From: Bispira polyomma | Lineage: Eukaryota | Length of the DNA: 64,000 nt | Reading direction: 5' to 3' | NCBI GenBank assembly: GCA_965649765.1 | Contig: OZ287751.1 | Coordinates: 43,834,001 to 43,898,000, forward strand | Part shown: piece after piece, positions 1 to 64,000 of the stretch | Layout of the letters: the number at the start of each line of letters is the position of its first letter | Position numbering within the stretch: the first letter of the stretch is position 1 | Program-made: the position numbers and the translations under genes | Notes under the pieces: model-generated | Database searches by the model: none | Told to the model about the DNA's origin: nothing | Seen by the model: the letters and a program-made list of their open reading frames with translations, nothing else

Positions 1-589
1 CTGTGATCTTGACCTCAAAAATCTTCTCTGACCCATATCTCTGGTATATTCTCTTAGAATATGTTTAGGTTTGGTCTAAATACTCATTACAACATTTTGG
101 TACATGTGGAATTGACTTTAAACCTCCATTTTATCTTGGAAACCTTGACAGTGTAGAGGTCATACTCATACCTCTCGACTCTGGAGTCATGGGTTTGAAT
201 GTCGACCAAAGCTTGTATAGGTAAAGGTTGACAGTAGACTTGCTGAAGGCCAGTGGTTTGCAGTTCAGAGAGTTTGACCAAATCACCTGCTCAGCTTTTT
301 TCCACTACTAAACTGCTTATTCTTCCTAAAATTTGCAGTTGTTGAAAGTGACCTTAATCTTAAAATACATGGAAGTTTGAATATTTCTGCGGTGACTATT
401 CACCCCATGGCTGTGGGGTTTTAACATCTCTGTAATGTTATTATTATTATTGGGTCCATGCATTCATTATTGACATGAGTAAAATATTATTCTAATGTAT
501 ATCTAGCAGCACGACAGCTTTAAATTCTCATGTGTTTTTAAGTTTATACTAAAGTATACTTTTATCTGCAAATAAATATCTATACACAG

Positions 590-721
590 GAAATCTTCAT
601 TTTGCCAATGTTGAGGAGATAGACCATCTGCAGGGCAGGGATTATGTGTGCATTGTACAAAATGAAAAACTCCGAGGTCTTGTACAGGGTAATGACCAGA
701 GAGTTTACCCTCCGTCTCCAG
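590..721 (+). CDS. Ig2 C-terminal half, alternative exon A
   Basis: tacacag|GA...CCAG|gtagtg, 132 nt, phase 1-1. Encodes [44 protein letters not shown]. Not in the ORF track. Confidence 0.8.
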
Positions 722-3700
722 GTAGTGACCACACTCCCACACAGGAACCCATACAAACACCCAGATACACCACCACACACTCCACTAATCAGTCACCCTC
801 CTCAACCCATCACTCTTCATAGAGGAATTTCAGAATTTAACAGTCATAGGTCACATTTTCAAAAAAACAATTTCCAATAGTCGTGTGACATTGCGATATA
901 AACTGTTTAATTTTCAATGAATAAGGGATCTAAAATGCACCACTGTCTCCAAAATTCGCTAAAACTGGGCGAACAATGACTAGAATTTAGGTAAGTTCCA
1001 CAAAATAGTCACAACAATCTCAATTTCAGCAAATATTACCCAGAATTCTATCAAAAACACATTTTCTAAGTGGAAATTGTTTAGATTCCTTACTCTATAA
1101 CCTATTTCTTTTCTATTAAAGGCAACTGTGCACTGTGTATGTGGACTGAGACTGTAGATTCTGAAGTCCTTCTGTATCTGTCTCTTCTGTCTGTTATTAT
1201 AATACAAGGGAGCCACCTCTTACTCCTGTGTTTGATCTTGTAGTTTGTCTCTTGTGTATTACATGTGTGTGTGTGTGACAGTTGTCTGGAATTGGGAGTG
1301 TGACAATCATATATATATATACCTTCAGCTATTGTATATACTTGACATCAAAGGAAGCTAAAACACAACACACGATGATGAAGTCTCTGGCTAGAAAATG
1401 ACTCGAAATGGGACACGACTAATTGAAACAGTATTTGAAAAAAATAATCTGGCTGGTGTAAAATATACTACTTTTAAAGTCAAATTGCAACAAAATTTTC
1501 CTTGGAAATCTCATATGCGGTAGAACCTCTATTATTCAAAGTTTAGATTATCCAAATAATTGCTTTTGTGGACATATTTCCACTCTCTAAAATGTATATG
1601 TTCCTACTGTTTATACTAAAATGCTTCTTCTATTTTATGAACCTTCAATTATCCCAGCAAACTTCTGCTTCCCCATTATGTTCAGATAACAGAGTGTCTA
1701 CTGTATTTTGCAGGATGGTGACTTTCAGAAATGTGCTGAGTTTTAGGTTTCTATCTCTCTGTATGGTTGTAGTTGACATGTGACCGATTTGTATCTGGTT
1801 TTATAGCATAGCAGTTCCCATTTGTTCACTTACACAAAGGTTTGTGTTATGGTAGTTGAGTTAACTCCACTAAAAATCATTTGAGTCTAATCTAATAGTG
1901 TTCTGTTAGATTAGATAAGGAATACCTTGTAAGTGTGTGCCATTGTTTTAAAATCTTGTACTCTCTACTTTTTGCATGGAAATAATTTCTGTCAAGAAAA
2001 ACATATACCATATTCGACGTAATTAGCGCACAGTGCCCTTAGAAAAACAAATTACCCCTTTTAATGAGGTTTTTAAGTGTTTCCTTATAACCGCCCAGGC
2101 CTACAAAAAAAGCATATATGTCTCTTCACAGATGAAATGTCTGGAGACCCCATGTAGAAACACATCTGTGTCTGTGTTGAGGTGATCTTACTCATCTACA
2201 TACAAGTCTACAATGTCAAGTTACACTGTAAGACAAAAACAAATGTGCAAATAATGTCACTACAGGATAAAAATATTATATAATTATTCCCAAGCCAAAA
2301 AATAACTGATTTGGTTGAACACAGATAAATTAAAAAGTGAAGTTAATAAATCTGCAGCAATTGTTATTTAGTTTAAGGTTGATTCTTGGTTTTTAAAATA
2401 TATAGCATATCTTTTGCAGATGTGTTCACACTGGTAAATTTTACAATCTATCTGATAACAGAAAGCTCCACAATGAAGTATTACTATAAAAATTTGCTGT
2501 AAAACTGAAAGGTATTAAAAAATTATTTGGTAACTTTACTATCTTACTCTGTTATTGTCAGTATGGTAAGTTCTCTTAGTTTTTAAAAGCATGCCTATTT
2601 CAAACTTCTACAGCCTACAACAAGAAATAAAATGTGTACTTGGCAAATGAAACTTGAAGCAAAATTTTGATAATATACTCTAAATTTGTACTGGATTTTA
2701 ATGGCCATTTGCTGCAGTTAATGGCCATTTGCTGCAGTTGATGGCAGGACAGAAATAGTAACCTTGCTTGGGCTTGTATTTCACACCATTGATCAAAATA
2801 GTATATTTATTTTTTAAAATTTAACATTATTGTTTAAATAATATATTAGAGATTATATTCTAATTACATTAATCATGCTAAAGTAGCTTAACTCATTGGA
2901 AGTCATTATTTTGTCACCAATGGGTGTGGAGACTGATTTTCCTACATACAATAAAGCTAAGCCTTAAATATCTTTGAACAAGGCTACTTTATCAGTCAGT
3001 CACTTTCTTCCGTGTTCAAATTTATGACTAATTTCTAGCTTTGTAAACCTTTAGTACAGGAAGACTCCATCAGTTACTATCTTGTGATAGTTTACTTTCA
3101 CAGGCACTAAAAGTCTTGATTGCAGTTATTCATTTGTATTGGAAAATAACCCAAGTACTAACATAGAATTGTATATAGTATTTATTGCAGTTACTTGCAA
3201 AATATTTTTATTTCAAAAATAGCAGTAGAATTATTTTTTTCCTCTTTCAAATTCTCATTTGCATAGGTACATGCTGAAACTTAAGATAAGGCTGAAGTAA
3301 TATCTCAAATAGAGAACCATACCAAACATAAAATTAGGTGATGTGCGGTTAATGGGGCATGTGCGGTAATTACGTCGAATACGGTATATAAACTAAAGAC
3401 AGAAATTTGTTAGCAATAGACAGTCTTTACTATGCCTACATCTCAGTTGTATACAGTGTACATGTATAGTAAAATACGCTTTTTTGGCAGTTATAAACAG
3501 CCTTGTAGCAGAGTTTGTGTGACAAGTCCTGCTGGTCCAGTATGGCATACACTTTGGCATGGTTTGACAGAAACTAGCATTGGAAGATATTACAAGATTT
3601 TAAATGTCTAGAATTACACATATATCTGAAAAAATAACACTAGTTAAAACACCATCTGTTTGACCTTGAAATTATCTACGGGTCCACCATTTTACCCGAC

Positions 3701-6700
3701 CCCCAAGCTGACATTTTTATGCAGATGACACATGTTATCTTTCTGTGTTATCCTTTTGCTTTTGGGCTACTATTACAATATCCAGTGTGTCAAAGGTTAA
3801 TATACTGTAATTTTGTTATAATAATATATGTGTAGTTCTTAGAAATCACTGATATTAGTGGACGGTATAAAACCCTCAAAGTAAAGATTTTGTTTTGTAA
3901 AATAAGGAAGACCTTTATATGCAGACAATCTTGTATTGTTCACATCAAAGACACATTGCTAGGAATTCAGTTTTTGCAAGTGTATCATGATACCTTCAAA
4001 ACTGTGTCCCCCCCAAAAAAAATATAAATTCATGAATATTTGCCAATATTGCATGGTGTACAGGTTTTACATAACCACCATTTATATCAAGAAAAAACAA
4101 GGATGCTGGTATAAATTAGTGAAAATTAAAATTATATTGTCATCTTTTTGTGTCATACTCTTTTTAAATTAAAAAATATATGACATTTAAATCAATATAA
4201 ATTCAAAACAATGTTATTGTTGTCCTTCCAAAAGGAATCGTTCAAACTTTTGTGTCTTTTTTAATGTCATGTACAGTGTGTACATTTAATGTTGCCACAA
4301 AGCGGGGCCGCGGTGGCCTTGTGATTAGCAAGCATTGCGCTTCACAATCACTGGTCTCTCACCTCTGGGCGGCGTGAGTTCGAATCCCGTCGATGCCTAT
4401 GTGGGAAAGGTGGTAGTTCATTACTGTGGGCCGCTGGTTTCAGTGCTGAACCTTGACCGACTGTGTGCAGTGTTTCCTCCAGCGTTTCCAACTACCCGTC
4501 CCAATATAACCTACTAAAAGGTACTAGAGTGGACGTTAAATATCCAAATTCAAATTTAAATTGTCACAAAGCACATCTGGCTTCGACTAAAAGCATCCTT
4601 GGTTTTCTGTATGTGGAACATTTGTGTTGTATATGGTTTAAATGAATGACCTTTGTAGAACAACAGTGGGTTAAGGTACACACATATAACACTGATGGAT
4701 TCTATTTAGTCTACCCGGCGGTATGTCACAATGTTGTCCAGAGTTTCAGTTTAAATTTCACTAAAAGGTATTCGAAGTATGTAAATAAAAAAGCAAATGT
4801 GAACGGAAACGTTGGCCACAGTAACACTTTATACTAAAAGCTTTCACAGGTAAAATTGGCTAAATTAAAGACAGTGTTATTTAACTCTGTGTTAATTTGC
4901 ATCAAATTTAATGTATTAATTAGGTAGAAATTAAAAATATTTTACCACATATCAATCGCAATAAACCCGTACCAAAATCCACTGTCAAATGTTGTGATAT
5001 ACTGAATTCCCATGAATACACTAAAAATCAATTTAAAATTAGCTATAGTCAGAATATCAGTTTGATTTAAAAGCCATAAAATTAGTTTGTTTCAATGATT
5101 GTTTAGATTTGCATATCTGGTTATGAATAGTAACTGATCAAAACCGGTCAAGAACTTTGATTAGCCATTTACATAAGTCCTAACTGTCGTAATTTCAAGA
5201 GCCAAAAGCAAACAGTATCCAAACATTTAAGCATCATAATGCCGACAGTTTATGGTCTTCAACTGCAGTTTTCAAACATACTATACCTATATTGTGATGA
5301 TATGGTTGTCAACTTGCAATCATTCTTGTATTATGGTAATTCAGTCTGGTTGCAGTTATCCTTGAAATACATAGACATTCTGAATATATATCTATAATTA
5401 CTTAATATCATATAGTGTACTAATCACCCTCTTTAGATTGTTTACTTCCTGCGTGTGTATATTCTTGTTTGGTTGTATGTACTTCTTTGTAAATAATGCC
5501 TGTGTTTGTTGAAATGAATATAATGTCCTCAGCATACTGATATTTCCTGTTGATTCAGTGCTTACCTCAAGCTGGAGATTTGTTTCTGATAATTGTTCTT
5601 ATTGTCATACAGTAATCATACGTCTTTGTTTCAATCAAATCTGTTTCTTGATTCTCTTCTGCCATCTCTGTGTGTGACCCTTGTGATCGCTTCGACTCTG
5701 AATCCTCCTCTGTTGCGCGTACACAGGGAGTTTGCATTTTGCAAACATAGAAACTGGGGATGCCCTGGAGGAGCCTAACACGTATGTATGTATTGTGCAG
5801 AATACAGTATTGCGTGGGTTAGTTCAAGGGAATGACCAGAAAATTTACCCCAGGGGTACCTCCACTACAGGTATAGACAAGCTTATCATCACTCACATAA
5901 TGCAAGGCTTCTTTTTTCCTTAGTTGGAAAAATCTTTATCCGATGAGTCTTTTTACAATACTATGTATTTTCATAATTGCACCCTTATCAAGGCATGCAC
6001 AATTATGATTTCTGTTACTGTTTATGTTTGCCCTTAGTATTATGTCTTTTGTGTGTGTTCCTTAGGGGATTATTATGTCCATCCCGCTGGGGGGTTAACA
6101 TATTATTTTTCCTTTTTCCGCCGTCCGCCATCACACTTCGTTTCCGCTCATTTTAAGGACAAGTATTTTAGCTATCTTTACCAAATTTGGTATGCAGGAT
6201 TATGGGGTCAGTAGCTTGCTGGGTATTGCTTTTGGTTATTATAGCTATAAAGTTAATCGAGTAATAGCTAATTAGCTATTTTGAGTAGCTATTTCGTTTC
6301 CGTGCATTTAAAGGAAAAGTATTGCAGCTATCATCACCAAATTTGTTGTGGAGGTGTATCATATCAATAGCTTGTTTGGGATTGTATTTCAGCCCATTGA
6401 AAAAAAACAAGATGGCCGCCATGGCCGCCATCTTAAAAATGGTTTCCGCTCATTTAAAGGAAAAGTATTGCAGCTATCATCACCAAATTTGTTGTGGAGG
6501 TGTATCATATCAATAGCTTGGTTGGGATTGTATTTTGGCACATTCTGAAAAACAAGATGGCCACCATGGCCGCCATCTTGAAGATAGTTTCCGGACATTT
6601 AAAAGAAAAGTATTGCAGCTATCATCACCAAATTTGTTGTGGCGGTGTATCATGTCAATAGCTTGGTTAGAATTGTATTTGGGCCCATTCCAAAAAACAA

Positions 6701-9700
6701 GATGGCTGCCAAGGCCACTATCTTGAAAACGGTTTCCAGACATTTAAAGGAAAAGTATTGCAGCTATCATCACCAAATTTGTTGTGGAATTGTATCATGT
6801 CAATATCTTGGTTGGGATTGTATTTGGGCTCATTCCAAAAAATCAAGATGGCCGCCATCTTGAAAGCGGTTTGTGGACATTTAAAGGAAATTATTTTAGC
6901 TATCATCACCAAATTTGTTGTAGAAGTGTATCATGTCAATAGCTCGTTTGGGATTGTATTTGGGCCCATTACGAAAAACAAGATGGTTGCTACGGCCACC
7001 ATCTTGAAAATGGTTTCCGGACATTTAAAAGAAAACATACTGGTTAGATCATATAGCAATATGGATTGCCATTTGATTCAGGTAGTCCATAGGTTAGTTT
7101 CTAAAATAGAAGTAGCTAGAAACCTGTAAAACACGGGCCAATAGTCTTGTGGTCTATAGAACCGTTTGCGGTAAAATAACTATAAATCTGTACGAACATA
7201 TAATAAACTTAAAATTTGTTGCTGGACCCTATCCCTGATACCAATTCACAACCGCCTTTTTGGGGTCTATAACCCACTTGGTAGTTCAATTAGCTATCAA
7301 CATGAGTAATTCGCAAATATCACAGAAACCGTTACAGATAGAGCGATTTCGAGCAAATTTTTGGCCTTTTAGGTAAAAGAGACCTTACATCTAGTGCGTC
7401 TGAATAAACAAACAAAGTCTTTAAAGACTACTGTACAACTGTTAACAAAGTATTCATAGGGTAGACATTACACATGATAATGTGTTTTCTTCTATGCTAT
7501 CCTGTTTCTTTTCATATGTTGCAGCTTCTCTTAACAGGGCATCCTATTTCTAGTTAGGTATGCATGTCTATTTAGTCTTCATCCACAAATATGTACACAT
7601 AGGGGTATCTGTATTTAAAAGCACTAATTTACTTGTAGCAACTGAGTACTATATTATTGAGTACTTTGAAATCGTTCACTTAAATTGTTGTTTAAATTGA
7701 TGAAGATAACAGGATGTTTCCTCGTTTAGTTTAAAAACAAAAGTTGTTGAAACTCTGTGGTTTCTAAATTTTGACATCTCTGAAAAATTCTTCAAATGCC
7801 ATAAAGTTTGAACATATAAAACTGCTCAAAATGGTTCTGCAACCTTGCCCCAAAAATAGTTTAGATTTTAGATTCTGAGAAATAATCTCATACAAGCTAG
7901 AAGTGATAGAAATATTATATCTCAGAAAAGAATCCTAAGATTTCATTGGCTTAAAGATCGTCACATGACCTGTACTATTCCAGTGGAAAGTCCACATTCT
8001 TAAAAGTAGAGGGCACTCTATAAAAAAATGCCCCCATTTTGAGTAGGAACATGTCAAGTAGTAGGAAAGAATGGTCTTAAAATGGTACTTACTGGGAACA
8101 ATTCATTCATGGCATTGTCTTGAACAAAGATTCGACTGTTAAAGAACTATTGTTAGCACTCTTTATATACTCACCTATAAATCTTATGTAGGTAAAACTA
8201 TTTACATTTTCTGACAGCAAACTTGAGTGAAGCATATAAGCAGTACCTATTTAGAACAGTGTCCTTAAACTTTAGGTCTCAGATGTTTCAACTGTAAGGT
8301 ACATTTTTTCCTGAAATAAAATAGAATAAAATTTTTTTTCAGATGCAATGGTTTCACTGGCTTACTGTTTCACTTGCATGAAGTTCTGCAGTTTTATTTT
8401 TTATTTTGATCTTTATTTTTGTTTTCTCCTTTTGCTCCATGCATTTTTCTGAAAGTATTTCTGTCTTGTCTTTTGTGCTTATATAAATGTTTCATTCTTC
8501 TTTCCTTGTCAAAATATGGTGAGAAATGCTGCATTAAAGAAGTAAAGTATATGTAAACATGCCCAAACTCTTTGGTGTAAATTGCTGGTTCCTGGCAAAG
8601 CCACACAGTTTACAAAGAGACTGGGCCGACCATCCAGCAGAAAAGCTATGGTTTCTTTTTATGTTTGCTTATAATCCTCTATTGCTACAAAACAGCCTGG
8701 TTTGTCAGTTTCCTTTCTTGTGCATGAATTGTTTGATCGTTCAAATATTCAAAGTTTCTATTACCATAAGTAGTAACTGGTGTTACCCTTGACATTATTA
8801 TTGGTTTGCTTTAGAAATAAAAGTTCCTGGGAAACTGTCATGGTCTTTACAATTTAAGTAACTTTTTCTAAATAGTCAATAAAAAAATGTCCGACTTGTG
8901 GATATGTTTATCAATACAATTTTAATCTCTAAAAATTTAAGATTTTTCAAAACATCTTGCACGATTGAAGTAGAGTGATTTCGAGCTTTTTTTTTTTGAC
9001 CGAGCACCGTATAAAGAGAGTCGAATAGTTTTAAATTTTACAACTTTTATGAAAATGCAAGTGACATGTGGAGCCAATAGTGCCTGCGTTTGGACCCAAT
9101 AGGTTATGGAGAGCCGAATGGCAGAGTCAAAAGATACAAGTTTTAGTGGTCACCTAAATTTCTGCAATTTTCACAAAAAGGCAATAAATTTAGTGTATCA
9201 TTTTCTGCAATGATTTGGTTTAAAAAGCGATCTTTTCCTATTGGGATGCTTCGATTTTGTCGTGCAAAAAAACAATTTTCGAGTTTCATGTGAGGCTAGG
9301 TGGCCTTTGACATGTTGTACCCGCCATTTGCTTACTTGTGGTGCTTATGTGGTATATACATTCATGGAAAGTAAAATCTTGTTTTGTTTCTGCTTTTAAT
9401 AACCTGTTCCTAACACTATTCTTCCAAACATTAGTGTAATATGTTGCATGAAGTGTATATTTCTGTGTCAATCTCTTGTGAAAAAGGTGGTTTCCTGTTC
9501 CTAGAGTATTTGTGCAATATTTTTATATCTTCTATCTAACCAAAATAGAGCTTCTTGTCTATTTGTTCTGTATTCTCTTAATTCTATTCTCTATAGAAAG
9601 TATTACTGAAATATATTTATAGTTGTATTCATAGATTCACAGTTCTTTTTTGTAGTTAAAGAATAACAAAAACTGTTCAGAACAATGCATTAAAGCATTA

Positions 9701-12700
9701 AAAAAAATTATTATGCCGTGGTCACACTGAGTACGTTCGCGTTACGTTATTTTTTTGTAAACGGGAGAAAACAAAGTGAAAATCTGTGGGAAAATCGTGA
9801 AACGTAGCAAAAATCCATGTATATACGTTCAGTACGCACCTGTACATGTTTGTACACACATTTAATATGTTTTAATAGCCGTTTTAATTATGTTTAACTC
9901 GCTAGCCACGTTTTAATAATATGTTGGCATCATTAGCCACGTTTTAGAAATACGTTAGCTACGTTTCTAAACCTATTTTGTCTCGTTCTCCTCATCTTTA
10001 ATGTTTGTAAGCCTGTTTCGTTCTCCTCCTCGTTTTATGATATTATTTGTATGTATAGTTTGTTTTACTCCCGTCCTTTATGTCAAGTACGCATTAAATA
10101 CGTGTCATAGTTTTGCTGTGAACGCACTACCGGTTTGCGGAAAATTTTCAGCAAACGACTAAAGACGTAAAAAATTTCGAGCAGTCCAAAAGTTAAGACG
10201 TTTTTTTAAAAAGAGGCAATAACTAAACTTAAGGTACCATGTTTTAATTACGTTTACTACATTTTACTTATATTCGCCATTTTTTGTGCGTAATCGAAGC
10301 GTAAGGCCAGTGTGACCACGGCATTAGAGAGAATTATCAAGACTTAATGTTTTTCCAAACCTTAATGTCATATTACACAACATGTAGAATTCAAGCTTCT
10401 AGTTATTCATATTAATTGACCTTTTTGTCTGAATATTGCCCTCTAGTTTAAGTATATTAATAGTAAAGAAGTCCATTTAAATAAAGGTCAAATTTTAGCA
10501 TTCCGTTAAAACTCCACTGTCTTAATGTCTTTATTTCCTGAAATAATTTCTCTATCACTGTGGATTCAAACTTTTTGCCTGAACTTGTTGATAGGAAAAA
10601 TTACGCGAATTGAACCAGAGCTGAAGTGGAACTCAGAGTCCCCTACCATAGCAGTGACCACAACCACAAAGAAGATGAAGTGTATCTTTTCAGGAAAGTA
10701 AGATATTCATGTTCTCTTATGCTGGTGAAAAAGACATGAATATTCACATGAATATACGGTCTAGCACACTTATCTCAATCTGGAAATCTAGATTTTCTAC
10801 TTATCTGCTCAGTTGTACATTAGACACTAAAAACAAGGTGTTTATAGTGACATTAGAAGCCCTTAATTGTTGATTATATCAAGGTATTGTCCCCTAAGTA
10901 AATACATACACTGATAACACACCAGGACAGAAACTGCTAGATTTTCTGGTAAAGCTGTATTTCTAATTAGTGAAACACACATATTGTCTTCTTTATGTCA
11001 TCCTTATATTTAAGGCATATATCACTTTATAGATCACTTAGTCTGTATGAATAAAAAATGTCATACACTGCCACATCTAACATTTTGTTTTCCTGTTTTC
11101 ATTTCCTTGAAAAGCACCTTGGAAATGGAAATACACTAAGAATACAGTAGAACCTTCGAGACTTTGATTTTATGAACTCATTTCCACTCTCCTAAATTGA
11201 TGTTTTCTTGTTACAGTGATGTTTCTTCTGTTTTATGAACCTTCTTTTATATTACCAGTAGTTTACAGTGTTGAATCTTGACTAACTACATTGTAGTATA
11301 CACTGGTTTACTCCAGCACTAAAACTACTTATACAATGTGTGGAAAGCGACGTTGTATCCAAATCAAAAATTCCAAGTCCAACTCAATCATTTTAGAAAT
11401 GCTCACAATACGCAGATTAGCAATAGTGACTTCGGCTCACTGGATTTTCAGATCTCTTACCATCTTGAGCCATATGAATGTCTGCTATTGTATGCTAGTG
11501 TATCAAAACAAATAAAAAATTTAACCAATTCTGAGTATTCTCTAAATCATTGCTCATTATTTTTTTCAGTCCCACTCCAAGAATACACTGGACAATGGAG
11601 AATGGTGACCCATTACCCAGTAAGGTGAAAGTCTCCAAAACTGGACATGAAATTGAGATCCCTAACATTGACTATGATGATGAAGCTGGCTATAGGTGTG
11701 CAGCAGAAAACTCCAGATCTGATCCAAAGTCTACTTGGGTCTTCAAAGTGCTGCAGCTCAGGGTGCAATGTGAGTGTCTTCTCTATACTAGTAATACGCC
11801 ACACTTCATATAGTTCACTGTGTCTGGTATTGATTGAAAGCTTGGCCTCTAGAAACCTAGAAGGCCTATTCTAACATTATTCTCTCATGTTAGGTGAGAT
11901 TTACGAATATTGTATAGTATTCTATTATGTATTTTTAAAACACTTTAGTGATGCGAAACATCTTCTAAAGCATCTTTTAACGCATTTTTTTTCACAAACT
12001 TCCATTACAATTTTCCATTTCAGCTATTGTGGTCTACAGCACATCATGTCATATTTACGTGTTAATGACATCCTATTCACAATAAACCTATTATTAGCAG
12101 GAGTTGAACTGGGGACCTAATGATTACCAGACCAACTCCTGAACTGCTAGGCCATGGGAGACCATATGGTCTTTAGAGACAACACTTTTTAGGTGGGGGA
12201 TACCACTGTTTATGTCCGAATGAGTGGTAATTCCCTTGGTCTACTGCACACAGTTTGTATTGTGTATTGGCTATTCTTAATTGGGTGGTAATTCCCTTGA
12301 TGTGTTTAACACAGTTTGTGTTGTGTTTTATCTTTTCTTAATTGGGTGGTAATTCCCTTGATGTATTTAACACAGTTTGTATTGTGTTTTAGCTATGCCT
12401 GATTGGGTGATAATTCCCTTGGTCTACTTAACACAGTTTGTATTGTGTTTCAGCTATGCCTGATTGGGTGGTAATTCTCCGATGTATTTAACACAGTTTG
12501 TGTTGTGTTTTAGCTATGCCTAATTGGGTGATAATTCCCTTAATGTACTTAACACAGTTTGTATTCTGTTTAAGCTATGCCTGATTGGGTGGTAATTTCC
12601 TTGATGTACTTAACACAGTTTGTATTCTGTTTAAGCTATGCCTGATTGGGTGGTAAAACCTGAATCCGTAGACACTTCTGAGGAAGAAAGTGCTGAGTTC

Positions 12701-15700
12701 CATTGTGAGGCTGGAGGAATTCCCCGCCCAGAAATCTCTTGGTCCATCAATGGCGTGAGTACATAACGTACATATACTAACATTCGGCTCTGTATTAACT
12801 TGGATTTCGGTATCTACCTGAAATCTGTCTATTCAATTAATATAATAGAAGTTAGCATTAAAATGAGTAATGCTTAATTTTATGTAATTTCTGTAAAATT
12901 GTTTCAAAAAAGCCCTAGTTATTTTACTGGGGCAGGTGACAGCACTCTCAGTACTTTCCCTTGCTTTTTTGTGTGCTATCTTTTGGTTGAAAACGGCAGA
13001 AGCACTCAGGTTTACAAAAGGTAAAATGATACATCTCCCATGTATACCACATACCCCAAAATAATTTTTCTATGCTGATGACTAATGCAGTGCAGATGAC
13101 TATATCAGTTGCTGGAGAACAACTGTGTCAGAGGATGCTTTGTCAGTAATTGCTTTAGAAGTGTGTGAAGTAAACAAGAATGGTCAAAATTTTTATCATT
13201 TTTAACAAGAAAAAGCATGGATGGTGGTGAAGGCATATGTTAGCTTTGGACAGCAGTTAATTTGTTGTTGTTGTACATATCATAGGAACCTATTGAGAAT
13301 CAACCCAATGCCCGCAGAGAAATATTGAAGGGGGGTCAACTGATTAAATATACTCAAGTGACCAAGACAGATGCGGCTGTACTTCAGTGTAATGCCAGCA
13401 ACAGTCATGGATATATCTTCTACAATGCCTATCTCAATGTCATAGGTTTGTAGTAACAATGTGATGTAGAAGTAAAGTCTGAATGTGCATACATTGTTTG
13501 GTAAAGGGGGGGGGATGGACTGTTTTACTGGATTTGCATTATTCACCAAAGTACAAGCATGAGGACTTTTATTTCTATCATAAAGATTGTCTATTATGGT
13601 ATTTTCTTAAATTGTATTGTTATGACAACCCCTAAAACTTTGTTTTGAGGCTATTTGGTCATGTTCCGCCATCTTAGCATCCTTTATTCTACTAGACAAT
13701 GGACGGTAGAACTTGCGCACTGTCAGGATTTCCGTTCAATGCACACTTTTAGTCTCCATAGCAACTGATAAATCTATATCTCAGAACAGGCTGGTGACTG
13801 TATAACTAGTCATCAAAAAAACACTGATAATGTTATATATCTCAGAAAACATTAATAACTGTATAACTGTGAATAATATAACTTTGTGTCTGAGAAAACA
13901 TTGATAGCTCTCTGGTATTACAGTGTTACAATTTATAGTTTTATGTTAACTTGTAACTGAGCCCCCCACATTCATCAGTAACCATCCACTCTCTGTTATT
14001 ACAGTCTATAGTTTTATTTCCACTTGTAGCTGAGCCCCCCACATTCATCAGTAAGACTTCACTCTCTTATTACAGTCAATAGTTTTATTTCTACTTGTAC
14101 CTGACCATACCCCTAGTCATGAGTAAGCCTTCACTCTCTGTTATTACAGTCAATAGTTTTGTTTCTACTTGTACCTGATCATACCCCTGGTCATCAGTAA
14201 GCCTCCAATCAGTAAGCCTTCATACTCTGTTATTACAGTCAATAGTTTTGTTTCCACTTGTACCTGACCATACCCCTGGTCATCAGTAAGCCTTCACTCT
14301 CTGTTATTACAGTCAATAGTTTTGTTTCCACTTGTAGCTGAGCCCCCCACGTTCATCAGTAAGCCTCCACTCTCTGTTATTACAGTCTATAGTTTTGTTT
14401 CCACTTGTAGCTGAGCCCCCCACGTTCATCAGTAAGCCTCCACTCTCTGTTATTACAGTCTATAGTTTTGTTTCCACTTGTAGCTGAGCCCCCCACATTC
14501 ATCAGTAAGCCGCAGTCAGTAGTTAAGGTGGCAGAGGGCCAGGACACCACCATAGCCTGTGAGGTGTATGGGGCACCCAAACCAGTAGTGACGTGGAAGA
14601 AAGATGAGGAGGATGTGGAGGGACCCAGGTTCTCTATCAGCACATCGGGAAAGATTGTAGGAAATCTGACCATTCAGGTATTGTGGTAGATGTTTAAAGT
14701 TTGATGTAAATTATTACAACTACTAGTGACAAACTTGAAAAGTACTCAGTAGAGTCCATATCTCCACAAAGATTGTAGAAAAGTTAACTATTCAAGTATT
14801 TGTGGTAGATATTTGTAGTTTGTGGTAAATCGTAAACTACTTGGGGCAAACTTGAAGGGCTGTGCATACTTCCGCCAAGGAGCCTCAGTGCCAAATATTC
14901 ATGGATCTGCCATTCTCCCCAGACGGATACTTATGAATTTTCCCTTGGCCCAATTTGCCCCATCCTTCTAATAAATGTCATGTAAATTAGTTCTCTAGTT
15001 TTAATGTAACAAAGAAACTAACCAACGGTTATGGATGAAAACATACCGAGAGACATAATATATGTAATCTGACTTTAGTTTTAACAATAAAGTTTTTACC
15101 TTATATCTGTCACTGTATCCACCAGAGGAGTAACTCTGGTGGATACTAAGGATTAGTCGTCGTTACGTATTGGATTGTAACTGTATACTCTTTAAAAACT
15201 AGAATATGTTCTTAGTGTAAATGGTGACCCTGTTATATCAGGGCTCAATTTCTTCTAGACATTCCACTAGATTTAGCATTGGAAGACACTTGAATCTGCT
15301 AGTTATGGCAAAAGGTTTTTTAATGGACTTTAGGTGCGAGAAATTTGTACTAATTTTATACATGAATGCCGTATGCATCTTTCTGTTTATCTTTATAAAA
15401 AAATTGCGGTGTATTTTTAAACAGAGGGCTGTAAAAGCAGATGAAGGAATCTACGAGTGTTTTGCAAAAAACAAATTTGGAGAAATAGATGCCAATGGCC
15501 AGCTCATAGTCAGAGGTAATATACGAAACATTGAATAGAATGTAAAAATAAATATGTGAAATGGGAAAAAAACCCTCTAAAGATATATGTCTTGTTGTGT
15601 ACTCCTAAAGATGTACATATTACATCAAAATTTATACTTGGGCCTTTTTTGTGGTCTTTTATGTTAATCTAACATGCTGATCATGTTTATGTGTTTATGT

Positions 15701-18700
15701 TGGTATTTGTATTCATTCCCACTCCAGGTCACTTAAGTGCCTACTAGCTCCTCTGTTGACAAGTACTGGACTTTGGCTACATACTTGCACTTGTAGTGAA
15801 AGTAATAAGTTTGTAAATATTGGCCAATAGATGTGGATCATGACCTACAAGTGAACAACGTGGACATAACACATAAGACTACCATTGAATGTTTGTCATT
15901 CCTCACTCCATGTTTTAGCGTCCATAACCCACATTATTCTATATATAACACATACTCTATAACCCACAGAGAAGACGGAGATCATTGTTTTCCCCAAGTC
16001 CCAAGAGGTCCAAGCTGGAGAGAAGGTGGTGCTGGAATGTGAAGCCCAGACAGACACTAATGAGTTCAACAAACTGGTGATCTACTGGAAGAGAAATGGA
16101 GAGCGCATTGACTTTGATTCTCCAGATACCTCGTCTACGCTCAGTTTTGATACCAGAGATAACTCACTAACCATCTCAGGTAAGTGGTGTAACATTCACA
16201 CTAGATACCAGGGATAACTCACTGACCATCTCAGGTAAGTGGTGTACCATTCACACTAGATACCAGAGATAACTCACTGACCATCTCAGGTAAGTGGTGT
16301 AACATTTACACTGGATACAAGAGATAACTCACTGACTATCTCAGGTAAGTGGTGTACCATTCACACTAGATACCAGAGATAACTCACTGACCATCTCAGG
16401 TAAGTGGTGTAATATTCACACTAGATACCAGAGATTACTCACTGACCATCTCAGGTAAGTGGACACTAGTTACCAAAGATAACTCACTAACCATCTCAGG
16501 TAAGTGGTGTAACATTTACACTGGGTACCAGGGATAACTCACTAACCATTTCGGGTAAGTGGTGTAACATTTACACTGGGTACCAGAGATAACTCACTGA
16601 CTATCTCAGGTAAGGGGTGTAACATTTACACTGGATAAAAGAGATAACTCACTGACTATCTCAGGTAAGTATTCACACTGGATACCAAAGATAACTCACT
16701 GACCATCTCAGGTAAGTGGTGTAACATTCACACTAGATACCAGAGATAACTCACTGACCATCTCAGGTAAGTGGTGTAATATTCACACTAGATACCAAAG
16801 ATTACTCACTGACCATCTCAGGTAAGTGGTGTACCATTCACACTAGATACCAGAGATAACTCACTAACCATCTCAGGTAAGTGGTGTAACATTTACACTG
16901 GGTACCAGGGATAACTCACTAACCATTTCGGGTAAGTGGTGTAACATTTACACTGGGTACCAGAGATAACTCACTGACCATCTCAGGTAAGGGGTGTAAC
17001 ATTTACACTGGATAAAAGAGATAACTCACCGACTATCTCAGGTAAGTATTCACACTGGATATCAAAGATAACTCACTGACCATCTCAGGTAAGTGGTGTA
17101 ACATTCACACTAGATACCAGAGATAACTCACTGACCATCTCAGGTAAGTGATGTACCATTCACATTAGATACCAGAGATAACTCACTGACCATCTCAGGT
17201 AAGTGGTGTAACATTCACACTAGATACCAGAGATAACTCACTGACCATCTCAGGTAAGTGGTGTAACATTTACACTAGATACCAGAGATAACTCACTCAC
17301 CATCTTAGGTAAGTGGTCTGGCCTGTTTTTATCTACAGCAATGTGCCTATACACATTTAATGTACTGTTATCCATAAAGTCTTCCATCATCAAGTCATGT
17401 ACACGTTAAAATGTTTGGTCTTTATATATATCATTCAGTTGTTTCCATGCATCTGTATACGTCATGCATATCTGTGAAACATCCAGGGTGGATATGGATG
17501 GTGAAAATTGAAACAAATATTTACTTCTGTGTGATATACGTTAGAGTATATGGGGTGTATTACAGTAATTAATACTGCCAGTAATACTGTGAAATCACTA
17601 TTTGATCTATCTTCAGTTTTTAATGTTTTCAGCAGTTATGCACAAATTGGAGCTCTGTCTAAGAATACTTAGTATATATACACTGTCCAGACAGCTCTCC
17701 TGTCATGGCTATTACTTGTGTTTTATTGAGACATTCACTTGTATTTTATTCCAGGTAACATATACCTCTTTTGTAGGTGCAGCAGTTGATGACACAGCCA
17801 GCTATACTTGTGTAGCATCTAATGGACTAGACCAGGATGAGTTCACTGCAGAAATAGTCGTCAAAGGTGAGTGAGGTTCAATTACATTCTGACAATCTGC
17901 ATGTCTATCCTGCAGGTCTAAGTTTTTTATTGGATTCAAAATCTTAATGTTGTGCACCCCTGGCCCATGTATGTGCAGTATCTACTTATGAGAACCATGT
18001 GTCTGAAATACCCACTTGTCAGAACCATGTTTCTCAAGTACCTACTTATCCGAACCATGTAATACTATCTGAAGTACCCACTTATAAAAACCATGTATCT
18101 GAAGTACCCACTTATGAAAACCATGTGTCTGAAGTACCCACTTATGAGAACTATGTATCTGAAGTACCCACTTATGAGAACTATGTATCTGAAGTACCCT
18201 CTTATGAGAACTATGTATCTGAAGTACCCACTTATGAGAACCATGTATCTGAAATACCCACTTATGAGAACCATGTATCTGAAGTACCCACTTATGAGAA
18301 CTATGTATCTAAAGTACCCACTTATAAGAACCATGTATCTGAAATACCTACTTATATGAACCATGTATCTGAAGTACCCACTTATAAGAACCATGTATCT
18401 GAAGTACCCACTAATGAGAACCATGTATCTGAAGTACCCACTTATCAGAACTATGTATCTGAAGTACCCATTTATGAGAACCATGTATCTAAAGTACCCA
18501 CTTTAGTAACCATATATCTGAAGTACCCACTTATCAGAACCATGTATCTATCTGAAATAGCCACTTATTAGAACCATGTATCTGAAGTACACACCTATAA
18601 AAACCATGTATCTTAAGCACCCTCTTATGAGAACCATGTATCTGGAGTACCCTTTCATAAGAACCATGTATCTGAAATACCCACTTATAAGAGCCATGTA

Positions 18701-21700
18701 TCTGAAGTACACACTTATGAAAACCATGTATCTCCGGTACACACTTATGAAAACCATGTATCTCCAGTACCCACTTATCAGAACCATGTATCTGAAGTAC
18801 CGACTTATTAGAACCATGTATCTCAAGTACCAACTTCTGATAACCATGTATCTCAAGTACCGACTTATTAGAACCATGTATCTCAAGTACCAACTTCTGA
18901 GAACCATGTATCTGAAGTACCCACTTATGAGAATCATGTATCTGAAGTACCCACTTATAAGAACCATGTATCTAAAGTACCCACTTATGAGAACGATGTA
19001 TCTGAAGTACCCACTTATCAAAATCATGTATCTGAAGTACCCACTCTCCACTATATTTATATGACTCTGAATGTATGTGTAACATAAAGTTTATGTATTA
19101 CTCCTTAGACCGGCCCGAACCTCCTTATGATGTCTATGTACCTAGCTGTGGGTCTGAGAAAGCTGAAGTTGAGTGGGTAGCAGGCTTTGACAACAACGAT
19201 GACATCACTGAATTCATTGTGTATTACAACATGTCTTTTGATGATCCAGGCATCTTTCATGAGGCCAAGAAAGTGCCAAGTGGTAATACTGTCTTACATT
19301 TATGGAATATTTTTGTGTTAGGTTAACTAGTATCGCAATGGGGAAAATTTGATTTTAAATTAATTTATTGAATTTATTTGGGTTATACATCACTTTTAAC
19401 AGCATTGGTCATATTGTGACGGCCAGGTTTAGTGGTGGGGAAAACCAGTGCTGATGCACTGTAAACCACCAACCTATGGTAAGTACCTGACAAACTTTCC
19501 CACATGAAAAAGCCCTTTTAATAGAAAATCTGTCAAGTCGATTTCTCACGAATAAACAATATTCCACCAAGTTATATTCAATATTTACAAGCAGTAAGAA
19601 GTACATGTATATCTACAGGGTCCCATTCAGGGCAAATTAAGCACTAAATACATGCGTACAATTTGCATTGCTCTTTTGCTAATTTTAATGAAAACTCTAA
19701 ATGTAAAAACAGTACCAGAATACATTACGCCCAGAAGCACATGTTACACAAAGAATTAATGTATCTCAAATTAAGATTGAATCATTAATTTATCCATAAT
19801 TTGTCTTCTGTTCTAGCTAGTACACATACATAAGTTATTTGTGGTGTTTTTCTCAGGTATGACCAGTACTATTATTGGACTGTCTCCCTGGACAAACTAC
19901 ACATTCCATGTGAAGGCCAGGAATAGTATAGGACTGAGTGACAGTAGTGGCTTTACTGTAGCCATGTGTCAGACTTCAGAAAACATCCCCTTCAAGAGTC
20001 CCTCTGGTGTGTGTACAGAGAGCAGGGAGCCTGACCAACTGGTTATAGTGTGGGATGTAAGTGTTAATAGAACCTCTGTCATGTGAATATTCTGGTGTAC
20101 AGAACACCTGACCAGGTGGTGATAGTGTGGGATGTAAGTGTTCATATAACCTCTGTTACGTGAGTATTCTGGTCTACAGAACACCTGACCAGGTGATGAT
20201 ATTGTGGGATGTTAGTATTATACAACCTCTAGTACACAATTTTATTTAGAAAATAGAAGGTTTCTAAAATATCATAGTTATTTTAATTAAAAAAAGTGGA
20301 AAATATAAATTGGGCCGAGTGAAAATATAGTCATAAAATTAAATATTTGGTTAATGGTTAAAATGATAAATGTTCTAACTTTATAATAGAAAAGTAGGAC
20401 AGGGTATTCCATCAGTTTATTGCTTAAAATATATACAACTGTATATACAATATGTGATGCCAGTGTGATCTCTCATTTGAGCCTAATTCAATAACTGATC
20501 TGCAACCGTATTCTCTAAAAATTTTAACTCAAGCTCAAGTCTGAGATATAGCTCAGCTGAGTTTTTTTCTCAATTTCGTTTTTCTCAAACACATTTTTAC
20601 AAAGCTCAACTGAGATTTTTTTTCAGCTCAGACGCAAGTCTAGACATGTTGGCACAGATCCAAAATAACAACAGGCAAATAAATCTTACTGTTATATTGG
20701 GCCTGTGGTCACATGATCTCTTTGTTTATTTTCATTCAAGTGAAATTCTTATTACATTTGAGTCAAGGTATAGCCTTGCTCAAAGTTGAGCAAAACTCTC
20801 AACTCAAAATATTGAAGAATATAAACTGAGTTGAGATTTAATCTCACCTCAAATCTGAGCCGGTCACCGTTGCAACTGCCCAAAACTCTGAGGCCATTGT
20901 TTTAAGTATATGTTACACCTTGTTTACCAAATGCTTCTACTACTTTGTACAGCCCATGCCAAAGATTGAACACAATGGCCAGGGTTTTAAGTATGTGGTG
21001 TCCTATGAGGAAGACCGAGCTGGAGCCAGTCCTTTCAGTATGGATGTCACAGACTGGAGAGAGGGGCAGCTGGTCATACAAAACCAAGCCACATTTACCA
21101 AGTATAAAATCTCTGTCGCGGCAAAGAACAACTTTGGGTCAGCACCATCTCAACAGCTGGAAGTGCACTATGGCTACTCTGGAGAGGATGGTATGTAAAC
21201 ATGGGGTTCAAATCACTGAATGGTTGTAATGAGCCATTGAATTGTTGTAATAAGTGGTTGTAATAAGTCACTGAATGGTTGTAATGAGCCATTGAATCGT
21301 TGTAATAAGTGGTTGTTATAAGTCACTGAATGGTTGTAATGAGTCACTGAATGGTTGTAATGAGTCACTGAATGGTTGTAATAAGTCACTGATTGGTTGT
21401 AATAAATCACTAAGTGGTTGTAATTAATCACTGAGTGAAAGGGACTTAGCCAGGTCTTAGGCTTAAATCTAGCACAAAAGTATACTGAATTAAGCCTAAG
21501 ACCTGGCTAAGCCCTTTCGTGAATACGGCCCCTGACCAAAGACAGAGGCTTAAGAAGGAGCATAATGTTCTTTAGTCTTCCACTGGGGTAGGACTCTGTG
21601 ACTGAGAACACCACCATTTTAAGTGGTCATCCGGGCCACCCTGTATCTTCCTGTACCTGGTTATCCCAGGCTGGAATATTGTGCATTCTTAAGCAAGTGT

Positions 21701-24700
21701 GTTCTCCAGATTTTAGATACCTTTTTTGTTTACAAAGATATATATCATGATATATTAGGAAATATTCCGGTTTCAGTTTGTTTTTCACAAGCGTTCCTTT
21801 AAATTTATTTCACCCATTTACATGATTTATATGAAGCATTATTCTTCTGCAGAAGGCAATGGTGTGTTCACATCTTGCCCAAAGATGTTAGCCCCCATAA
21901 AATATGGTACTACCTTAATGTTGATCCAGATTTTTTGATCACCAGATCAACTCCTTAACCTCTGGGCCAAAGGAGACTACTACACATACAACTTTAAAAA
22001 ACTCATTTACCCTTACGACCCCTATGTTTTCTACAAGCAGTCAACACCCTAAAAATATTTGATATTTTCCTTTAGTTCCTCGCAACAAGAAATTGTTAAT
22101 ACAGCAGGTGTGTGTTTTAGTGACTACAACTATCTATAACCTATTACCCTCAGTTGCTGGCAATAGTTTTCTCTTGGGGTCAAAAGGGTTACCAATCAGT
22201 TATTTTCGTTCATTCCTATTGAAGAATGTTGTTGACTTGTATTTCAGTCCCAACTTTGAGTCCACAGGACTTTGCCATTGTTGAGGATTCCATAACTGCA
22301 ACAAACGCCACATTTATGTGGCAACCTGTAGATGCCTATGATCCCGGCATTAACGGATTCTTCAGGGGTTACAAGGTATGTTGTTGTATTAAGGATGAGT
22401 CATAATACAGGTGTTTAAGGTTGTCATGATTATGTATCAGATAAATACACAGATTTGACGTTTTATTGTATTACAAGTTCAGAATTTAAAAAAGGCAAAG
22501 ACACTAATGAGCCATTTACATATGAATAAAAAATGTTTATGTTGTTTTCAGTAAAAATCTATATCTTTATAGACAAATATGGTCAAGTATATAGAATACA
22601 GTTGTTGTACAGTGAAATCCCTTTAAGTAGAACTCAATTAAGTTAATTTGTGAAAGTATGCCTCCAAAAAAGTGGTAAATGCCTGGTATATCCATGGTTA
22701 TATTTATGTATACTGTAAATGTATGATTGGCCTTGAGCTATCAAAGTACAAAATAAATTTCTTATTCTTGTACCTTTTGAACCAATCAGGATTGCGGATA
22801 CAGAATTCCATTTTACCATATTTTTAAAACCAATCGGAATTTAGGACACAGAATGAGATCTACATAACTCTGCTGTTTTTAGTTTGTGTCCTTGATCCAC
22901 ATTAGATTATACTCTATAATTAAAGCCAGCATTAAGGACACAGAATTACAGTTTTTCAGGAGGTCTGTATAAAGTGTTGTAACTGTTTAGATGGTGTACT
23001 GGATCAGTGGTACAGAAGAGAAGCGCTACAAGGAAGTCATTCTACACGAGTTTGACCCCTGCCCTCTGGTGGCATCCTCCAACAACAACCGCGGCAAGAG
23101 GCAGAGCAGCTACGATTACTACGATGACGTAGACATGGATGTGACCGATCTCTGGCCATACTCCACCATCACAGCAGGTGTCATGGTACTGAATGGTGGC
23201 AAAGAGGGGAAGATGAGTGACACCATCGAGTTCCAAACTCCGGAGGGAGGTGAGCTTAAACAAATTTTTACAGTGGGTTAAATTGTTTACAGTGAGTTAA
23301 ATTGTTAAGAAGACCAGACAAACTCTCTTCACTGAAGTGGGATTTTCTAGTAAAAGAAAGGCTTTGATATGAACACCTTAACATTCAACTAAGGGACATG
23401 AAAAAACCTGATGTTTGAAAAGACAGACACCATAATATCTCAAGCTTTCAGAGAAACAACTGGTCACACTGCCACAAATCTGAAATTAAAAAATGCATAC
23501 AAATGTATGTAACATGCTGAATTTCATACATTGCCAATACAGTAGACTCTGTATAAGTCTAATGTGCAATATCCATAAAAAATAGTTCAAATTACCCTAA
23601 ATTCGACTTATAATTTAGGGAGGGGAAGGGATGATGACCCTCAAAATTTCAGTGGTTTTACAGTCTTGTAGTACCAATGAACCATATTTTTATACCATAT
23701 TCATACCATATTTTTCTAAAGTACCCTTAAAACACATTAACTGTTTAGAAGATTGTAACCATACCTTTTATTGTCTAAATAAAAATAATTTAACATTGGT
23801 ATCCATTATTATCTGTCCCTAAATTCACTTTATTTCTTGGTAAATGTGATGACCTGTATTTGTGAAGCACTCGTAAGATTTACTATAAAGATTAAATCTC
23901 TCCCGTGGTTTTGTAGGGTAAAGTATACAGATTCAAAGTTCCCCATATATAAAATGCTTAAATAATGGTTTTTTGGCTTTTCAACTTTAAAATACTACAT
24001 TTAGAATACCATAAAGACAGCCCAGGTTATATTTAAGAAGGTTTATTTCTTACAAAGGAACTTAAAATCCCCCACCCTAATTGCACTTTAATGGATAAAA
24101 AAAAAAAGAGGTATACAGTTTGTTGGCGTCAGCGGATTTTATGCAAATTATGCCCCCCCATATTGTCTAGTAAAACACATAAAATTCAAATGCTATTTAA
24201 GGTAAGTTTTATGTGTTATTTGATGGCTAAAAGTGTTAAGACATCCAATTACCCTTAAATACAAGGCTGACACCTCTACTACAGCCAGTCTTTTAACAAA
24301 AGCCCCATTGAAGTGAGAGGCCCAGTAAGCCGGTACACGAACAACAATAGACACATATAACCCCTTGTCTAACAAATACGCTCTTGTCTCTGGTTCGAGT
24401 CATGCTGTCAAAAAGTGACATAAAATCACATCTTGTGACCTGATATTAGGTTCGATTTATACCTAATTTTATGGATTGACCTTCGAGTAATACCTTGTAT
24501 TTGCATTAAAAAATGTTGGGACTTTAAATAAGGTTCGATTTATGGCAAAAATTGAGTTCTAGTGAACCGAGTTACACAGAGTCTACTGTACACACATATA
24601 CTCCAAATATTAGCCTCAATCATGTGCAGTTGTATTCCTTTTCTTATAAATGAACAAAATTTACCAGGCTTTTTGCTTTTTTCCCAAAAAGTATTTAACG

Positions 24701-27700
24701 TGAGTTAGGTCTCTCACAAAAATTACACTTTTCTATTGTCTTGTATGCTCTGTTTTATGAGCATTATATTTTTCAAACAAAATATAGCTTTCCCTATTTA
24801 TTTGGCGATATTCTTTTTTATCCTTTTATTCATAAATCTACCTTATATGACAATCTTGTGTTTCTGTTGGTGTGTTTTAGTGCCTGGATATGTGAATGAT
24901 GTCAAGATAACAGAGACCGGATCTTACCACTTGAAGGTAGAATGGAAAATGCCTGACCAACCCAATGGAATCATCACAGGATACAGTGTTGGACACAAGA
25001 TATGTAAGTTTGGCATGAAGAACACACAATTTGGGAGTTCTCACCAAAGACCTTTATTATGCACTCCTGTAACACAAATGTTTACTTCCAAAAAAACTAT
25101 ATTCCAGCTGGTGTATTTATCTCTGCATTTCACTCCAAAGCATTTTGTGTCACAAATGATGATAAAATGATGATAAACAATGCATATCAAACTATAAGCT
25201 ATTGTATATGTATTTTAATATGTCAAAATATATAGTCACCAGTACATGTATTTCTGTCTCCCCCCTAACCCCATGATTCTTGTCCTCGTATTACAGTGGG
25301 CAGTACATGTATTTCTGTCTCAACTATCCCCATGATTCTTGTCCTTGTATTACAGTGGGCAGTACATGTATTTCTGTCTCAACTAACCCCATGATTCTTG
25401 TCCTTGTATTACAGTGGGAAGTACATGTATTTCTGTCTCAACTAACACCTGACTCTTTGTCCTCGTATTAGAGTGGTCAGTACATGTATTTCTGTCTTCC
25501 CTGACCTCATGCTTCTTGTCCTCATATTACAGTGGGCAGTACACACAAGGTGAAGGAGGAGTTTGTGGGTATGTCCCTCAGTAAGAAGATCAAGAAATTG
25601 ACGCCAGAGACAGACTATGCAGTCACAGTATGGGCCCTCACAGCAGCAGGACCAGGGGAACATTACGTGGTAGAGGACTCAACAGTGGCTGCCATGCGTA
25701 TGTACCTTTACTCTGGCCGTATATCTGAAGTACTGCCTAGCAAATCTAATTCATCTAAGAGACAGTAAAACTATAGTTGCTTTAAAAGTACTGAGCTACA
25801 ATTAATGACTATTTATTGTTGGTATGAAGTAACATAACATTACATGGTATAGTGGTGACAACTGTGACTGTCATGCATATGTGTGTTTATTCTGGTGTCA
25901 TATTTTAAATACTCGTAGATGGTCGCGCACCCGTCAATTTGATGTATTGTGGGTATTCTTTGGGGTACACATGAAACACTTTGAATGGATGTTTCTGAAG
26001 AATAACAGAACATTCAAAACTTTGTTTACCCCAGAGATTACCCATAATACATCAAATTGACGGCTGCGGGACCATCTACGAAGTGATCCATGGGGAAGTA
26101 GTGGGCTAGTGGTTATAAGTGTCTGCTCTAATGTATCACTAAGCTCTGAGGACAGCGGGATTGAATCCCACTGCTTCCTTTATGTGGGGAAGGTTGCCAA
26201 GTACTTGCCGTATGTTGGTAGTTTCCAGTACAAATACCACTGGTTTCCTCCAAAAAAAAGTGGATTAGTTGGCAATTTAAATAGTTATATTTAGATCCTG
26301 TTTAACAGCAATGTCTGATAAACTAGTGCCTCTTTTGAGGCTATGCTTGAGAATATGAACAAAATTGTATTGTCTAAAGATGTTTGGATGATGGAGATGT
26401 GTTAGTATTTACTGGTACCTCGTCCTGTAACTGGTTCATGTGATATGTGTAGCCCCTGATGTGTTAGTATTTACTGGTACCTCGTCCTGTAACTGGTACC
26501 TCGTCCTGTAACTGGTTGATGTTATATGTGTAGCCCCGGATGAGCCTACTGTATCTGGGATTGAGTACATAGATGACACAGTGAAGGTGACTGTAGACAT
26601 GAGCAAAGAGAAACCAGCCAAAAACCCAGGCAGTGACTTCTATGTGAAATACAGGAAGAAGGGTAAGTTGGATCACTAACTAGTCCTAATGGCCACTAAA
26701 TGACCACATCCTGGTAACAAAAATTAAAGAGATCTGTGGAATTGAGTATTACTTATATATGTTACAGTCAATCTGTGAAACCAGTCATTCTGTGCAATGC
26801 CAAAAAGCACCAGTCATTAGGCAAAATGTCTGAAAATTTTCAGGCATTAGGCGAAATGATTGAAAGTTTTATTTATCACACGTAACACTTGATAAAGTTA
26901 TTCACTATAAATAAATAACGACAGTATAGTCATGGTAGTATTATCACTTTGCCTTTTGTTAGAAAAATTATTTCAACTATTTTTCTATTCTGTAAATGTT
27001 GATCCATAAACTTAAGCCAAAGGTTAATCTTGATCGGTCCTCAAGATTGGTTGAAAAAATAGTCACTTTTGTCATTGATTTATAATCAAAATTATGAAAA
27101 CAGTCTTCATACTTTGAAATGTATACAGAAAAGAGCATATACATTATTTGTTAACATTTTGACTTAAATTGCACACTAGCTGTAAGGCTACAAACTTTGA
27201 TCCAAGTCTTGATACACCTAAAGAGCATGGATCACACTCATGCCAAAAGATGAGCCGAAAATCAGCTTAACTTCTAGTGAATACCAACTTAACCCTTTTG
27301 ATCGCTAGGTTGTCGGCAAGCAGTCGACACCCCAAACAATATTATTAATTTTTCTTCAGTTCCTCGTAATAGGAAATTGTCAGGACAGCAGACTCCTTTG
27401 TTAAAAAAATATACATGAGGCTTGAAGTAGTGTGTGGTGTGTGTTTTATGGACTCCAGCTATCTGTGACCTATTACTGAAGTACTTCCTTCATTTCCCGC
27501 CGGTAGTTTTCTCTTTTTTGCTGATGTTTTATTGGTCCGTTTTGTGAATACCGGTTCCGTTCTTCATCTCGCCCATGTTCGCGTAAACGCCCATCCCCAA
27601 CTTTTCAAATATTACGGAAAACGGCCAATTAATTTTGCAAAAAACGTATCATATAACAACAAATACCATAAAGAAACTATCAAAAATCGATGTTTTTATG

Positions 27701-30700
27701 TGCAAAACTTTGTAAAACATACTAGTTTAAGGTAACTTGGTCATATAACCACCTATAATTTGCGCTTCCTGTGTACACTAACAATGGTGACGTTTTCTCA
27801 CCTGGGAGCACCTATAATTTCCGGTACACAGTTGAAGATAAAACAACAAAATGGGGCTGTTTTTCGCAAGAAATTGTATGAATTTGTTGATTATTTTATA
27901 TCACAGATGAAATAGGTAATTTTTGTGTATTTTATGTCATTTTAAGGTGTTTTTACGGATTAAAACAAAAAAACGAGTTCGCGTAACGGCCCATTCTCGC
28001 AAACGCCCACCCCCAACTTCTTTGAATTTTCGTCGTTTTCGCCCCTGGGCGCTTCCGAGAGCGGAACCGGTAGTTGTCCCAGTTTTGTAACTGTATCTTG
28101 CTATATTTAACCCAGGAGAGGAGGAATGGGAGAAGGTCTATCCAGAGGAGGACAACAACTGGGTCAATGTCACTGACCTGGACAAGGGAGAACTCTATGA
28201 ACTGGTCATTGTAGCCGTAAATGGACATGGGGAAAACACTGAAGAAACAGAGTCAAAACCAGAAGAGTTCACCCCTGGAGGGCCGATTAAAGGTGAGGCT
28301 GTGAGAGAGTTAGGATAACCAATAGAGTAAAACATGGCCATAATGGTGTTTTACCAGTGGTTTAGTGTGGTCTATATTGGTGAATCTAGGAACAATTCTA
28401 GAATTCAGTGGACACTAAACCTCAAGGATAACACCAAACCCTAATTGCAGCGATAGTAGATATGGGGACCTATCCCTAATTCTATGAAATGTAACATGCC
28501 ATAATAGATTATCTTTATTTTAAAGACTACTTTCAATATGGCCGGACCCTGTCCAATGAATCCTAATGTTTGAATGTATTCCTCTAGAAGTGTAAAGAAG
28601 GATGATAATATACAAGTGATGCTGCTTTTCGCATTTCAAACCAAAAGTGAAGGAATATGTATTTCGGCTGGAGTACACTAAATGTGTAGTATTGACTGAG
28701 TGCATGTGATATATGTGTTTCATTAGTAATACACGTGTACCCAGTCAAAAACTTTAAGATACACTTCTGTATACATGTATATCTTTACTGAATTTGAAGA
28801 AATTTAGAGGTTCTTTTGAGTTCTAGTTTGGTTTTGTGGATTTATATCATTTGAAAGTTTCCAGGGCTTGTGGTTTAACATTTTATGTTTTGGAAATATA
28901 AAAAATAGTGCAGTAGAACCTCGGCTATCCAAAGTTCTATTATCCAGATATTCTATTTTACAAGCATCTTCACTCCCCCAATGTGACATTTTCTTACTGT
29001 TTGATGAACGGCTTATTATCTCAACAAAATCTTCCTGTCTCAACAGGTTCAGATAATGGACATTTGTTAATAAAAAATATATTTAATAGAGGTTCTACTG
29101 CAGTAAACAAAGACTGGGTTTAATATTAAGTATTAATGAAAAGGATAAATATGGTAGTATCATATATAGTTCTATAATATGGTAATGTCAGATTTTAAGA
29201 TACAGCCACTTAATGCTATTTTAAGTGAATGTAAAACCTTGCACTTAGCTCCACGTTAATTAACATCTTTTTGTGCAACATTAGTAATGTTTTTGACCGG
29301 TGAGCTATTTTGAAAATGTAAAATGCCTGATCTTCTGACTGTGTGGGTATTCTCCCTCATGTTATGAAGCTCAACTGAATGCATCATATTGAAATAAAAT
29401 ACAGAAAAATGTAAAGATGGTTCAATATATATGGGGTGGTGATATTATCATGCCGTTCAAGATGTTCTTTTGAAACCTAGAACATCATTTTTAGCTTCAG
29501 ATATGAGGGATATGCATTTTTTTAACCAAGTAATTTTGTTTTGCAACGTTGAAAATAACTTCTCCATCTCCATTTTTAAAACAGTTTAACTAATAATAAT
29601 AACTTTCACCATTACTATTTGTATTATAACTGGAATGCTAAAATTTTTAACTTTTGTATTTTTTTCTCAAAATAACATATTATTTCTACTTTAGTAAAAA
29701 AATGCAAGGTATAGAGTGTGTTCTAATACATGTAAATAGGTCATGCAAGGGAACGTTTATGAAGTGACACTAATGAAACGTTTTTTACTAAAGAGAATAG
29801 AATATAAGAGCATATAGATGAAATATTAAGTGAGTCATATTACAGTTCTCTGAGTATTGTCCAGACAAAATAGCCAGTGTCCATAACAGATAGCATTTGA
29901 CCATGGTAAAGAGCATTGGAGTTGTCATTTAGATTTTATATCTCAAAACTCATATTTGATGTATTGTGTACCCTAAACACTCTTGTAACTGAGGGGGCTT
30001 ATGTAGAAGAAGTAATGTATGGGCTGTTATGAGAGGTTGGTTGTAAATTTAAATTTGTAACAATATTTGTGAGTGTGTGGGTAAGAATTTTGACTTTGAA
30101 CCCTTGAAATTCTACATTTGTGGTTGACTATGGACTTCATCTGCATGTATTAAGATAAAATGTGATATTCTTAAAACAAATAGGTAGAAAATTAGTCTTC
30201 TACTAATGCATTGCATTGAAACTCTGATACTAGCCTTTTTCATTCTCAAAGTATAAAAGGCCAAGCTTTGGTAAATCCATATGAGAGTATGAGTGTTAGT
30301 TGAGAGTATGTGATGCTATTGGTTCTATGCATTGTGTGGTCTTGTATCCAGGTGGTCCCATGTCAACAGAAGGGCCAATCATTGGAGAGCGAGTAGGTGG
30401 GTGACACACAGAGCCCCTGCTAATGATATAAACACCTGCTGTATATATATATATATACAAATAACTTCTATTATACCCTCCTCTCTTACACAATACTCTA
30501 ACATCACCCTGGCTTGTAATAACATCATCCATGTTCACATAGTGTTCTCTTTGTTAATTAAAACACTGGAGTTGGGTGCTTTGGTTAGAGGTGATTTCCT
30601 GATCTTGCTTGATTGAAATTAACCATAAAATTAGCACGCCACACTGATGTCTGTGATTAGGTTTCACAAATTTTTTTTACAACATTTACGGATGTCCTGC

Positions 30701-33700
30701 CTTAGAATTCATTGGTATGAAGATCAAGTGTCATAATAGTGTAAATGAAAATCAAATAGAATTGTTAAAATTTGTCATCCATGTTACACAAGACTTCAAC
30801 CAAAGTTTTCTTTGTATTTTGAGGTAAAAACATTGTAAAGCATTCCTGTTGTTTAGAGATGAACTTGACTTTACAGCAACAAACCGGTTTTCTGATGATC
30901 CAGTAAACTAAAAATACCATCTTATTCTGCAGAGCTCTTTTTGAACATAAAAGGCATTGATTGTGCCGAACATTAACATCAATCAATGTCACATTAACTT
31001 GTTTGTTTGACAGTTGTTAATACCCTGTTGTGAATATATTTTACACCACTAAAAATGCTTTACAGTTATAAAAACCAAATGCTTCTATATACAACACATC
31101 CCTTGTTTTTGACTTTAAGCTTATTTTGCTACATGTTAAAGAATGCAGCTAGCCATGCAGTTAATTGTTATTACATTGTTAATCTGTGTAATCCATGATT
31201 TATGTACATATTCTAATAGGAGAAACGGGTGATGATTTAGGTGGTAAGTATGGCATCTGAAATTTGGAGACTGATACTGAATGATTCATACTGAGTACTT
31301 ACTTTGAGCTTTACTCATCACTTTCACTCGTTACTTTTAATACTAAATGATTCATACTAAGTACTTACTATGAGCTTTACTGCTCACTTTCACTCATTAC
31401 TTTTAATACTGAATGATTCATACTGGGTACTTACTGTGAGCTTTACTGCTCACTTTCACTTATTACTTTTAATACTGACTGATTCATACTGAGTACTTAC
31501 TTTGAGCTTTACTCATCACTTTCACTCATTACTTTTAATACTGAATGATTTATACTGAGTACTTACTATGAGCTTTACTTATCACTTTCACTCGTTACTT
31601 TTAATACTGAATGATTCATATTGAGTACTTATTGTGAGCTTTACTCATCACTTTCACTCATTACTTTTAATACTGAATGATTTATACTGAGTACTTACTA
31701 TGAGCTTTACTTATCACTTTCACTCATTACTTTTAATACTGAATGATTCATATTGAGTACTTATTGTGAGCTTTACTCATCACTTTCACTCATTACTTTT
31801 AATACTAAATGATTCATACTAAGTACTTACTATGAGCTTTACTGCTCACTTTCACTCATTACTTTTAATACTGAATGATTCATACTGAGTACTTACTTTG
31901 AGCTTTACTCATCACTTTCACTCATTACTTTTAATACTGAATGATTTATACTGAGTACTTACTATGAGCTTTACTTATCACTTTCACTCATTACTTTTAA
32001 TACTGAATGATTCATATTGAGTACTTATTGTGAGCTTTACTCATCACTTTCACTCATTACTTTTAATACTGAATGATTCATATTGAGTACTTATTGTGAG
32101 CTTTACTTATCACTTTCACTCATTACTTTTAATACTGAATGATTTATACTGAGTACTTACTATGAGCTTTACTTATCACTTTCACTCATTACTTTTATTA
32201 CTGAATGATTCATATTGAGTACTTACTTTGAGCTTTACTCATCACTTTCACTCATTACTTTTAATACTGAATGATTTATACTGAGTACTTATTGTGAGCT
32301 TTACTCATCACTTTCACTCATTACTTTTAATACTGAATGATTCATATTGAGTACTTATTGTGAGCTTTACTCATCACTTTCATTCATTACTTTTAATACT
32401 GAATGATTTATACTGAGTACTTACTATGAGCTTTACTTATCACTTTCACTCATTACTTTTAATACTGAATGATTCATATTGAGTACTTATTGTGAGCTTT
32501 ACTCATCACTTTCACTCATTACTTTTAATACTGAATGATTCATAATGAGTACTTATTGTGAGCTTTACTCATCACTTTCACTCATTACTTTTAATACTGA
32601 ATAATTTATACTGTATCTTGTCAGAGCTTTACTCCTCACCCTCACTCATTACTTTTATTATAATGTTTAAACTCGAGTATAAATTTAGATGCTTTATACA
32701 ACTAAAAGGATCATGAACAATTGAGTTTTGGCATACAATAAAAACCAATTAACAACAAAGTTTCACTTTCTCTCCCAATTACAGCAAAAACATCTTTATA
32801 ACAGAGCACTGATAATGCTTTGTTACCAATAGTATGTGATTATATGGCATATTGCTTAGGATATATCCTTGTGTCACATGTAAAGAAAGAAATGTAATGG
32901 TATGGCTTCTATTAAATTATAACTATAACTGGGTCAGTTACAGTTCTTTCGATAAATATCCCATTTTTGGCAAAAGTTTCCATTTTAGCTGTGACCAGCT
33001 AGGGATATATATATATATGAAATATAGCATGATGCTAAATCTACATGTACACATTCTCACTAGGTAAACACAGTTCCAACCAATTGCTTTGCAATGCTTA
33101 GCTAAATGACTACAATAGCCACAATGTCTCCATTAATAACCAGTTTTTGCCAGTTTCAGAGGTTTGTATTTCTCTAATACACATTTCTATCTATGTTTTA
33201 TATACATATTATACATTGTCTTTGTGTTCTTATCTCTCTCTCTCTCTCTGACACCTGTCACACCCAGTATATCAAGGTGAGACTGCATCCCATGACTTGC
33301 CTTCTGTGCTTCAGTCCGGCACTAGCTCCACTGCAAGCCATTTTACGTTTAGGCACTCACCTCCGCTCTCTTTTGTGCAGACTGTAAAGTTTACACAACC
33401 GCATGTTACAAAAGCTATTGCCATTGATGTCGGGAGTACATCGCAAGATTTACCGCCCAAAGCCAGCTTTGTCAGTGTCGCTAAATCAGCTGAAGTACAA
33501 ACAGAAACTTTTGAAAACCTCAAAAACCTATTAAGTTCCACTGTTGATTTAAAATATGAAGGTCTTCATAGTACTTTGGCAAGTACTAAGGAGATAAATG
33601 AGCTTACTGTTGGCAGCAGTGCTGGAAGGATTGACACCACAATCAGAGATATGAAAACTAGCTGGAAGAGGTGGGATTCTCAGGTGATCAGTAACAGCAA

Positions 33701-36700
33701 AGAGTTCAGCAAAAGTAGTGGCAAAACTGTTGAGATTAATACTTTGCAATTGAACAACACTACAGCTGTGAGTGAACAAGAGAAGATTAATAATACAGAG
33801 AATACAGCTATAACAAGAGATAGTAATTGGGGGAGCAAAGATTACTCCAGTAGTAGTAATAGACTGATTGATAATACAGAGAAAACAGCTATAACAAGAG
33901 ATAGTAATTGGGAGAACAAAGATTACTCCAGTACTAGTAATGGACTGATTGATAAAACAGACAATACAGCCATAACAAAATATAGTAATTGGGAGAGCAA
34001 AGATTACTCCAGTAGTAGTAATGGACTGATTGATAATACAGAGAAAACAGCTATAACAAGAGATAGTAATTGGGAGAACAAAGATTACTCCAGTACTAGT
34101 AATGGACTGATTGATAATACAGATAACACAGCCATAACAAAAGATAGTAATTGGGAGAGCAAAGATTACTCCAGTAGTAGTAATGGACTGATTGATAATA
34201 CAGATAACACAGCCATAACAAAATATAGTAATTGGGGGAGCAAAGATTACTTCATTTCTAGTAATGGACTGATTGAAAATACAGATAACACAGCCATAAC
34301 AAAAGATAGTAATTGGGAGAACAAAGAGTACTCCAGTACTAGTAATGGACTGATTGATAAAACAGACAATACAGCCATAACAAAAGATAGTAATTGGGAG
34401 AACAAAGATTACTCCAGTAGTAGTAATGGACTGATTGATAATACAGAGAAAACAGCTATAACAAGAGATAGTAATTGGGAGAACAAAGATTACTCCAGTA
34501 CTAGTAATGGACTGATTGATAAAACAGACAATACAGCCATAACAAAATATAGTAATTGGGAGAGCAAAGATTACTCCAGTAGTAGTAATGGACTGATTGA
34601 TAATACAGAGAAAACAGCTATAACAAGAGATAGTAATTGGGAGAACAAAGATTACTCCAGTACTAGTAATGGACTGATTGATAAAACAGACAATACAGCC
34701 ATAACAAAAGATAGTAATTGGGAGAACAAAGATTACTCCAGTAGTAGTAATGGACTGATTGATAAAACAGACAATACAGCCATAACAAAAGATAGAATTT
34801 GGGAGAACAAACAATACTCTAGTAGTAGTAATGGACTGATTGAAGATGCAGTTAAAACTAAGAAGAATACTTTTGAGACAGCTGATAGTATAGTCAAAAC
34901 TACTGAGACAGAATGGGGAGGGAAGAACTTTACTGTTAGTAATAAAGATCACAAGAGTAGAATTAATACTATGGAAACAATGGAGATGATAAATAACTCA
35001 ACTGGATCTAATCAAGATAGAGGGACAGATGATACACCTCAAACTATAGAAGGTATTCTGGGCTTCAAAGATTCAGCAGTTACCACCAGTGAAGGAGCAA
35101 TCGATGGTAAAACAAACACCATGTGGGAAAAGAATGAGTCCATCATAAGAAGCCGTAGTAAAGGGATTAATAGTACAGCCAAATATAACCAAAGAACTTT
35201 GGCAATGGATAAGTCTACTGCTCATAGTAATGACAGAGTAACCAGTCATATCGTGAGAACTATGAGAAGTGCTGTTACTACTAGTGAGACAAATAAAAGT
35301 TCAGCTAAAACTTTAGACAGTAGTACTTCCATTAATAACATGAGCATAAATTCTAATAGCAACAATGCCAGCACAACAACTTTAACTATGGAACCAATTA
35401 AGAGTAACCACTCATTAGCTACAGATATTAAAGGCACTAAAGACAGCACAGATGTTACTGATAAAAGTATATTTAGTATAAGAAAGCGTAATACAAAGTC
35501 TCAAATGTTTAATGCAGATGATACTACTACTGTTAACACTGGTATTATGACTAATGATAGGACTACTGACTCGAATACGGAAAGTTTAGCAATATACCAG
35601 ACTGGTTATAAAACAACTGATGATCTCACAACTGACGGGGAGTTTAGTGGTTTAGAAGTAACAGGCCATTCTAGTAATAGTAAATTTAACAGAATGACCG
35701 ACATAACTACTAATAGCCATGATGAATTACATGAAACTACTTACTCTGCACCAAAAAACAGTTTTAATTACAATACAGATATGCATGATGACAAAGTAAC
35801 TCTCTCCACCAGTGATGTAAAAGAAAGTTTTAACCCTGTGCTTCATTTAAGCACAAATGTGGACAATATGAAAGTGGAACAATCTGCAATGCCATCAGAT
35901 CACAGTAGCGGGGGTAATATAAGAACTGGTAGTACTAGTAAGAGTACCACTAAGGGTATGTGGTCTTATAATGATAGACTAGAAACATTGGCAGAAGGTG
36001 ACACTGTGAAAATAGACAGTGATAACACTGGTGTAACATCCACTTTAGAAACTTTGAATTCAGATGTCAGTACTGGTTTTTCGAAGATCCCAAACATTGC
36101 CACTATGGTAAGAGATACTGATGAGCTACACGTTTTTACAAGTGGAAATCTAAAGCCTACTCTGGAGTTTCTGACATTGGAGAATGATGATATTTTAGGT
36201 GAAAATATGCCGGGTGAATTATCCAGTGAAAGTACTGAGAAAACTACAAACTCAGAAGAAGACACATTTACTACCGAGATGGCTAGTAAGGGCAATAATT
36301 CCATAGTAAAAACAGTAGGGAATGTTAAGGTCATTACAAAAGATGCAACAGAACCTTCTATAATAATACCTAGTTCTTTACATGATGATCAGACTACAGA
36401 TATTACTAAGAAATTTGGTAGGTATGATTTTATGGTCAAAGATGACACTTCTACTGGTTCTGTGGATATGTCTGACAGTACTGAAGGTTTAAATAAAGAT
36501 ACAGATTTGGTTAGAAAAGTGGGTATTGTCAGTGCTAAAACTGATACGACTTCTGCCAGTATGGAAACAGTAAGAGGGAGCACTAAATCCATGCACAGAG
36601 GTAATTTGGATGGTCAAATGTATGGTATCAGTAATATTCCAAATAGGCAGATAAAAACAACAAATACTTACGCAGCAGATGCATTTCAAAGCAAACTCAG

Positions 36701-39700
36701 TGACTCTACTGACATCCCTAAATCAGATAGTGCTGCCTTATTGGCTGATGGAAATACTAGATTCCAAACTGGTGATACCACAAAAAGTTACTTATTTCAT
36801 AAAAGTACTGAAACCACTAAGGAGTTGAGTACAAGTGTGGACTCTGTTGTACCTAATGGTGATGCAGAGACAAGTACAATGTCTGCTAAAGTGTATTACA
36901 ACAATGTCAAATCAAGTGAAGGTACAGAACCAGTAGCAACAAGTGAAACTATAAATAGCTGGTCTGGTAAGAGTAGTAACAGTATCATAACATTGGGTGG
37001 AACCAGTAATTCCGTATCAGAAGATTACATTGTCACTACCAGTTTCATTGTAAGTACTGATGCCAAAGAACCACTTGACTCTGATGGAGAAGTTACTTAT
37101 AGTGGTGCTGTTATCCAACCTCGTAGTACACCAAGGTTTAGTAGAAATACAGAGGCTAAATTATCACATGCTACTCTTGAACCAGCCACTTCTACTAATA
37201 ATATCTTAATGGCACGGGCATCTCAGAGTACTGACCACTTTATGACCAATGAACATATCAATAGTGGAAGTATGACAAGTATTAGCAAAGGAAAGGATGA
37301 TGCTATACGTGGTACAATTACTGTGAGTATGATGTCAGTAGTCCCAGATGGTACTGACATTACAGTAAGTAGTGGTATCAATACAGTTGATACTAATATC
37401 AAGAGTACTGGTATAAGTACTACAAACACTAATATTAGCACTATGAACCTAGGTGATATTGATGTTACAGAAAGTGATGGTATCAATACAGTTAATACTG
37501 ATTTCAAAAGTACTGATATAAGTACTGGAAACAATGATATCAGCACTATTGTCCCAGGTAATATTGATGTTACAGGAAGTAGTATTATCAATATAGTTGA
37601 TACTGATATCAGGAGTACTGATATAAGTACTGGAGACACTGATATGACCACTATAGACCTAGGTGATATTGATGTTACAGAAAGTATTGGTATCAATACT
37701 GTTCGTAGTGATTTCAGGAGTGCTGGTATAAGTACTGAAAACACTGATATCACCACTAGGAACCTAGATGGTATTGATGGTTTGGAAAGTAGTGGTATCA
37801 ATACAGTTGATACTGATATCAGGAGTACTGTTAAAAGTACTGTAAACACTGCCATGGAAGCAAGTGATATTGATATCAGCACTATTGACGTAGGTAATGT
37901 TGAGGTTGGAAATACAGATACTATTATTACAGAAAGAGGTAATACTAAAATAGGTGTTATGACTATTGAAAGCACTGAGATGACTGCAGTGAAAGCTGTT
38001 GATACCACAGGGACTGTTGATATTGAAAGCCCTGAAACTGGTACTACAGAAACTGATAGTAGAAGTTTCGATGTCAGTACTACTAAAAGTGGCTATATTG
38101 ATGCTAGAGATACAATGGGTAGAAAAACAGAAAACATGGATATTAATCTTAAAAGTACTGAGGGTATAGAATCTGGTAGAGTTTTAACGAGAATAACAAC
38201 AGAACAAACTGCTGGTGTTGATATTGGAAGTACAAATATTAGAGACAGAGATGGCATCCATATAACAACAGCTTCTGGTATCACAAAAACTGGTAGTGGC
38301 TATGATCAAAGTACTTTCTTTAGTGATTCTACAGTAGCAGTGAAATCTGCAATTGCAGATAGTGTTAGTATTGATGGTTTAATTGGTGGGAGTGCTATTA
38401 TTAGCAAAAGTGGAACATCTACCTCCAGTGCAGGAAGTAACACAGAATATATACTGACTAACCATATTGGTGATATGGTTACTGAAGATAATCTAAATCC
38501 AACAGTAAATACTTACCACAGGGTAGGAGATAGTGCTGATCATACAAACAGTGAGGTCATAAATTATATGACTACTGGAGATACTGTGAGAATAAGCAAT
38601 GGTACTGAAATTACAGGTACATTTAATACAAGTACAAAAAAATCAGGTTCAAATATTAGAAATGATACTATTCTTCAGGATTTGATTCAAAGCGTAGATC
38701 TAATGAGTACCAGTGCATCTGTTGATACAATAGGTGACATGAGTGGCAGCTTTACAACTGGAAGAACTAATGAGTTATTGCGAAATATTGATGTCACAGT
38801 TGGAGAAGATTCTACAAAAGTAGACATTGATATCACTCGTGATAGAACATCTGGTCTAATTGACAAGTTACAAGAAAGTACTTATTCCATGACAGCAAGG
38901 TATAGAAGTAAAACAGACACTAAGATCACTGAAACCATGAGTCAGTTTGGTACAAGCACTATCTCTATGGTAACAAATAATGCTGCCAGTAGAGGCATGG
39001 ACACCAAAACTGACAGAACGGGTTGGACAGTAAATGATGCTACTAAATCTTTGGTAACAGGTGGTACTGTCAATACAGTTGGTGACATTCATCACAATAG
39101 TACAGATATTGAATACACTGAAAATGCTACTACTTGGTGGCTAGAAGACCTAGATTTCTCAGTAGCAGGTGATAACACTGATGTATATTCTGGTACATCT
39201 GCAGGTACAACCAGGGCATTAGATGTCACTAGTGGATCTAGAAAGTCAAGTGACGTGGGTGTCACAGACATTGTTTATAGAATCAGAAATACTACCAGGG
39301 AGAGTAGCGTAATTATTACAGATGATCTGGTCACAGACAGTACTGACACTGCACCTCAAAGTGAATATCAACTGCTAGTGAGTAGTACAGATGTCATGTT
39401 AAAAGGTCATAGATTTAGTACCAATACTGACAACGCTGAAGTAACATATAGTAGTGACTCCATGGTTCTAGATACCATGCCTGCATTTGATAGTGAAGTG
39501 ACAAGTGATAGCAGACTACCAAGTGGTAGTACAGAGAGTCTAGTAGCAGGTGATACTGTCAGTACAAATACTGTTAATACAAATAGTGCAAGAGTGTACA
39601 CTGATATATTAACAACGACAAGCCTGACTGATGATTACACAGTTACCAAATCTACAGAAGTAACAGTCACTGACAGAGTCACATCAGCAAGTTCTTTATT

Positions 39701-42700
39701 AGTACATGACACTGTAACTGTAAAAGATCTGGACATAAGCAATAGTGTAAGTGATGATTTAGGGAAATTGTCAACAAAGAACCATACAACAATACCTCAT
39801 GTTGTTTTAACAGTTTCTACTGAATCAGATAAATCAAAAGTGAGTAATAACAACTTAATTGATGCCACTGAAGACCCCCAAAATGTCACCTGGGTCCTGA
39901 TGTGTGAGAAACTGATGTCATTGAGAGCTCAATTGTTTGCACTAAGCAATAGAGTTTGTGGGCAGACTGGGGATGTATCTGATAGAAACTGTTCAGAGAC
40001 AACATCAGTAGATAGTGTCAATGTGAGTGCCTCAGAAAGCATCGTAAAACAAACAGGTTATGTGCTTCAGATTATACATACTGAACAACCCATGGCCACT
40101 GGTGAAATGACTGATGATACTACAATACATCATGGAATAGAAGATGATAGAAACCTAACAGCGGATGGGGTGTTTGAGGCTAGTACTGATATCATTTCTA
40201 ACTATGTCACTAGTGCTTTAGACACAAAAAGCGATATCGATATTTCTAGTCCTACATTTTCTGACAATTATATCAATGAAGCAACAGAAATCGAATACAG
40301 CACCCCAGTTTCTAGTCCTGAATTTGAAGATAGTTCTTTTACTGTAGAAACTGAAATCAGTCGAAGTACTACTGGTAAGTTAGATGAAACCCCAGTTGGT
40401 GTTTCTCTAGTTGAAAGGGGCGATACAGCCATTGCTGATTCTATTTTTAGAATTGGACCGCTTATTGTTACTACCACAGATCTTGGGGATACGACTGACA
40501 TTGCTACTTCTGAGGTAGGGGACAGCTTTGTGTCATTATCTAACAAAGATATATACAACACAATAACTGTCAACAGAGATACTAATCTCATTACTGCAAC
40601 ACCAGTGGTAAGAGACAAACCTAAAATAATTACTGCTGATGTAGGAGACAACTCAGTGACTATGACTTTAACCAACCCTAGCACAACAAAATATGAGGAC
40701 AGTCCTCTTAGTGAAACTCAAAATGTAGAGGAAGGACTAAGTACCATACATACCAACTTAAAAGTCAAGCACATGTCTACTGCTATAAATTTAAGCAATA
40801 TTACGGAGTCTTTTTCCCCCAGACTAGAAAACACGTACCAGACCACAAGCCCAAAGTTACAGAACAACACAATCAGTACTGACATAGCCTTAGAAAACAG
40901 TTCATTGGACAACTGGTTTGAATTAAACTCAACAACAATTTCTAAGGCACAAAATGATTCTGCCAATGTTACTTTGTATTTGAAAGACCATTATGTCACA
41001 AGTTCTTTGCTAGAAACCATCAGTGTCAAATCAGGAAACTATGATACTTCTACAGTTCCTCAGGAAGGACACTCGTACATCACAGCTTCTGAAAAGAAAA
41101 CAGTGGATGTCAAAAAAAGTTCAACAAATACGGAAATAAATGCTGGATCTCCTTACTCCAGTCCTGGAACAAGACAGCACACAGTTGTTGAGTCTAAAAT
41201 AGTGCATTATTTAACATCTGTTGGAGCTCAAGTAGAAAACGTCACCACTGAAAGTATAGACTCAGAAAATAAAACCATCAGTCCATTACATTGGGAGAAC
41301 AACATAACTACTATAAGTCCACAGTCAGGGGACAATATCACAGTGATAACCTTTCTTGTAGAACAAAACCTCACCACAATTATGACACAATTAGAAAATA
41401 GCTTTGCTGCTATTGCTGTAGAGTTGAAAGAAAGGTTTGCTGACATGTCATCTCAGTTAAATGATAATTTCACCACCATCACTTCAAACTTAAAGGATAA
41501 TTTCACAGCTATATCCTCACATTTAGAGGACAATCTAACACCTATCTCAGTGTATTTAGAGAAAAGCTTTTCCAATATAACATCACAGTTAGCGGATAAC
41601 TTTGCCACTATTATATCACAGGTACAGAAAACCTATGTCAATAATAATTTACAGCCAGAAGACATTTTTACCACTGTTTCATCAAACGTAGATGTCTTGG
41701 TTGTCATTAGTTCGTTTTTAGAAGACAACTTTGTTAATATCACATCTCAGTTGGAGAACAACTTCACAACAGTAATGTCACAACTAGGTACAAACCTTAC
41801 AGTGGTCAGATCTGAGTCATATGACAGCCAAGGAGTTACCGCATTAGTGGACACAGTTACAAACGCTATACCATCAAGTTCACAGGACATCTTTGTTGAT
41901 TCAGATTCAAACAATACCACTACATCCGCGGAGAATATAGTATCAAGTGGTGCATTGACCTTAGAGCAGACAAAGCCAAAGGCTAATGATTCTACCCTTG
42001 ATTATACATTATCAAGTATAATTCAAGAATCAGCTACTACCAATGATGGATCTACCGTTGAAATTGATTATATATCAAACAGGAAAAGCCCTAAACTACT
42101 AAACAACATCTTTACGCCAATTTATGACAAGTCAGAGTATAACTCTGCAGACCTTATGTCAACTTCACAAACATTTAGAAGTCATACTGCTGGCTCAAAT
42201 TCAGCAATACATATTAGCAAAAATGAAACACCGGAACCATTGTCATCTGTTACACCAGAGGCTCTTGGTAATAACAAATTTGAAAAGCAGACCACAAGTG
42301 CAATACCAGAAAGTGAAAGTACTGAGCACAATAAACTAAGAACTATTTCTTTGAGTAGTACATCACTGGGGAAAGAATATCCTATAAATAATATATCACT
42401 TGTGAGTAGTAAGACTGAGGACAAATTCAATGATTTTCAAACTGTATATACAAATTACTCTGATTACTCAGACAATACTGTTGCTGTAAGAGTCAACACG
42501 ACAGAAAGTTACAAGTCTAGTACATTTATTTCAACTGAATCCTCCAGCAAAAGTTTTTTGACACCAGATGCTGAAATATTCAGTCCAATGGATCAAAGGA
42601 ATATTTCTTTTGAAGGTGAAACATCTACCTTTCAGACAAACAGTAATAGAAACATTGCATCCAATATAACAACTAGTTACAATTCTACTAAAAGTTCAGA

Positions 42701-45700
42701 CATTAGCCAGAATGTCACATATAAACCCTCTACTGCTCCTGTGACAAAAACCTCTGATCGCAAATCTGCCTTGGGTAGTGTATTTACCATGTCATTTGAT
42801 GATAATGATCAAGCAACAAGTGTAGCCTATGTAAAAGAAAGCAGTGACAAGTGGAAGACACCAATGGATGATCAGAGTGCTAAAACTATGTCCAAAACCA
42901 GTTTACCTCCAATGAGTCAAACCATGGAAGGGAAGTTTCAAAGTACTCACTCTGTCAGTGGTACAGAAATTCCATCCGCAAGGTCATCAGGGAGCAACAC
43001 AAGCCCTGCTCCCATCGTGGCTGTTCATATTATTAAAGAAATACATGATCAAAAAGTGACAGGAGCAAATATGGTTAGATTAGTGGACACGCAGGCTTAT
43101 CCTACTAGAAATGGGATAGATTCCTCTACTGATGACTACAAAAATACATCTTATAAGACTGACAGTGGAAGTTCAACAGAACATGAAACTACTGTTATTG
43201 ATAGAGATGTCTTTAAAACTACAGAGAATTTAGAAACGGTAACAAGCAGACTGATTGAGAATTCAGGTGTTGATGCCAAAATTACTGCAACATACAAAAC
43301 CAGTGCAGATAAATTCAGATTAACTTATCAAGAAAACAGCATATCTGCTGAACAAAGTGTAACTGGATATATTGGGGAAAACGCAAGCTCAAACATGCCT
43401 GTAACTGTGTTGAATATTTCAAAAAGGTTGGACTTATCTGATGACAGCTTTTCCAATTCAACTAGAACAGTACTTGACAGTGCAGATGATGATGTACATG
43501 TGAATTCACCCACAGGTCATATCCTTTTCTCAGAACCTACCAGTTTGCAAACATCTAGGTCTACAGGCACATTAGACTTCAGTTTTGAGAATAAGTCCTC
43601 CATGGAACCTATGAATACTTCATTTCTTGATGTGAAAACTAACAGCTCAAGTGTTAGTGAACCACTCATTATTACAACGTCTTCAAATCCTAACAGCACG
43701 ATAAATCACATTGATTCAGAGTGGAAAAATCAACGAGGTAATGACAATACAGAAAAGTACAGTACTCTTCAGCAGTTGCTTTCAACATCATCAGTAGTAT
43801 CACAGGCCACTGAAGATGTTTTGGACTTAAAGATTTCTAAAATAGTTAATACAGAGGGAACAGTATTAGATCATTCTCCTGGAGAGACTTTAAAAAAGAA
43901 CCCAGATTCTCCGCCGTCATCTACAATAGAATATTTGTCAGCTTTAGTATCTTCTTCTACATCTATGTCCCAATCCACTGAAGATATTTTGTATGCAAAC
44001 AATATGAACACCACAGAAACTACTGAATTGTTGGAGTCTTCTTCAGCGGAATCTACAATACATGGAAAATCACATTCTTCTCCAATGACTGACCATATGA
44101 ATTCCCCAAAGTCAGTGGAAGCTACATCTGCATTATATCCTTCAAAATATGCATCAAAGAATACAGAAGAGTCCTCTGAAGCAGAAACTACAGGACTTGA
44201 TAGTTTGCCTGCAATTTCATCTCTATCTAGTGCATCAGACTCTCAGTACTTGTCTCAAAAGACAGTTGACAACAACAATGTTGTGACATCAGCTTTACCG
44301 AGAAAGGTAACGTCAAATGTTCCTTCTAAAGTTAAAACTTACATGGATACACAGCATATGGTAGATGACACAACAACTTTCTCAGTGGATCCTACAACAA
44401 AAGGATTCAAGCTCCTTGAAAAGAAATTCCTGTCAAACATGGGTGAAGCAGCTCTTTCAACTTTATCTACTATATTTACTACACAAATCACTGACATGGA
44501 TATGGCAGAAACAGGTGTAAACTCTCAAGAAAACATCTCCACAGTTTCCTCCATAAACGAAACATTCATGGGAGGAAACCTACTTCAGAAATTAAAAGAT
44601 CTTAGTAATAATACCAAAGTGAACCAAAGTAATATACACAGTGTGTCGACAGCTGTTCCTATAAGTGACTCAAATTCAAAGCAAAAGTCTGCACACATCT
44701 TACAGGTTTGTATAGACAGGTATAAACAGAGGAAGCGATTTGAACAACGAAAACAGAAATCCGCAGAAAAGGTCACTCAAAAATGGTTGTCTTTACCAAA
44801 TGTGTTATCAGTACAAACTACGACCGTGTCTTATGATCATACTGAAGAGGATTCCACAGAACATGCAGCTGTTCATGTGCTGGTTGATACCATGGACCAA
44901 AACCTGGATGGTAATAGCTTTCTCAGACCCTGCACATAAACTCAGCACCAGAATATATGTAAAGCATGGGCTGGTATGCTCGAAATAGTGCACTCGTGTT
45001 TAAACTTCATACTCAACTTAAATATAGGCCATGTGGAAATCCTTGTACATTGAAATGACCTGTACTTGTGACCATTCGTTTTAATAGAGCTTTTAACACT
45101 GACTTCAAATATCAAGTCAGGTTTTAGTTATGTTTACCCATGTGTCCATGATTCCAGATTTAAGTAAGAATTTTAGTCGAGTATACCTTCGAGAATACAG
45201 CCCTAGATGTTCACCAAACATATGAATAGTACACACATTGGGCATGATCTTATGTCAAGGCTTGTGTATGTAATTAAGTATCGACTCTCTGTCTTTTATA
45301 TTTAAAATTAAATTACACCCGGGGATTTTTCCTCTGAACAAAATGGCCACTAATGTCAAATAGTGCACACTTATATAAAGTATTGAAAACAACCACATAT
45401 GTATACGTATAACTGTTGGGGTGTAATTTAAATAGGTTAGAGCCCTTTGTATGTGTTCTCTTTGAAAATAGAACACAGTTAATGACTCAGTCTCTTCAGA
45501 ATGTTGGTAACTGTACTCTATTGTCAAAGGGAGACCACTAACATGGACCCTAACTTATACTTAGTATAGCATTTTTATAGATGCAAATTTTATTACTTGC
45601 ATGAATCAAGGTTTTCGACCAGGGCATGTCATTATAATAATCTTGCTCATTACTTATATCAATGTGGATAATGTCAGCACAGTAATATAATAAAAAATAG

Positions 45701-48700
45701 GTTTTTGTATGTTTTGGAAATAAAATAACATAACACATCATTTTTTCTTCTTCTGAAATGAACAGCACTTCTCTTTAAAACATTGACATAACTATTTTTC
45801 ACGAGTGAAATTATGGCATGTGCAACACCGTAGATTAGATAATATAAAACATTAATTTCAGGGATGTACAAAATGAACAGCACTGAATATGTATGATGAA
45901 TTCTGAGAAGGTTTTCTGAGAACATCCAAAATATCAAGAAATAATCATATTTTTATATTGTGAAAGCACTTTCAAGTAAAAATCTGGAACTAACTTTTGG
46001 ATTGTGTGGAAAGTAGTAGGGTAAAGGGAAAAAATTGGGTAAACTAAATGTAACTGTGTGGTGATTGATGGTGAAAGCTGTTCACTAATAATGACACCTG
46101 TATTGAAACTGAATATAATAATGTTTAACGAGTTGCTTCTAATATTACAAGCAGATACAGATACAAAATGTAGTTGGTCCCACAAACAAAGGGGGCTTTT
46201 AACCAGCTTTCCTTGTGCCTTAATTGCTTTGAATAACAATAGTCTGCATTTTTTCTGTTGGTTTTCTTAATTTATTTGCTTTATTCTATTAAACCAAAGA
46301 TGCTGTGTTTCTTTAATTTCGCATTTAAGTATTTTTTCTTTGGGTTATGTCTTGTATCAGTATGTTAGTGATATGTATTCAAAACAGGTCTAAAAAGAGG
46401 TAAGTCCTATAGTTACTAAGACATCTTCTAATCTTACATAAGTAATGTATTAATTATATTCCAGAAGATTAAAATTTCTTAAACTTATAATGTGTTAGAA
46501 ATAGGTCACAGTATTATTTGTATTCATAGTTAAATTTACTCTCTGTGCATTTATCTACCTTTGTCTGGTATTCAAAGTACTGATTCACTTTATTGTCGCT
46601 GCTAAAAGATGGCCAACTAGCACCAGTAACTGCCATTCCCCTAACTGTACCAGGAAATGCTTGGGCTAGGGTTGAACCCAAGTCTTCTGCATTTCTAATT
46701 AAGTGTGTTGCCCATTACGCCACATTGGCATAGTTTTCTCATCTCTTATTTACAGTTTGCATTGGGTTTTAACGATATGATGATTTAAGACAAAATTTAA
46801 TGTCAATTTTCTTTATGGGCTGATTTGAGTTTTGAAAATATAATCATTAAAATTCTAAACTTCATGCAAACTTTGTGTTGTGTCTGTATAGTTCATTGTT
46901 TTGTAATTCACTTAAAGTTATAGGGAATCCGTGAGATTGTTGTGTAAACCAGCTGTCTTAACCTGTTTGGCCTTGTTATATATCAATTTACTGCATTGGT
47001 CAATGTTTACAGACAAATCCCAGGATAATAAACAAATAAAAATAGCCTGGTTTGGTGACTTTTTGACCTTTAAACCTCCACATTGTGGTCTGTGAAAATT
47101 GTGGAGACTTGTATATTGTTAGACAAGTCCAAGTTTGAAGACTTTTGTGTTGATGGTTTTGTTATTATGTTATAGTCTATAATTTTTAAAGGTATTTTTT
47201 ATATAAACATATTAGTATACTTATTCTACTCTGCTTAACCTTACATCCATTAAATAGTGCTAGTCAAATTTCAAGAGCTGCCATTCTATGAATATTTTCA
47301 TCTTTTTAAAAGTAATAAATTTTATTACATAGTTATATTATTTAGACCAAGAGTCCACCAATGAGGATCAAGTTAAAGATGTATAATTTCAGAGACAACA
47401 TTAAGCTTGTGTTTTTTATACACACAACCTCAACATACATAACCATTTTGTCTCTGTTGTCAGAATGGAGTAAAGAAGTAAAATATCCATTTGGACAATA
47501 AAAATGTTATGCAATATTAATAAGAAATGTATTATGTTCATATGATATCAAACTCTAGGGACTATAAGCTTTGGGTTAGACGTCTAAAAGTAAATCAAAT
47601 TCACAGAAAACATATCTTTTACCTCTTGTATCTAGATTAAAACCAATCTACAGATATTTCTATTGTATGGCCTTCTTAAAAGCAGTAATTTGCTTTTTGC
47701 ATGGCTCAGACAAATATACAAATGCTAAGGTGTTTTTTAAAAAGACCCTTGTTGGTTTGTTGATGTAGCTATATATTTAAAAGACAAAACCCAGGCAACA
47801 CTTGATAAACAAGTGTCAGTATCTGAGAACTGCTTACATTGGACATCTGGATATACAACAGCTCAACACCTTCATCATGGACACATCATGAATATTAATA
47901 CAAGTCGACTAATACTCACTTTACTAGCCCATATATTATTTTAAAAGATTGATACTTTGCATATTACAAATACTTATTGAAGGTAACATATGTAATAGAT
48001 TTCTAGATATATATAGTTGGTACTTTGCATCTGTATAAAGCACTAGTGTTCTTACTTTATGGTTTAGACTGATCTCGAAGTAATCTAGTTTAAGGTTACC
48101 TCTTAAATTGAGCATTATCTCCTCTATTCAACTGTTTCTTTTAATGGTGGATGAAAAAGAAACCCATCATCTGAACCAAACTTAATTACATTTAATTGTC
48201 ATTATTAAAAACCTGTTATAAAAGGAAATAATTAATTCTTTGAACAACAAAACTGGTGGTTTTGATCCCAGTCTCAGTTGTTTAAAAATGCAACCTTTGT
48301 AGTTAACAACAATATGGGCAGCTAAGTGTGAGTTTAAGGTTAGTAGGGTGACTACATACAGTGTAGTGTGTGAGTAGCCATCACCCTCTGTAGTATTAGA
48401 AGATGCTAGCAGTCCATTAACACTGTGTTTGTAGGAGATCCTTATCTCTGGTCAGTTTACATTAGCAGTTTCCCTACCAGCTTTGTGTATCTTTTTACCA
48501 GTTTGTCCATTCTTTATAGTGCAAAGGAAACCTTACTGTATTCCACCCAGTAGTAACCGCTCAGTAGCAAACACTACTTTGGGAGTTTTCTGGTATTTTT
48601 AAGCAATGAATATTATGTTCAAAACATACTATTCTGTTTCCAGTAATAAAACTTTGTCTTATGTGTTAAAATAGTTGTTCCCTACTATTAAGTATTACAC

Positions 48701-51700
48701 AAATTAACCCACAAAAATCTAAATTTATTACAATCATATAAGTGGACATTTTCATAATTACACAAGAAATATAAACTGTTAAGACCTTATTAGATAAATG
48801 ATTATAAGCTACATGTAAAATTAGAAGTATGTATTCTATACAAGTTGTAACTTATATTTTCCCCACAAAATAAGGAAAATCTTAAAGAGCCCAAGTGCTC
48901 AATTCTGTGGAATATGGTAATTTAGCCTTTAGTAGTAGGTCAGCCCTTACTGTATCTTAGCAGTGTGATACAGTTGTTAATCCATAGATTCCTGCATTAA
49001 GTGTGATTAGTAAAATCTACTTCTAGCTTATTTATCAGAATTGCCACTATTAGTGCTATTTCTTCTAACTTCTGTGTATTTAAGAAGTTAAATATTCACT
49101 CACTGAACTGACAACTATTGGACTATTTAGGATTTATATTGACATTTAGAAAGTGGAGGAATTGATCGGTTCACTAATCTTTATCACCAGAATGATCAAT
49201 GAGATTGATATGTACACAGTACAGTCAGGTGATGATGATATATCTGCCGAAGTCACAAGCACTGACATAACATATTCTTCATTTGCTTCAAATGTGTATC
49301 AGAGACACAGCACAGTAGCGTCTTCGGTGGATCTAATTGCTAATGAAGAGACATTTGACATTACTAATGACTTTACCATTATGATCTCTGACAAGGGACC
49401 ATACAGTCCTCCAGTATATGGTCGGACCAGTTCGACCCTGCCCAGTGTTGTTGATGATGAGTTTGATAACACTGGTAAGGTAACAGGGAGTAGTTCTGAT
49501 GTTGATTTCAGTGGGAATATGGTTAATATGTTTGCAGGACCCACTAAAACCCACCTGGCCTCAGCGGGATGGTTTATAGCTCTGATGTGTGCCATCATCT
49601 TCTTACTTCTCATCTTGTTGATTGTATGCCTGATTAGGAGGAACAGAGGGGGCAAGTATCCAGGTCAGTCACAAACCTAGTTGTGTACCATCGGGAATTC
49701 AACTATTTCCGGCCTGTCTCATATTTTTGGCCTATAATGCTTTTATTATTTTATATAAAGCTTAAATTATTGGTAAAGTGAAGATAAAATTAATGTTTTC
49801 TGTATTTTCTATAAAAAAAACAATGGCTGGTGAGCTATGTCATTTTATTACTTGGTCATGATAAGAGGCCAAAAATACGGTGAAATTTTGAAACAAGACT
49901 TTTAGCATTTTAAATTGTTCTATACTGTAATTGTATCCAATCTGAAATGTTTAAAACAGCTTAAAAAACAATAGTATTATGATACAAGTACAGTAGAACC
50001 TCTATTTTACTGTCATCTTGGGAGAGTGAGAATTTGTTTAGATAATAAAAGGTCGTAAAATAGAAGTGGCATTTTGGTATAAAACAATAGCAAAAAAAAA
50101 AGGTTTGGGAGAATAAAATTAAGTTTGTAAAATCGAATCTTCGGATAAGAGAGGGTCGGATAGTAGAGGTTCTACTGTATACACTATTAAAATGATTATT
50201 TTTTTATAGAAGCTGTGTCATTGCTTTCTAAAGATGTAATTATCTTGGGTTGTAAATGTCTATGGACTAAATTAATTGTTAAAACGTTCTTTTTTTGTTT
50301 CGTTACAAAAGTTTAAAAAAATTGTGGTCCCATGTGACCTGTTGGTTATAGGATGTTGATCTGGTGATCAGGAGGTCTCTGGTTAAAGATTCTACTTGAC
50401 TTTTAGAATTATAATCAAATTATGTTAACAAGAGGATGTATTTGTATGTATATAATGATTACTCAGTGTGTTTGTGAAGCCTGTTAATTTCCCTTTTATG
50501 TGGAAAAACCTTTAACCTCACAAAGGCCTTTTCTTTCAAACTTGACCTTGTTTTGGTAAAAATCCTGTTTTAGTAGAGGTACTTCCCTAAACCGTCAAGA
50601 TTCGACTTAAAGAAGTTCAACGGTAGTTATAGACATCAGTAAGGTTAGAAGCAGCTTGAGTTAATATGTGTATTTTGTAAAATAGATCATAAGTTTATTA
50701 TACAAGTAAATCTCTGTCTATAGGTTTGAATCAATAGATTCTTTATAGTATTTGCCACTTGTTTTTTTCCATTGTACTACACATGGTTGAGGACAATTTT
50801 TGAACATAGGACAATTCTGGACAAAATTTAAAAAACTACTGCAACAAAAAAAGAATTAGAAAGAAATGATCATTGATAATCAGGTAAATACTTTTCCACT
50901 AGTTCTCCTTTTTATATTTGATTTTTGAAGCTTGTGTGCTATAGCTTCCAGAATTGCCTTATGTCCAGAATTGCCCTCACGGGTAGAGTATTTTAGTAGA
51001 TGTATAAAAACCGCTGATATGAGTAATGCTTTAAGGTTTGAACATGCCTTTCCATGTGTTTTCAGTGTATGAGAAGGAGAAGCTGCGTGGTAAGAACCCA
51101 GAGGATGAAGAGGAGAACTTTGGGGAGTACAACAACAAACAGTGAGTGTTTTATGTATAAAAAGATTGATTGGCAAGTAGGCAAAATCAAAATGATTAAA
51201 TGAAGCCTTTTCACAGGAAGAATTATGTTCAAAATCATTCCTCTGCCATGATTAATCTACCTCAGGTTATTTTAGGAAAGAATAAGAATACCTAGATTAT
51301 GATGTAATCTCATTTTGTTAGTGCTAATATTAATGGTCAGATGTATTACAAGTTAAAAAGCTATTCACCTGGGATAGAGGGGGAGGCGAAGTACCACTAT
51401 TAGAAAGCTTAGTCCATGGCAGTATTATCTGTCTACAGTAGATATGGTAGATTCTGTACAAGTTAAATGTCTAGCATCCTTTGGATTTAATTCTACTTAA
51501 TCTGCCTAAACTTAACATTTACTTAGTCAAACAGTAAAATTTGGATAACAATTGCTTAATTTGTAGTAAAATTTTACTAGAACTCGATGTACTTATACAA
51601 AGTCTACCATATTGACTGAGAAGAAAGAATTAGTTGACTATTGTACACAGATAATGAAATATACAGATTACTTTGAATTAATTTTGAAAGCTATATTGCA

Positions 51701-54700
51701 TTGTAAATTTGAGCTTTAGTGCCACTGAGTGTATTTTTTGTGAAGCAATAATATAAATATTTTAATGTTGTTTTGTGCACCCCAAGATTAAGTTCTTTCA
51801 GTTTATTCAATATTTTACCAGTATATTTGAGTTCAATATTTTTGCAGCCATGTTGTGTGTTAGAGGTATAAAATTTAACCTGTAAGTTTCTAGATGTTAA
51901 AGAGGGCCACGGTGGCCTAGTGGTTAGCAAGCATTGCGCTTTACAATCACTGGTCTCTCGCCTCTAGGCGGTGTGAGTTCGACTCTCGTCGATGCCTATG
52001 TGGGAAAGGTGGTAGTTCCTTACTGTGGGCCGCTGGTTTCAGTGCAGAACCTTGATCAACTGTATGCAGTGTTTCCTCCAGCGTTTCCAACTACCCGTCC
52101 CAATATAACCTAAACAGGTACTAGAGTGGACGTTAAATATCCCAATTCAAATTTAAATTCTAGATGGTTAAATACTTATGCCAAAAAAGAAACCAATATT
52201 TTAGAAATAAATAGCTTACGAAGAAGAACATTTCTTTTTTAGTCCAAATACCATGACTATCCCTTCTAAATGCCCCCCCACCCAACACACATTCACCTGT
52301 TAATTTATTTTTGGGATAGTTATAATATGTACAATTTAAAATTCACACCACTTTATCTCTTGAAAATTCTACCAGCACTGACACGTTGTACCATTTCTGA
52401 AGTTAAGAGCAGTGTGAACAAACTCGAGAAATGTCAGTCTAGTCATTTTAAATTTTACATTAAAAAAGAAGTGTAGGAGAAGCAGAATGATATTGATGAC
52501 AATAGATACATGTATATATGATTTTTGTGCATGACGCTTTCCTGATATTTTACTGGGAATTTTTATGGCAGCAAGAGCAGACATGCAATGGTCTTGTTTT
52601 AGTACATTATGATTGCCTTGCTTTCCTGAAAATTCTTGTATGTGTATAAAGGAAAGCCATCTTTAAGTATGTGTGCTTGTAAATACAGTAGCACTTGAAT
52701 TATCTAAACATTTTCGACTCTCCCAAATCACATTTTTCTATTGTTTCATACTAAAATGTAAATTTATGAACCTTCTATTATCCAAACGAAATCTTGCTCT
52801 CCCAATTTGTTCAGATAATAGAGGTTCTACTGTATACACAGCTATACACAGAAGGAGTTGAAGCAAGTCTAGTCAAAGTGTAAAACATACAGTCCACATT
52901 TGACAATATATATCTGTGTCTGGAACACTTGTTTGTTGTCCAGCTTTTGATGTATTGTTTTCTTGTTCTATGATTTTTTGTTTTGTTTCCTTCTAAAGAC
53001 CATACATGCCATTGGAAACCAAAGGGTAAGATATACAGCACCACCATCTGGTGGAAGTAGCCCTGCATTTTATTCAGTTTCCCTGCTTTATGTCGATACT
53101 CTAATAGAACACTGTGTAGTTTTTAGTATACATCAGATTTGGTATAACTCTATTTGGTATACAGTCATTCCAGACAAAGAATCAGTTCCATGTGCACATG
53201 TTTACTACAACCTCTATTTTATGAAGTTTTGTTGTCTTAATATTTGATGAACAAACACCCTTTCATTCTCCCAAATTTGAATTTTCTTGTTCCTTTAAAC
53301 CAAGGTGCCTCTTGTATTTTATAACCCTTCTATTGTCTAAAGAATATCTTTTTCTCCCAACCTATAAAGTATTACTGTCAAACACTTTTTGGTAGAACTG
53401 TTTGAAGTCATTTCCCTTTGAAATAAAGAATACTTTAAAGTCCCCAAATAGGCTTCCTTCTTTGTTTAAATCGACAATGTTAAGTAGAAATCCTGCTTTA
53501 AGTTTAGGTATTTCTTGTGGTCCCTCAAAGTCCGATTTACAAGGACTCCAACTGTATTTACACATTGGCCTAGTCACTTAGAGATGCTAAAGGACCTGGG
53601 TTTGCTCCCAGTCTGAGGTTTCCAAGTATGACCTAGTCCTGTAAGTTCTGATCACTATTCTTACTAATTCACAAGTGTAACCTACCATTATTTTGTACCA
53701 GTGCACAAGGGACTGTTTGATACTCCTATACCAAATCTACTGTATAAAGACAAACTCTTCTCAACCAACACCACCGCCTACAACCTTGCTTTTTTTCTAA
53801 CTCACTGCTTTATTCTTGATAGTATCAAGCTCAGCTTAGATTTATGCATAAAAATGAGTTTAAAAAAAGTATTTTTCGAAATTTAAAAAAAAATTTAAAA
53901 TGTTTTAGTGATACTTTTAGTTTTACTCAACACTTGAATTTAACAGACGTTCAAATCATGATTCCATTCATGGAAAATGTATATATTATTCAGAATTCCT
54001 TATGTTTCTAGTTTCAGTGAGGTTAGGGCTTGATAACTTGAAGAATGAACTCAATTCCTTATTATGTTGTTGTTTTTCCTGGGTACAGTTTGTTTTTATT
54101 GCACAACACCTTATTGCTTTTGCAGTCACTACCTCTTTTAATGTACAGTCAAACCCCTTTAAGTCAAACTCTGGAATTACCTGTTAAGTAGAAGCTATTA
54201 TAAGGTCCATTTGCTATATTTCTAATTTAAATTTACCTTGTTAAGTGTTAAGTGCTTAGTTTATGATAGAAAGTACTTAAAGTCACATTGAAATTTGTCT
54301 CATTAAAAATCAAAAAGTAAAGAGGTTCACTAACAGTTCCTGTGTTCTCCATTATATTAGCACCAAACATTAACCTTATAAGATGGCCTAACACTTGGTA
54401 TGTCTCTTCCACTGATATAGTACCTCATGCTGAATACCCCCTCATGCTGTTGTTGTTGCTCTTTTTACAGTTTTCTACATAACTACCAACTTGATCAAAT
54501 AACATGCTAAAAGAGTGTACACTTTAACTCTGTTATTGACATCCAAATTAAATGTACACGCAGACTGATAATAAAGGATGGACTGTTTTGAAATATATGT
54601 TGATAGACTTACCATTTGTAGTAAAATGGAAATTATTTTTGAATTTTAAAAAAGAAGAAACGCATTATTCTATATTCAAAATTCATATGATTTTTGATGC

Positions 54701-57700
54701 ATTAGTTATAACATTAGTACTTTTGCTTTATATTTTAATGGATACACGTTGTGAACTTCTGGATATTTAGAGCACAAGGAACCAAAATGTAGTAGCCACT
54801 TATTTGTAATTTACCAAATACAGAAAAGTATGGGTCTGAATCAAGAGAAAATTAATTATCATAAATCAATTTCTTGTGGTAACAAAAAACACACTAAGTT
54901 TGGGTCTAAGTCTTAACTTAAAGTCTTAATTTTGGTGTTTAATTTTGGCCGAAAAGTTGAAGATTTTGGTCTTAGTCCCAGTGACAATAAGAAAATATCT
55001 TTATTTAGTGTTAACTTGCTCTTAATATTAAGACTAACAGCAGGCAGTCTTGAATATTTTAGACATAAAAGGCTTTCACAGACCTTATTAGGTGACAAAC
55101 GTCAGATATGTGCGTATAGTACAACTTCTATTGTATAAATATATAATTATTTATGAACTCTCCAAAATTTATGTTTTCTATTGTTTTACACTAAAATAGC
55201 TGTTCTATTTGATAAACCTTCTATGATCCTAGCTAAATCTTGCTCTTCCAACATGTTTGGACAATAGAGTTTCTAGATCTGTTTCTCCTTACATTTCTGT
55301 CATTGTATATGTTGTTACAGTGATGAGCCACGTAGCTATGCTGCCCCTCCTAAAAACCTGCCACCAAATAACATAGACGATGAGCAGCCACTAGGGGGCA
55401 GTGAGTCCGACAGTATGGCAGAGTATGAGGACACAGACCCAACTAAGTTCAATGAGGACGGATCCTTTATAGGTAAGTGTATAGTGAGTGATAATAGGTG
55501 TATATAAACACACAGACCCCACTAAGTTCAATGAGGACGGATCTTTTATAGGTAAGTGTGTACTGGGTGATAATAGGTGTATATAAACACACAGACCCCA
55601 CTAAGTTTAATGAGAGCCGATCCTTTATAGGTAATTAAGTGTGTATAGTGAGTGATAATAGGTGTATATAAACACACAAACCCCACTAAGTTTAATGAGA
55701 GCTGATCCTTTATAGGTAAGTGTGTATAGTGAGTGATAATAAACACAGAGACCCCACTAAGTTTAATGAGGACTGATCCTTTATAAGTAAGTGTATACTG
55801 GGTGATAATATATAGGTGTGTACAAACACACAGACCCCACAAAGTTCAATGAGGACGGATCCTTTATAGGTAAGTGTATACTGGGTGATAATAGGTGTAT
55901 ATAAGCACACAGACCCCACTAAGTTTAATGAGGATGGATCTTTTATAGGTAAGAACATGTGTATAATTGGTGATAATAGGTGTATATAAACACACAGACC
56001 CCACTAAGTTTAATGAGGACGGATCTTTTATAGGTAAGTGTGTATAGTGAGTGATAATAGGTGTATATAAACACACAGACCCCACTAAGTTTAATGAGGA
56101 TGGATCCTTTATAGGTAAGTGTGTATAGTAGTGATAATATGTATATATAAACACACAGACCACACTAAGTTTAATAAGGACAGCTCCTTTATAGGTAAGT
56201 GTGTATAGTGAGTGATAATAGGTGCATATAAACACACAGACCCCACTAAGTTTAATAAGGACAGCTCCTTTATAGGTAAGTGTCTATAGCGAGTGATAAT
56301 AGGTGTATATAAACACACAGACCCCACTAAGTTCAATGAGGACTGCTCCTTTATAGGTAAGTGTGTATAGTGAGTGATAATAGGTGTATATAAACACACA
56401 GACCCCACCAAGTTTAATGAAGAAGCGCCTTTATAAGTAAGTGTATACTGGGTGATAATAGGTGTATATAAGCACACAGACCCACTAAGTTTAATAAGGA
56501 AGAATCCTTTATAGGTAAGTGTATACTGGGTGATAATAGGTGTACATAAACACACAGACCCCACTAATTTCAATGATGACAAATCCTTTATAGGTAAGTG
56601 TGATTATAGGTAAGCTGACCGTTTCCACCCCTATAAGTTGGCGGCTAGCAGCCCACTACATTTCTTACTCCCAGAGCCTATGTCTGTCGGAAAGCAGTCA
56701 ACACCCCTCAACCTATGCCCCATCTCTCCAATACATTCAGTAGATTTCGCGTCATCCTGTTGACAAACAAAGAAATAAGCCAACCAAACAAAGTATATAA
56801 ATTAGAAAATTTTATAAACTCTATAAAAACCTATATAATTCTTTTTATAAACTCTGTAAAAACCTATATAATTCTTTATAAAATAATAATGTTTAGAATA
56901 TTTTGTCACCATGTGTAAATGTTGTCTGTGTACATCCTAAAATATTGAAATTATGTAACAACAGTTGTTGTGGTACAAAGGTGTTATAGTTCTATAGTAT
57001 TGAGAGAAAAGTATATACGTCATGTGTAGAATGTGTATCTCTATGGAAATAATAACAACAGGAACTCCTTGAGGCAGATAATAAATATATAACATTTAGA
57101 TGTACATGTATATATATGTTACAGGCCAAATTAAAATCCAGTCAGATTTTAAATCCACCTAGGCGAGATTAAAAGTCTAATCTCGCCTAGGCGGAATTAA
57201 AATTTCAAGGTTTGTCTAATAGAATTTATTCTTGCCTAGGCGGATTTAAAATCTGCTTAGACCAAACTAAAATGTTGATTTTGTCTAGGCGAGATTAAAA
57301 TAAGGGGAATTAAAATGTCACATTGAGGCAAATTTTTATTATTTCATTCATGTATGCAGTAAAAGTATGGATAACAACCTTAAAATTTAACCTATTTTAT
57401 TTCTTTATAAAGAACTTTCCATTCATGGTTCAAAACATTAATTCATTCATGGAATATAGTAATTGCATTAATTATTAACATCATTTCTTTATAAAGCACT
57501 TTCATTCATGGTTTAAAACATTAATTCAGACACTACCAAGTGCTACCAAATCATTCCTGAGCACATATAAAAAAAAAAAGTGCACCAGGAAAGTCTTGAA
57601 GGATTACCAGTATGGAATTTTTGAAAATGCATACTCACACAGTGTAACTAATGTTTGTATTTATAGGACTGTATGGAGGCAAGAGAGATTCAACCATTCA

Positions 57701-57740
57701 ACCAGACGGCCAGCCTAATGCACTGTCCACATTTGTGTAG
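590..57740 (+). CDS. Nrg: L1CAM-family cell adhesion molecule (neuroglian/NrCAM-like), 5'-partial multi-exon gene: Ig2(C-half)-Ig3-Ig6, 5 FnIII, TM, ankyrin-binding cytoplasmic tail
   Basis: More than 20 GT-AG exons join in consistent phase. Translation shows Ig motifs (W...D.G.Y.C), FnIII motifs, [25 protein letters not shown] followed by [10 protein letters not shown], and the L1-family tail FGEY...DSMAEY...[11 protein letters not shown]. Confidence 0.95.
2008..3384. mobile_element. Non-autonomous Tc1/mariner-type DNA transposon
   Basis: ~30-bp imperfect TIRs (CCATATTCGACGTAATTAGCGCACA / TGTGCGGTAATTACGTCGAATACGG), TA on both sides, no transposase ORF. Confidence 0.75.
4304..4560 (+). mobile_element. 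tRNA-derived SINE, family 1, copy 1
   Basis: A-box-like GGTGGCCTTGTGATTAG, B-box-like GAGTTCGAATCCC, AT-rich tail. Near-perfect flanking duplication TTGCCACAAAGC/TTGTCACAAAGC. Close copy at 51903. Confidence 0.85.
5727..5870 (+). CDS. Ig2 C-terminal half, alternative exon B
   Basis: tacacag|GG...ACAG|gtatag, 144 nt, phase 1-1. Encodes [48 protein letters not shown]. Confidence 0.85.
6070..7555. mobile_element. Helitron/Helentron-associated-like non-autonomous element with an internal ~145-bp tandem array (5 units, about 6298-7030)
   Basis: Repeated TTGCAGCTATCATCACCAAATTTGTTG and palindromic AAGATGGCCGCCATGGCCGCCATCTT. CCGTCCG motif near the 5' end and ...CTAGTT at the 3' end. Class and outer boundaries are inference. 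Confidence 0.55.
9714..10323. mobile_element. PIF/Harbinger-type MITE
   Basis: Perfect 16-bp TIR TGCCGTGGTCACACTG / CAGTGTGACCACGGCA with TTA on both sides. CpG-rich interior. Confidence 0.8.
10595..10697 (+). CDS. Ig3 N-half exon
   Basis: gatag|GA...GGAAA|gtaaga. [35 protein letters not shown], phase 1-2. Confidence 0.88.
11570..11769 (+). CDS. Ig3 C-half exon
   Basis: ttttcag|T...CAAT|gtgagt. PTPRIHW...[12 protein letters not shown]...LQLRVQ. Confidence 0.92.
12222..12656 (+). repeat. ~61-bp tandem array copying the Ig4 acceptor and exon start (~7 units)
   Basis: Unit ACACAGTTTGTATTGTGTTTTAG|CTATGCCTGATTGGGTGGTAA...; the last unit runs into the real exon. Confidence 0.9.
12636..12754 (+). 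CDS. Ig4 N-half exon
   Basis: tttaag|CT...GGC|gtgagt. [40 protein letters not shown]. Confidence 0.9.
13286..13445 (+). CDS. Ig4 C-half exon
   Basis: catag|GAA...ATAG|gtttgt. [14 protein letters not shown]...[25 protein letters not shown], with the L1-type QCNASN.HG motif. Confidence 0.92.
13912..14511 (+). repeat. ~73-bp tandem array copying the Ig5 acceptor and exon start (~8 units)
   Basis: Unit ...TTTCCACTTGTAG|CTGAGCCCCCCACGTTCATCAGTAAGCC. Confidence 0.9.
14484..14677 (+). CDS. Ig5 N-part exon
   Basis: ttgtag|CT...CAG|gtattg. [38 protein letters not shown]...NLTIQ. Confidence 0.92.
15425..15515 (+). CDS. Ig5 C-part exon
   Basis: aacag|AGG...AGAG|gtaata. [30 protein letters not shown]. 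Confidence 0.92.
15970..16179 (+). CDS. Ig6 N-part exon
   Basis: cacag|AG...TCAG|gtaagt. [29 protein letters not shown]...[10 protein letters not shown]...NSLTIS. Confidence 0.9.
16149..17317 (+). repeat. 55-bp tandem array copying the Ig6 exon end and donor (~22 units)
   Basis: Unit GATACCAGAGATAACTCACTGACCATCTCAG|GTAAGTGGTGTAACATTCACACTA. Confidence 0.95.
17777..17866 (+). CDS. Ig6 C-part exon
   Basis: ttgtag|GT...AAAG|gtgagt. [30 protein letters not shown]. Confidence 0.92.
17970..19045 (+). repeat. 30-bp intronic minisatellite (~35 units)
   Basis: Unit GTATCTGAAGTACCCACTTATGAGAACCAT. Confidence 0.95.
19109..19282 (+). CDS. FnIII-1 N-part exon
   Basis: ccttag|AC...AGTG|gtaata. DRPEPPYDV...[20 protein letters not shown]. 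Confidence 0.92.
19857..20056 (+). CDS. FnIII-1 C-part / FnIII-2 start exon
   Basis: tctcag|GT...GAT|gtaagt. [20 protein letters not shown]...QLVIVWD. Confidence 0.93.
20953..21190 (+). CDS. FnIII-2 exon
   Basis: gtacag|CCC...GATG|gtatgt. [18 protein letters not shown]...[12 protein letters not shown]...GYSGED, an L1-family signature. Confidence 0.93.
21210..21436 (+). repeat. ~22-bp degenerate minisatellite
   Basis: Unit TCACTGAATGGTTGTAAT(G/A)AG. Confidence 0.85.
22248..22375 (+). CDS. FnIII-3 N-part exon
   Basis: tttcag|TC...AAG|gtatgt. [43 protein letters not shown]. Confidence 0.92.
22991..23249 (+). CDS. FnIII-3 C-part exon with RGKR convertase-type site
   Basis: tttag|ATG...GGAG|gtgagc. 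MVYWISG...[10 protein letters not shown]...[20 protein letters not shown]...FQTPEG. Confidence 0.92.
23540..24588. mobile_element. Non-autonomous TA-flanked DNA transposon (Tc1/mariner-pogo-like)
   Basis: TIR CAGTAGACTCTGT / ACAGAGTCTACTG with TA on both sides. Confidence 0.65.
24881..25003 (+). CDS. FnIII-4 N-part exon
   Basis: ttttag|TG...ATAT|gtaagt. [10 protein letters not shown]...[22 protein letters not shown]. Confidence 0.92.
25240..25543 (+). repeat. ~59-bp tandem array copying the FnIII-4 acceptor and exon start (~5 units)
   Basis: Unit ...TTCTTGTCCTCGTATTACAG|TGGGCAGTACA. Confidence 0.9.
25533..25697 (+). CDS. FnIII-4 C-part exon
   Basis: ttacag|TG...ATGC|gtatgt. LGSTHKVK...[20 protein letters not shown]. 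Confidence 0.9.
25913..26081. repeat. Fold-back inverted repeat with ~70-bp arms, MITE-like
   Basis: TCGTAGATGGTCGCGCACCCGTCAATTTGATGTATTGTGGGTA pairs with TACCCATAATACATCAAATTGACGGCTGCGGGACCATCTACGA. Confidence 0.8.
26091..26255 (+). mobile_element. Degenerate SINE (related 3' fragment on the minus strand at about 19365-19507)
   Basis: tRNA-like head and B-box-like GGATTGAATCCC. The TGTGGGAA..GTACTT..CACTGGTTT core matches the reverse complement of 19430-19505. Confidence 0.5.
26534..26662 (+). CDS. FnIII-5 N-part exon
   Basis: gtgtag|CC...AAGG|gtaagt. [43 protein letters not shown]. Confidence 0.9.
28116..28292 (+). CDS. FnIII-5 C-part exon
   Basis: acccag|GA...AAAG|gtgagg. [10 protein letters not shown]...[21 protein letters not shown]...; ends in phase 1. 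Confidence 0.9.
30352..30396 (+). CDS. Candidate 45-nt juxtamembrane cassette exon ([15 protein letters not shown])
   Basis: gtatccag|GT...GTAG|gtgggt, phase 1-1, open frame, GC-richer than its flanks. Confidence 0.6.
   Translation: MVPCQQKGQSLESE
31220..31243 (+). CDS. Candidate 24-nt microexon (GETGDDLG)
   Basis: ttctaatag|GA...GGTG|gtaagt, phase 1-1. Confidence 0.55.
31272..32660 (+). repeat. 66-bp intronic minisatellite (~21 units)
   Basis: Unit TACTGAATGATTCATACTGAGTACTTACTTTGAGCTTTACTCATCACTTTCACTCATTACTTTTAA. Confidence 0.95.
33268..33276 (+). CDS. Candidate 9-nt microexon (VYQ) sharing its acceptor with the giant exon
   Basis: (TC)n tract...cacccag|TATATCAAG|gtgaga, phase 1-1. Confidence 0.55.
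33268..44939 (+). CDS. Giant exon encoding a ~3,880-aa Ser/Thr/Asp/Asn-rich mucin-like segment (internal exon to 44910, or terminal exon to stop at 44939)
   Basis: Uninterrupted ORF 33297-44939, in frame with the phase-1 acceptor at 33267/33268. Phase-1 donor GATG|gtaata at 44910/44911 lies shortly before the stop. No Met plus signal peptide of its own. Confidence 0.75.
33785..34838 (+). repeat. Coding 81-bp (27-aa) tandem repeat x13 inside the giant exon
   Basis: Unit [27 protein letters not shown], frame preserved in all copies. Confidence 0.95.
46388..46399 (+). CDS. Candidate 12-nt microexon (GLKR)
   Basis: aaaacag|GTCTAAAAAGAG|gtaagt, phase 1-1, consensus donor but modest acceptor. Confidence 0.45.
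49538..49663 (+). CDS. Transmembrane exon
   Basis: tttgcag|GA...CCAG|gtcagt. [42 protein letters not shown]. Confidence 0.93.
49991..50177. mobile_element. ~190-bp MITE family (other copies at about 1518-1703, 11146-11250, 28911-29100, 52686-52832, 62231-62417)
   Basis: TIR CAGTAGAACCTC / GAGGTTCTACTG, TA flanks, similar interiors among copies. Confidence 0.75.
51066..51141 (+). CDS. Cytoplasmic exon 1
   Basis: ttttcag|TG...AAACA|gtgagt. [25 protein letters not shown], phase 1-2. Confidence 0.92.
51903..52157 (+). mobile_element. tRNA-derived SINE, family 1, copy 2
   Basis: Highly similar to 4304-4560. Flanking duplication TTCTAGATG(G)TTAAA. Confidence 0.85.
52999..53025 (+). CDS. Candidate 27-nt cytoplasmic microexon ([10 protein letters not shown] across junctions)
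   Basis: Long pyrimidine tract...ttctaaag|ACC...AAAGG|gtaaga. Phase 2-2 matches the flanking exons. Confidence 0.65.
55321..55472 (+). CDS. Cytoplasmic exon 2 (ankyrin-binding region)
   Basis: ttacag|T...ATAG|gtaagt. DEPRSYAAP...[25 protein letters not shown]. Confidence 0.93.
55432..56612 (+). repeat. ~80-bp tandem array copying the [13 protein letters not shown] exon end and donor (~15 units)
   Basis: Unit ACACAGACCCCACTAAGTTCAATGAGGACGGATCCTTTATAG|GTAAGTGTGTATAGTGAGTGATAATAGGTGTATATAAAC. Confidence 0.95.
57667..57740 (+). CDS. Terminal coding exon ([24 protein letters not shown])
   Basis: ttatag|GA CTG TAT completes FIGLY and ends in a class I PDZ-type motif STFV followed by TAG. Confidence 0.9.
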
Positions 57741-58245
57741 TCCTTAAATATGTGTTGTCAATGAAGAAGCTAGGAATTTTTTCAATTTACTGTGTTTTTA
57801 AGTGATGACATTATGACATTTATATACCTGTGTACAAACCAAAATGCCATACTCAGTTTTAGGGGAAGAAAATATCTGTGTAAATTTTACTGTTACTCTT
57901 TTACCAGCATGAAACTTTAATGCATTAGGAGAGAAAACCTTCTTGCATGTATTATTGAGAAAGAATGAGTGAGAATTGAGATTTTTAATGAAGATATTTA
58001 ACTAGCAAAGTATATGTTACTTTTTATTGTTGAGATGTCTATTTTTTCTCAGGATGACTAGAATTGTTCTCAGCTGATGTATAATAAATTTTGACAAACA
58101 TGGTAATAGTAAGGTATTTATCACTACCCTGTCAGCCTGTGAGAAAGATGAAGTACTGTACTCTATTTACAATAATGAAACATTCTAATTCTGTAAGACT
58201 CTTATGTGTACCAATAGATGGGGCACCCAAATCATTGACATTAGT

Positions 58246-58460
58246 GGGGTCTCAGTGGTGTAGTGGTAACACACTGGCCTCCCAACTCTGCCACACCAAG
58301 TGTATGCAGGAAATTTGGCAGCAGACTTGCTGAAGGCCAGTGATTAGCAGATCAGAAAACATTGACCAACTTGCCTGTTCTGATTTCTCCACCAGTAAAC
58401 TCCCCATCGTGATATGACACATGACATGTAGAAAGCGACATTCAACCCAAAACTAAAACA
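58246..58460 (+). mobile_element. Degenerate SINE, family 2 (related fragment at about 148-315)
   Basis: tRNA-like head GGGGTCTCAGTGGTGTAGTGGTAA. Shares AGACTTGCTGAAGGCCAGTG and a similar 3' part with the sequence at about 230-315. Confidence 0.55.
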
Positions 58461-61400
58461 GTGACATAAAGTAGAACCATCAAATAAAAACTGTTTTGGA
58501 AGTTTTGTGTATTGAAAGCACCTTTACTTCTCAATATAACATTTGAGTAAAGTGATAAACAAAAGATAGAGGTATTAGAACTCTGTGCATCTATAGAAGA
58601 TATACAATATCTGTACCCCAAATCAATCAAATAAAGTCCCATGTATGTCAGATTCTTAGGATCTCTGTAGGTTTCACCATTTTGCTACAATGTAATTTTC
58701 CAGTTTGTTTATGAGGTGTAGTTTACAGTGTATATTTTTGCCACTTAATTTGTCTTTATGTTTTAATGTGTTGTACATGTTTGTAAAATAAATAAGTGTT
58801 TCAAAAACACATTTTGTATTTAGTAGTTGGTTCTTTGTAAGTTTGAGGGGGAAAAAAATAAAAATATATTCCTGCACCGTAGCATGATAAAAATTTATTT
58901 TAAAAAATACAATACAACATATTGTGTCAGACTTAGTGGGTTATACTAATATATAAAAGATGACAGTGTTCATGCATTAAGTATTTTTCAATTTGTGCAA
59001 AAGAGTATTTTGGAGAGTAGTATTCTTAAAAAGACAGTATAAATAGACCACTCTGTAGTTGCGTGGTTTTAGTGTATATACTAAATGTTCAATGTACAAT
59101 GATAGTGCTTGTATTACTGCGACTAAATACTGAAAAGTATTAATTTATGGTTCCAAGAAAGCAATGTTGTTGCCTTTGCCAGAAATCAGCCAAATGATGT
59201 GTCCACAAAGGCAATTTCGATCTATTAGATTTTAAATCCAAGTAAATAAGTTTTACGTATTATAATCTTATTAAATTAGATTATTTTTATTCACAGGAGG
59301 AAAAAAATCGCTTGGCATTTCCTGTTGCTTATTAAAATTGTCTATGTGGAAATACTGGGTTAAAGAAGTGAAAAGAACAGGGATTGGCATTGTGCATCTC
59401 TTGGTTGCCATGGAAACAAAGGCTAGTTTTGTTAGGGAGGTGTTGTTCTGTCATCTCATTAACTGCTGTATACATAATGAAATAAATTGTCTATATAAAG
59501 TAAAAAAGAAACGCACTCCTTGTGTGTGGTAGTATAGTAACGTAAAGGCTTTATATAAAAGTGTCATTTTATAAACAACGTCTTTGTGTTGTGTTACCTG
59601 CTGTATTTAAAAAGACAAATGTGTTCTTTATTTGTTAAATAAATGTTGTGCTTTTGTACTGATTGTAAATCTTACAACAAAAATTTAGACAACATTTTTG
59701 ACCAAGTTAGTCATGTAAATACAGGAAGTGGGAACTAATCTTGAATGTCTTTGCCAGTAAACATTTAAAACACTTTGTTACAACACTTCTAAAAATAATG
59801 TCAAAATGTCAAAAATGCAGATGTGTAAGTTTAGTGAACTGACTAAAAAGCTAAATAAGCCCAAACGGTGTTTGAATAAGGTAATGAAATAATAATTGTT
59901 AGAATTTTACGCACTATGGGTACCCTATGGTGCCTTAATGTTAAAAGTCATTTTTGCTTAGTTATGTCTGATGGAAGCATTGAATTACCTCCCTCAAATT
60001 ATTTTGGCTAAGGATGTAAAGTTACAGTTTATTTGTAGTGTTCTTCAAGTTATACACACTATATATAACAAAGTACACAGAATGAAATAACCCAGAGCTT
60101 TGTGAGAATTGTTTGATCAAATACTCAGGCAGTTGTTGTATGATTGCTGTAAGAATCTCACATCATGTGGCATTTGTTCATTATCCAATGTGTCTCACTC
60201 CTAAAGAATACTCTAGTTATTTACAGGACTTTTCAACAGTGTGTACAATTTGGGACAGGGGAATTGTAAAGCTTTGCACTGTTGACCTATGTTTTAACAA
60301 TTATATCTGAAAGAATTCCATTTTACATTTATTTTTACACCAGTGCCGACCAGTCAGTGTGACATGTCACCAATGGTAGACAAGGGGTGTTTTCTTGTGA
60401 TGTATTTTATATCATTGTGACAGTGTTTGGTAAGCCCGTAGTACATAGTACCATGTAAAGTAGGGAGTTTAACATTAGCCACATATCTCTGACGGACATA
60501 GTAAAATAAAAATATATGAAGTGGGACAGGGTTAAACTAGAATGTTAAGACCAGGGGCAGTATGCACAAAAGGTCCTACTTAGTATGAAGCATTAGTATT
60601 TGATTTTGGCCATAAATGTTAAGATTTTGGTCTTAGTCCCAGTGACATTAAGAAAGGACTTTTGCTTAGTTATAACTTTGCACTTAACACTAAAACTAAC
60701 AGTAGGCAGTCTTAAATATTTTAAACCAAAATGTTAAGACTAAGACCTTTTCGGAAGATGGCCCAAGAAAACTGGTTCTTGTTCTAGAGAAATTCAATTT
60801 AAACTTGTTCTAGCTACAGAGATGTGTCTAGTAATTGTATATCAAATTTGGAGGGGAATGGAGAAAGAAGAGGGAAACAATGTTTACATGCCCTGCAATG
60901 TAAGAATTTGTAACTTGCCCCCCAAAAATGAGAGATATGTGGCTAATAGTGACCTTCTTTACTGTGTATATTTACCACAACAAACGTGTGTGTTGACCAT
61001 GTGTTCCACTGCCAATTAGTTGTAGTTTGTATAGAGAGCTGTGTATAAAATGCTACTTACGTCTTAGCATAGAGAAAAACCCCAGTCATTGTTTCAATCT
61101 CTTTATACTCTATAGTGCCTTCCATGTGTTTATAATGCCAATTAGTAAAAACAAAGTTCATATGAGAAAATTATAACAGGAGAAATCGTTGAAGCCAGTA
61201 GAATAGAGATCGAGCTGTGTCTGTAAGCTACTTTTAAGGCAAGCACAGTTTTAGTAGAATACGGTATAGAGGGACTTTATGTTGTGAGTAGTATGTTATT
61301 CATGATACTACTGTATATATACTATGCACTCCACACAGTGTAGTGAAGAATGATTGCTTGTCTATATATAGTTTATTAATTCATGTTAATGGTGTGGACA

Positions 61401-63087
61401 GATATATTACTAGTTGTTATATGAGGGATGACATTGCTATAGCTACACATTATTTAGTTGTCATTATTCGTCAAAATAAAGTAAGACATGTGAAATATAG
61501 TTCATAATTGCTATATTTATATTCTTATCCCAACAGCTGTTATAAGCCATTTTACTCCTTGTGAACATCATTGTTTGTCCAACTTCTAAATCAATGGATA
61601 CAGAATTTCTTACTTATCCTAAGCCAAGATTAAGTTTTTAACTACAAAAAAATTATAGATCACATTATCTTTTATTGATCTATTTCTTTGAATTGTTCAA
61701 ATAAAAGTTAATAAACAATAGCTTATAGGGTTATTGATTTACCAAATTCTTTGAGAGATGCCACAAATTTAAGTCTATATTTAATCTACTTTTGCCACTA
61801 GTAATTTCAATATAACGTGATGTTATGATTTTTGCTGTTTTAGAAGCAATGCTTGCCGTGATTAGAGCGTAACCAGCTTGATACCTTTAAACATGTTCTT
61901 TAGTAGTCATGACGACAATGATTAGCAGAATGATATGCCAAGTTTACTCTAGTCATGTTTTTAACTGTAATACTGTATAGTGAGTGTGTATAAGAACCAC
62001 TGTACTAAGCAACCTTTAATATATAGTGTGTCACAGTTATTTTGTAATCTGGAGTAGAGAAAGTTTTATATTCTATGGTCAGTAAACATTCACTTGTGTA
62101 TCGTACACTGATTCTAACTGTTGTTATTATATATATGTGTTACATTATAGTACATAGACATTAAAAACATATGTGTTAAACAAAAGATTGTATTGTATAT
62201 TAAGCAGATTTTGTGCTATGAACTGGTTAGACAATAGAAGTCCTATTATTTGAACATCTGGTATCCAAATCATTAGTTTGATGAACCCTCTTCTGCTCTC
62301 CCAAATTACTGTTTAACTAGCATTTTTTACAGCAATGTCTCTTCTGTATTTTGAACATTCTATTATCTAAAGAAAATCTTACTTTTCCTGCATGTTCAGA
62401 TAATAAGGGTTCTACTGACGCTATTGCATGTTAAAAGTGTGAATCAGTGTTTTATGATATAAAAAGAAACAAGGAAAAGCTGCCTAAAAACAAAACAGCA
62501 CCTCTTTGAGGACGCTTAAAAAATCCTTGCCTAAATAATAAATTTATGTTTTGACCACAAGTAAACTTCAGATGACTACCTTATCAAGTGAGGTACACCT
62601 GTATAAGTTTACTATTATCTCCTCAATGGATAATGTCTCATGTTTAAAATTTTGTAAATAATACAGCAAGATCCCTGTAACAAGCTAAACATAAAGTGCT
62701 AAAAATATAGATGTGCAAAGTGTGCGTAAAGTGTGGTTGTTGTGTGCAGAAATCCCTAAGGTTTGATGCTGTGTGTGTTTGTATAGTCCAGAAAGAGTAA
62801 TCACTAAGTCATCAATACTTTATACAGAACTACAGTAATGCTTGTTCACTGTGTACCCTTTATGGCCTGTTTCCATATACATGTACTTGTAAAACCCATC
62901 CGTACACAAATATTTTAGACTTTTAGCCCTTTTGTGAACACCCAAGCGAGCATGTATTTAGAATTGCCCTACTCCAGAATTACCCTCCCCCGTTAGGCCA
63001 TGTCAACTGATAAACTATTAGTATGCAGAAGTACCAACTTGACTCTCACATAATTGGCCCATTTTAGAACCTGGTCATCACAGGACT

Positions 63088-63292
63088 CTGTATAACGTCA
63101 TGGTACACAGGGAGGAATGACTTTTTTCTGCCAAACTGTATCAATGTTCATAGTCCTGTATAACATCATGGTACACAGGGAGGAATGACTTCTTTCTGCC
63201 AAACTGTATCAATGTTCATAGTCCTGTATAACATCATGGTACACAGGGAGGAATGACTTTTTTCTGCCAAACCATATCAATGTTCATAGTCC
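63088..63292 (+). repeat. 68-bp tandem repeat x3
   Basis: Unit CTGTATAACATCATGGTACACAGGGAGGAATGACTTTTTTCTGCCAAACTGTATCAATGTTCATAGTC. Confidence 0.9.
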
Positions 63293-64000
63293 TCTCTAAC
63301 CTTGTAGACACTAGGAATTCAAAGAAGTATCTTTGTATGTACAGTGTACAAGAATATGATTTTGATTTACCATGGGGCACATTTTAGCTTATACATCATG
63401 CACGTTTCAGTTGTCATTGTGTTATTATAAGTGTTTCTAGTTCTACTTTGGCTTTTTATCTCTTCTTTTCTGCAGTAACTGCTGATTTGTCGTGTTGTCT
63501 TGGTTTTTGGTTTTTACAGTTTTTATTTTGTGTCGAGGGATCTTATAAGAAATTAATAAAAAAAATAATCTTTTTTGTGTGCTAATTAAGGTTTCATATT
63601 TCATTTGTAGATAGCATCATCTTCACGAGCTAGGTTTACAGCTTGATTGGTCTTAAGCAAGTGAAATGTTTGTAGTGTACTGTTTAAATTCTAATTTTCA
63701 TTGCTTTTGTGCTGAATGCTACCTTTGCTAAAGTTAAGTATATTTTTCAAAGTTTTAAACTGAATTCTCATAAATCTCATAATCTTTGTACACATTAAGT
63801 ATACAGTACCAAATTCTTAGATATTAATTTGACTTCACTTTAATATTACCTTTTAACAGTATCACTTAACTTGTTTATTACTCTGAGTTTTATATTTAAC
63901 TACATGTATTAACCCCTTCACAACCACATTTGTCAGCCTGCCATTGACAGCAGTTTCTGTTCATGTGAACCATGACAACAAATCCCATTTCACTGTTTTA

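What the first reader, a model, noticed from the sequence alone, without database searches (positions are those of the whole stretch)
590..5870. Duplicated, probably mutually exclusive Ig2 half-exons: Dscam-like specificity switch in an L1/neuroglian gene
Seen: two exons 5 kb apart both follow TACACAG|G, are phase 1-1, and encode the same half-domain (G.LHFAN.E..D.L....[19 protein letters not shown]). About 28 of 44 residues are identical by hand alignment. Both frames are intact and the flanking introns show no visible similarity, suggesting an old, selected duplication. I found no Ig N-half exon between them, so including both would give two second-cysteine strands for one domain. Established: Ig2 is central to homophilic binding in L1-family horseshoe structures, and arthropod Dscam1 varies specificity by mutually exclusive half-Ig exons. 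Inference: this gene makes alternative Ig2 surfaces, and more variants may lie upstream of base 1. I know of no such arrangement in L1-family genes but cannot search.
Basis: partly seen in the sequence, partly recalled or inferred. Interest (0 to 1): 0.88.

Follow-up and report, generated by a model that had tools for sequence, protein, structure and literature searches.

The report
Alternative Ig2 half-exons in L1-CAM gene
A worm-like invertebrate's L1/neuroglian-type nerve-cell adhesion gene carries two old, well-preserved copies of the exon for the second half of its Ig2 domain. Each mRNA most likely uses only one of them. Related animals show the same doubling, but no RNA data were available to prove the either-or use.

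Summary
Exons at 590-721 and 5727-5870 both follow TACACAG|G, are phase 1-1, and encode the same Ig2 C-terminal half (63-66% identical; E 4e-10 against the 1-Gb genome).

The gene is an L1-family CAM:
- Ig1 to Ig6 half-exons lie in order.
- The cytoplasmic exon matches Bravo_FIGEY.
- Neurofascin is the closest solved structure, judged through a homologue.

There is one Ig2 N-half exon, 4.2 kb upstream of the window. There is no third copy.

Both exons are under purifying selection. Synonymous sites between them are saturated. A second species keeps the same order, and each exon is closest to its own counterpart (80%; dN/dS 0.26 and 0.16).

49 of 80 animal contigs from metagenomes carry two or three such tandem exons, in several L1 paralogues. 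Every spliced homologue seen has exactly one.

The best reading is therefore a conserved pair of alternative, probably mutually exclusive, exons. They change the E-F loop, the F-G turn and the Ig2-Ig3 linker, but not strands E, F and G.

Three points remain open or unsupported:
- Either-or use could not be tested, because no RNA run exists for this organism.
- The "Dscam-like" claim is not supported: there are two variants, and no extra upstream variants were found.
- No exclusivity mechanism was found.

No description of this arrangement turned up in the papers searched.

The parts
590..721 (+). Exon A: the first copy of the Ig2 C-terminal half-exon (strand E, E-F loop, strand F with the second Cys, F-G turn, strand G, short linker). 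132 nt, phase 1-1.
   Evidence: The orthologue in L022 at 10061-10180 is 80% identical, with dN/dS about 0.26.
5727..5870 (+). Exon B: the second copy of the Ig2 C-terminal half-exon. 144 nt, phase 1-1. It has one more residue in the E-F loop and three more in the Ig2-Ig3 linker.
   Evidence: The orthologue in L022 at 15443-15577 is 80% identical, with dN/dS about 0.16.
10595..10697 (+). The next constitutive exon (Ig3 N-terminal half). Its acceptor is in phase 1, so it fits the donor of either A or B.
   Evidence: The orthologous exon in L022 is at 18146-18259.
5438..5726 (+). About 290 nt of intron directly upstream of exon B that is conserved with the second species. It includes a roughly 45-nt GU-rich core. 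It is a candidate splicing-regulatory region.
   Evidence: blastn of window against L022 gives 68% over 473 nt including the exon; alignment. Constitutive exons and exon A show no comparable intron conservation.
1798..1910 (+). Conserved element inside the A-to-B intron, at a syntenic position in the second species. It is not coding, because stops appear in the frame that phase 1 would impose.
   Evidence: 72% over 114 nt; reading of the aligned sequences.
4969..5008 (+). Short conserved block in the A-to-B intron.
   Evidence: 80% over 40 nt; weak.
55382..55477 (+). Cytoplasmic exon segment of the same gene that matches the L1-family intracellular region. It places the gene in the L1 family.
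   Evidence: Pfam PF13882 Bravo_FIGEY, 39.5 bits against a cut-off of 23.8.

Best explanation
The window holds most of an L1/neuroglian-family cell-adhesion gene.

Its Ig2 domain is encoded by one N-half exon, 4.2-4.4 kb upstream of the window at G000:C4:43829571-43829756. Two tandem, homologous C-half exons follow: A (590-721) and B (5727-5870).

The exon was duplicated long ago. Both copies have been kept as protein-coding sequence.

Each mRNA most likely joins the N-half exon to either A or B and then to the Ig3 exon at 10595. This gives two receptor isoforms.

The isoforms share strands E, F and G and the disulphide Cys. They differ in three places:
- the E-F loop;
- the first two residues of the F-G turn (Glu-Lys in A, Thr-Val in B);
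- the length and sequence of the Ig2-Ig3 linker at the bend of the horseshoe.

Shown: the anatomy, the selection on both copies, conservation of the pair in another species, and the wide occurrence of such pairs.

Inferred: either-or use; regulation through the conserved intron upstream of B together with weak acceptors; and an effect on binding or on horseshoe geometry.
For: 1. Both exons fit the same upstream donor and downstream acceptor in phase 1. No other Ig exon lies between them.

2. A against B: the proportion of synonymous differences is 0.83 (saturated) and of non-synonymous differences 0.26. In the stretch covering strands F and G it is 0.15. Fisher p = 5e-8.

3. L022, a 1.2-Mb contig from another assembly, has the order Ig1C, Ig2N, A-like, B-like, Ig3N.
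- A is 80% identical to its counterpart and 63% to the other copy. B is 80% and 65%.
- dN/dS is 0.165/0.64 for A and 0.15/0.91 for B (p = 0.003 and 2e-5).
- All splice sites are intact.
- Type-specific residues are kept within each type.

4. The tree groups A with its orthologues (SH-aLRT 90) and B with its orthologues (87).

5. Of 80 metagenome-derived animal contigs, 46 have two and 3 have three tandem Ig2 C-half exons, 490-1745 nt apart. 129 of 132 copies have phase-1 AG and GT.

6. Every spliced transcript or gene model of relatives has exactly one Ig2 C-half: P0101, P0128, P0151-P0154, P0104, P0108, P0124, P0138, P0072 and the cDNA-like contig L085.

7. Only exon B has a long conserved upstream intron. 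This is typical of regulated exons.

8. Each copy keeps the Cys, the invariant Asp and the core residues needed to pair with the single N-half.
Against: - There is no RNA evidence at all. No RNA run is on record for this organism, and no spliced fragment of a close relative was found.
- Nothing in the sequence enforces exclusivity. Both exons are multiples of three, so double inclusion or double skipping stays in frame. The intron between them is 5,005 nt, which rules out steric hindrance. The splice sites are ordinary GT-AG.
- No conserved complementary intronic pair was found.
- The Owenia and Helobdella genes examined have a single copy, so the arrangement is not universal in annelids.
Confidence: 0.72

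Rival explanations
1. The two exons are alternative but not strictly exclusive. One, probably B, is the default. The other is a regulated substitute, and some transcripts include both or neither.
For: Both exons are multiples of three, and no exclusivity mechanism was detectable. B lies nearer to the common 'last copy' type of other species, while A sits on a longer branch.
Against: Double inclusion or double skipping would leave Ig2 with two second halves or none. No such form was seen in any homologous transcript. Both copies are strongly constrained as proper half-domains.
Confidence: 0.15
2. One copy is a relic that is no longer used, and the gene is effectively single-isoform.
For: No RNA data exist. 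The acceptors are weak and purine-rich, especially that of A.
Against: Synonymous sites between the copies are saturated, yet 63-66% of residues, the frame, both splice sites and the Cys are kept. Each copy has dN/dS well below 1 against its orthologue at dS 0.6-0.9. The same pair is kept in L022, and pairs are kept in dozens of other contigs.
Confidence: 0.06
3. Both exons are always included together, giving an extended Ig2 region.
For: The frame is preserved if both are included.
Against: There is only one N-half exon and one first Cys to pair with. All spliced homologues carry one C-half. Loci with three copies would make this still less plausible.
Confidence: 0.04
4. Exon A belongs to another transcription unit, such as a separate upstream paralogue or an alternative transcript.
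For: None was found.
Against: The order is Ig1N, Ig1C, Ig2N, A, B, Ig3N on one strand with matching phases. There is no second Ig2N or other Ig exon nearby. The order is identical in L022. The other Ig2-like exons of the genome lie megabases away or on other contigs and are only 42-58% identical.
Confidence: 0.03

Closest known systems
FGFR1-3 exons IIIb/IIIc (vertebrates); from my own knowledge
   Same: Two tandem homologous exons encode the C-terminal half of one Ig domain of a cell-surface receptor. One is used per mRNA, which gives two binding variants.
   Different: The gene family is different (a receptor tyrosine kinase) and so is the domain (Ig3). For FGFR, the tissue-specific regulation (ESRP, PTB, Rbfox) and the switch in ligand specificity have been shown experimentally. 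Here neither RNA nor binding data exist.
Arthropod Dscam1 exon 4 and exon 6 clusters
   Same: Tandemly duplicated half-Ig exons sit in the horseshoe (Ig1-4) region of a neuronal IgSF adhesion molecule (PMC3406286, PMC1397879).
   Different: Dscam1 has 12 and 48 variants, which encode the N-terminal halves of Ig2 and Ig3. It shows isoform-specific homophilic binding, and the exon 6 cluster is chosen through docking-site/selector RNA pairing. Here there are two variants (2-3 in related contigs) of the C-terminal half, and no conserved complementary pairs were found.
Vertebrate L1 family splicing: neurofascin, NrCAM, L1CAM
   Same: Same gene family and the same region of the protein. Neurofascin 155 carries an 18-residue splice insert in the Ig2-Ig3 connection (PMC9633819). 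Exon B likewise lengthens that linker relative to A.
   Different: Vertebrates use cassette inserts. Chataigner et al. state that the isoform splice differences lie outside Ig1-Ig2 (PMC9633819). Here half of the Ig2 fold itself is exchanged.
Other tandem either-or exon pairs noted in this same genome by earlier agents of this scan (ABCD3, calcium-channel subunit, myosin)
   Same: They have the same genomic signature: a homologous tandem exon pair with matching phases, also kept in a second worm.
   Different: They are in unrelated genes. Those notes are unchecked AI notes and are not evidence for this locus.

Membership tests
L1 family of IgSF CAMs (L1CAM, CHL1, NrCAM, neurofascin, neuroglian) | Six N-terminal Ig domains, the first four forming a horseshoe | tested here: met
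   Half-exons for Ig1 to Ig6 lie in order on the + strand. Ig1 and Ig2N are upstream of the window; the rest run from 590 to 17871. Pfam I-set/Ig_3 matches the Ig3, Ig5 and Ig6 exons. The horseshoe fold itself was modelled only for a homologue, P0101.
L1 family of IgSF CAMs (L1CAM, CHL1, NrCAM, neurofascin, neuroglian) | Fibronectin type III repeats between the Ig domains and the membrane | tested here: inconclusive
   Open frames at 19036-23278 look like FN3 pieces by eye. Single-exon pieces gave no Pfam match at E <= 0.01. The full-length homologues do carry PF00041.
L1 family of IgSF CAMs (L1CAM, CHL1, NrCAM, neurofascin, neuroglian) | Single transmembrane helix and a cytoplasmic tail with the ankyrin-binding FIGQY region | tested here: met
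   The transmembrane exon lies within 49150-49677. PF13882 Bravo_FIGEY scores 39.5 bits (cut-off 23.8) on window:55277-55504. The exon ends within the motif, at ...SFIG, so the final residues were not read.
L1 family of IgSF CAMs (L1CAM, CHL1, NrCAM, neurofascin, neuroglian) | Closest characterised relatives are L1-family proteins | tested here: met
   This was judged through the homologue P0101, which matches exons A and B at E 3.5e-6. Its best solved structure is neurofascin (E 1.7e-61). Its named relatives are L1 and CHL1.
Mutually exclusive exon (MXE) pair | Tandem homologous exons of similar length with identical phases, each compatible with both flanking exons | tested here: met
Mutually exclusive exon (MXE) pair | Both copies maintained by purifying selection and conserved across species | tested here: met
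   Pairs are also present in 49 of 80 related contigs.
Mutually exclusive exon (MXE) pair | Exactly one copy per mature mRNA | not testable with these tools
   No RNA run is on record for this organism, and no spliced fragments of close relatives were found. Indirect support only: all homologous transcripts carry one copy.
Mutually exclusive exon (MXE) pair | A recognisable mechanism enforcing exclusivity: a short intron (steric hindrance), U2/U12 incompatibility, a frame shift with NMD, or competing RNA structures | tested here: not met
   The intron is 5,005 nt. Both exons are multiples of three. The splice sites are ordinary GT-AG. No conserved complementary intronic pairs above chance were found. 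With only two species to compare, the RNA-structure test is weak.
Dscam1-type hypervariable exon array | Arrays of many (ten or more) alternative exons | tested here: not met
   There are exactly two copies in 104 kb and in the whole genome. Related contigs have at most three.
Dscam1-type hypervariable exon array | The variable exons encode the N-terminal half of Ig2/Ig3, which carries the isoform-specific homophilic interface | tested here: not met
   Here the C-terminal half is exchanged. Binding specificity cannot be tested with these tools.

The most novel reading that the evidence does not exclude
The Ig2 C-half exon cluster is an ancient and recurrently expanded feature of annelid, perhaps wider spiralian, L1-type genes.
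- Upstream-type and last-type exons predate the split of several L1 paralogues.
- The two or three variants are chosen by cell type.
- They give L1 molecules different trans-binding partners or different horseshoe geometry.

This would be a small combinatorial adhesion code in a family that has been thought to vary only by short cassette inserts.
Probability: 0.3. Interest if true: 0.75.

Novelty: new member of a known kind. Interest (0 to 1): 0.58.

Why it matters
L1-family molecules guide axons and build junctions. Their Ig1-4 horseshoe, and Ig2 in particular, mediates homophilic and heterophilic binding.

In vertebrates and flies, the known splice variation of this family leaves the Ig2 fold untouched. 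A conserved either-or exchange of half of Ig2 would show that some animals diversify L1 recognition by the same trick as FGFR and Dscam.

It would also supply a natural pair of isoforms for asking which Ig2 loops, and which features of the Ig2-Ig3 hinge, set binding specificity.

There is a practical point as well: gene models in these genomes will silently drop one exon.

Tried and rejected
- **RNA evidence.** The run search found only three DNA-type holders and no RNA. Laying them (5,801 letters) only confirmed the assembly.
- **Spliced protein fragments of close relatives.** Searches seeded on the Ig2 N-half exon of the window gene and of L025 returned only genomic open frames that read into the intron. 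The 150 best representatives of the exon profile were almost all genomic exon frames too.
- **Pairing a transcript with a tandem genomic locus.** The genomic contig L110 that matches transcript P0072 has a single copy, so it says nothing. P0086/L114 is too short.
- **Docking/selector RNA pairing.** Duplex energy between conserved intron blocks was no better than shuffles (z = +1.1 and -0.1). The longest helices conserved in both species were 7-10 bp, mostly G-U or exon-exon, which is chance level.
- **More variants.** None were found in 40 kb upstream, in the window or in the genome.
- **PDB search with the 47-residue exon profile.** No hit. I used a homologue instead.
- **Literature.** Seven searches found no L1-family mutually exclusive exons. 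The WGS prefixes of some contigs were not found in any paper.
- **Single or independent origin.** This is unresolved. The best tree puts A and B together, but one clade of all upstream copies is not rejected (AU p = 0.33).
- Natural homologous transcripts were used for structure and PDB mapping.
Full report
**Observation**

Exon A is 590-721 and exon B is 5727-5870. Each follows TACACAG and precedes GT.

Read from the third base, they translate without stops. Their first two bases complete a Gly codon begun by the last G of the upstream exon. Their last G begins a Gly codon completed by GA at 10595, the start of the Ig3 N-half exon.

They align with 27 invariant columns out of 43. In a six-frame search of the whole 1.035-Gb assembly they find each other at 66% identity and E 4e-10. 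The next best loci are on other parts of the genome, at 42-58%.

Nucleotide similarity between the two regions stops at the exon edges. DNA contigs of three public runs cover both exons with no differences. That only shows that the assembly is sound.

**What the gene is**

Open frames on the + strand give, in order:
- Ig1 N and C halves and an Ig2 N half, all upstream of the window. The Ig2 N-half exon is at G000:C4:43829571-43829756, which is 4,244-4,429 nt before window base 1.
- A and B, then half-exons for Ig3 to Ig6.
- FN3-like exons.
- A 3,895-codon Ser/Thr-rich open frame.
- A transmembrane exon and a cytoplasmic exon.

The cytoplasmic exon matches Pfam Bravo_FIGEY above its curated cut-off. 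The Ig3, Ig5 and Ig6 exons match I-set/Ig_3.

A full-length homologue found with the exon profile (P0101) has neurofascin as its closest solved structure (E 1.7e-61). Its named relatives are L1 and CHL1. The gene is therefore an L1/neuroglian-family member.

Earlier notes of this scan call the genome an annelid; I did not verify this. It fits that the only named invertebrate relatives I met were the annelids Owenia and Helobdella.

**One N-half, two C-halves, nothing else**

I ran tblastn and a profile built from 160 homologous exons over 104 kb (40 kb upstream plus the window). They find exactly two C-half exons and exactly one Ig2 N-half exon. The remaining matches are noise.

A profile search of the whole genome adds only distant single exons of other IgSF genes. 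The possible refutations 'separate paralogue' and 'whole-domain duplication' both fail.

**Both copies are functional**

Between A and B, 83% of synonymous sites differ, which is saturation. Only 26% of non-synonymous sites differ, and 15% in the stretch covering strands F and G (Fisher p = 5e-8). A copy left to drift for that long would not keep its frame, splice sites, Cys and two thirds of its residues.

A 1.2-Mb contig from another assembly (L022) gives independent evidence. It has the same order: Ig1C, Ig2N, A-like, B-like, Ig3N. A is 80% identical to its counterpart and 63% to the other type. B is 80% and 65%.

Against these orthologues:

| Exon | dN | dS | Fisher p |
|---|---|---|---|
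| A | 0.165 | 0.64 | 0.003 |
| B | 0.15 | 0.91 | 2e-5 |

For comparison, dS is 1.3-1.4 and dN 0.08-0.17 in the constitutive Ig1C and Ig2N exons.

Acceptors and phase-1 donors are intact in L022 and in three further short contigs carrying A-like or B-like exons. A tree groups A-types together (SH-aLRT 90) and B-types together (87).

Residues that tell A from B are kept within each type:
- Val/Ile at position 7;
- Glu versus Thr/Leu at position 9;
- Asp versus Thr/Ser before the Tyr;
- Glu-Lys versus Thr-Val after the Asn;
- Arg after the Pro in B.

**The arrangement is widespread**

A pattern scan of JGI metagenome records returned 80 animal-derived contigs. A six-frame profile search finds two tandem C-half exons in 46 of them and three in 3. 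The copies are 490-1745 nt apart.

129 of 132 copies have an AG two bases before the first codon and a phase-1 GT before any stop.

Several distinct gene families are involved, and contigs of different families come from the same metagenome. They are therefore paralogues within one host.

On a tree, the upstream copies of these families cluster together and the last copies cluster together: three label changes against 21.6 in shuffles. In those animals the exon duplication therefore predates the gene duplications.

The window's A and B sit together on the best tree. A single clade of all upstream copies including A is not rejected, however (AU p = 0.33). With 41 columns, the question of one origin or several stays open.

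The Owenia and Helobdella genes I fetched have one copy, as does L110. From memory only, many of these JGI records are host reads in gutless-oligochaete symbiont metagenomes. I could not check this.

**Either-or use is inferred, not shown**

No RNA run exists for this organism in the index. Protein searches seeded on the Ig2 N-half exons found only genomic frames.

The available support is indirect:
- Every spliced transcript or gene model of a relative has exactly one C-half between Ig2N and Ig3N. This covers P0101, P0128, P0151-P0154, P0104, P0108, P0124, P0138, P0072 and the cDNA-like contig L085.
- Each copy keeps the Cys, the invariant Asp that pairs with the Arg of the N-half (the R-D bridge of the 'NOG motif', PMC8529090), and the core residues. 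Each is therefore built to complete the one N-half.
- Tandem homologous exons with these properties are, from general knowledge, almost always mutually exclusive.

Against a strict reading, nothing in the sequence enforces exclusivity:
- Both exons are multiples of three.
- The intron between them is 5,005 nt.
- The sites are GT-AG.
- I found no conserved complementary intron pairs.

Regulation is hinted at by weak, purine-rich acceptors in both species. It is also hinted at by about 290 nt of conserved intron just upstream of B, plus a conserved block at 1798-1910. The constitutive exons and A lack such flanks.

**What changes in the protein**

Instead I modelled Ig1-4 of the natural homologue P0101 (mean pLDDT 89, pTM 0.77) and transferred positions by alignment.

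| Element | Exon residues | A versus B |
|---|---|---|
| Strand E | 2-4 | identical |
| E-F loop with a short helical turn | 5-17 | differs at eight positions; B is one residue longer |
| Strand F, with the Cys | 18-24 | identical |
| F-G turn | 25-28 | first two residues differ (Glu-Lys in A, Thr-Val in B) |
| Strand G | 29-38 | identical, except Arg-Val (A) versus Lys-Ile (B) at its end |
| Ig2-Ig3 linker | 39 onward | differs; B is three residues longer |

In the PDB alignment, the neurofascin segment holding Thr222 and Gln224 falls on the segment of strand G that is identical in A and B. That segment is the centre of the Ig2-Ig2 supramolecular beta-sheet of the homodimer (PMC3406286).

The F-G loop of Ig2 is required for axonin-1-mediated aggregation (PMC3406286). 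The Ig2-Ig3 connection makes the 180-degree turn of the horseshoe, and it is where neurofascin 155 carries an 18-residue splice insert (PMC9633819).

The likeliest effect is therefore a change of a peripheral binding loop and of the hinge, not of the core dimer strand. This step is inference.

**Comparison and novelty**

The closest known analogue in principle is FGFR IIIb/IIIc: two exons for the C-terminal half of an Ig domain, one per mRNA (my own knowledge).

Dscam1 resembles it in exchanging half-Ig exons within a horseshoe. It differs in number of variants, in which half is exchanged, and in its known selection mechanism.

Within the L1 family, the papers I could search describe cassette inserts and alternative tails. 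One states that neurofascin isoform differences lie outside Ig1-Ig2 (PMC9633819). Seven searches found no tandem Ig2 exons in this family. That is not proof of absence, because most subscription journals are not held.

I class it as a new member of a known kind. It is of moderate to good interest. The comparative case is strong, and the one experiment that matters is cheap.

Noticed in passing
window 12224-12656, 13935-14511, 16149-17317, 20030-20230, 25240-25543: Minisatellites whose unit is an exon-intron junction of the neighbouring exon of this same gene.
- The acceptor plus start of the Ig4 N-half exon is repeated about 7 times, and that of the Ig5 N-half exon about 8 times.
- The end plus donor of the Ig6 N-half exon is repeated about 22 times.
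- Two further arrays lie at FN3-region junctions.

This matches the 'mirage' junction repeats that earlier notes report for this genome.
   Followed up: partly
window 33252-44936 (+): A single open frame of 3,895 codons, 29% Ser+Thr, with internal repeats. It lies between the FN3 exons and the transmembrane exon and ends in a stop.

It might be a giant mucin-like alternative exon or an alternative 3' end of the L1 gene; compare the mucin-like domain of neurofascin 186. It might also be a separate gene.
   Followed up: no
window 17965-19045: A 30-nt unit repeated about 36 times, open in two or three frames, lies in the intron between the Ig6 C-half exon and the first FN3 exon. There are also a 66-nt array of 21 copies at 31274-32657 and a 145-nt array at 6296-7035.
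   Followed up: no
window 4300-4560 and 51920-52110; also about 400-590 nt upstream of window base 1: Copies of a tRNA-like SINE. Summed contig depth over 4180-4567 runs into the millions in the DNA runs, so this is a very abundant repeat. Positions 1852-3403 also show very high depth.
   Followed up: no
window 5855/5856 inside exon B: A second GT in phase 1 (GG|GTACC) could serve as an alternative donor. It would shorten the linker encoded by B by five residues. It is not conserved in L022, so it is probably not used.
   Followed up: partly
L030, L031, L032 (metagenome contigs): Three tandem Ig2 C-half exons. The first two are close copies of the upstream type and carry Asn-X-Thr sequons in the E-F loop, which the last type lacks. 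In those animals the variants may therefore differ in glycosylation.
   Followed up: partly
L057 (42-kb metagenome contig) 9137-9259 and 10001-10123: A tandem pair whose upstream copy groups with the last-type copies on the tree rather than with the other upstream copies. This suggests a separate, independent duplication of the same exon in another lineage.
   Followed up: no

Follow-up and report, generated by a model that had tools for sequence, protein, structure and literature searches.

Tandem copies of exon-intron boundaries have been described in amphioxus as 'mirage' minisatellites, at Adh3, the globins BflGb6 and BflGb9, troponin C and PGBD5 (PMC3087553, PMC3902484). In the accessible portions of these reports, the units share 81-100% identity and are proposed as raw material for intron gain (PMC3087553, PMC3902484), and splicing is reported to be undisturbed (PMC3087553). 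In human F7, intron 7 carries a 37-bp VNTR of which, in the available part of the paper, the most upstream donor is the only one used (PMC1557585). In addition, human segmental-duplication genes carry variable internal tandem repeats at exon-intron boundaries, with 27 intron modifications in the portion of the report consulted (PMC2812944). Until now mirages have counted as an oddity of a handful of amphioxus loci, their origin unknown; our literature search, with most subscription journals outside its reach, found no genome-scale count of them.

In the window, by which we mean the whole 64,000-nucleotide stretch of DNA analysed, nine exon edges of a neuroglian/L1CAM-type gene are copied with their splice signals into the adjoining intron, five on the donor and four on the acceptor side (Table 1). 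A preliminary description had reported eight of these junctions, all of which are present, and had missed the ninth, a copy of donor 25698 at 25836-25918. It did not recognise that the element already has a name, mirage. Judged by their sequence, the arrays match the amphioxus mirages and the F7 VNTR and would represent a known kind of element: the unit spans an exon-intron boundary, donor and acceptor sides are both affected, AG or GT is retained in many copies but not in all, and the units are of minisatellite size and unrelated between loci.

Table 1. Host gene and junction arrays in the window
Feature	Position	Strand	Details
Host gene, neuroglian/L1CAM type	590..57740	+	25 exons and one duplicated alternative exon; further 5' exons upstream of the window
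Acceptor mirage, 61 bp x7.1	12224..12656	+	TRF; real acceptor 12636
Acceptor mirage, 73 bp, about 8 copies	13912..14511	+	TRF range 13935-14511; real acceptor 14484
Donor 14678 and one decayed copy about 118 bp downstream	14650..14856	+	3.8 bits (copy) vs 6.3 bits (real)
Donor mirage, 55 bp x21.7	16149..17317	+	TRF; real donor 16180; GT in 21/21 decoys
Donor mirage, 77 bp x2.6	20030..20232	+	TRF range ends 20230; real donor 20057
Acceptor mirage, 59 bp x5.1	25240..25543	+	TRF; real acceptor 25533; AG in 4/4 decoys
Exon end and donor 25698 with a decayed copy (ninth case)	25659..25918	+	copy at 25836-25918 has lost GT
Acceptor 26534 and a single upstream 81-bp copy	26397..26541	+	real unit with internal 19-bp duplication
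Donor mirage, 81 bp x14.6	55431..56612	+	TRF range 55431-56602; real donor 55473; GT in 14/14 decoys

As the preliminary description held, the coding site lies in the exon-side terminal unit and the array extends into the intron in all nine cases, and the arrays are unrelated to each other: no unit with a period of at least 50 matches outside its own array. The interspersed fraction is 0.00 for six junction arrays, which does not point to a transposon-borne origin; by contrast, it is 1.00 for a 145-bp array at 6296. Three further arrays, at 17965, 21213 and 31274, were checked for exon sequence and contain none. The two single decayed copies score well above their shuffle maxima (97 versus 54 for 14650-14856; 67 versus 36 for the copy of donor 25698).

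In the seven window arrays listed unit by unit, AG or GT is kept in 49 of 55 copies (donors 37/37, acceptors 12/18). The real acceptor at 12636 is an AAG scoring 4.6 bits, and three of its decoys are stronger (7.2-8.8 bits); the two farthest copies of this 61-bp array are without AG. In the 73-bp array, 3 of 7 decoys retain AG. The TAG-to-TAC/TAA losses mentioned in the preliminary description are real, at 13957, 14101, 14175 and 14264, but a trend towards AG loss is not supported, since decoy GT and AG vary no more than neighbouring bases.

The host gene model joins 25 exons into a single open frame of 1,141 aa. Its product has Pfam matches to Ig, FN3 and Bravo_FIGEY and shows the family features of L1CAM/neuroglian proteins, namely Ig domains, FN3 domains, one membrane span (read from a hydrophobic stretch of the translation) and a Bravo_FIGEY tail. 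Two full-length neuroglian-type proteins align to almost all of it with 36-41% identity, and this alignment continues across all eight junctions first noted. The best named matches are from molluscs; a search for homologues of the FN3 exon 22991-23248 returned no match, and an atlas look-up gave generic FN3 clusters only. Donor 55473 lies inside the codon after F-I of the ankyrin-binding tail motif. Reading frame and alignment to homologues suggest that only the terminal site would be used for splicing, and a premature stop is predicted from all decoy positions tested in the window.

The chance that the arrays are assembly artefacts is practically negligible. Their units differ by 5-15% and show nested higher-order periods, and independently assembled Logan contigs bridge the 77-bp array, cover the greater part of the 61-bp and 73-bp arrays and run into both ends of the 59-bp array. 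The contigs come from three runs of one study, possibly on the same animal as the assembly, and may be the assembly's own source. The comparison covered these four shorter arrays and shows 0 differences at the 77-, 61- and 73-bp arrays, which speaks against the artefact that the preliminary description named as a refutation; copy numbers are provisional. No alternative alleles are listed at the contig-covered arrays in the contigs of this one study.

Because the window had been selected for its junction pattern, an independent sample provides the real test. It comprises 22 dynein and MRP regions, two gene families selected by Pfam/NCBIfam homology (the MRP search scored 6 of 389 candidates; dynein AAA_6, with 97 matches, gave most regions). 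Gene models were predicted without RNA by our own spliced aligner; 337 of 935 introns were dropped as unsure, leaving 598 confident introns with 1,196 junctions, and one retained intron conceals a missed exon. Arrays occur at 124 of the 1,196 junctions (~10%), 67 donor and 57 acceptor, with no preference for either side (p=0.42), and at 11 of 96 junctions for MRP alone. Median periods are 49 at donors and 66 at acceptors, and 121 of 123 arrays with a period of at least 20 are not interspersed.

The geometry of the sampled units is shaped by selection, as is supported by the intron sequence they keep. Donor units with fewer than 6 nt of intron number 0 of 63 (6.6 expected) and acceptor units with fewer than 18 nt number 5 of 55 (14.7 expected); units thus keep the full donor or pyrimidine tract. 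Filtering of this kind cannot by itself raise the number of junction arrays above what target size permits; as the excess over target size is about 6-fold, there must also be a junction bias, whether in birth, growth or retention. Specifically, 121 of 249 locus-specific arrays span a junction versus 32.7 expected from target size, a count reached in 0 of 20,000 simulations; the odds ratio for junction spanning is 6.2 (gene bootstrap 4.5-8.7), inflated by an unknown amount because interspersed repeats were masked against 1.66 Mb only and low-copy mobile DNA is left in the denominator. An own-intron null gives 57.4 expected (z=10.9), GC predicts a 1.3-fold excess and a dinucleotide model 1.5-fold (1.1-2.0). 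Displaced junction copies make up 18 of 128 'intronic' arrays (null fraction 0), and with them the odds ratio becomes 8.5. Counted per array, the window has 10 intronic arrays that are locus-specific, of which 6 span a junction versus 0.96 expected.

The preliminary description had offered a junction-biased mechanism and filtered duplication as alternatives; both appear to act. Random tandem duplication passed through a selection filter, with zero bias, is very unlikely to suffice. Base-coverage nulls are compatible with it, both in the window, where 7 of 52 edges show no excess over 14-15% of random positions, and in the sample, where arrays mark 10.4% of junctions and non-spanning arrays take up 9.1% of intron bases (p=0.068). 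However, base coverage is unsuitable as a null, since selection leaves room for a junction in the terminal unit only; even when the two end units of each of the 289 non-spanning arrays are counted, the figure is 4.1% versus 10.4% (p=2e-20). Zero bias is also contradicted by the target-size tests, unless unmasked mobile DNA forms most of their denominator. The suggested enrichment over random placement is therefore borne out per array and lacks significance by base coverage. Mirages at about one-tenth of predicted junctions, several-fold above random duplication, likely reflect a tendency of exon-edge DNA to duplicate or persist.

The excess depends on array type. At periods of at least 40, with orphans included, two-copy arrays exceed expectation 4.6-fold and longer arrays ~20-fold. 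Among the most uniform arrays (at least 95% matches) 21 of 37 span a junction versus 5.2 expected. Arrays with periods of 10-19 bp show no excess (1 versus 2.4 expected), nor do two-copy arrays of 20-39 bp (1 versus 1.9 expected). The rise with copy number would suit a uniform birth rate with the excess arising by retention: deep intron turns over by insertion and deletion, and an exon-anchored array keeps one non-decaying unit shielded from deletion. In line with this, interspersed repeat makes up 32% of intron DNA, orphaned arrays show splitting by insertions, and arrays that hold no exon sequence also crowd towards junctions, with 26 in the 44.6 kb closer than 40 bp and 69 in the 355 kb beyond 100 bp. 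We nevertheless regard retention as an unlikely sole cause, as junction arrays are slightly more uniform rather than more decayed (87.6 versus 85.4% matches, p=0.03), even if homogenisation could hide their true age, and the excess peaks in the most uniform class. It also persists among two-copy arrays of at least 90% matches, 10 of 30 spanning a junction versus 4.3 expected.

The rate varies among genes (chi-square p=0.002), and four regions are without a locus-specific case. Within-gene permutations associate mirages with stronger donors (p=0.004) and longer exons (p=0.01 and 0.002). Within genes, how conserved an exon is has no predictive value for mirages (p=0.76; p=0.056 at the exon edge). 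The per-gene rate shows no significant correlation with telomere distance, repeat share, GC or coding CpG, and correlates with intron CpG o/e (rho -0.55, p=0.015), this being one of seven correlations tested.

A possible trigger, though to our minds an unlikely one, is transcription- or chromatin-linked breakage at exon edges (nucleosome borders, polymerase pausing, methylated-base repair) rather than inter-haplotype recombination. Donors and acceptors are affected symmetrically, the rate doubles for exons longer than 165 bp (from 6-8% to 14%), all sampled coding regions are CpG-depleted (o/e 0.22-0.58), and mirage exon edges are more so (0.17-0.20 versus 0.29-0.35). Yet the CpG deficit is limited to the unit and ~20 bp, with no matching TpG/CpA gain and no focus on silent positions, which leaves a methylation-repair reading of it unsupported, and intronic arrays also avoid CG, GC and AA, which looks like a general composition preference. 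A strand-specific driver is likewise unsupported, as orphaned mirages and one missed exon largely account for the surplus of sense-strand donor motifs in deep arrays. Divergence between haplotypes gains no support as a trigger either, no variant letters being listed in 3.6 kb of contigs.

Regarding the decoys, 427 of 467 in the sample keep an intact GT or AG, and premature stops are predicted from 409 of these 427. In 72 of 106 arrays, at least one decoy equals or exceeds the real site in strength. The intact dinucleotides could suggest that the arrays are regulatory devices under selection, their decoys adjusting splicing or decay, or that they actively supply new exons. Among the 99 nearest intact decoys, 10 would leave the frame open, with 6.6 expected from the 29 that are in frame, and some units hold acceptor and donor together. 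Such roles are most improbable, given that conservation of the decoy dinucleotides does not significantly exceed that of adjacent bases (variation 0.044 versus 0.069, p=0.34; 0.047 versus 0.066, p=0.19), that unit length modulo 3 is unbiased (remainders 1, 2 and 0 in 50, 41 and 33 of 124), and that opposite splice signals occur at matched-control level (23/56 versus 37%; 16/53 versus 26%). Selection against decoy AG or GT was looked for in the sample and not seen. Furthermore, the proposal that mirages gave rise to the duplicated or giant exons of the host gene finds no support: no array unit matches these exons, and the exon duplication involved an entire exon, its copies lying 5 kb from each other. 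The most likely view is that the arrays amount to near-neutral debris.

We consider it probable that these are mirage minisatellites, junction-crossing stretches of ~20-150 bp duplicated into the intron and enriched at junctions, likely through preferential birth and expansion at exon edges and likely tolerated as the exon-side copy would stay in use. Each array is specific to its locus and derives from its own junction. On the statistics above, survivors retain a complete donor or pyrimidine tract beside an intact exon, so that the coding copy is terminal and the array lies in the intron. The excess in two-copy and longer arrays makes both founding and growth look biased, and growth itself may proceed by ordinary slippage or unequal exchange. 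As a conjecture, the bias could stem from out-of-register re-annealing at the exon edge during recombination or repair begun within the conserved exon. A look for microhomology at array ends gives 12 of 93 with a 3-12 bp overhang; in near-integer arrays the proportion (12/47) is above a blunt-duplication null (p=0.0004) but falls short of the 16.5 expected from uniform erosion, so that the overhangs do not point clearly either way. By analogy with human F7, position and exon context, not site strength, would set splice-site choice, and rare decoy use would yield premature stops and removal by nonsense-mediated decay.

A bolder reading, whose chance we put a little short of even, is a junction-targeted duplication process in this genome, with birth and expansion at exon edges at 4-6 times the rate allowed by target size and composition, about one-tenth of junctions flanked by intact, unpurged self-copies, and acceptor choice that routinely ignores stronger upstream twins. 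If this is true, mirages are a mutational signature that exon edges bear throughout the genome, and they provide, per 600 introns, more than 100 natural experiments with duplicated splice sites. A frequency of ~10% of junctions, well above target size, makes mirage origin a testable question about the sites at which short duplications arise. The arrays also offer natural experiments on splice-site choice, with identical or stronger decoys 20-150 nt from real sites on both exon sides. On the practical side, gene prediction and read mapping in genomes of this kind can be led astray by them.

The human segmental-duplication repeats share minisatellite expansion at boundaries with the arrays described here; in the available part of that report they alter gene structure between paralogs, with RNA support, whereas the present arrays leave the reading frame unchanged (PMC2812944). 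With amphioxus mirages, as far as the accessible text of those papers goes, the arrays share tandem copying of exon-intron boundaries on either side, units ranging from tens of bp to ~150 bp, and AG/GT kept in many but not all copies (PMC3087553, PMC3902484). The host here is, unlike amphioxus, probably a lophotrochozoan. The same portions of the amphioxus papers treat single loci, call the mechanism unclear and demonstrate length polymorphism and silent decoys, whereas our arrays, known from sequence, add a measured frequency, 10% of junctions, and a measured excess relative to target size (PMC3087553, PMC3902484). The F7 VNTR, in the part of its description at hand, likewise has a first unit spanning the exon-intron boundary followed by identical, functional but unused donor pseudo-sites, at a single human locus and on the donor side only (PMC1557585). 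Its rule, so far as the available account states it, would explain silent donor decoys but not acceptor decoys; here, the most downstream acceptor would have to win, even over stronger copies.

Most of a neuroglian/L1CAM-type gene of this 1.035-Gb genome (75 contigs) is contained in the window, G000:C4:43834001-43898000. In our in silico gene model, 25 spliced exons give a single 1,141-aa frame with Pfam matches to Ig, FN3 and Bravo_FIGEY, and two full-length relatives align with the product at 36–41% identity, unbroken over the eight junctions at which tandem copies had been described. The tail exon has a bivalve protein as its best named match (65%), and an MRP exon of the same genome matches proteins of bivalves and gastropods at 79% identity, making a lophotrochozoan host probable. 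All eight junction copies were found, along with a ninth, decayed copy downstream of donor 25698, and in every case the real splice site sits in the exon-side unit, as the preliminary description had held. Among seven window arrays listed unit by unit, GT is kept in 37/37 donor copies and AG is present in 12/18 acceptor copies, which bears out the reported AG loss in some of the latter. Upstream of acceptor 12636, three decoys (splice sites in non-terminal copies) outscore the real site (7.2–8.8 vs 4.6 bits). Use of every decoy position tested is predicted to cause a premature stop, which in the last donor array comes just 13 residues early. Contigs of three runs (one study) span the 77-bp array and cover most of the 61-bp and 73-bp arrays with 0 differences, and they reach into both ends of the 59-bp array. 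The window arrays are a real instance of a known element, the mirage, a minisatellite in which copies of an exon–intron junction extend in tandem into the intron.

Against a base-coverage null, the window shows no excess (7/52 edges vs 14–15% of random positions); against a per-array null, 6/10 arrays span a junction vs 0.96 expected. Since the window had been picked for its junction pattern, we built an independent sample of 22 regions (1.6 Mb in total), 19 coding for dynein heavy chains and 3 for MRPs, found by family search and annotated with our own profile-based spliced aligner, the gene models being predicted. A confidence filter on 935 predicted introns kept 598 and removed 337. Arrays cross 124 of the 1,196 sample junctions (67 donors and 57 acceptors). 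Of 249 locus-specific arrays, 121 (period 20 or more) span a junction, vs 32.7 expected from the target size for one founding unit and 57.4 under an own-intron null, with a gene bootstrap odds ratio of 6.2 (4.5–8.7). Among the 128 arrays that span no junction, 18 repeat their own junction at a displaced position; counting these as junction arrays, together with one located at a missed exon, raises the total to 140/249 and the odds ratio to 8.5. Array density is ~200 per 100 kb where the unit starts 10–60 bp inside the exon and ~16–36 per 100 kb more than 60 bp into the intron. GC content predicts a 1.3-fold excess in the sample; with a dinucleotide model, for which 54 truly intronic units served as the training set, the prediction is 1.5-fold (1.1–2.0). 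Several points count against the excess: repeat masking of the sample is incomplete, the crude coverage null is not rejected there (10.4% vs 9.1%, p = 0.068), periods <20 bp show no junction excess, and the mirage rate varies among sampled genes (p = 0.002). The excess of arrays at exon edges is measured and robust. Divergent dyneins at C5 (30.27 Mb), C6 (20.5 and 59.8 Mb) and C2 (76.4 Mb), have few intronic arrays and carry mirages at 2/194 junctions, a scarcity suggesting that the rate is regional or expression-linked.

As an alternative to junction-biased mutation, tandem duplication filtered by exon definition had been put forward. Short-intron units are indeed depleted in the sample, with <6 nt of intron in 0/63 donor units (6.6 expected) and <18 nt in 5/55 acceptor units (14.7 expected), and the junction excess over target size is measured alongside this filtering. 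The coding copy is terminal because of this geometry (selection) filter, making a special mechanism unnecessary. The median unit is longer at acceptors (66 bp) than at donors (49 bp; p = 0.0003), and within-gene permutations of the sample show that mirage-bearing donors are stronger and mirage-bearing exons longer.

The decoy analysis covers 106 of the 121 junction-spanning arrays. GT or AG is intact in 427/467 copies, some decoy equals or exceeds the real site in strength in 72/106 arrays, and a premature stop is predicted for 409 of the 427 intact decoys. Decoy GT/AG variation is neither greater nor significantly smaller than that of neighbouring bases, and the opposite splice signal is no commoner within units than in matched controls. 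These observations fit decoys being neutral copies, ignored by position; for acceptor decoys, we infer such position-based neglect. In one 67-bp x7 acceptor mirage on the minus strand of a dynein region (G000:C6:53485001-53555000, L099–L105), the unit also carries an exon-derived donor-like site, making every copy a complete pseudo-exon.

The junction excess is 4.6-fold in two-copy arrays and ~20-fold in longer ones (period 40 or more) and persists among the most uniform arrays, so founding and growth both look biased toward junctions. Our preferred cause, which leans on general minisatellite biology, is that recombination or repair would begin in the conserved exon and go out of register. Exon conservation has no predictive value for mirages within sampled genes, and no variant letters are listed in 3.6 kb of contigs. 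Microhomology at array ends (12/93, with a 3–12-bp overhang) exceeds a blunt-duplication null among near-integer arrays (12/47, p = 0.0004) and falls below the value expected from uniform erosion (16.5). Exon edges with mirages have a local CpG deficit, resembling the base-composition preference that arrays in general show here. Retention near exons could also contribute to the excess. Sample array density is ~three times higher within 40 bp of junctions, and the window holds large arrays without exon sequence close to donors. Insertions split mirages, as shown by the 18 orphaned junction-derived arrays lying up to ~2.8 kb from their own exon (dynein and MRP regions, L006–L165).

Mirages had also been proposed as a plausible source of the duplicated and giant exons, a link the data do not support: no unit matches either these exons or the 11.6-kb open frame. 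The duplicated exons are whole-exon copies 5 kb apart, each encoding Ig in frame with the remaining gene, and are candidates for mutually exclusive splicing. The giant frame comprises 3,874 codons from 33315, with 29% Ser+Thr and 69 N-glycosylation sequons; Pfam gave no match within its first 1,000 aa. Spliced in silico from a weak phase-1 acceptor (33268 or 33277) through donor 44706 to the 49150 exon, it yields a continuous neuroglian of ~5,060 aa, with a predicted mucin-like stalk ahead of the membrane span; translated as far as its own stop codon, the frame would instead encode a secreted protein. Elsewhere, an AG directly followed by GT, whose use breaks the frame, is a possible cryptic or recursive site.

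Window features outside the junction arrays
Feature	Position	Remarks
Repeat-family array	6296-7035	145-bp x5; dispersed repeat family, interspersed fraction 1.0, unlike junction arrays
Large arrays without exon sequence	17965-19045, 21213-21434, 31274-32657	start 22–99 bp from donor
Duplicated Ig exons	590-721, 5727-5870	
11.6-kb open frame and exon	33268-44937, 49150-49474	
AG/GT site	17755-17777	22 nt upstream of in-frame acceptor 17777

The literature searched, in which most subscription journals were outside coverage, yielded no genome-scale mirage count. The window arrays share the structure of the amphioxus mirage, a proposed seed of new introns (PMC3087553, PMC3902484), and have human parallels in F7, where neglect of donor copies by position was demonstrated experimentally (PMC1557585), and in repeats at boundaries in segmental duplications (PMC2812944). 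What is added beyond this known element is a measured exon-edge excess, together with decoys that are geometry-filtered yet unpurged.

What the first reader, a model, noticed from the sequence alone, without database searches (positions are those of the whole stretch)
33268..44939. 11.6-kb giant exon inserting a ~3,880-aa mucin-like stalk between FnIII-5 and the TM helix
Seen: an uninterrupted ORF, mostly non-repetitive at DNA level, in AT-rich DNA, on the gene's strand, inside the FnIII-5/TM interval. It is in frame with a phase-1 acceptor (33268). A phase-1 donor G|gtaata (44910/44911), the same hexamer used at 15515 and 19282, gives an 11,643-nt frame-preserving cassette. Skipping that donor gives a stop at 44937-44939 and a secreted form. 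The product is Ser/Thr/Asp/Asn-rich with many N-x-S/T sequons and very few Cys. Established: neurofascin-186 has a short alternatively spliced mucin-like PAT segment, and leech Tractin has a membrane-proximal insert, both far smaller. Inference: a ~5,000-aa L1-family isoform could lift the Ig head far above the glycocalyx (order of a micron if extended), or act as an anti-adhesive or matrix proteoglycan-like form.
Basis: partly seen in the sequence, partly recalled or inferred. Interest (0 to 1): 0.92.

Follow-up and report, generated by a model that had tools for sequence, protein, structure and literature searches.

The report
Conserved giant exon in L1-type adhesion gene
An 11.6-kb open reading frame inside an L1-family cell-adhesion gene is a real coding exon that selection has kept, with the same splice sites, in a second distant species. 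It would insert about 3,900 mostly low-complexity acidic residues between the adhesive ectodomain and the membrane, but no RNA evidence could be obtained.

Summary
Window 33252-44936 (+) is one open frame of 3,895 codons, which cannot arise by chance in this DNA (log10 P about -130). It lies in an L1-family gene with Ig I-set exons, fn3 exons, a TM exon and a Bravo_FIGEY tail.

The main new evidence is comparative. A 1.2-Mb contig of a distant relative (fn3 exons pS 0.5-0.84) carries the orthologous gene with a 3,927-codon open exon at the same place.
- The acceptor AG, the donor G|GTAATAGCTT and phase 1-1 are all conserved.
- Similarity starts at the acceptor and stops at the donor.
- Five islands inside are under purifying selection (omega 0.13-0.37). 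One is a hendecad helical segment of about 150 aa and one is a Cys-containing helix.
- The other ~85% cannot be aligned but keeps the same composition. Each species has its own tandem arrays.

The exon belongs to a conserved chain of phase-1 cassette exons: 45 nt, 24 nt, the giant exon, then a ~250-nt S/T-rich exon before the TM exon.

"Mucin-like" is only partly apt: S+T is 29%, Pro 2.3%, net charge -217, and sequons are not enriched.

Inclusion in mRNA is therefore inferred, not shown. The same scan separately noted another giant S/T-rich exon elsewhere in this genome; I did not check it.

The parts
28116..28292 (+). Last fn3 (FnIII-5) exon, phase 1 at both ends; donor G|GTGAGG
   Evidence: Pfam fn3 match. 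Conserved in the relative, 83% aa identity. Junctions read.
30352..30396 (+). 45-nt phase 1-1 mini-exon A (Gly/Pro linker)
   Evidence: The exon and both splice sites are conserved in the relative, 83% nt identity over 71 nt.
31220..31243 (+). 24-nt phase 1-1 mini-exon B
   Evidence: The AG|GAGAAAC...G|GTAAGTA frame is conserved in the relative. Local alignment score 49 against at most 26 for shuffles.
33268..44910 (+). Giant exon: 11,643 nt, 3,881 codons, phase 1-1
   Evidence: Open frame. Acceptor and donor conserved in the relative's 11,781-nt exon. Single copy in its own genome. No Pfam domain.
33268..33482 (+). Island 1: conserved N-terminal ~70 aa, with unusually low synonymous divergence
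   Evidence: 67% aa identity. pS is 0.23 against 0.5-0.84 in fn3 exons; binomial P is 5e-8 to 5e-5. No stable RNA fold, z -0.09.
33785..34843 (+). Lineage-specific tandem array, 27 aa x 13, each unit with a Trp
   Evidence: TRF: 81-nt period, 91% matches. Units listed. Absent from the relative.
37360..37851 (+). Lineage-specific tandem array, 35 aa x 4.7
   Evidence: TRF; units listed.
39864..40094 (+). Island 2: 77-aa core with three conserved Cys and a predicted helix
   Evidence: omega 0.135 with dS about 1.5. Alignment A3. AF2 gives one helix at pLDDT about 70 and low confidence elsewhere. No hit in Pfam, Atlas or PDB.
41370..41864 (+). Island 3: hendecad (11-residue) repeat segment, F-x-x-I-x-S-x-L-x-D-N, about 13 units
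   Evidence: 57% aa identity, omega 0.17. The 11-residue register occurs only here in both species. AF2 predicts two long helices at pLDDT 65-80. Only weak, non-significant PDB matches to coiled-coil segments.
42996..43076 (+). Island 4: short 27-aa conserved block
   Evidence: 59% aa identity, omega 0.26.
44367..44910 (+). Island 5: conserved C-terminal ~180 aa, ending exactly at the donor
   Evidence: 39-42% aa identity, E 4e-27, omega 0.37.
44911..44939 (+). Read-through tail (9 codons and the stop) if the donor is not used
   Evidence: Not conserved: the relative reads 24 different codons before its stop.
49220..49474 (+). S/T-rich exon X; alternative start at 49229; donor ACTG|GTAAGG, phase 1-1
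   Evidence: Conserved in the relative as a separate exon with the same donor, followed by a ~410-nt intron that carries stops. Also open and similar in a third species' contig, L004.
49538..49663 (+). Transmembrane exon, phase 1-1
   Evidence: 93% aa identity to the relative. L1-type TM and juxtamembrane sequence.
55321..55472 (+). Cytoplasmic exon carrying the ankyrin-binding FIG(Q)Y region
   Evidence: Pfam Bravo_FIGEY, E 1.3e-9, 39.5 bits against a cut-off of 23.8. Boundaries.

Best explanation
Window 33268-44910 is a genuine internal protein-coding exon of an L1-family (neuroglian/neurofascin-type) adhesion gene, and selection has maintained it.

Position and product. It is the largest member of a conserved chain of phase 1-1 cassette exons between the last fn3 exon and the transmembrane exon: 45 nt, 24 nt, 11,643 nt and about 250 nt. 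When included, it adds about 3,880 residues next to the membrane. The product would be a type I membrane protein of roughly 5,000 aa. That total is an estimate, because the window does not hold the whole gene.

The insert. It is acidic (net charge about -217), rich in S, T, D and N, and poor in Pro and Cys. About 85% is fast-evolving low-complexity sequence in which only composition and openness are kept, with lineage-specific tandem arrays. Five conserved islands punctuate it. One is a hendecad alpha-helical segment of about 150 aa. Another is a small helix with three Cys.

Inferred mechanism. The insert acts as a very long, hydrated and probably glycosylated spacer or brush. It would hold the Ig/fn3 head far from its own membrane, or sterically mask it. 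This would change the molecule from a short-range homophilic adhesion receptor into a long-reach or anti-adhesive, matrix-like form. The conserved islands would serve as docking, assembly or processing sites.

Inferred regulation. Inclusion is probably regulated. Skipping the exon preserves the frame, and the first ~200 nt show strong synonymous-site constraint, as expected of splicing-control sequence.

Shown: openness, conservation, splice-site and phase conservation, and purifying selection. Inferred: splicing into the L1 mRNA, glycosylation, the extended conformation and the function.
For: - The open frame of 3,895 codons cannot arise by chance.
- The host gene is of L1 type: I-set, fn3 and Bravo_FIGEY matches.
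- The orthologous locus (ENA ERZ22147071 ctg31040l; L001, L005, L006, L007) has the same exon order and a 3,927-codon open exon at the same position.
- The two species are far apart: fn3 exons have pS 0.5-0.84 and omega 0.07-0.18.
- The acceptor AG with its pyrimidine tract is conserved. The donor GATG|GTAATAGCTT is conserved, and similarity ends there.
- The exon length is a multiple of 3 in both species, with phase 1 at every neighbouring junction.
- Five islands have omega 0.13-0.37.
- Composition is nearly identical in the two species although ~85% cannot be aligned.
- Neither species has a start codon or signal peptide where conservation begins. The only other conserved blocks in the upstream intron are the two mini-exons.
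- The exon is single copy in its genome.
- Island 1 has pS 0.23, well below the fn3 exons.
Against: - There is no transcript evidence at all.
- Only two species carry the evidence. Two metagenome scans and the protein searches found no third copy.
- GC3 of the exon is 28%, close to intron composition and unlike the fn3 exons at 50%.
- The composition is not that of a classical mucin, so the extended-brush picture is uncertain.
- An 11.6-kb internal exon among exons of 24-270 nt is unusual for exon definition.
Confidence: 0.72

Rival explanations
1. The giant ORF is used mainly as a 3'-terminal exon. The donor at 44910 is ignored, translation stops at 44937-44939, and the product is a secreted Ig/fn3 protein with a giant acidic tail and no TM or ankyrin-binding part.
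For: An in-frame stop follows the donor by 9 codons. AATAAA or ATTAAA motifs occur 368-1,349 nt downstream. Very long exons are more often terminal; that is general knowledge.
Against: The post-donor tail is not conserved in length or sequence (9 versus 24 codons). The donor and its first 10 intron bases are identical in both species, and protein similarity stops exactly at the donor. Poly(A)-like hexamers are expected by chance in 65% A+T DNA. This form could still exist alongside the cassette form.
Confidence: 0.13
2. The ORF belongs to an independent gene nested in the L1 intron on the same strand, with its own promoter and 5' exon or exons. It would be a secreted or intracellular low-complexity protein.
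For: Nested genes in long introns are common. No RNA data here link it to the fn3 exons.
Against: Conservation begins exactly at a conserved AG acceptor, with no initiator or signal peptide there. In the 5-kb upstream intron the only blocks conserved with the relative are the two phase-1 mini-exons, which themselves continue the fn3 frame. Both ends of the exon match the phase of the host gene's junctions in both species.
Confidence: 0.07
3. It is an unexpressed relic or an assembly or compositional artefact. The open frame would persist only because the sequence is purine-rich and low in complexity.
For: Low-complexity sequence; GC3 close to intron level; antisense ORFs of 261-467 aa arise on the arrays.
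Against: The other two sense frames hold 268 and 566 stops. An equally long open exon persists in a species whose synonymous sites are near saturation, and its islands have omega 0.13-0.37. Only 13% of the exon is tandem array.
Confidence: 0.03

Closest known systems
Neurofascin NF186/NF180 PAT (mucin-like) domain
   Same: Both are L1-family genes with alternatively spliced, membrane-proximal cassette exons that add a Ser/Thr-rich segment near the last fn3 domain. In Nfasc, exons 26-29 encode FN5 and the PAT domain (PMC5595909). The mucin+ isoform is a neuronal form found at nodes of Ranvier and axon initial segments (PMC2121080).
   Different: From my own knowledge, the PAT segment is on the order of a couple of hundred residues and is Pro/Ala/Thr-rich. 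Here the insert is about 3,880 residues in one exon, poor in Pro (2.3%) and strongly acidic, and it contains conserved helical and Cys islands. Sequence homology to PAT was not tested.
Leech Tractin (L1-type CAM with an acidic block and PG/YG repeats before the TM)
   Same: Six Ig and four FNIII domains are followed by an acidic region and a long repetitive insert before the TM and the ankyrin-binding tail. Cleavage in the third FNIII would leave a membrane fragment made largely of the insert (PMC2139938). The window gene also has a conserved R-G-K-R site in its third fn3 region.
   Different: Tractin's insert is a 64-aa acidic block plus 12 Pro/Gly-rich collagen-like repeats, about a quarter of a 200-kD protein. 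The insert here is about 8 times longer, mostly non-repetitive, poor in Pro and Gly, and has no PG/YG motif array.
Giant ankyrins (440-kD ankyrin-B, 480-kD ankyrin-G, Drosophila Ank2-L/XL)
   Same: A single giant exon inserts thousands of largely unstructured residues into a protein of the L1-ankyrin membrane complex and gives an extended polypeptide. Such exons arose independently in flies and vertebrates (PMC6660793).
   Different: Those inserts are cytoplasmic and lie in the ankyrin partner. Here the giant exon is in the L1-type receptor itself and is extracellular. There is no sequence relationship.
Membrane-tethered mucins with giant central exons
   Same: A very large single exon encodes an S/T-rich, fast-evolving, VNTR-bearing extracellular region next to a TM anchor.
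   Different: There is no SEA or EGF module (Pfam is blank). S+T is only 27-29% and Pro 2-3%. The carrier is an Ig/fn3 adhesion receptor with an ankyrin-binding tail.

Membership tests
[quoted passage not shown] | Multiple Ig I-set domains at the N-terminus | tested here: met
   I-set and Ig_3 matches on exon ORFs at 11535-11810, 14411-14686 and 15963-16214. The full count of six was not established, because the window may not hold the gene's 5' end.
[quoted passage not shown] | Several fibronectin type III domains after the Ig domains | tested here: met
   fn3 matches on exon ORFs at 19817-20083, 24709-25167 and 28091-28315. They are individually below the gathering score because each domain is split over two exons. 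The exons are conserved in the relative with omega 0.07-0.18.
[quoted passage not shown] | Single TM helix followed by a cytoplasmic tail with the ankyrin-binding FIGQY-type motif | tested here: met
   TM exon 49538-49663. Bravo_FIGEY, E 1.3e-9, 39.5 bits above the 23.8 cut-off, on 55277-55504.
Mucin (PTS) domain | Very high Ser+Thr with abundant Pro, usually in tandem repeats | tested here: not met
   S+T is 29% in the window and 27% in the relative; Pro is 2.3% and 3.2%. Tandem arrays cover 13% of the exon.
Mucin (PTS) domain | Dense O-glycosylation giving an extended rod | not testable with these tools
   Needs biochemistry or glycoproteomics.
Tractin-type insert | Array of Pro/Gly-rich PG/YG repeats after an acidic block | tested here: not met
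   There is no such array. Pro is 2.4% and Gly 4.6%, and TRF finds only the 27-aa and 35-aa arrays. The acidic character is shared (net charge -217).
Internal cassette exon of the host gene | Functional 3' and 5' splice sites in a compatible phase, conserved in orthologues | tested here: met
Internal cassette exon of the host gene | Observed exon-exon junctions in RNA | not tested

The most novel reading that the evidence does not exclude
An L1-family adhesion receptor carries a regulated, conserved extracellular giant exon of about 3,900 residues. Inclusion would switch the molecule between a short adhesive form and a very long-reach or anti-adhesive, matrix-like form. This would be an extracellular counterpart of the giant-exon ankyrins that bind the same receptor family. 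The conserved hendecad helix and the Cys island would act as assembly or docking modules within an otherwise free-evolving spacer.
Probability: 0.3. Interest if true: 0.85.

Novelty: new variant of a known kind. Interest (0 to 1): 0.72.

Why it matters
L1-family molecules are textbook short-range adhesion and axon-guidance receptors. Their known membrane-proximal inserts (the neurofascin PAT domain, the Tractin repeats) are small.

A conserved 3,900-residue juxtamembrane insert would be the largest by far. It would raise concrete questions about how cells set intermembrane distance, mask adhesion or build pericellular matrix with an Ig-CAM.

It is also a clean natural example of selection that keeps the length, composition and openness of a disordered region while the sequence itself turns over, with a few conserved islands that are obvious targets for experiments.

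For annotation, gene predictors are likely to skip or split such an exon. No protein of comparable length matched it in the protein searches.

Tried and rejected
- The full-length protein search found nothing. Its word sampling also missed the relative's 3,941-aa product, which turned up later by cluster look-up.
- The search of protein representatives with the first 1,200 aa returned only five weak hits at 20-22% identity to the 27-aa array. These include LRR-like and other repeat proteins, and I judge them spurious.
- Two metagenome scans with islands 2 and 1 found no relative.
- Pfam on the whole exon, on the islands and on the relative's product gave nothing credible: RHH_3 and Apolipoprotein matches lie below their cut-offs.
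- The ESM Atlas gave no usable hit.
- The PDB sequence search for island 2 was blank. For island 3 it gave only non-significant matches to coiled-coil segments.
- AF2 of island 2 had low confidence, pLDDT 47.
- Complex prediction on two copies of island 3 returned no verdict, score 0.00. This is not evidence either way.
- The RNA fold of the exon's 5' end has z -0.09, so a stable structure does not explain its synonymous constraint.
- No conserved furin-type site lies inside the exon.
- The Imm26 hit on the antisense ORF is summed over repeats with no single passing stretch. I dismissed it.
- Accession searches in the paper library did not identify the organisms.
Full report
OBSERVATION

The open frame is real. 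The ORF listing reports 33297-44939 (+), 3,880 aa. Read from stop to stop it spans 33252-44936, 3,895 codons, and the stop is at 44937-44939. Stop codons make up 7.4% of codons in the flanking intron DNA, so the chance of such a frame is about 10^-130. The other two sense frames of the same stretch hold 268 and 566 stops.

- The acceptor is CCCAG|TA at 33268, after a long C/T tract.
- The donor is G|GTAATA at 44910/44911, the same hexamer as at 15515 and 19282.
- Both are phase 1, and the exon is 11,643 nt, or 3,881 codons.
- The fn3 exon donor at 28292 and the TM exon acceptor at 49538 are phase 1 as well.

The composition is S 14.7%, T 14.6%, D 8.2%, N 7.7%, P 2.4%, with 4 Cys in the exon (5 in the whole open frame) and a net charge of about -217.

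Two details need correcting.
- Two tandem arrays, 81 nt x 13 at 33785-34843 and 105 nt x 4.7 at 37360-37851, make up 13% of the exon.
- The 69 N-x-S/T sequons are slightly fewer than the 85 +/- 8 expected from the composition.

The minus-strand ORFs of 467 and 261 aa lie on the two arrays and are by-products of them.

HOST GENE

- Exon-sized ORFs upstream match Ig I-set/Ig_3 and fn3.
- The exon at 49538-49663 encodes a typical L1-type transmembrane and juxtamembrane segment.
- 55321-55472 matches Pfam Bravo_FIGEY, E 1.3e-9, above the gathering score.

The gene is therefore an L1-family CAM. A conserved R-G-K-R site lies in the third fn3 region at about 23090-23101. This resembles the cleavage site described for L1-type proteins and Tractin (PMC2139938).

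THE DECISIVE EVIDENCE: A SECOND SPECIES

How the locus was found. A search with the first 300 aa of the exon found one protein, P0001, on a 1.2-Mb ENA contig, ERZ22147071 ctg31040l. The cluster of P0001 also held P0014, the 3,941-aa product of an ORF 5 kb further along the same contig. That allowed the whole locus to be fetched (L001, L005, L006, L007).

Orthology and distance. The contig carries the orthologous gene. Its fn3 exons lie in the same order, with 67-84% aa identity, pS 0.5-0.84 and omega 0.07-0.18. The two species are thus far apart, with synonymous sites near saturation. The giant exon is single copy in the window's own 1.04-Gb genome, so this is an orthologue, not a paralogue.

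The same exon at the same place. After the last fn3 exon and two mini-exons, the relative has an open exon of 11,781 nt, or 3,927 codons.
- The acceptor is conserved: window CCCAG|TATATCAAGGTGAG, relative CTCAG|TATACAAAGGTGAG, each after a pyrimidine tract.
- The donor is conserved with its first ten intron bases, GATG|GTAATAGCTT in both.
- Protein similarity begins at the first codon after the acceptor and ends at the donor.
- Past the donor, the window reads 9 codons to a stop and the relative reads 24 unrelated codons.
- Both exons are multiples of three and phase 1-1.

No sign of a separate gene. Neither species has an initiator or a signal-peptide-like segment where conservation begins. 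In the 5-kb upstream intron, a sensitive comparison finds only the two mini-exons conserved. Both are phase 1-1:
- 30352-30396, 45 nt;
- 31220-31243, 24 nt.

This pattern is what an internal cassette exon of the L1 gene predicts. It is hard to reconcile with a nested gene or a relic.

INSIDE THE EXON

Most of the two exons cannot be aligned, yet their compositions are nearly the same.

| | S+T | Pro | D+E | Hydrophobic residues | Cys |
|---|---|---|---|---|---|
| Window | 29% | 2.3% | 14% | 26% | 4 |
| Relative | 27% | 3.2% | 15% | 28% | 5 |

Each species has its own tandem arrays. The window has 27 aa x 13 and 35 aa x 4.7. The relative has 15 aa x 41 and a 153-nt array. These arrays account for most of the differences in spacing between the conserved islands.

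Five islands are conserved.
1. 33268-33482: about 70 aa, 67% identity. pS is only 0.23, far below the fn3 exons (binomial P 5e-8 to 5e-5). This is constraint at the nucleotide level. A stable RNA fold does not explain it (z -0.09). I read it as splicing-control sequence, which is an inference.
2. 39864-40094: a 77-aa core with three conserved Cys and a predicted helix, omega 0.135.
3. 41370-41864: an 11-residue register, F-x-x-I-x-S-x-L-x-D-N, repeated about 13 times. It has 57% identity and omega 0.17, and the register is found nowhere else in either exon. AF2 predicts two long helices at pLDDT 65-80. Most of its N-x-T sites keep their positions between the species.
4. 42996-43076: 27 aa.
5. 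44367-44910: about 180 aa at 39-42% identity, ending at the donor.

No island matches a Pfam family, an Atlas cluster or a solved structure convincingly.

DOWNSTREAM OF THE EXON

The TM exon is not the next conserved exon. An S/T-rich exon X lies at 49220 or 49229 to 49474, with donor ACTG|GTAAGG, phase 1-1. It is conserved in the relative, where an intron of about 410 nt carrying stops separates it from the TM exon. In the window that intron is only 63 nt and is open in frame.

Genomic contigs of several other animals also show S/T-rich open sequence just upstream of the homologous TM segment. A Ser/Thr-rich juxtamembrane stalk therefore seems common in this group of L1 genes, and the giant exon is its extreme form.

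INTERPRETATION

Shown:
- the exon is a long-lived protein-coding exon under purifying selection;
- its splice sites and phase are conserved;
- it sits in a chain of phase-1 cassettes of an L1-family gene.

Inferred:
- it is spliced between the fn3 and TM parts, giving a membrane protein of roughly 5,000 aa;
- the insert is largely disordered, acidic and glycosylated, and works as a very long spacer or brush that lifts or masks the adhesive head;
- the islands act as docking, assembly or processing sites;
- inclusion is regulated.

"Mucin-like" fits the position and the mode of evolution, but not the composition. A fully extended chain would reach about a micron, but that is an upper bound.

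The read-through secreted form remains possible as a minor product but has no comparative support.

COMPARISON WITH KNOWN SYSTEMS

- The closest analogues within the family are the alternatively spliced FN5/PAT exons of neurofascin (PMC5595909, PMC2121080).
- Tractin has an acidic block plus PG/YG repeats in the same position (PMC2139938). Both of these inserts are much smaller and differ in composition.
- The closest analogue in principle is the giant-exon insert of ankyrins, the cytoplasmic partners of L1 proteins. Those inserts are also largely unstructured and arose more than once (PMC6660793).
- I found no report or database protein with an insert of this size in an L1-type CAM. The searches are limited, and the organisms could not be identified.

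LIMITS

- No RNA or read evidence was obtained.
- Only two species carry the evidence.
- The fold and complex predictions are weak or gave no verdict.
Exons were handled one by one, by reference.

Noticed in passing
window 48411-48494: An 84-nt block in the intron between the giant exon and exon X is 81% identical to the relative, but it carries a 1-nt indel and has no shared open frame. It lies about 0.73-0.75 kb upstream of exon X in both species. It may be an intronic regulatory or splicing element.
   Followed up: partly
window 49475-49537: The intron between exon X and the TM exon is only 63 nt and is open in frame in the window, so retaining it would add 21 aa. The relative has an intron of about 410 nt with stops at this place.
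   Followed up: partly
L001 9626-10803 (related contig): A 1.2-kb duplicate, 98.5% identical, of the intron end plus the first ~830 nt of the giant exon. It lacks about 100 nt around the acceptor and is inserted in a 147-nt satellite between fn3 exons. It was called as the 298-aa ORF P0001. It looks like a recent segmental duplicate and a pseudo-exon.
   Followed up: partly
window 553-819 and 5702-5920: Two similar Ig-domain exon ORFs lie about 5 kb apart on the gene's strand and share a motif of the type LHFAN...[17 protein letters not shown]. They could be tandem duplicates or mutually exclusive alternative exons.
   Followed up: no
window 17948-19084: A 30-nt satellite in the intron between the Ig and fn3 parts is open in several frames and reads as a 10-aa unit such as [10 protein letters not shown]. 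It produces ORFs of 167-207 aa that are probably not coding.
   Followed up: no
window 6289-7126: A tandem repeat of about 145 nt in an intron gives overlapping ORFs in all three sense frames.
   Followed up: no
window about 23090-23101: An R-G-K-R furin-type site in the third fn3 region is conserved in the relative. This is the position where L1-type proteins and Tractin are reported to be cleaved.
   Followed up: partly
L007 14733-19433 (-): A retrotransposon ORF of 1,566 aa (RVT_1, RNase H, integrase and a SCAN-like gag) lies in the relative's intron downstream of the TM exon. It explains why the cytoplasmic exon was not reached in the fetched loci.
   Followed up: no
L006 18302-20159: A 45-nt x 41 tandem array (15-aa units) inside the relative's giant exon is absent from the window. 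It accounts for the ~620-aa longer spacing between islands 3 and 4 in the relative.
   Followed up: yes

What the first reader, a model, noticed from the sequence alone, without database searches (positions are those of the whole stretch)
33233..33300. One acceptor, two donors: a 9-nt microexon versus an 11,643-nt exon
Seen: after a (TC)n tract, the acceptor at 33267 is followed 9 nt later by a good donor (AAG|gtgaga). Using it adds VYQ. Ignoring it reads GGT GAG ACT GCA TCC CAT GAC in frame into the giant ORF. Established: UC-rich tracts upstream promote neural microexon inclusion in vertebrates (SRSF11/SRRM4 pathway). Inference: a single 5' splice-site choice toggles a 3-aa versus 3,881-aa insert, and the giant exon may have arisen by extension of the microexon.
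Basis: partly seen in the sequence, partly recalled or inferred. Interest (0 to 1): 0.8.

Follow-up and report, generated by a model that had tools for sequence, protein, structure and literature searches.

The report
Microexon-or-giant-stalk switch in worm neuroglian
In a worm's nerve-cell adhesion gene (L1/neuroglian), one splice acceptor can apparently open either a 3-residue microexon or a 3,881-residue floppy, sugar-coated stalk; the DNA signals for both are good, but no RNA could be read to show that both forms are made.

Summary
The gene is an L1/neuroglian-family adhesion molecule. Between its last FnIII exon and its membrane exon, acceptor 33267 is followed after 9 nt by a strong in-phase donor (adds VYQ). 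Ignoring that donor opens a stop-free S/T/D/N-rich frame up to a second donor at 44910 (11,643 nt, 3,881 aa), with a stop 9 codons later. Acceptor, near donor (chance about 0.5%) and both ends of the giant exon are supported by sequence statistics. Three relatives' transcripts carry neither insert, and no homologue of the giant exon was found. The acceptor shows three of four invertebrate eMIC-microexon marks (long AG-free zone, UCUC tract, CUAAY branch point; no UGC), and the genome encodes an eMIC-like Srrm234. The design is known: mouse Ptprz1 exon 12 (one acceptor, short, long and secreted forms) and EJC-repressed microexons at the start of longer exons. New are the scale (about 1,300-fold) and the L1 host. 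'A single toggle' oversimplifies: skipping, internal donors, three more cassettes and a second stalk exist. Neural specificity and evolutionary direction are untested. Other first-reader notes on this window list the same giant exon; no note from other DNA matched.

The parts
28116..28292 (+). Last FnIII exon of the L1/neuroglian-like gene; ends in a phase-1 donor
   Evidence: Pfam fn3 and DSCAM-C Fn3 hits; tblastn to relatives' transcripts
30352..30396 (+). Candidate 45-nt phase-1 cassette exon
   Evidence: acceptor and donor both in the top 1% of intronic sites; no RNA proof
31220..31243 (+). Candidate 24-nt phase-1 cassette exon
   Evidence: donor top 0.3%, AG-free zone 57 nt; no RNA proof
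33162..33265 (+). 104-nt AG-free zone with CTAAT branch-point motif (33174-33178, A at -90), (TC)8 tract (33233-33248) and CTGAC motif (33248-33252, A at -16); no TGC
33266..33267 (+). Shared acceptor AG (phase 1)
   Evidence: codon-model change point and in-frame stop 6 codons upstream
33268..33276 (+). Candidate 9-nt microexon (adds V-Y-Q)
33277..33282 (+). Proximal donor gtgaga; read through it encodes the start of the giant stalk
   Evidence: score 9.7 on the gene's own donor model, top 0.2%; chance 0.5%
33268..44910 (+). Giant exon, 11,643 nt, 3,881 aa, about 421 kDa unglycosylated; 29% Ser+Thr, 14% Asp+Glu, 5 Cys, no membrane segment, no Pfam domain; contains a 27-aa x13 repeat (33785-34843), a 35-aa x4.7 repeat (37360-37851) and an 11-residue hydrophobic periodicity near residues 2690-2900
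44911..44939 (+). Distal donor gtaata (44911) and, if read through, 8 more codons and a TAA stop (44937-44939): possible secreted form
   Evidence: gtaata is also used by two constitutive exons (15515, 19282); the 8 codons after it score lower than 99.97% of ORF windows on a codon model
46388..46399 (+). Candidate 12-nt phase-1 cassette exon
   Evidence: best donor score in the interval, 12.4; no RNA proof
49220..49537 (+). Open, acidic S/T-rich 5' extension of the membrane exon (second, about 105-aa stalk); phase-1 acceptors at 49219 and 49228; 49220-49228 repeats the acceptor + 9 nt + donor layout
   Evidence: alignable to relative L003 (score 69 vs 37+-7 shuffled); similar open extensions in five relatives
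49538..49663 (+). Membrane-spanning exon, short acceptor at 49537
   Evidence: homologues; same acceptor position in five relatives and in transcripts L028, L030, L031
55321..55472 (+). Cytoplasmic exon with the L1-family ankyrin-binding region
   Evidence: Bravo_FIGEY 39.5 bits, above the cut-off

Best explanation
This is an alternatively spliced juxtamembrane linker of an invertebrate L1/neuroglian gene, built like Ptprz1 exon 12. The default mRNA joins the last FnIII exon (28292) to the membrane exon (49538). When acceptor 33267 is used, the outcome depends on the donor: 33276 leaves a 9-nt microexon (VYQ, a normal-sized adhesion receptor), 44910 keeps an 11,643-nt exon that puts a 3,881-aa, largely unfolded, probably O- and N-glycosylated stalk between the Ig/FnIII head and the membrane; running on to the stop at 44937 would give a secreted form. 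Shown: the sites, the frame, the coding character and both ends of the giant ORF, its composition. Inferred: that both donors are used; that the giant form arises when the upstream intron is removed first and the exon junction complex laid on the new junction hides the donor 9 nt away (as in PMC6224609), while the micro form arises when an eMIC/Srrm234-type factor defines the tiny exon early, likely in neurons; and that the stalk acts as a spacer or anti-adhesive coat.
For: Acceptor features; donor strength and position, P about 0.005; ORF begins 5 codons before the acceptor and codon usage switches there and again at 44910; all neighbours are phase 1; three further in-phase cassettes with strong donors in the same interval; acidic S/T stalks next to the membrane exon recur in relatives; Srrm234 with an eMIC-like tail in the genome; precedents PMC11215419, PMC6224609, 10.1101/2021.02.24.432780.
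Against: No RNA reads. Transcripts of three relatives have no insert at this junction. No homologue of the giant ORF (limited searches) and none in the five related genomic loci that span or flank this intron or in the C11 paralogue. No UGC. In HeLa only 5.3% of 545 such near-acceptor donors responded even to EJC loss. The distal donor is modest (4.5; chance about 0.12 in the last 11 codons). N-glycosylation sequons and Ser-Gly pairs are not enriched over shuffles.
Confidence: 0.55

Rival explanations
1. Only the giant exon is real; the donor at 33276 is a cryptic internal donor, kept silent by its closeness to the acceptor and by the exon junction complex. The long pyrimidine tract and AG-free zone serve the giant exon. 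VYQ transcripts are absent or noise.
For: Described class: 545 human exons hold a donor within 15 nt of their start and most are silent. No UGC. Equally strong in-phase donors occur deeper in the ORF at chance frequency (4 observed vs 2.3+-1.4). Relatives' transcripts lack a 3-aa insert.
Against: Position-specific chance about 0.5%; the donor is far stronger than the distal one (9.7 vs 4.5) and preserves the frame; three other in-phase mini-exons flank it.
Confidence: 0.25
2. The giant ORF is a terminal exon: the choice is between a membrane-bound micro form and a secreted giant mucin-like form ending at the stop 44937 with polyadenylation at 45.3-45.7 kb (phosphacan-like); the donor at 44910 is little used.
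For: The distal donor is modest; AATAAA/ATTAAA hexamers lie at 45307, 45689 and 45719; Ptprz1 makes such a form through a stop just past the distal donor.
Against: Codon usage falls to intron-like exactly after 44910; gtaata donors are used by two constitutive exons of this gene; 9 codons to the first stop is typical after its real donors (2-14); the hexamers are common in AT-rich DNA.
Confidence: 0.12
3. 33276 is an acceptor (AAG) that rebuilds a donor after joining to 28292, a recursive splice point; the giant ORF would be its RS-exon and no VYQ is ever added.
For: AG|GT at 33275-33278 in phase 1; joining the FnIII exon end gives AAAG|gtgaga, a strong donor; recursive sites have long pyrimidine tracts (PMC6224609, PMC8605326).
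Against: CAG at 33267 is the first AG after the tract and scores better (6.6 vs 3.9).
Confidence: 0.05
4. The giant ORF is a separate, nested single-exon gene or a repeat-derived open frame unrelated to neuroglian splicing.
For: No homologue and no domain found; the genome is rich in intronic tandem repeats.
Against: Single copy at its 5' end; only about 13% is tandem repeat; first Met is residue 129 with no signal peptide; both ORF ends coincide with in-phase splice sites of the host gene.
Confidence: 0.03

Closest known systems
Mouse Ptprz1 (RPTP-zeta/phosphacan) exon 12 / 12a / 12b (PMC11215419)
   Same: One acceptor after the FnIII domain; donors at 1,000 and 3,547 nt give short and long FnIII-to-membrane linkers; read-through meets a stop just past the distal donor and gives a secreted form.
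   Different: Different protein family. There the short form keeps 1,000 nt and the ratio is 3.5-fold; here 9 nt vs 11,643 nt (about 1,300-fold), the exon can probably be skipped, and nothing is validated by RNA.
EJC-repressed cryptic microexons hosted by longer exons (Blazquez et al. 2018, PMC6224609)
   Same: A donor within the first 15 nt of a longer exon gives a microexon from the same acceptor.
   Different: Those are mostly cryptic, seen on EJC loss in human cells, in ordinary-sized exons; here the near donor is in frame, stronger than the distal one, and heads an 11.6-kb exon.
Neurofascin NF186 mucin-like (PAT) domain (PMC2121080)
   Same: L1-family molecule with an alternatively spliced mucin-like segment near the membrane.
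   Different: NF186's segment is a short Pro/Ala/Thr-rich cassette (size from my own knowledge, tens of residues); this one has 3,881 aa, is S/T/D/N-rich with only 2.4% Pro, and shows no sequence similarity.
eMIC/SRRM3-4-dependent neural microexons, including L1-family ones such as NRCAM exons 5 and 19 (10.1101/2021.02.24.432780; 10.1101/2024.09.17.613571; PMC12456627)
   Same: 3-27 nt, in frame, long AG-free zone, UCUC-rich tract, CUAAY branch point, in an L1-family ectodomain; regulator gene present.
   Different: No UGC near the acceptor; no flanking intron in the usual sense, since the downstream sequence is itself coding; neural inclusion not tested.

Membership tests
L1/neuroglian family (host gene) | Ig domains followed by FnIII repeats | tested here: met
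   I-set/Ig_3 and fn3 hits on separate exons; exon order matches relatives' full transcripts. Ig1 lies before the window and was not fetched.
L1/neuroglian family (host gene) | Single membrane helix followed by the RNRGGKY motif and a FIG[Q/E]Y ankyrin-binding tail | tested here: met
   Membrane exon matches neuroglian/NrCAM-named proteins; Bravo_FIGEY above cut-off.
eMIC/SRRM4-type neural microexon | 3-27 nt, frame-preserving, AG...GT borders | tested here: met
   9 nt, phase 1 to phase 1.
eMIC/SRRM4-type neural microexon | Long AG-exclusion zone, UCUC-rich long pyrimidine tract, strong branch point | tested here: met
   104 nt, (TC)8, CTAAT at -90 and CTGAC at -16; features as.
eMIC/SRRM4-type neural microexon | UGC between branch point and AG | tested here: not met
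   No TGC in 33161-33267. About a quarter of human SRRM3/4 targets also lack it.
eMIC/SRRM4-type neural microexon | Regulator with an eMIC domain encoded in the genome | tested here: met
   SRRM_C hit above cut-off at C8:35482011 and the continuing exon at C8:35490407; that this is the eMIC motif rests on Pfam and my own recall.
eMIC/SRRM4-type neural microexon | Neural-enriched inclusion that depends on the regulator | not testable with these tools
eMIC/SRRM4-type neural microexon | Conservation in related species | tested here: inconclusive
   No close relative's intron available; distant relatives' transcripts show no insert.
Ptprz1-type one-acceptor, multi-donor stalk exon | Shared acceptor, in-phase near and far donors between FnIII and membrane exon, stop shortly after the far donor | tested here: met
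Ptprz1-type one-acceptor, multi-donor stalk exon | Each form found as mRNA and protein | not testable with these tools
   no RNA data
Mucin-like / proteoglycan stalk | S/T-rich, low-complexity, unfolded ectodomain segment | tested here: met
   29% S+T throughout, 5 Cys, no hydrophobic helix, 55% of windows below the FoldIndex line.
Mucin-like / proteoglycan stalk | Pro-rich PTS composition or clustered acidic Ser-Gly attachment sites | tested here: not met
   Pro 2.4%; Ser-Gly 28 vs 26+-5 shuffled, none in an acidic-pair context. It works like a mucin stalk but is not a PTS mucin.

The most novel reading that the evidence does not exclude
A regulated, neuron-versus-other-tissue choice of donor turns one L1/neuroglian receptor from a normal adhesion molecule (+3 aa) into one carried on a 420-kDa stalk (+3,881 aa): a microexon programme (eMIC) reused as the off-switch of a giant exon, with the giant exon born by in-frame extension of a microexon.
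Probability: 0.25. Interest if true: 0.75.

Novelty: new variant of a known kind. Interest (0 to 1): 0.45.

Why it matters
L1-family ectodomains set the spacing and strength of neuron-neuron and neuron-glia contacts. A 3,881-residue stalk would move the binding head far from the membrane or block adhesion, something not reported for this family in the papers searched. If the near donor is used in neurons, it would link two separately studied phenomena, neural microexons and giant exons, in one splice event, and give a natural test of how a strong donor 9 nt inside an exon is silenced over 11.6 kb. If the donor is silent, the locus is still a giant stalk exon, with an ordinary cryptic donor.

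Tried and rejected
Word search with the giant ORF: no hit, but it sees only proteins of about 2,100-6,800 aa. Atlas search with its first 540 aa: no usable hit. Two long contigs of relatives gave gene lists but no DNA. Vertebrate-type hits were not followed; no contig was taken for human. Rejected: the pyrimidine-rich acceptor at 33380 as giant entry (wrong phase); later phase-1 AGs (weak, need 46 or more open intron codons, chance about 4%); N-sequon or Ser-Gly enrichment as proof of a proteoglycan (not enriched); depletion of cryptic donors in the ORF (none against codon shuffles); a shared giant exon in the C11 paralogue (none). Paper searches found no report of a giant or microexon-linked stalk in invertebrate neuroglian.

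Full report
Host gene. The window (G000:C4:43834001-43898000 of a 1.035-Gb animal genome) holds most of an L1/neuroglian-family gene on the + strand: Ig exons, FnIII exons ending at 28292, a membrane exon at 49538-49663 and a Bravo_FIGEY exon at 55321-55472. The membrane exon finds neuroglian- and NrCAM-named proteins; its nearest relatives are unnamed contigs.

Observation. The FnIII exon ends in phase 1 at 28292. AG lies at 33266-33267, nine bases follow, then gtgaga. Using the donor adds V-Y-Q; ignoring it continues in frame for 3,889 codons to TAA at 44937-44939, which chance cannot give (log10 P about -128).

The acceptor. On a short weight matrix from the gene's own 19 acceptors the 16 bases before the AG are only average, but the wider context is exceptional: 104 nt without AG (0.5% of intronic AGs), pyrimidine fraction 0.82, higher than all 880 intronic AGs and all reference acceptors, the only (TC)6+ tract in 64 kb, and branch-point motifs at -90 (CTAAT) and -16 (CTGAC). 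The giant frame is closed by a stop 6 codons upstream, and a codon model switches from intron-like to ORF-like at this point. The next phase-1 AGs are 33276 itself and a poor one at 33414; the good-looking AG at 33380 is out of phase. So the giant ORF is almost certainly entered here.

The near donor. It scores 9.7 on the gene's own donor model, in the top 0.2% of intronic GTs, within the upper range of real donors (leave-one-out 1.3-12.2) and second of 343 in-phase GTs of the ORF. An equally good in-phase donor within 27 nt of the acceptor appears in 0.5% of codon shuffles. That is good but not decisive evidence: the model is small, and comparable donors occur deeper in the ORF (35955, 36600, 40374, 43737) at about the chance rate.

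The far donor. It scores 4.5, modest, but gtaata is used by two constitutive exons (15515, 19282), the eight codons after it score lower than 99.97% of ORF windows on the codon model (model trained on the ORF itself), and 9 codons to the first stop is typical after real donors of this gene. I take 33268-44910 as a real internal exon; a secreted read-through form remains possible.

The stalk. 3,881 aa, about 421 kDa, 29% Ser+Thr evenly spread, acidic, 5 Cys, no hydrophobic helix, no Pfam domain, with a 27-aa x13 and a 35-aa x4.7 repeat and an 11-residue periodic stretch. It is mucin-like in composition but not Pro-rich, and glycosylation motifs are not enriched over shuffles. Its 5' end is single-copy in the genome. 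No homologue was found, with the limits given under Tried and rejected.

Context. The interval is a hotspot. Three more in-phase cassettes with strong donors lie at 30352-30396, 31220-31243 and 46388-46399. The membrane exon has an open, acidic S/T-rich 5' extension of about 105 aa that aligns to a relative (score 69 vs 37+-7); five relatives have such an extension together with the same short acceptor, and transcript L031 uses the short one. At 49220-49228 the layout acceptor + 9 nt + donor + open frame occurs a second time, but there the relative L003 lacks the GT, a warning that such a layout need not be conserved. Full transcripts of three relatives join FnIII to the membrane exon with no insert. 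Genomic loci of more distant relatives have short introns or no long ORF here, and the paralogue on C11 has no long ORF. The giant exon therefore looks lineage-specific, and the base form is skipping.

Regulation. In Drosophila, eMIC-dependent exons have long AG-free zones, UCUC-rich tracts, CUAAY branch points and UGC near the acceptor (10.1101/2021.02.24.432780). This acceptor has the first three and lacks UGC; UGC is missing in about a quarter of human targets and is not strictly required (10.1101/2024.09.17.613571). The genome encodes an Srrm234 with an eMIC-like tail. For the giant form the near donor must be silenced. Blazquez et al. showed that the exon junction complex blocks donors within 15 nt of a new junction and so represses microexons hosted at the start of longer exons; 545 such cases exist in HeLa and 5.3% respond to its loss (PMC6224609). 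This gives both a mechanism (upstream intron first, donor hidden, giant exon kept; early definition by an eMIC factor, microexon kept) and the main rival (the donor is merely cryptic). These steps are inference.

Comparison. The closest design is mouse Ptprz1 exon 12: one acceptor after FnIII, donors at 1,000 and 3,547 nt, and a stop just past the far donor for the secreted form (PMC11215419). Within the L1 family, neurofascin has a spliced mucin-like segment (PMC2121080) and NRCAM has ectodomain microexons (PMC12456627). The locus works like Ptprz1 exon 12; it is not filed as an SRRM4-type microexon, since UGC is absent and neural use is untested. New are the 1,300-fold ratio, the size of the stalk and the host family; the paper searches found no such case.

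Limits. The joined spliced model was left unsearched by rule. The direction of origin cannot be told: extension of a microexon and an internal donor in an older exon both fit.

Verdict. Observation confirmed; interpretation partly supported. My estimates: giant exon real and entered at 33267, about 0.9; donor 33276 used at a meaningful level, about 0.6; neural eMIC control, about 0.3. New variant of a known kind; interest 0.45.

Noticed in passing
window 49150-49537; L003, L004, L054, L055, L056: Open acidic S/T-rich 5' extension of the membrane exon (72-182 aa) in this animal and five relatives, with a conserved short acceptor 9 codons before the GWF motif: a second, lineage-wide optional stalk made by acceptor choice.
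   Followed up: partly
window 49220-49228: Second instance of acceptor + 9 nt (VQS) + good donor + in-frame read-through; the donor is not kept in relative L003. Another strong in-phase donor lies 30 codons before the GWF motif.
   Followed up: partly
window 30352-30396, 31220-31243, 46388-46399: Three more phase-1 cassette candidates (45, 24, 12 nt) with strong donors; the 45-nt one has TGC at -24 and -38.
   Followed up: partly
window 52999-53025: 27-nt phase-2 cassette candidate in the cytoplasmic region (PYMPL), pyrimidine-rich acceptor; absent from relatives' transcripts L030, L031, L039.
   Followed up: partly
window 16149-17317 and 55431-56602: Intronic tandem arrays that begin at an exon end and copy the donor and the last codons many times (55-nt and 81-nt units).
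   Followed up: no
window about 23085-23100: Furin-type RGKR site in the third FnIII repeat, where relatives also have basic runs.
   Followed up: no
window about 41340-41970 (giant ORF residues 2690-2900): 11-residue hydrophobic periodicity (autocorrelation 0.37 at 11, 0.38 at 22): a possible amphipathic-helix or coiled-coil stretch inside the otherwise unfolded stalk.
   Followed up: no
G000:C11:55598383-55655400 (L001, L048-L053): Second L1-family paralogue without a giant ORF; one intron holds ORFs that look like reverse transcriptase and tyrosine recombinase (DIRS-like retrotransposon, about 55648000-55652500), observed only; another holds a 14-kb tandem array.
   Followed up: partly
G000:C8:35482011-35490500 (L057, L058): Srrm234 gene end with an eMIC-like motif split over two exons 8 kb apart.
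   Followed up: partly

Follow-up and report, generated by a model that had tools for sequence, protein, structure and literature searches.

Vertebrate L1 carries a 12-nt, neuron-specific exon, RSLE, a textbook microexon controlling receptor traffic and one described from vertebrates. RSLE follows Y1176 so that a composite YRSL binds μ2, and removal of the exon or mutation of the tyrosine blocks both AP-2 binding and uptake (PMC2173551). An earlier note on a 64,000-nt stretch of the Bispira polyomma genome (contig OZ287751.1, 43,834,001 to 43,898,000; here the window) read a 27-nt exon at 52999-53025 as a cytoplasmic microexon supplying a YxxL motif at the position of RSLE. We asked whether this exon is real, whether it is likely to act on trafficking and how it relates to its vertebrate counterpart. 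If the trafficking reading and an independent origin both hold, the same splicing-controlled switch would have been built twice from unrelated sequence, and a conserved annelid exon supplying YxxL here would be an uncommon instance of convergence, alike in where it lies and in what it does biochemically. The impact would be moderate, as the case is confined to a single gene, its mechanism is of a familiar kind and its function is putative. No annelid L1 microexon was described in the titles or abstract openings of the papers listed by the searches, although supplementary cross-species microexon tables could contain one.

The L1 tail and its 27-nt exon

Most of an L1CAM/neuroglian gene lies within the window; in tblastn it aligns with P0265, a protein of a relative, in 22 segments spread over 583 to 55477, and it matches PF13882 above the cut-off. 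A 24-row tree places the window in an 11-row clade with Capitella (100/99), to which Owenia is sister (87/95), the branching within the 11-row clade being largely unresolved. By homology we assign the gene to the annelid-type L1CAM/neuroglian family, with an Ig and FnIII ectodomain, one TM segment and a conserved tail. On the forward strand the TM exon (49538-49663), located by tblastn to annelid-type L1 proteins, splice sites and translation, ends RRNRGGKYP in phase 1, which we take to be a juxtamembrane segment of the FERM-binding type. It is followed by a 76-nt cytoplasmic exon (51066-51141) ending FGEYNNK plus CA in phase 2 with donor GTGAGT, by the microexon, by a 152-nt exon (55321-55472; DEPR...DSMAEY...KFNEDGSFI) in the Pfam PF13882 Bravo_FIGEY region and by a last coding exon (57667-57740) which in the translated gene model completes FIGLY and ends STFV-stop. 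The presumed ankyrin-binding motif, formed by joining 55464-55472 to 57667-57674, is FIGLY and not FIGQY, and FIGLY or FIGMY is found in several relatives. Searched against PDB sequences, the exon downstream of the microexon gave no matches.

The microexon at 52999-53025 is AG/GT-flanked, lies in phase 2-2 and encodes (Q)PYMPLETK(G). Immediately upstream (52944-52998) is a 53-nt AG-free zone with a T-rich pyrimidine tract and an AAG acceptor, which reads ...CTAAAG, is 84% pyrimidine over -22 to -4 and has no TGC within 45 nt; the donor, from splice-site reading, is GTAAGA (53026-53031). The coordinates, the phase, the translation and the strong pyrimidine tract are thus as the earlier note gave them, and its claim that the exon adds a YxxL motif holds by translation. 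Joining 51141 directly to 55321 gives the skip product FGEYNNKHDEPR, in whose 109-aa tail neither YxxΦ nor dileucine nor NPxY is matched. With the exon included the tail is 118 aa long and contains a single YxxΦ, YMPL (53003-53014), whose Tyr is cytoplasmic residue 37 and is encoded by the exon, the FGEY Tyr reading YNNK with or without it.

A YxxΦ within an AG..GT candidate is no evidence for an exon, since 15 of the 139 frame-preserving candidates of 9-51 nt in this intron contain one and every one of 1000 shuffles of the intron yields at least one; we rejected YxxΦ content alone as exon evidence on these grounds. By an ad hoc splice score the microexon ranks first of the 139. With thresholds chosen post hoc at the microexon's own values, a candidate at least as strong arose in 54 of 2000 shuffles and one as strong that also coded for YxxΦ in 7, and candidates starting P-x-M-x-L, P[YHRC]M[PE]L and PYM[PE]L arose in 14, 1 and 0 of the 2000 respectively. 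This stretch of DNA shows no differences in three DNA runs of one study, which may include the assembly's own source; splice joints were absent among the rows listed for these runs, which behave as genomic DNA and are uninformative on expression. The decisive support for the exon comes from conservation and splicing in relatives (homologous exons at L004 and 22 other loci, and inclusion seen in relatives) and not from the motif, and we conclude that 52999-53025 is a real exon.

The window has several other features of note. A stop-free frame of 3895 codons on the forward strand (33252-44936; 29% Ser+Thr, 66 NxS/T sites, repeats of 81 nt and 105 nt) falls after the final FnIII exon and before the TM exon, and its phase-1 acceptor (33268) and phase-1 donors (33276 and 40374) would allow a 9-nt exon, a mucin-like cassette of 7.1 kb or the terminal exon of a secreted form. 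Relatives carry short optional Pro/Thr-rich inserts before the TM segment (23 aa in Owenia, 13 aa in P0124). The frame of the TM exon is itself open for about 130 Ser/Thr/Asp-rich codons (49150-49537, forward strand) upstream of the 49538 acceptor, with no in-phase acceptor there passing the filter. Tandem repeats occur at exon 3' ends at 55431-56602 (81 nt x14.6), 16149-17317 (55 nt x21.7) and 20030-20230 (77 nt x2.6), the first two copying the exon end with its donor site into rows of spare donors. In addition the same Ig-domain exon is found twice (583-711 and 5720-5869), possibly as a mutually exclusive pair, and a very high-copy interspersed repeat lies at about 51904-52157 in the intron upstream of the microexon, with a similar copy near 4300-4550.

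Conservation and splicing of the exon in relatives

Among the best 80 of 139 confirmed metagenome loci, an AG/GT-flanked exon that begins P-x-M-x-L precedes the acidic exon at 23 genomic loci. Where the intron is fully covered, a homologous exon, P-x-M-[PE]-L, occurs in all 12 cases that share the tail type of the window, many of them redundant samples, and in none of the 22 with another tail type. Three of these 22 hold a 24-nt phase-2 candidate encoding PRAREFP (L072:2348-2371, also in L073 and L074) which is possibly a diverged copy of the exon. In a second L1-family gene of the genome that holds the window (G000:C11:55598383-55603574, reverse strand), which has an FLGEY variant, the FxDY segment is likewise followed by an intron at this position, with no candidate microexon in it. 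Many of the loci are redundant, the distinct haplotypes numbering 16 with the window counted. L004 has a 21-nt exon, PYMELK(S), and the other 22 loci represent 14 haplotypes of a 24-nt exon that is 97% identical among them as against 42% in the downstream intron flank; across its versions the exon measures 21-36 nt.

Every version of the exon has the same P, M and L, and position 2 is Y, R, H or C. Tyr-x-x-Leu is present in four distinct sequences (the window, P0124/P0265, L004 and L047), and in 22 of the 23 exon-bearing genomic loci, these 22 forming one subclade, the Tyr is replaced by R, H or C. Codon 2 is the sole varying amino-acid position in this 24-nt subclade (P, M, E, L, K and Y are constant) and reads CGC in 11, CAC in 2 and TGC in 1 of the 14 haplotypes; CAC and TGC, we infer, are the two CpG transitions of CGC. 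At the same site Owenia has a 10-aa insert, QHVTPDLSYR, in two of five isoforms and this has no YxxΦ. As the Tyr-less subclade keeps the exon nearly invariant and the Owenia insert is without the motif, binding of μ2 cannot by itself account for the conservation of the exon, and the Tyr-less subclade has probably lost the sorting switch and retains the exon for another reason. With its natural Tyr, Arg, His and Cys versions the exon lends itself to testing which features of a microexon are preserved by selection.

Both include and skip forms are found among the proteins of relatives. P0124 and P0265, which are identical over 1058 aligned residues, include PYMPLDSTPPKS, and P0265 is presumably derived from mRNA because its 1301-aa frame sits on a 7.3-kb contig. 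A single cluster unites the skip protein P0126 with four include proteins, P0266-P0269 (PRMELKYS), at 99.5-99.9% identity where compared, and P0018, P0020, P0125 and P0127 are also skip forms. In the spliced contig L047 a PYMELKS exon is included, although a further 62-nt piece precedes it and terminates the frame. With this piece (L047:647-708) the tail is truncated and ends ...GYGSYSEL-stop, a terminal YxxL with no FIGQY, and a counterpart was absent from the window intron and from 26 other loci scanned. Judged from these contigs and proteins the exon is alternatively spliced in annelid relatives, and in B. polyomma itself it is presumably included as well.

Putative function and competing readings

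YxxΦ matches are common and often non-functional. Under the reading that we favour, inclusion would expose YMPL in a disordered tail, the exposed motif may be bound by the μ subunits of clathrin adaptors and such binding could bring about faster uptake or axonal sorting of L1. Two IRS-1 peptides, GYMPMSPG and DYMPMSPK, have been co-crystallised with μ2 (PMC5903866), and YMPL is a plausible μ2 ligand since these YMPM peptides bind in the crystals and Y-M-P-Φ fits the pocket. Set beside the known IRS-1 YMPM (PDB 5WRK/5WRL) and TGN38 YQRL signals, the annelid motif agrees with the IRS-1 peptides of the crystals at the Tyr and the two residues after it and has Leu at +3, a fit judged from sequence. 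In a C. elegans neuron a canonical YxxΦ gives axon-only localisation (PMC9071548). That the microexon is a YxxL trafficking switch in the Tyr-bearing lineages, its motif likely independent of YRSL, is on these comparisons a proposition for which we see the case as evenly balanced. More tentative, and in our judgement rather short of even, is the fuller version in which a neuron-specific annelid microexon would have evolved independently in the same L1 intron and would switch on clathrin-adaptor binding, at an intron that would be a hotspot for tail inserts across spiralians. The proposal in the earlier note that the exon gives the same switch as YRSL carries over insofar as YMPL is the sole YxxΦ of the tail and a plausible μ2 ligand; it does not carry over to the 22 of 23 exon-bearing loci with R, H or C in place of Y.

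The main reading and its rivals are not fully exclusive and the confidence attached to each is to be taken with that in mind. It is possible, though on balance doubtful, that what is conserved is a Tyr-independent P-x-M-x-L element, either a surface for docking FERM proteins or kinases or a spacer between the juxtamembrane and ankyrin-binding segments, and that the YxxL is incidental. The constancy of P, M and L in all versions while position 2 varies between Y, R, H and C is what such an element would leave, and an upstream basic residue with M-x-L presumably resembles MAPK docking motifs. The Tyr is nevertheless retained in four distinct sequences, and the 97% DNA identity of the Tyr-less exon includes synonymous sites, so that part of the constraint may be on splicing and not on the protein. 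The vertebrate RSLE region also binds ezrin, which would favour a FERM-protein surface, but that binding requires the Tyr (PMC2173555). A use of the Tyr other than sorting, with YMPL as a phosphotyrosine site for SH2 or PTB proteins, we consider very unlikely: YMPM in IRS-1 is a PI3K SH2 site, but p85 needs Met at +3 and the tail has no second YxxL for an ITAM-like pair. In L1 Y1176 is phosphorylated by Src and AP-2 binding is thereby blocked (PMC2173551), an arrangement that the μ2 model could itself take up, with phosphorylation turning the signal off. Slightly more remote still is the view that the exon is a silent relic or pseudo-exon in B. polyomma; the 54 of 2000 shuffles with an equally strong candidate speak for it, but the splice sites and frame are intact, PYMPL matches the included form in a relative and the P[YHRC]M[PE]L pattern turned up in a single shuffle of the 2000.

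Descent from a neural microexon of the bilaterian ancestor in the same intron, orthologous to RSLE and since diverged in sequence, appears improbable to us. It would account for the shared flanking segments, for the optional short inserts near the junction that are found also in Owenia, Haliotis, Gigantopelta, Octopus and Sepia, and for the resemblance of YMPL-[ED]-[ST] to YRSLES. Against this, the Tyr is in the exon in annelids and in the upstream segment in vertebrates, the mollusc inserts differ in sequence and boundary, none of the 22 introns that are fully covered and belong to another tail type has the exon pattern, and no candidate is present in the second L1-family gene. In amphioxus, furthermore, all 44 isoforms listed, out of 65 in the cluster, read YRPRES, with no skip form and no Leu, and the one hemichordate protein reads YKGKDS, again with no YxxL. 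With YxxL lacking here in amphioxus and in this hemichordate, convergence is the most likely origin of the motif. Deep homology, which the earlier note had offered beside convergence, is not borne out for the motif by these sequences or by the exon-encoded Tyr, and the annelid YxxL is likely to have arisen independently of YRSL. Should μ2 binding hold, the exon would act in the Tyr-bearing lineages as RSLE does, but it is not assignable to RSLE: it does not complete the FGEY Tyr, and it does not show the 12-nt length, RSLE-like sequence or continuity across intermediate taxa that would identify it.

Comparison with RSLE and other known systems

Our comparison with RSLE is one of proteins, the vertebrate intron positions and phase being assumed. 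In Ambystoma, FGEY[RSLE]SDNEE, RSLE is present in five of six isoforms and absent in one. The annelid and vertebrate exons are alike in that each is a frame-preserving cassette between the FGEY segment and an acidic segment leading to the FIGQY region, in that the YxxL gained by inclusion stands about equally far from the membrane (tail residue 37 for the YMPL Tyr and 33 for L1 Y1176; PMC2173551) and in that E/D and S/T come after the YxxL in two of the four annelid versions with Tyr. They differ in length (21-36 nt as against 12 nt), in that the annelid exon supplies its own Tyr whereas RSLE completes that of FGEY, and in the junction, which falls at Y+3/Y+4 in annelids and at Y+1 in vertebrates; sequence similarity is limited to the Leu, and the Tyr has been lost in one annelid subclade. 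The position is therefore equivalent to that of RSLE as regards the flanking coding segments but not as regards the Tyr inside the exon or the junction.

Short optional inserts occur near this junction in molluscs too, as protein data that may reflect either a cassette or a shifted splice site. Four residues, the FxEY Tyr among them, are optional in Haliotis and Gigantopelta, as are three near the junction in Octopus and Sepia, all unrelated to the annelid exon in sequence and boundary. In Haliotis P0183-P0195 and in Gigantopelta P0289 versus P0017 the four-residue insert toggles the FxEY Tyr, the homologue of L1 Y1176. The overall pattern fits an old intron that has repeatedly gained short inserts. 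Lineus differs in having two versions of the whole tail past the junction (P0031 versus P0181/P0182), which suggests duplicated alternative last exons.

Splicing alters the L1 tail in other invertebrates as well, including Drosophila Nrg167/Nrg180 and C. elegans SAX-7. The idea of an optional YxxL exon in SAX-7 was unsupported in the literature searched and was set aside. Isoform-specific FIGQY and PDZ ends have been described among invertebrate L1 tail isoforms (PMC4384726), and in another description isoforms differ by 9 additional nt where the last exon begins (10.1101/2021.01.25.428117); the difference from the annelid case is that the Drosophila and C. elegans tail isoforms, in what is described there, have no cassette exon at this junction.

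The annelid exon also invites comparison with the neural microexons that depend on eMIC/SRRM3/4, to which it is similar in being short and frame-preserving with a long AG-free zone (27-64 nt upstream of the exon in all 24 copies). UGC motifs lie within 20 nt of the acceptor in the R/H/C subclade of 24-nt exons, a further likeness, whereas the window copy is without these nearby motifs, having no UGC within 45 nt of its acceptor, and L004 has one only at -45. Between fly and mouse only four eMIC-dependent exons are reported at the same position, and three of these four were read as convergent (PMC8797185).
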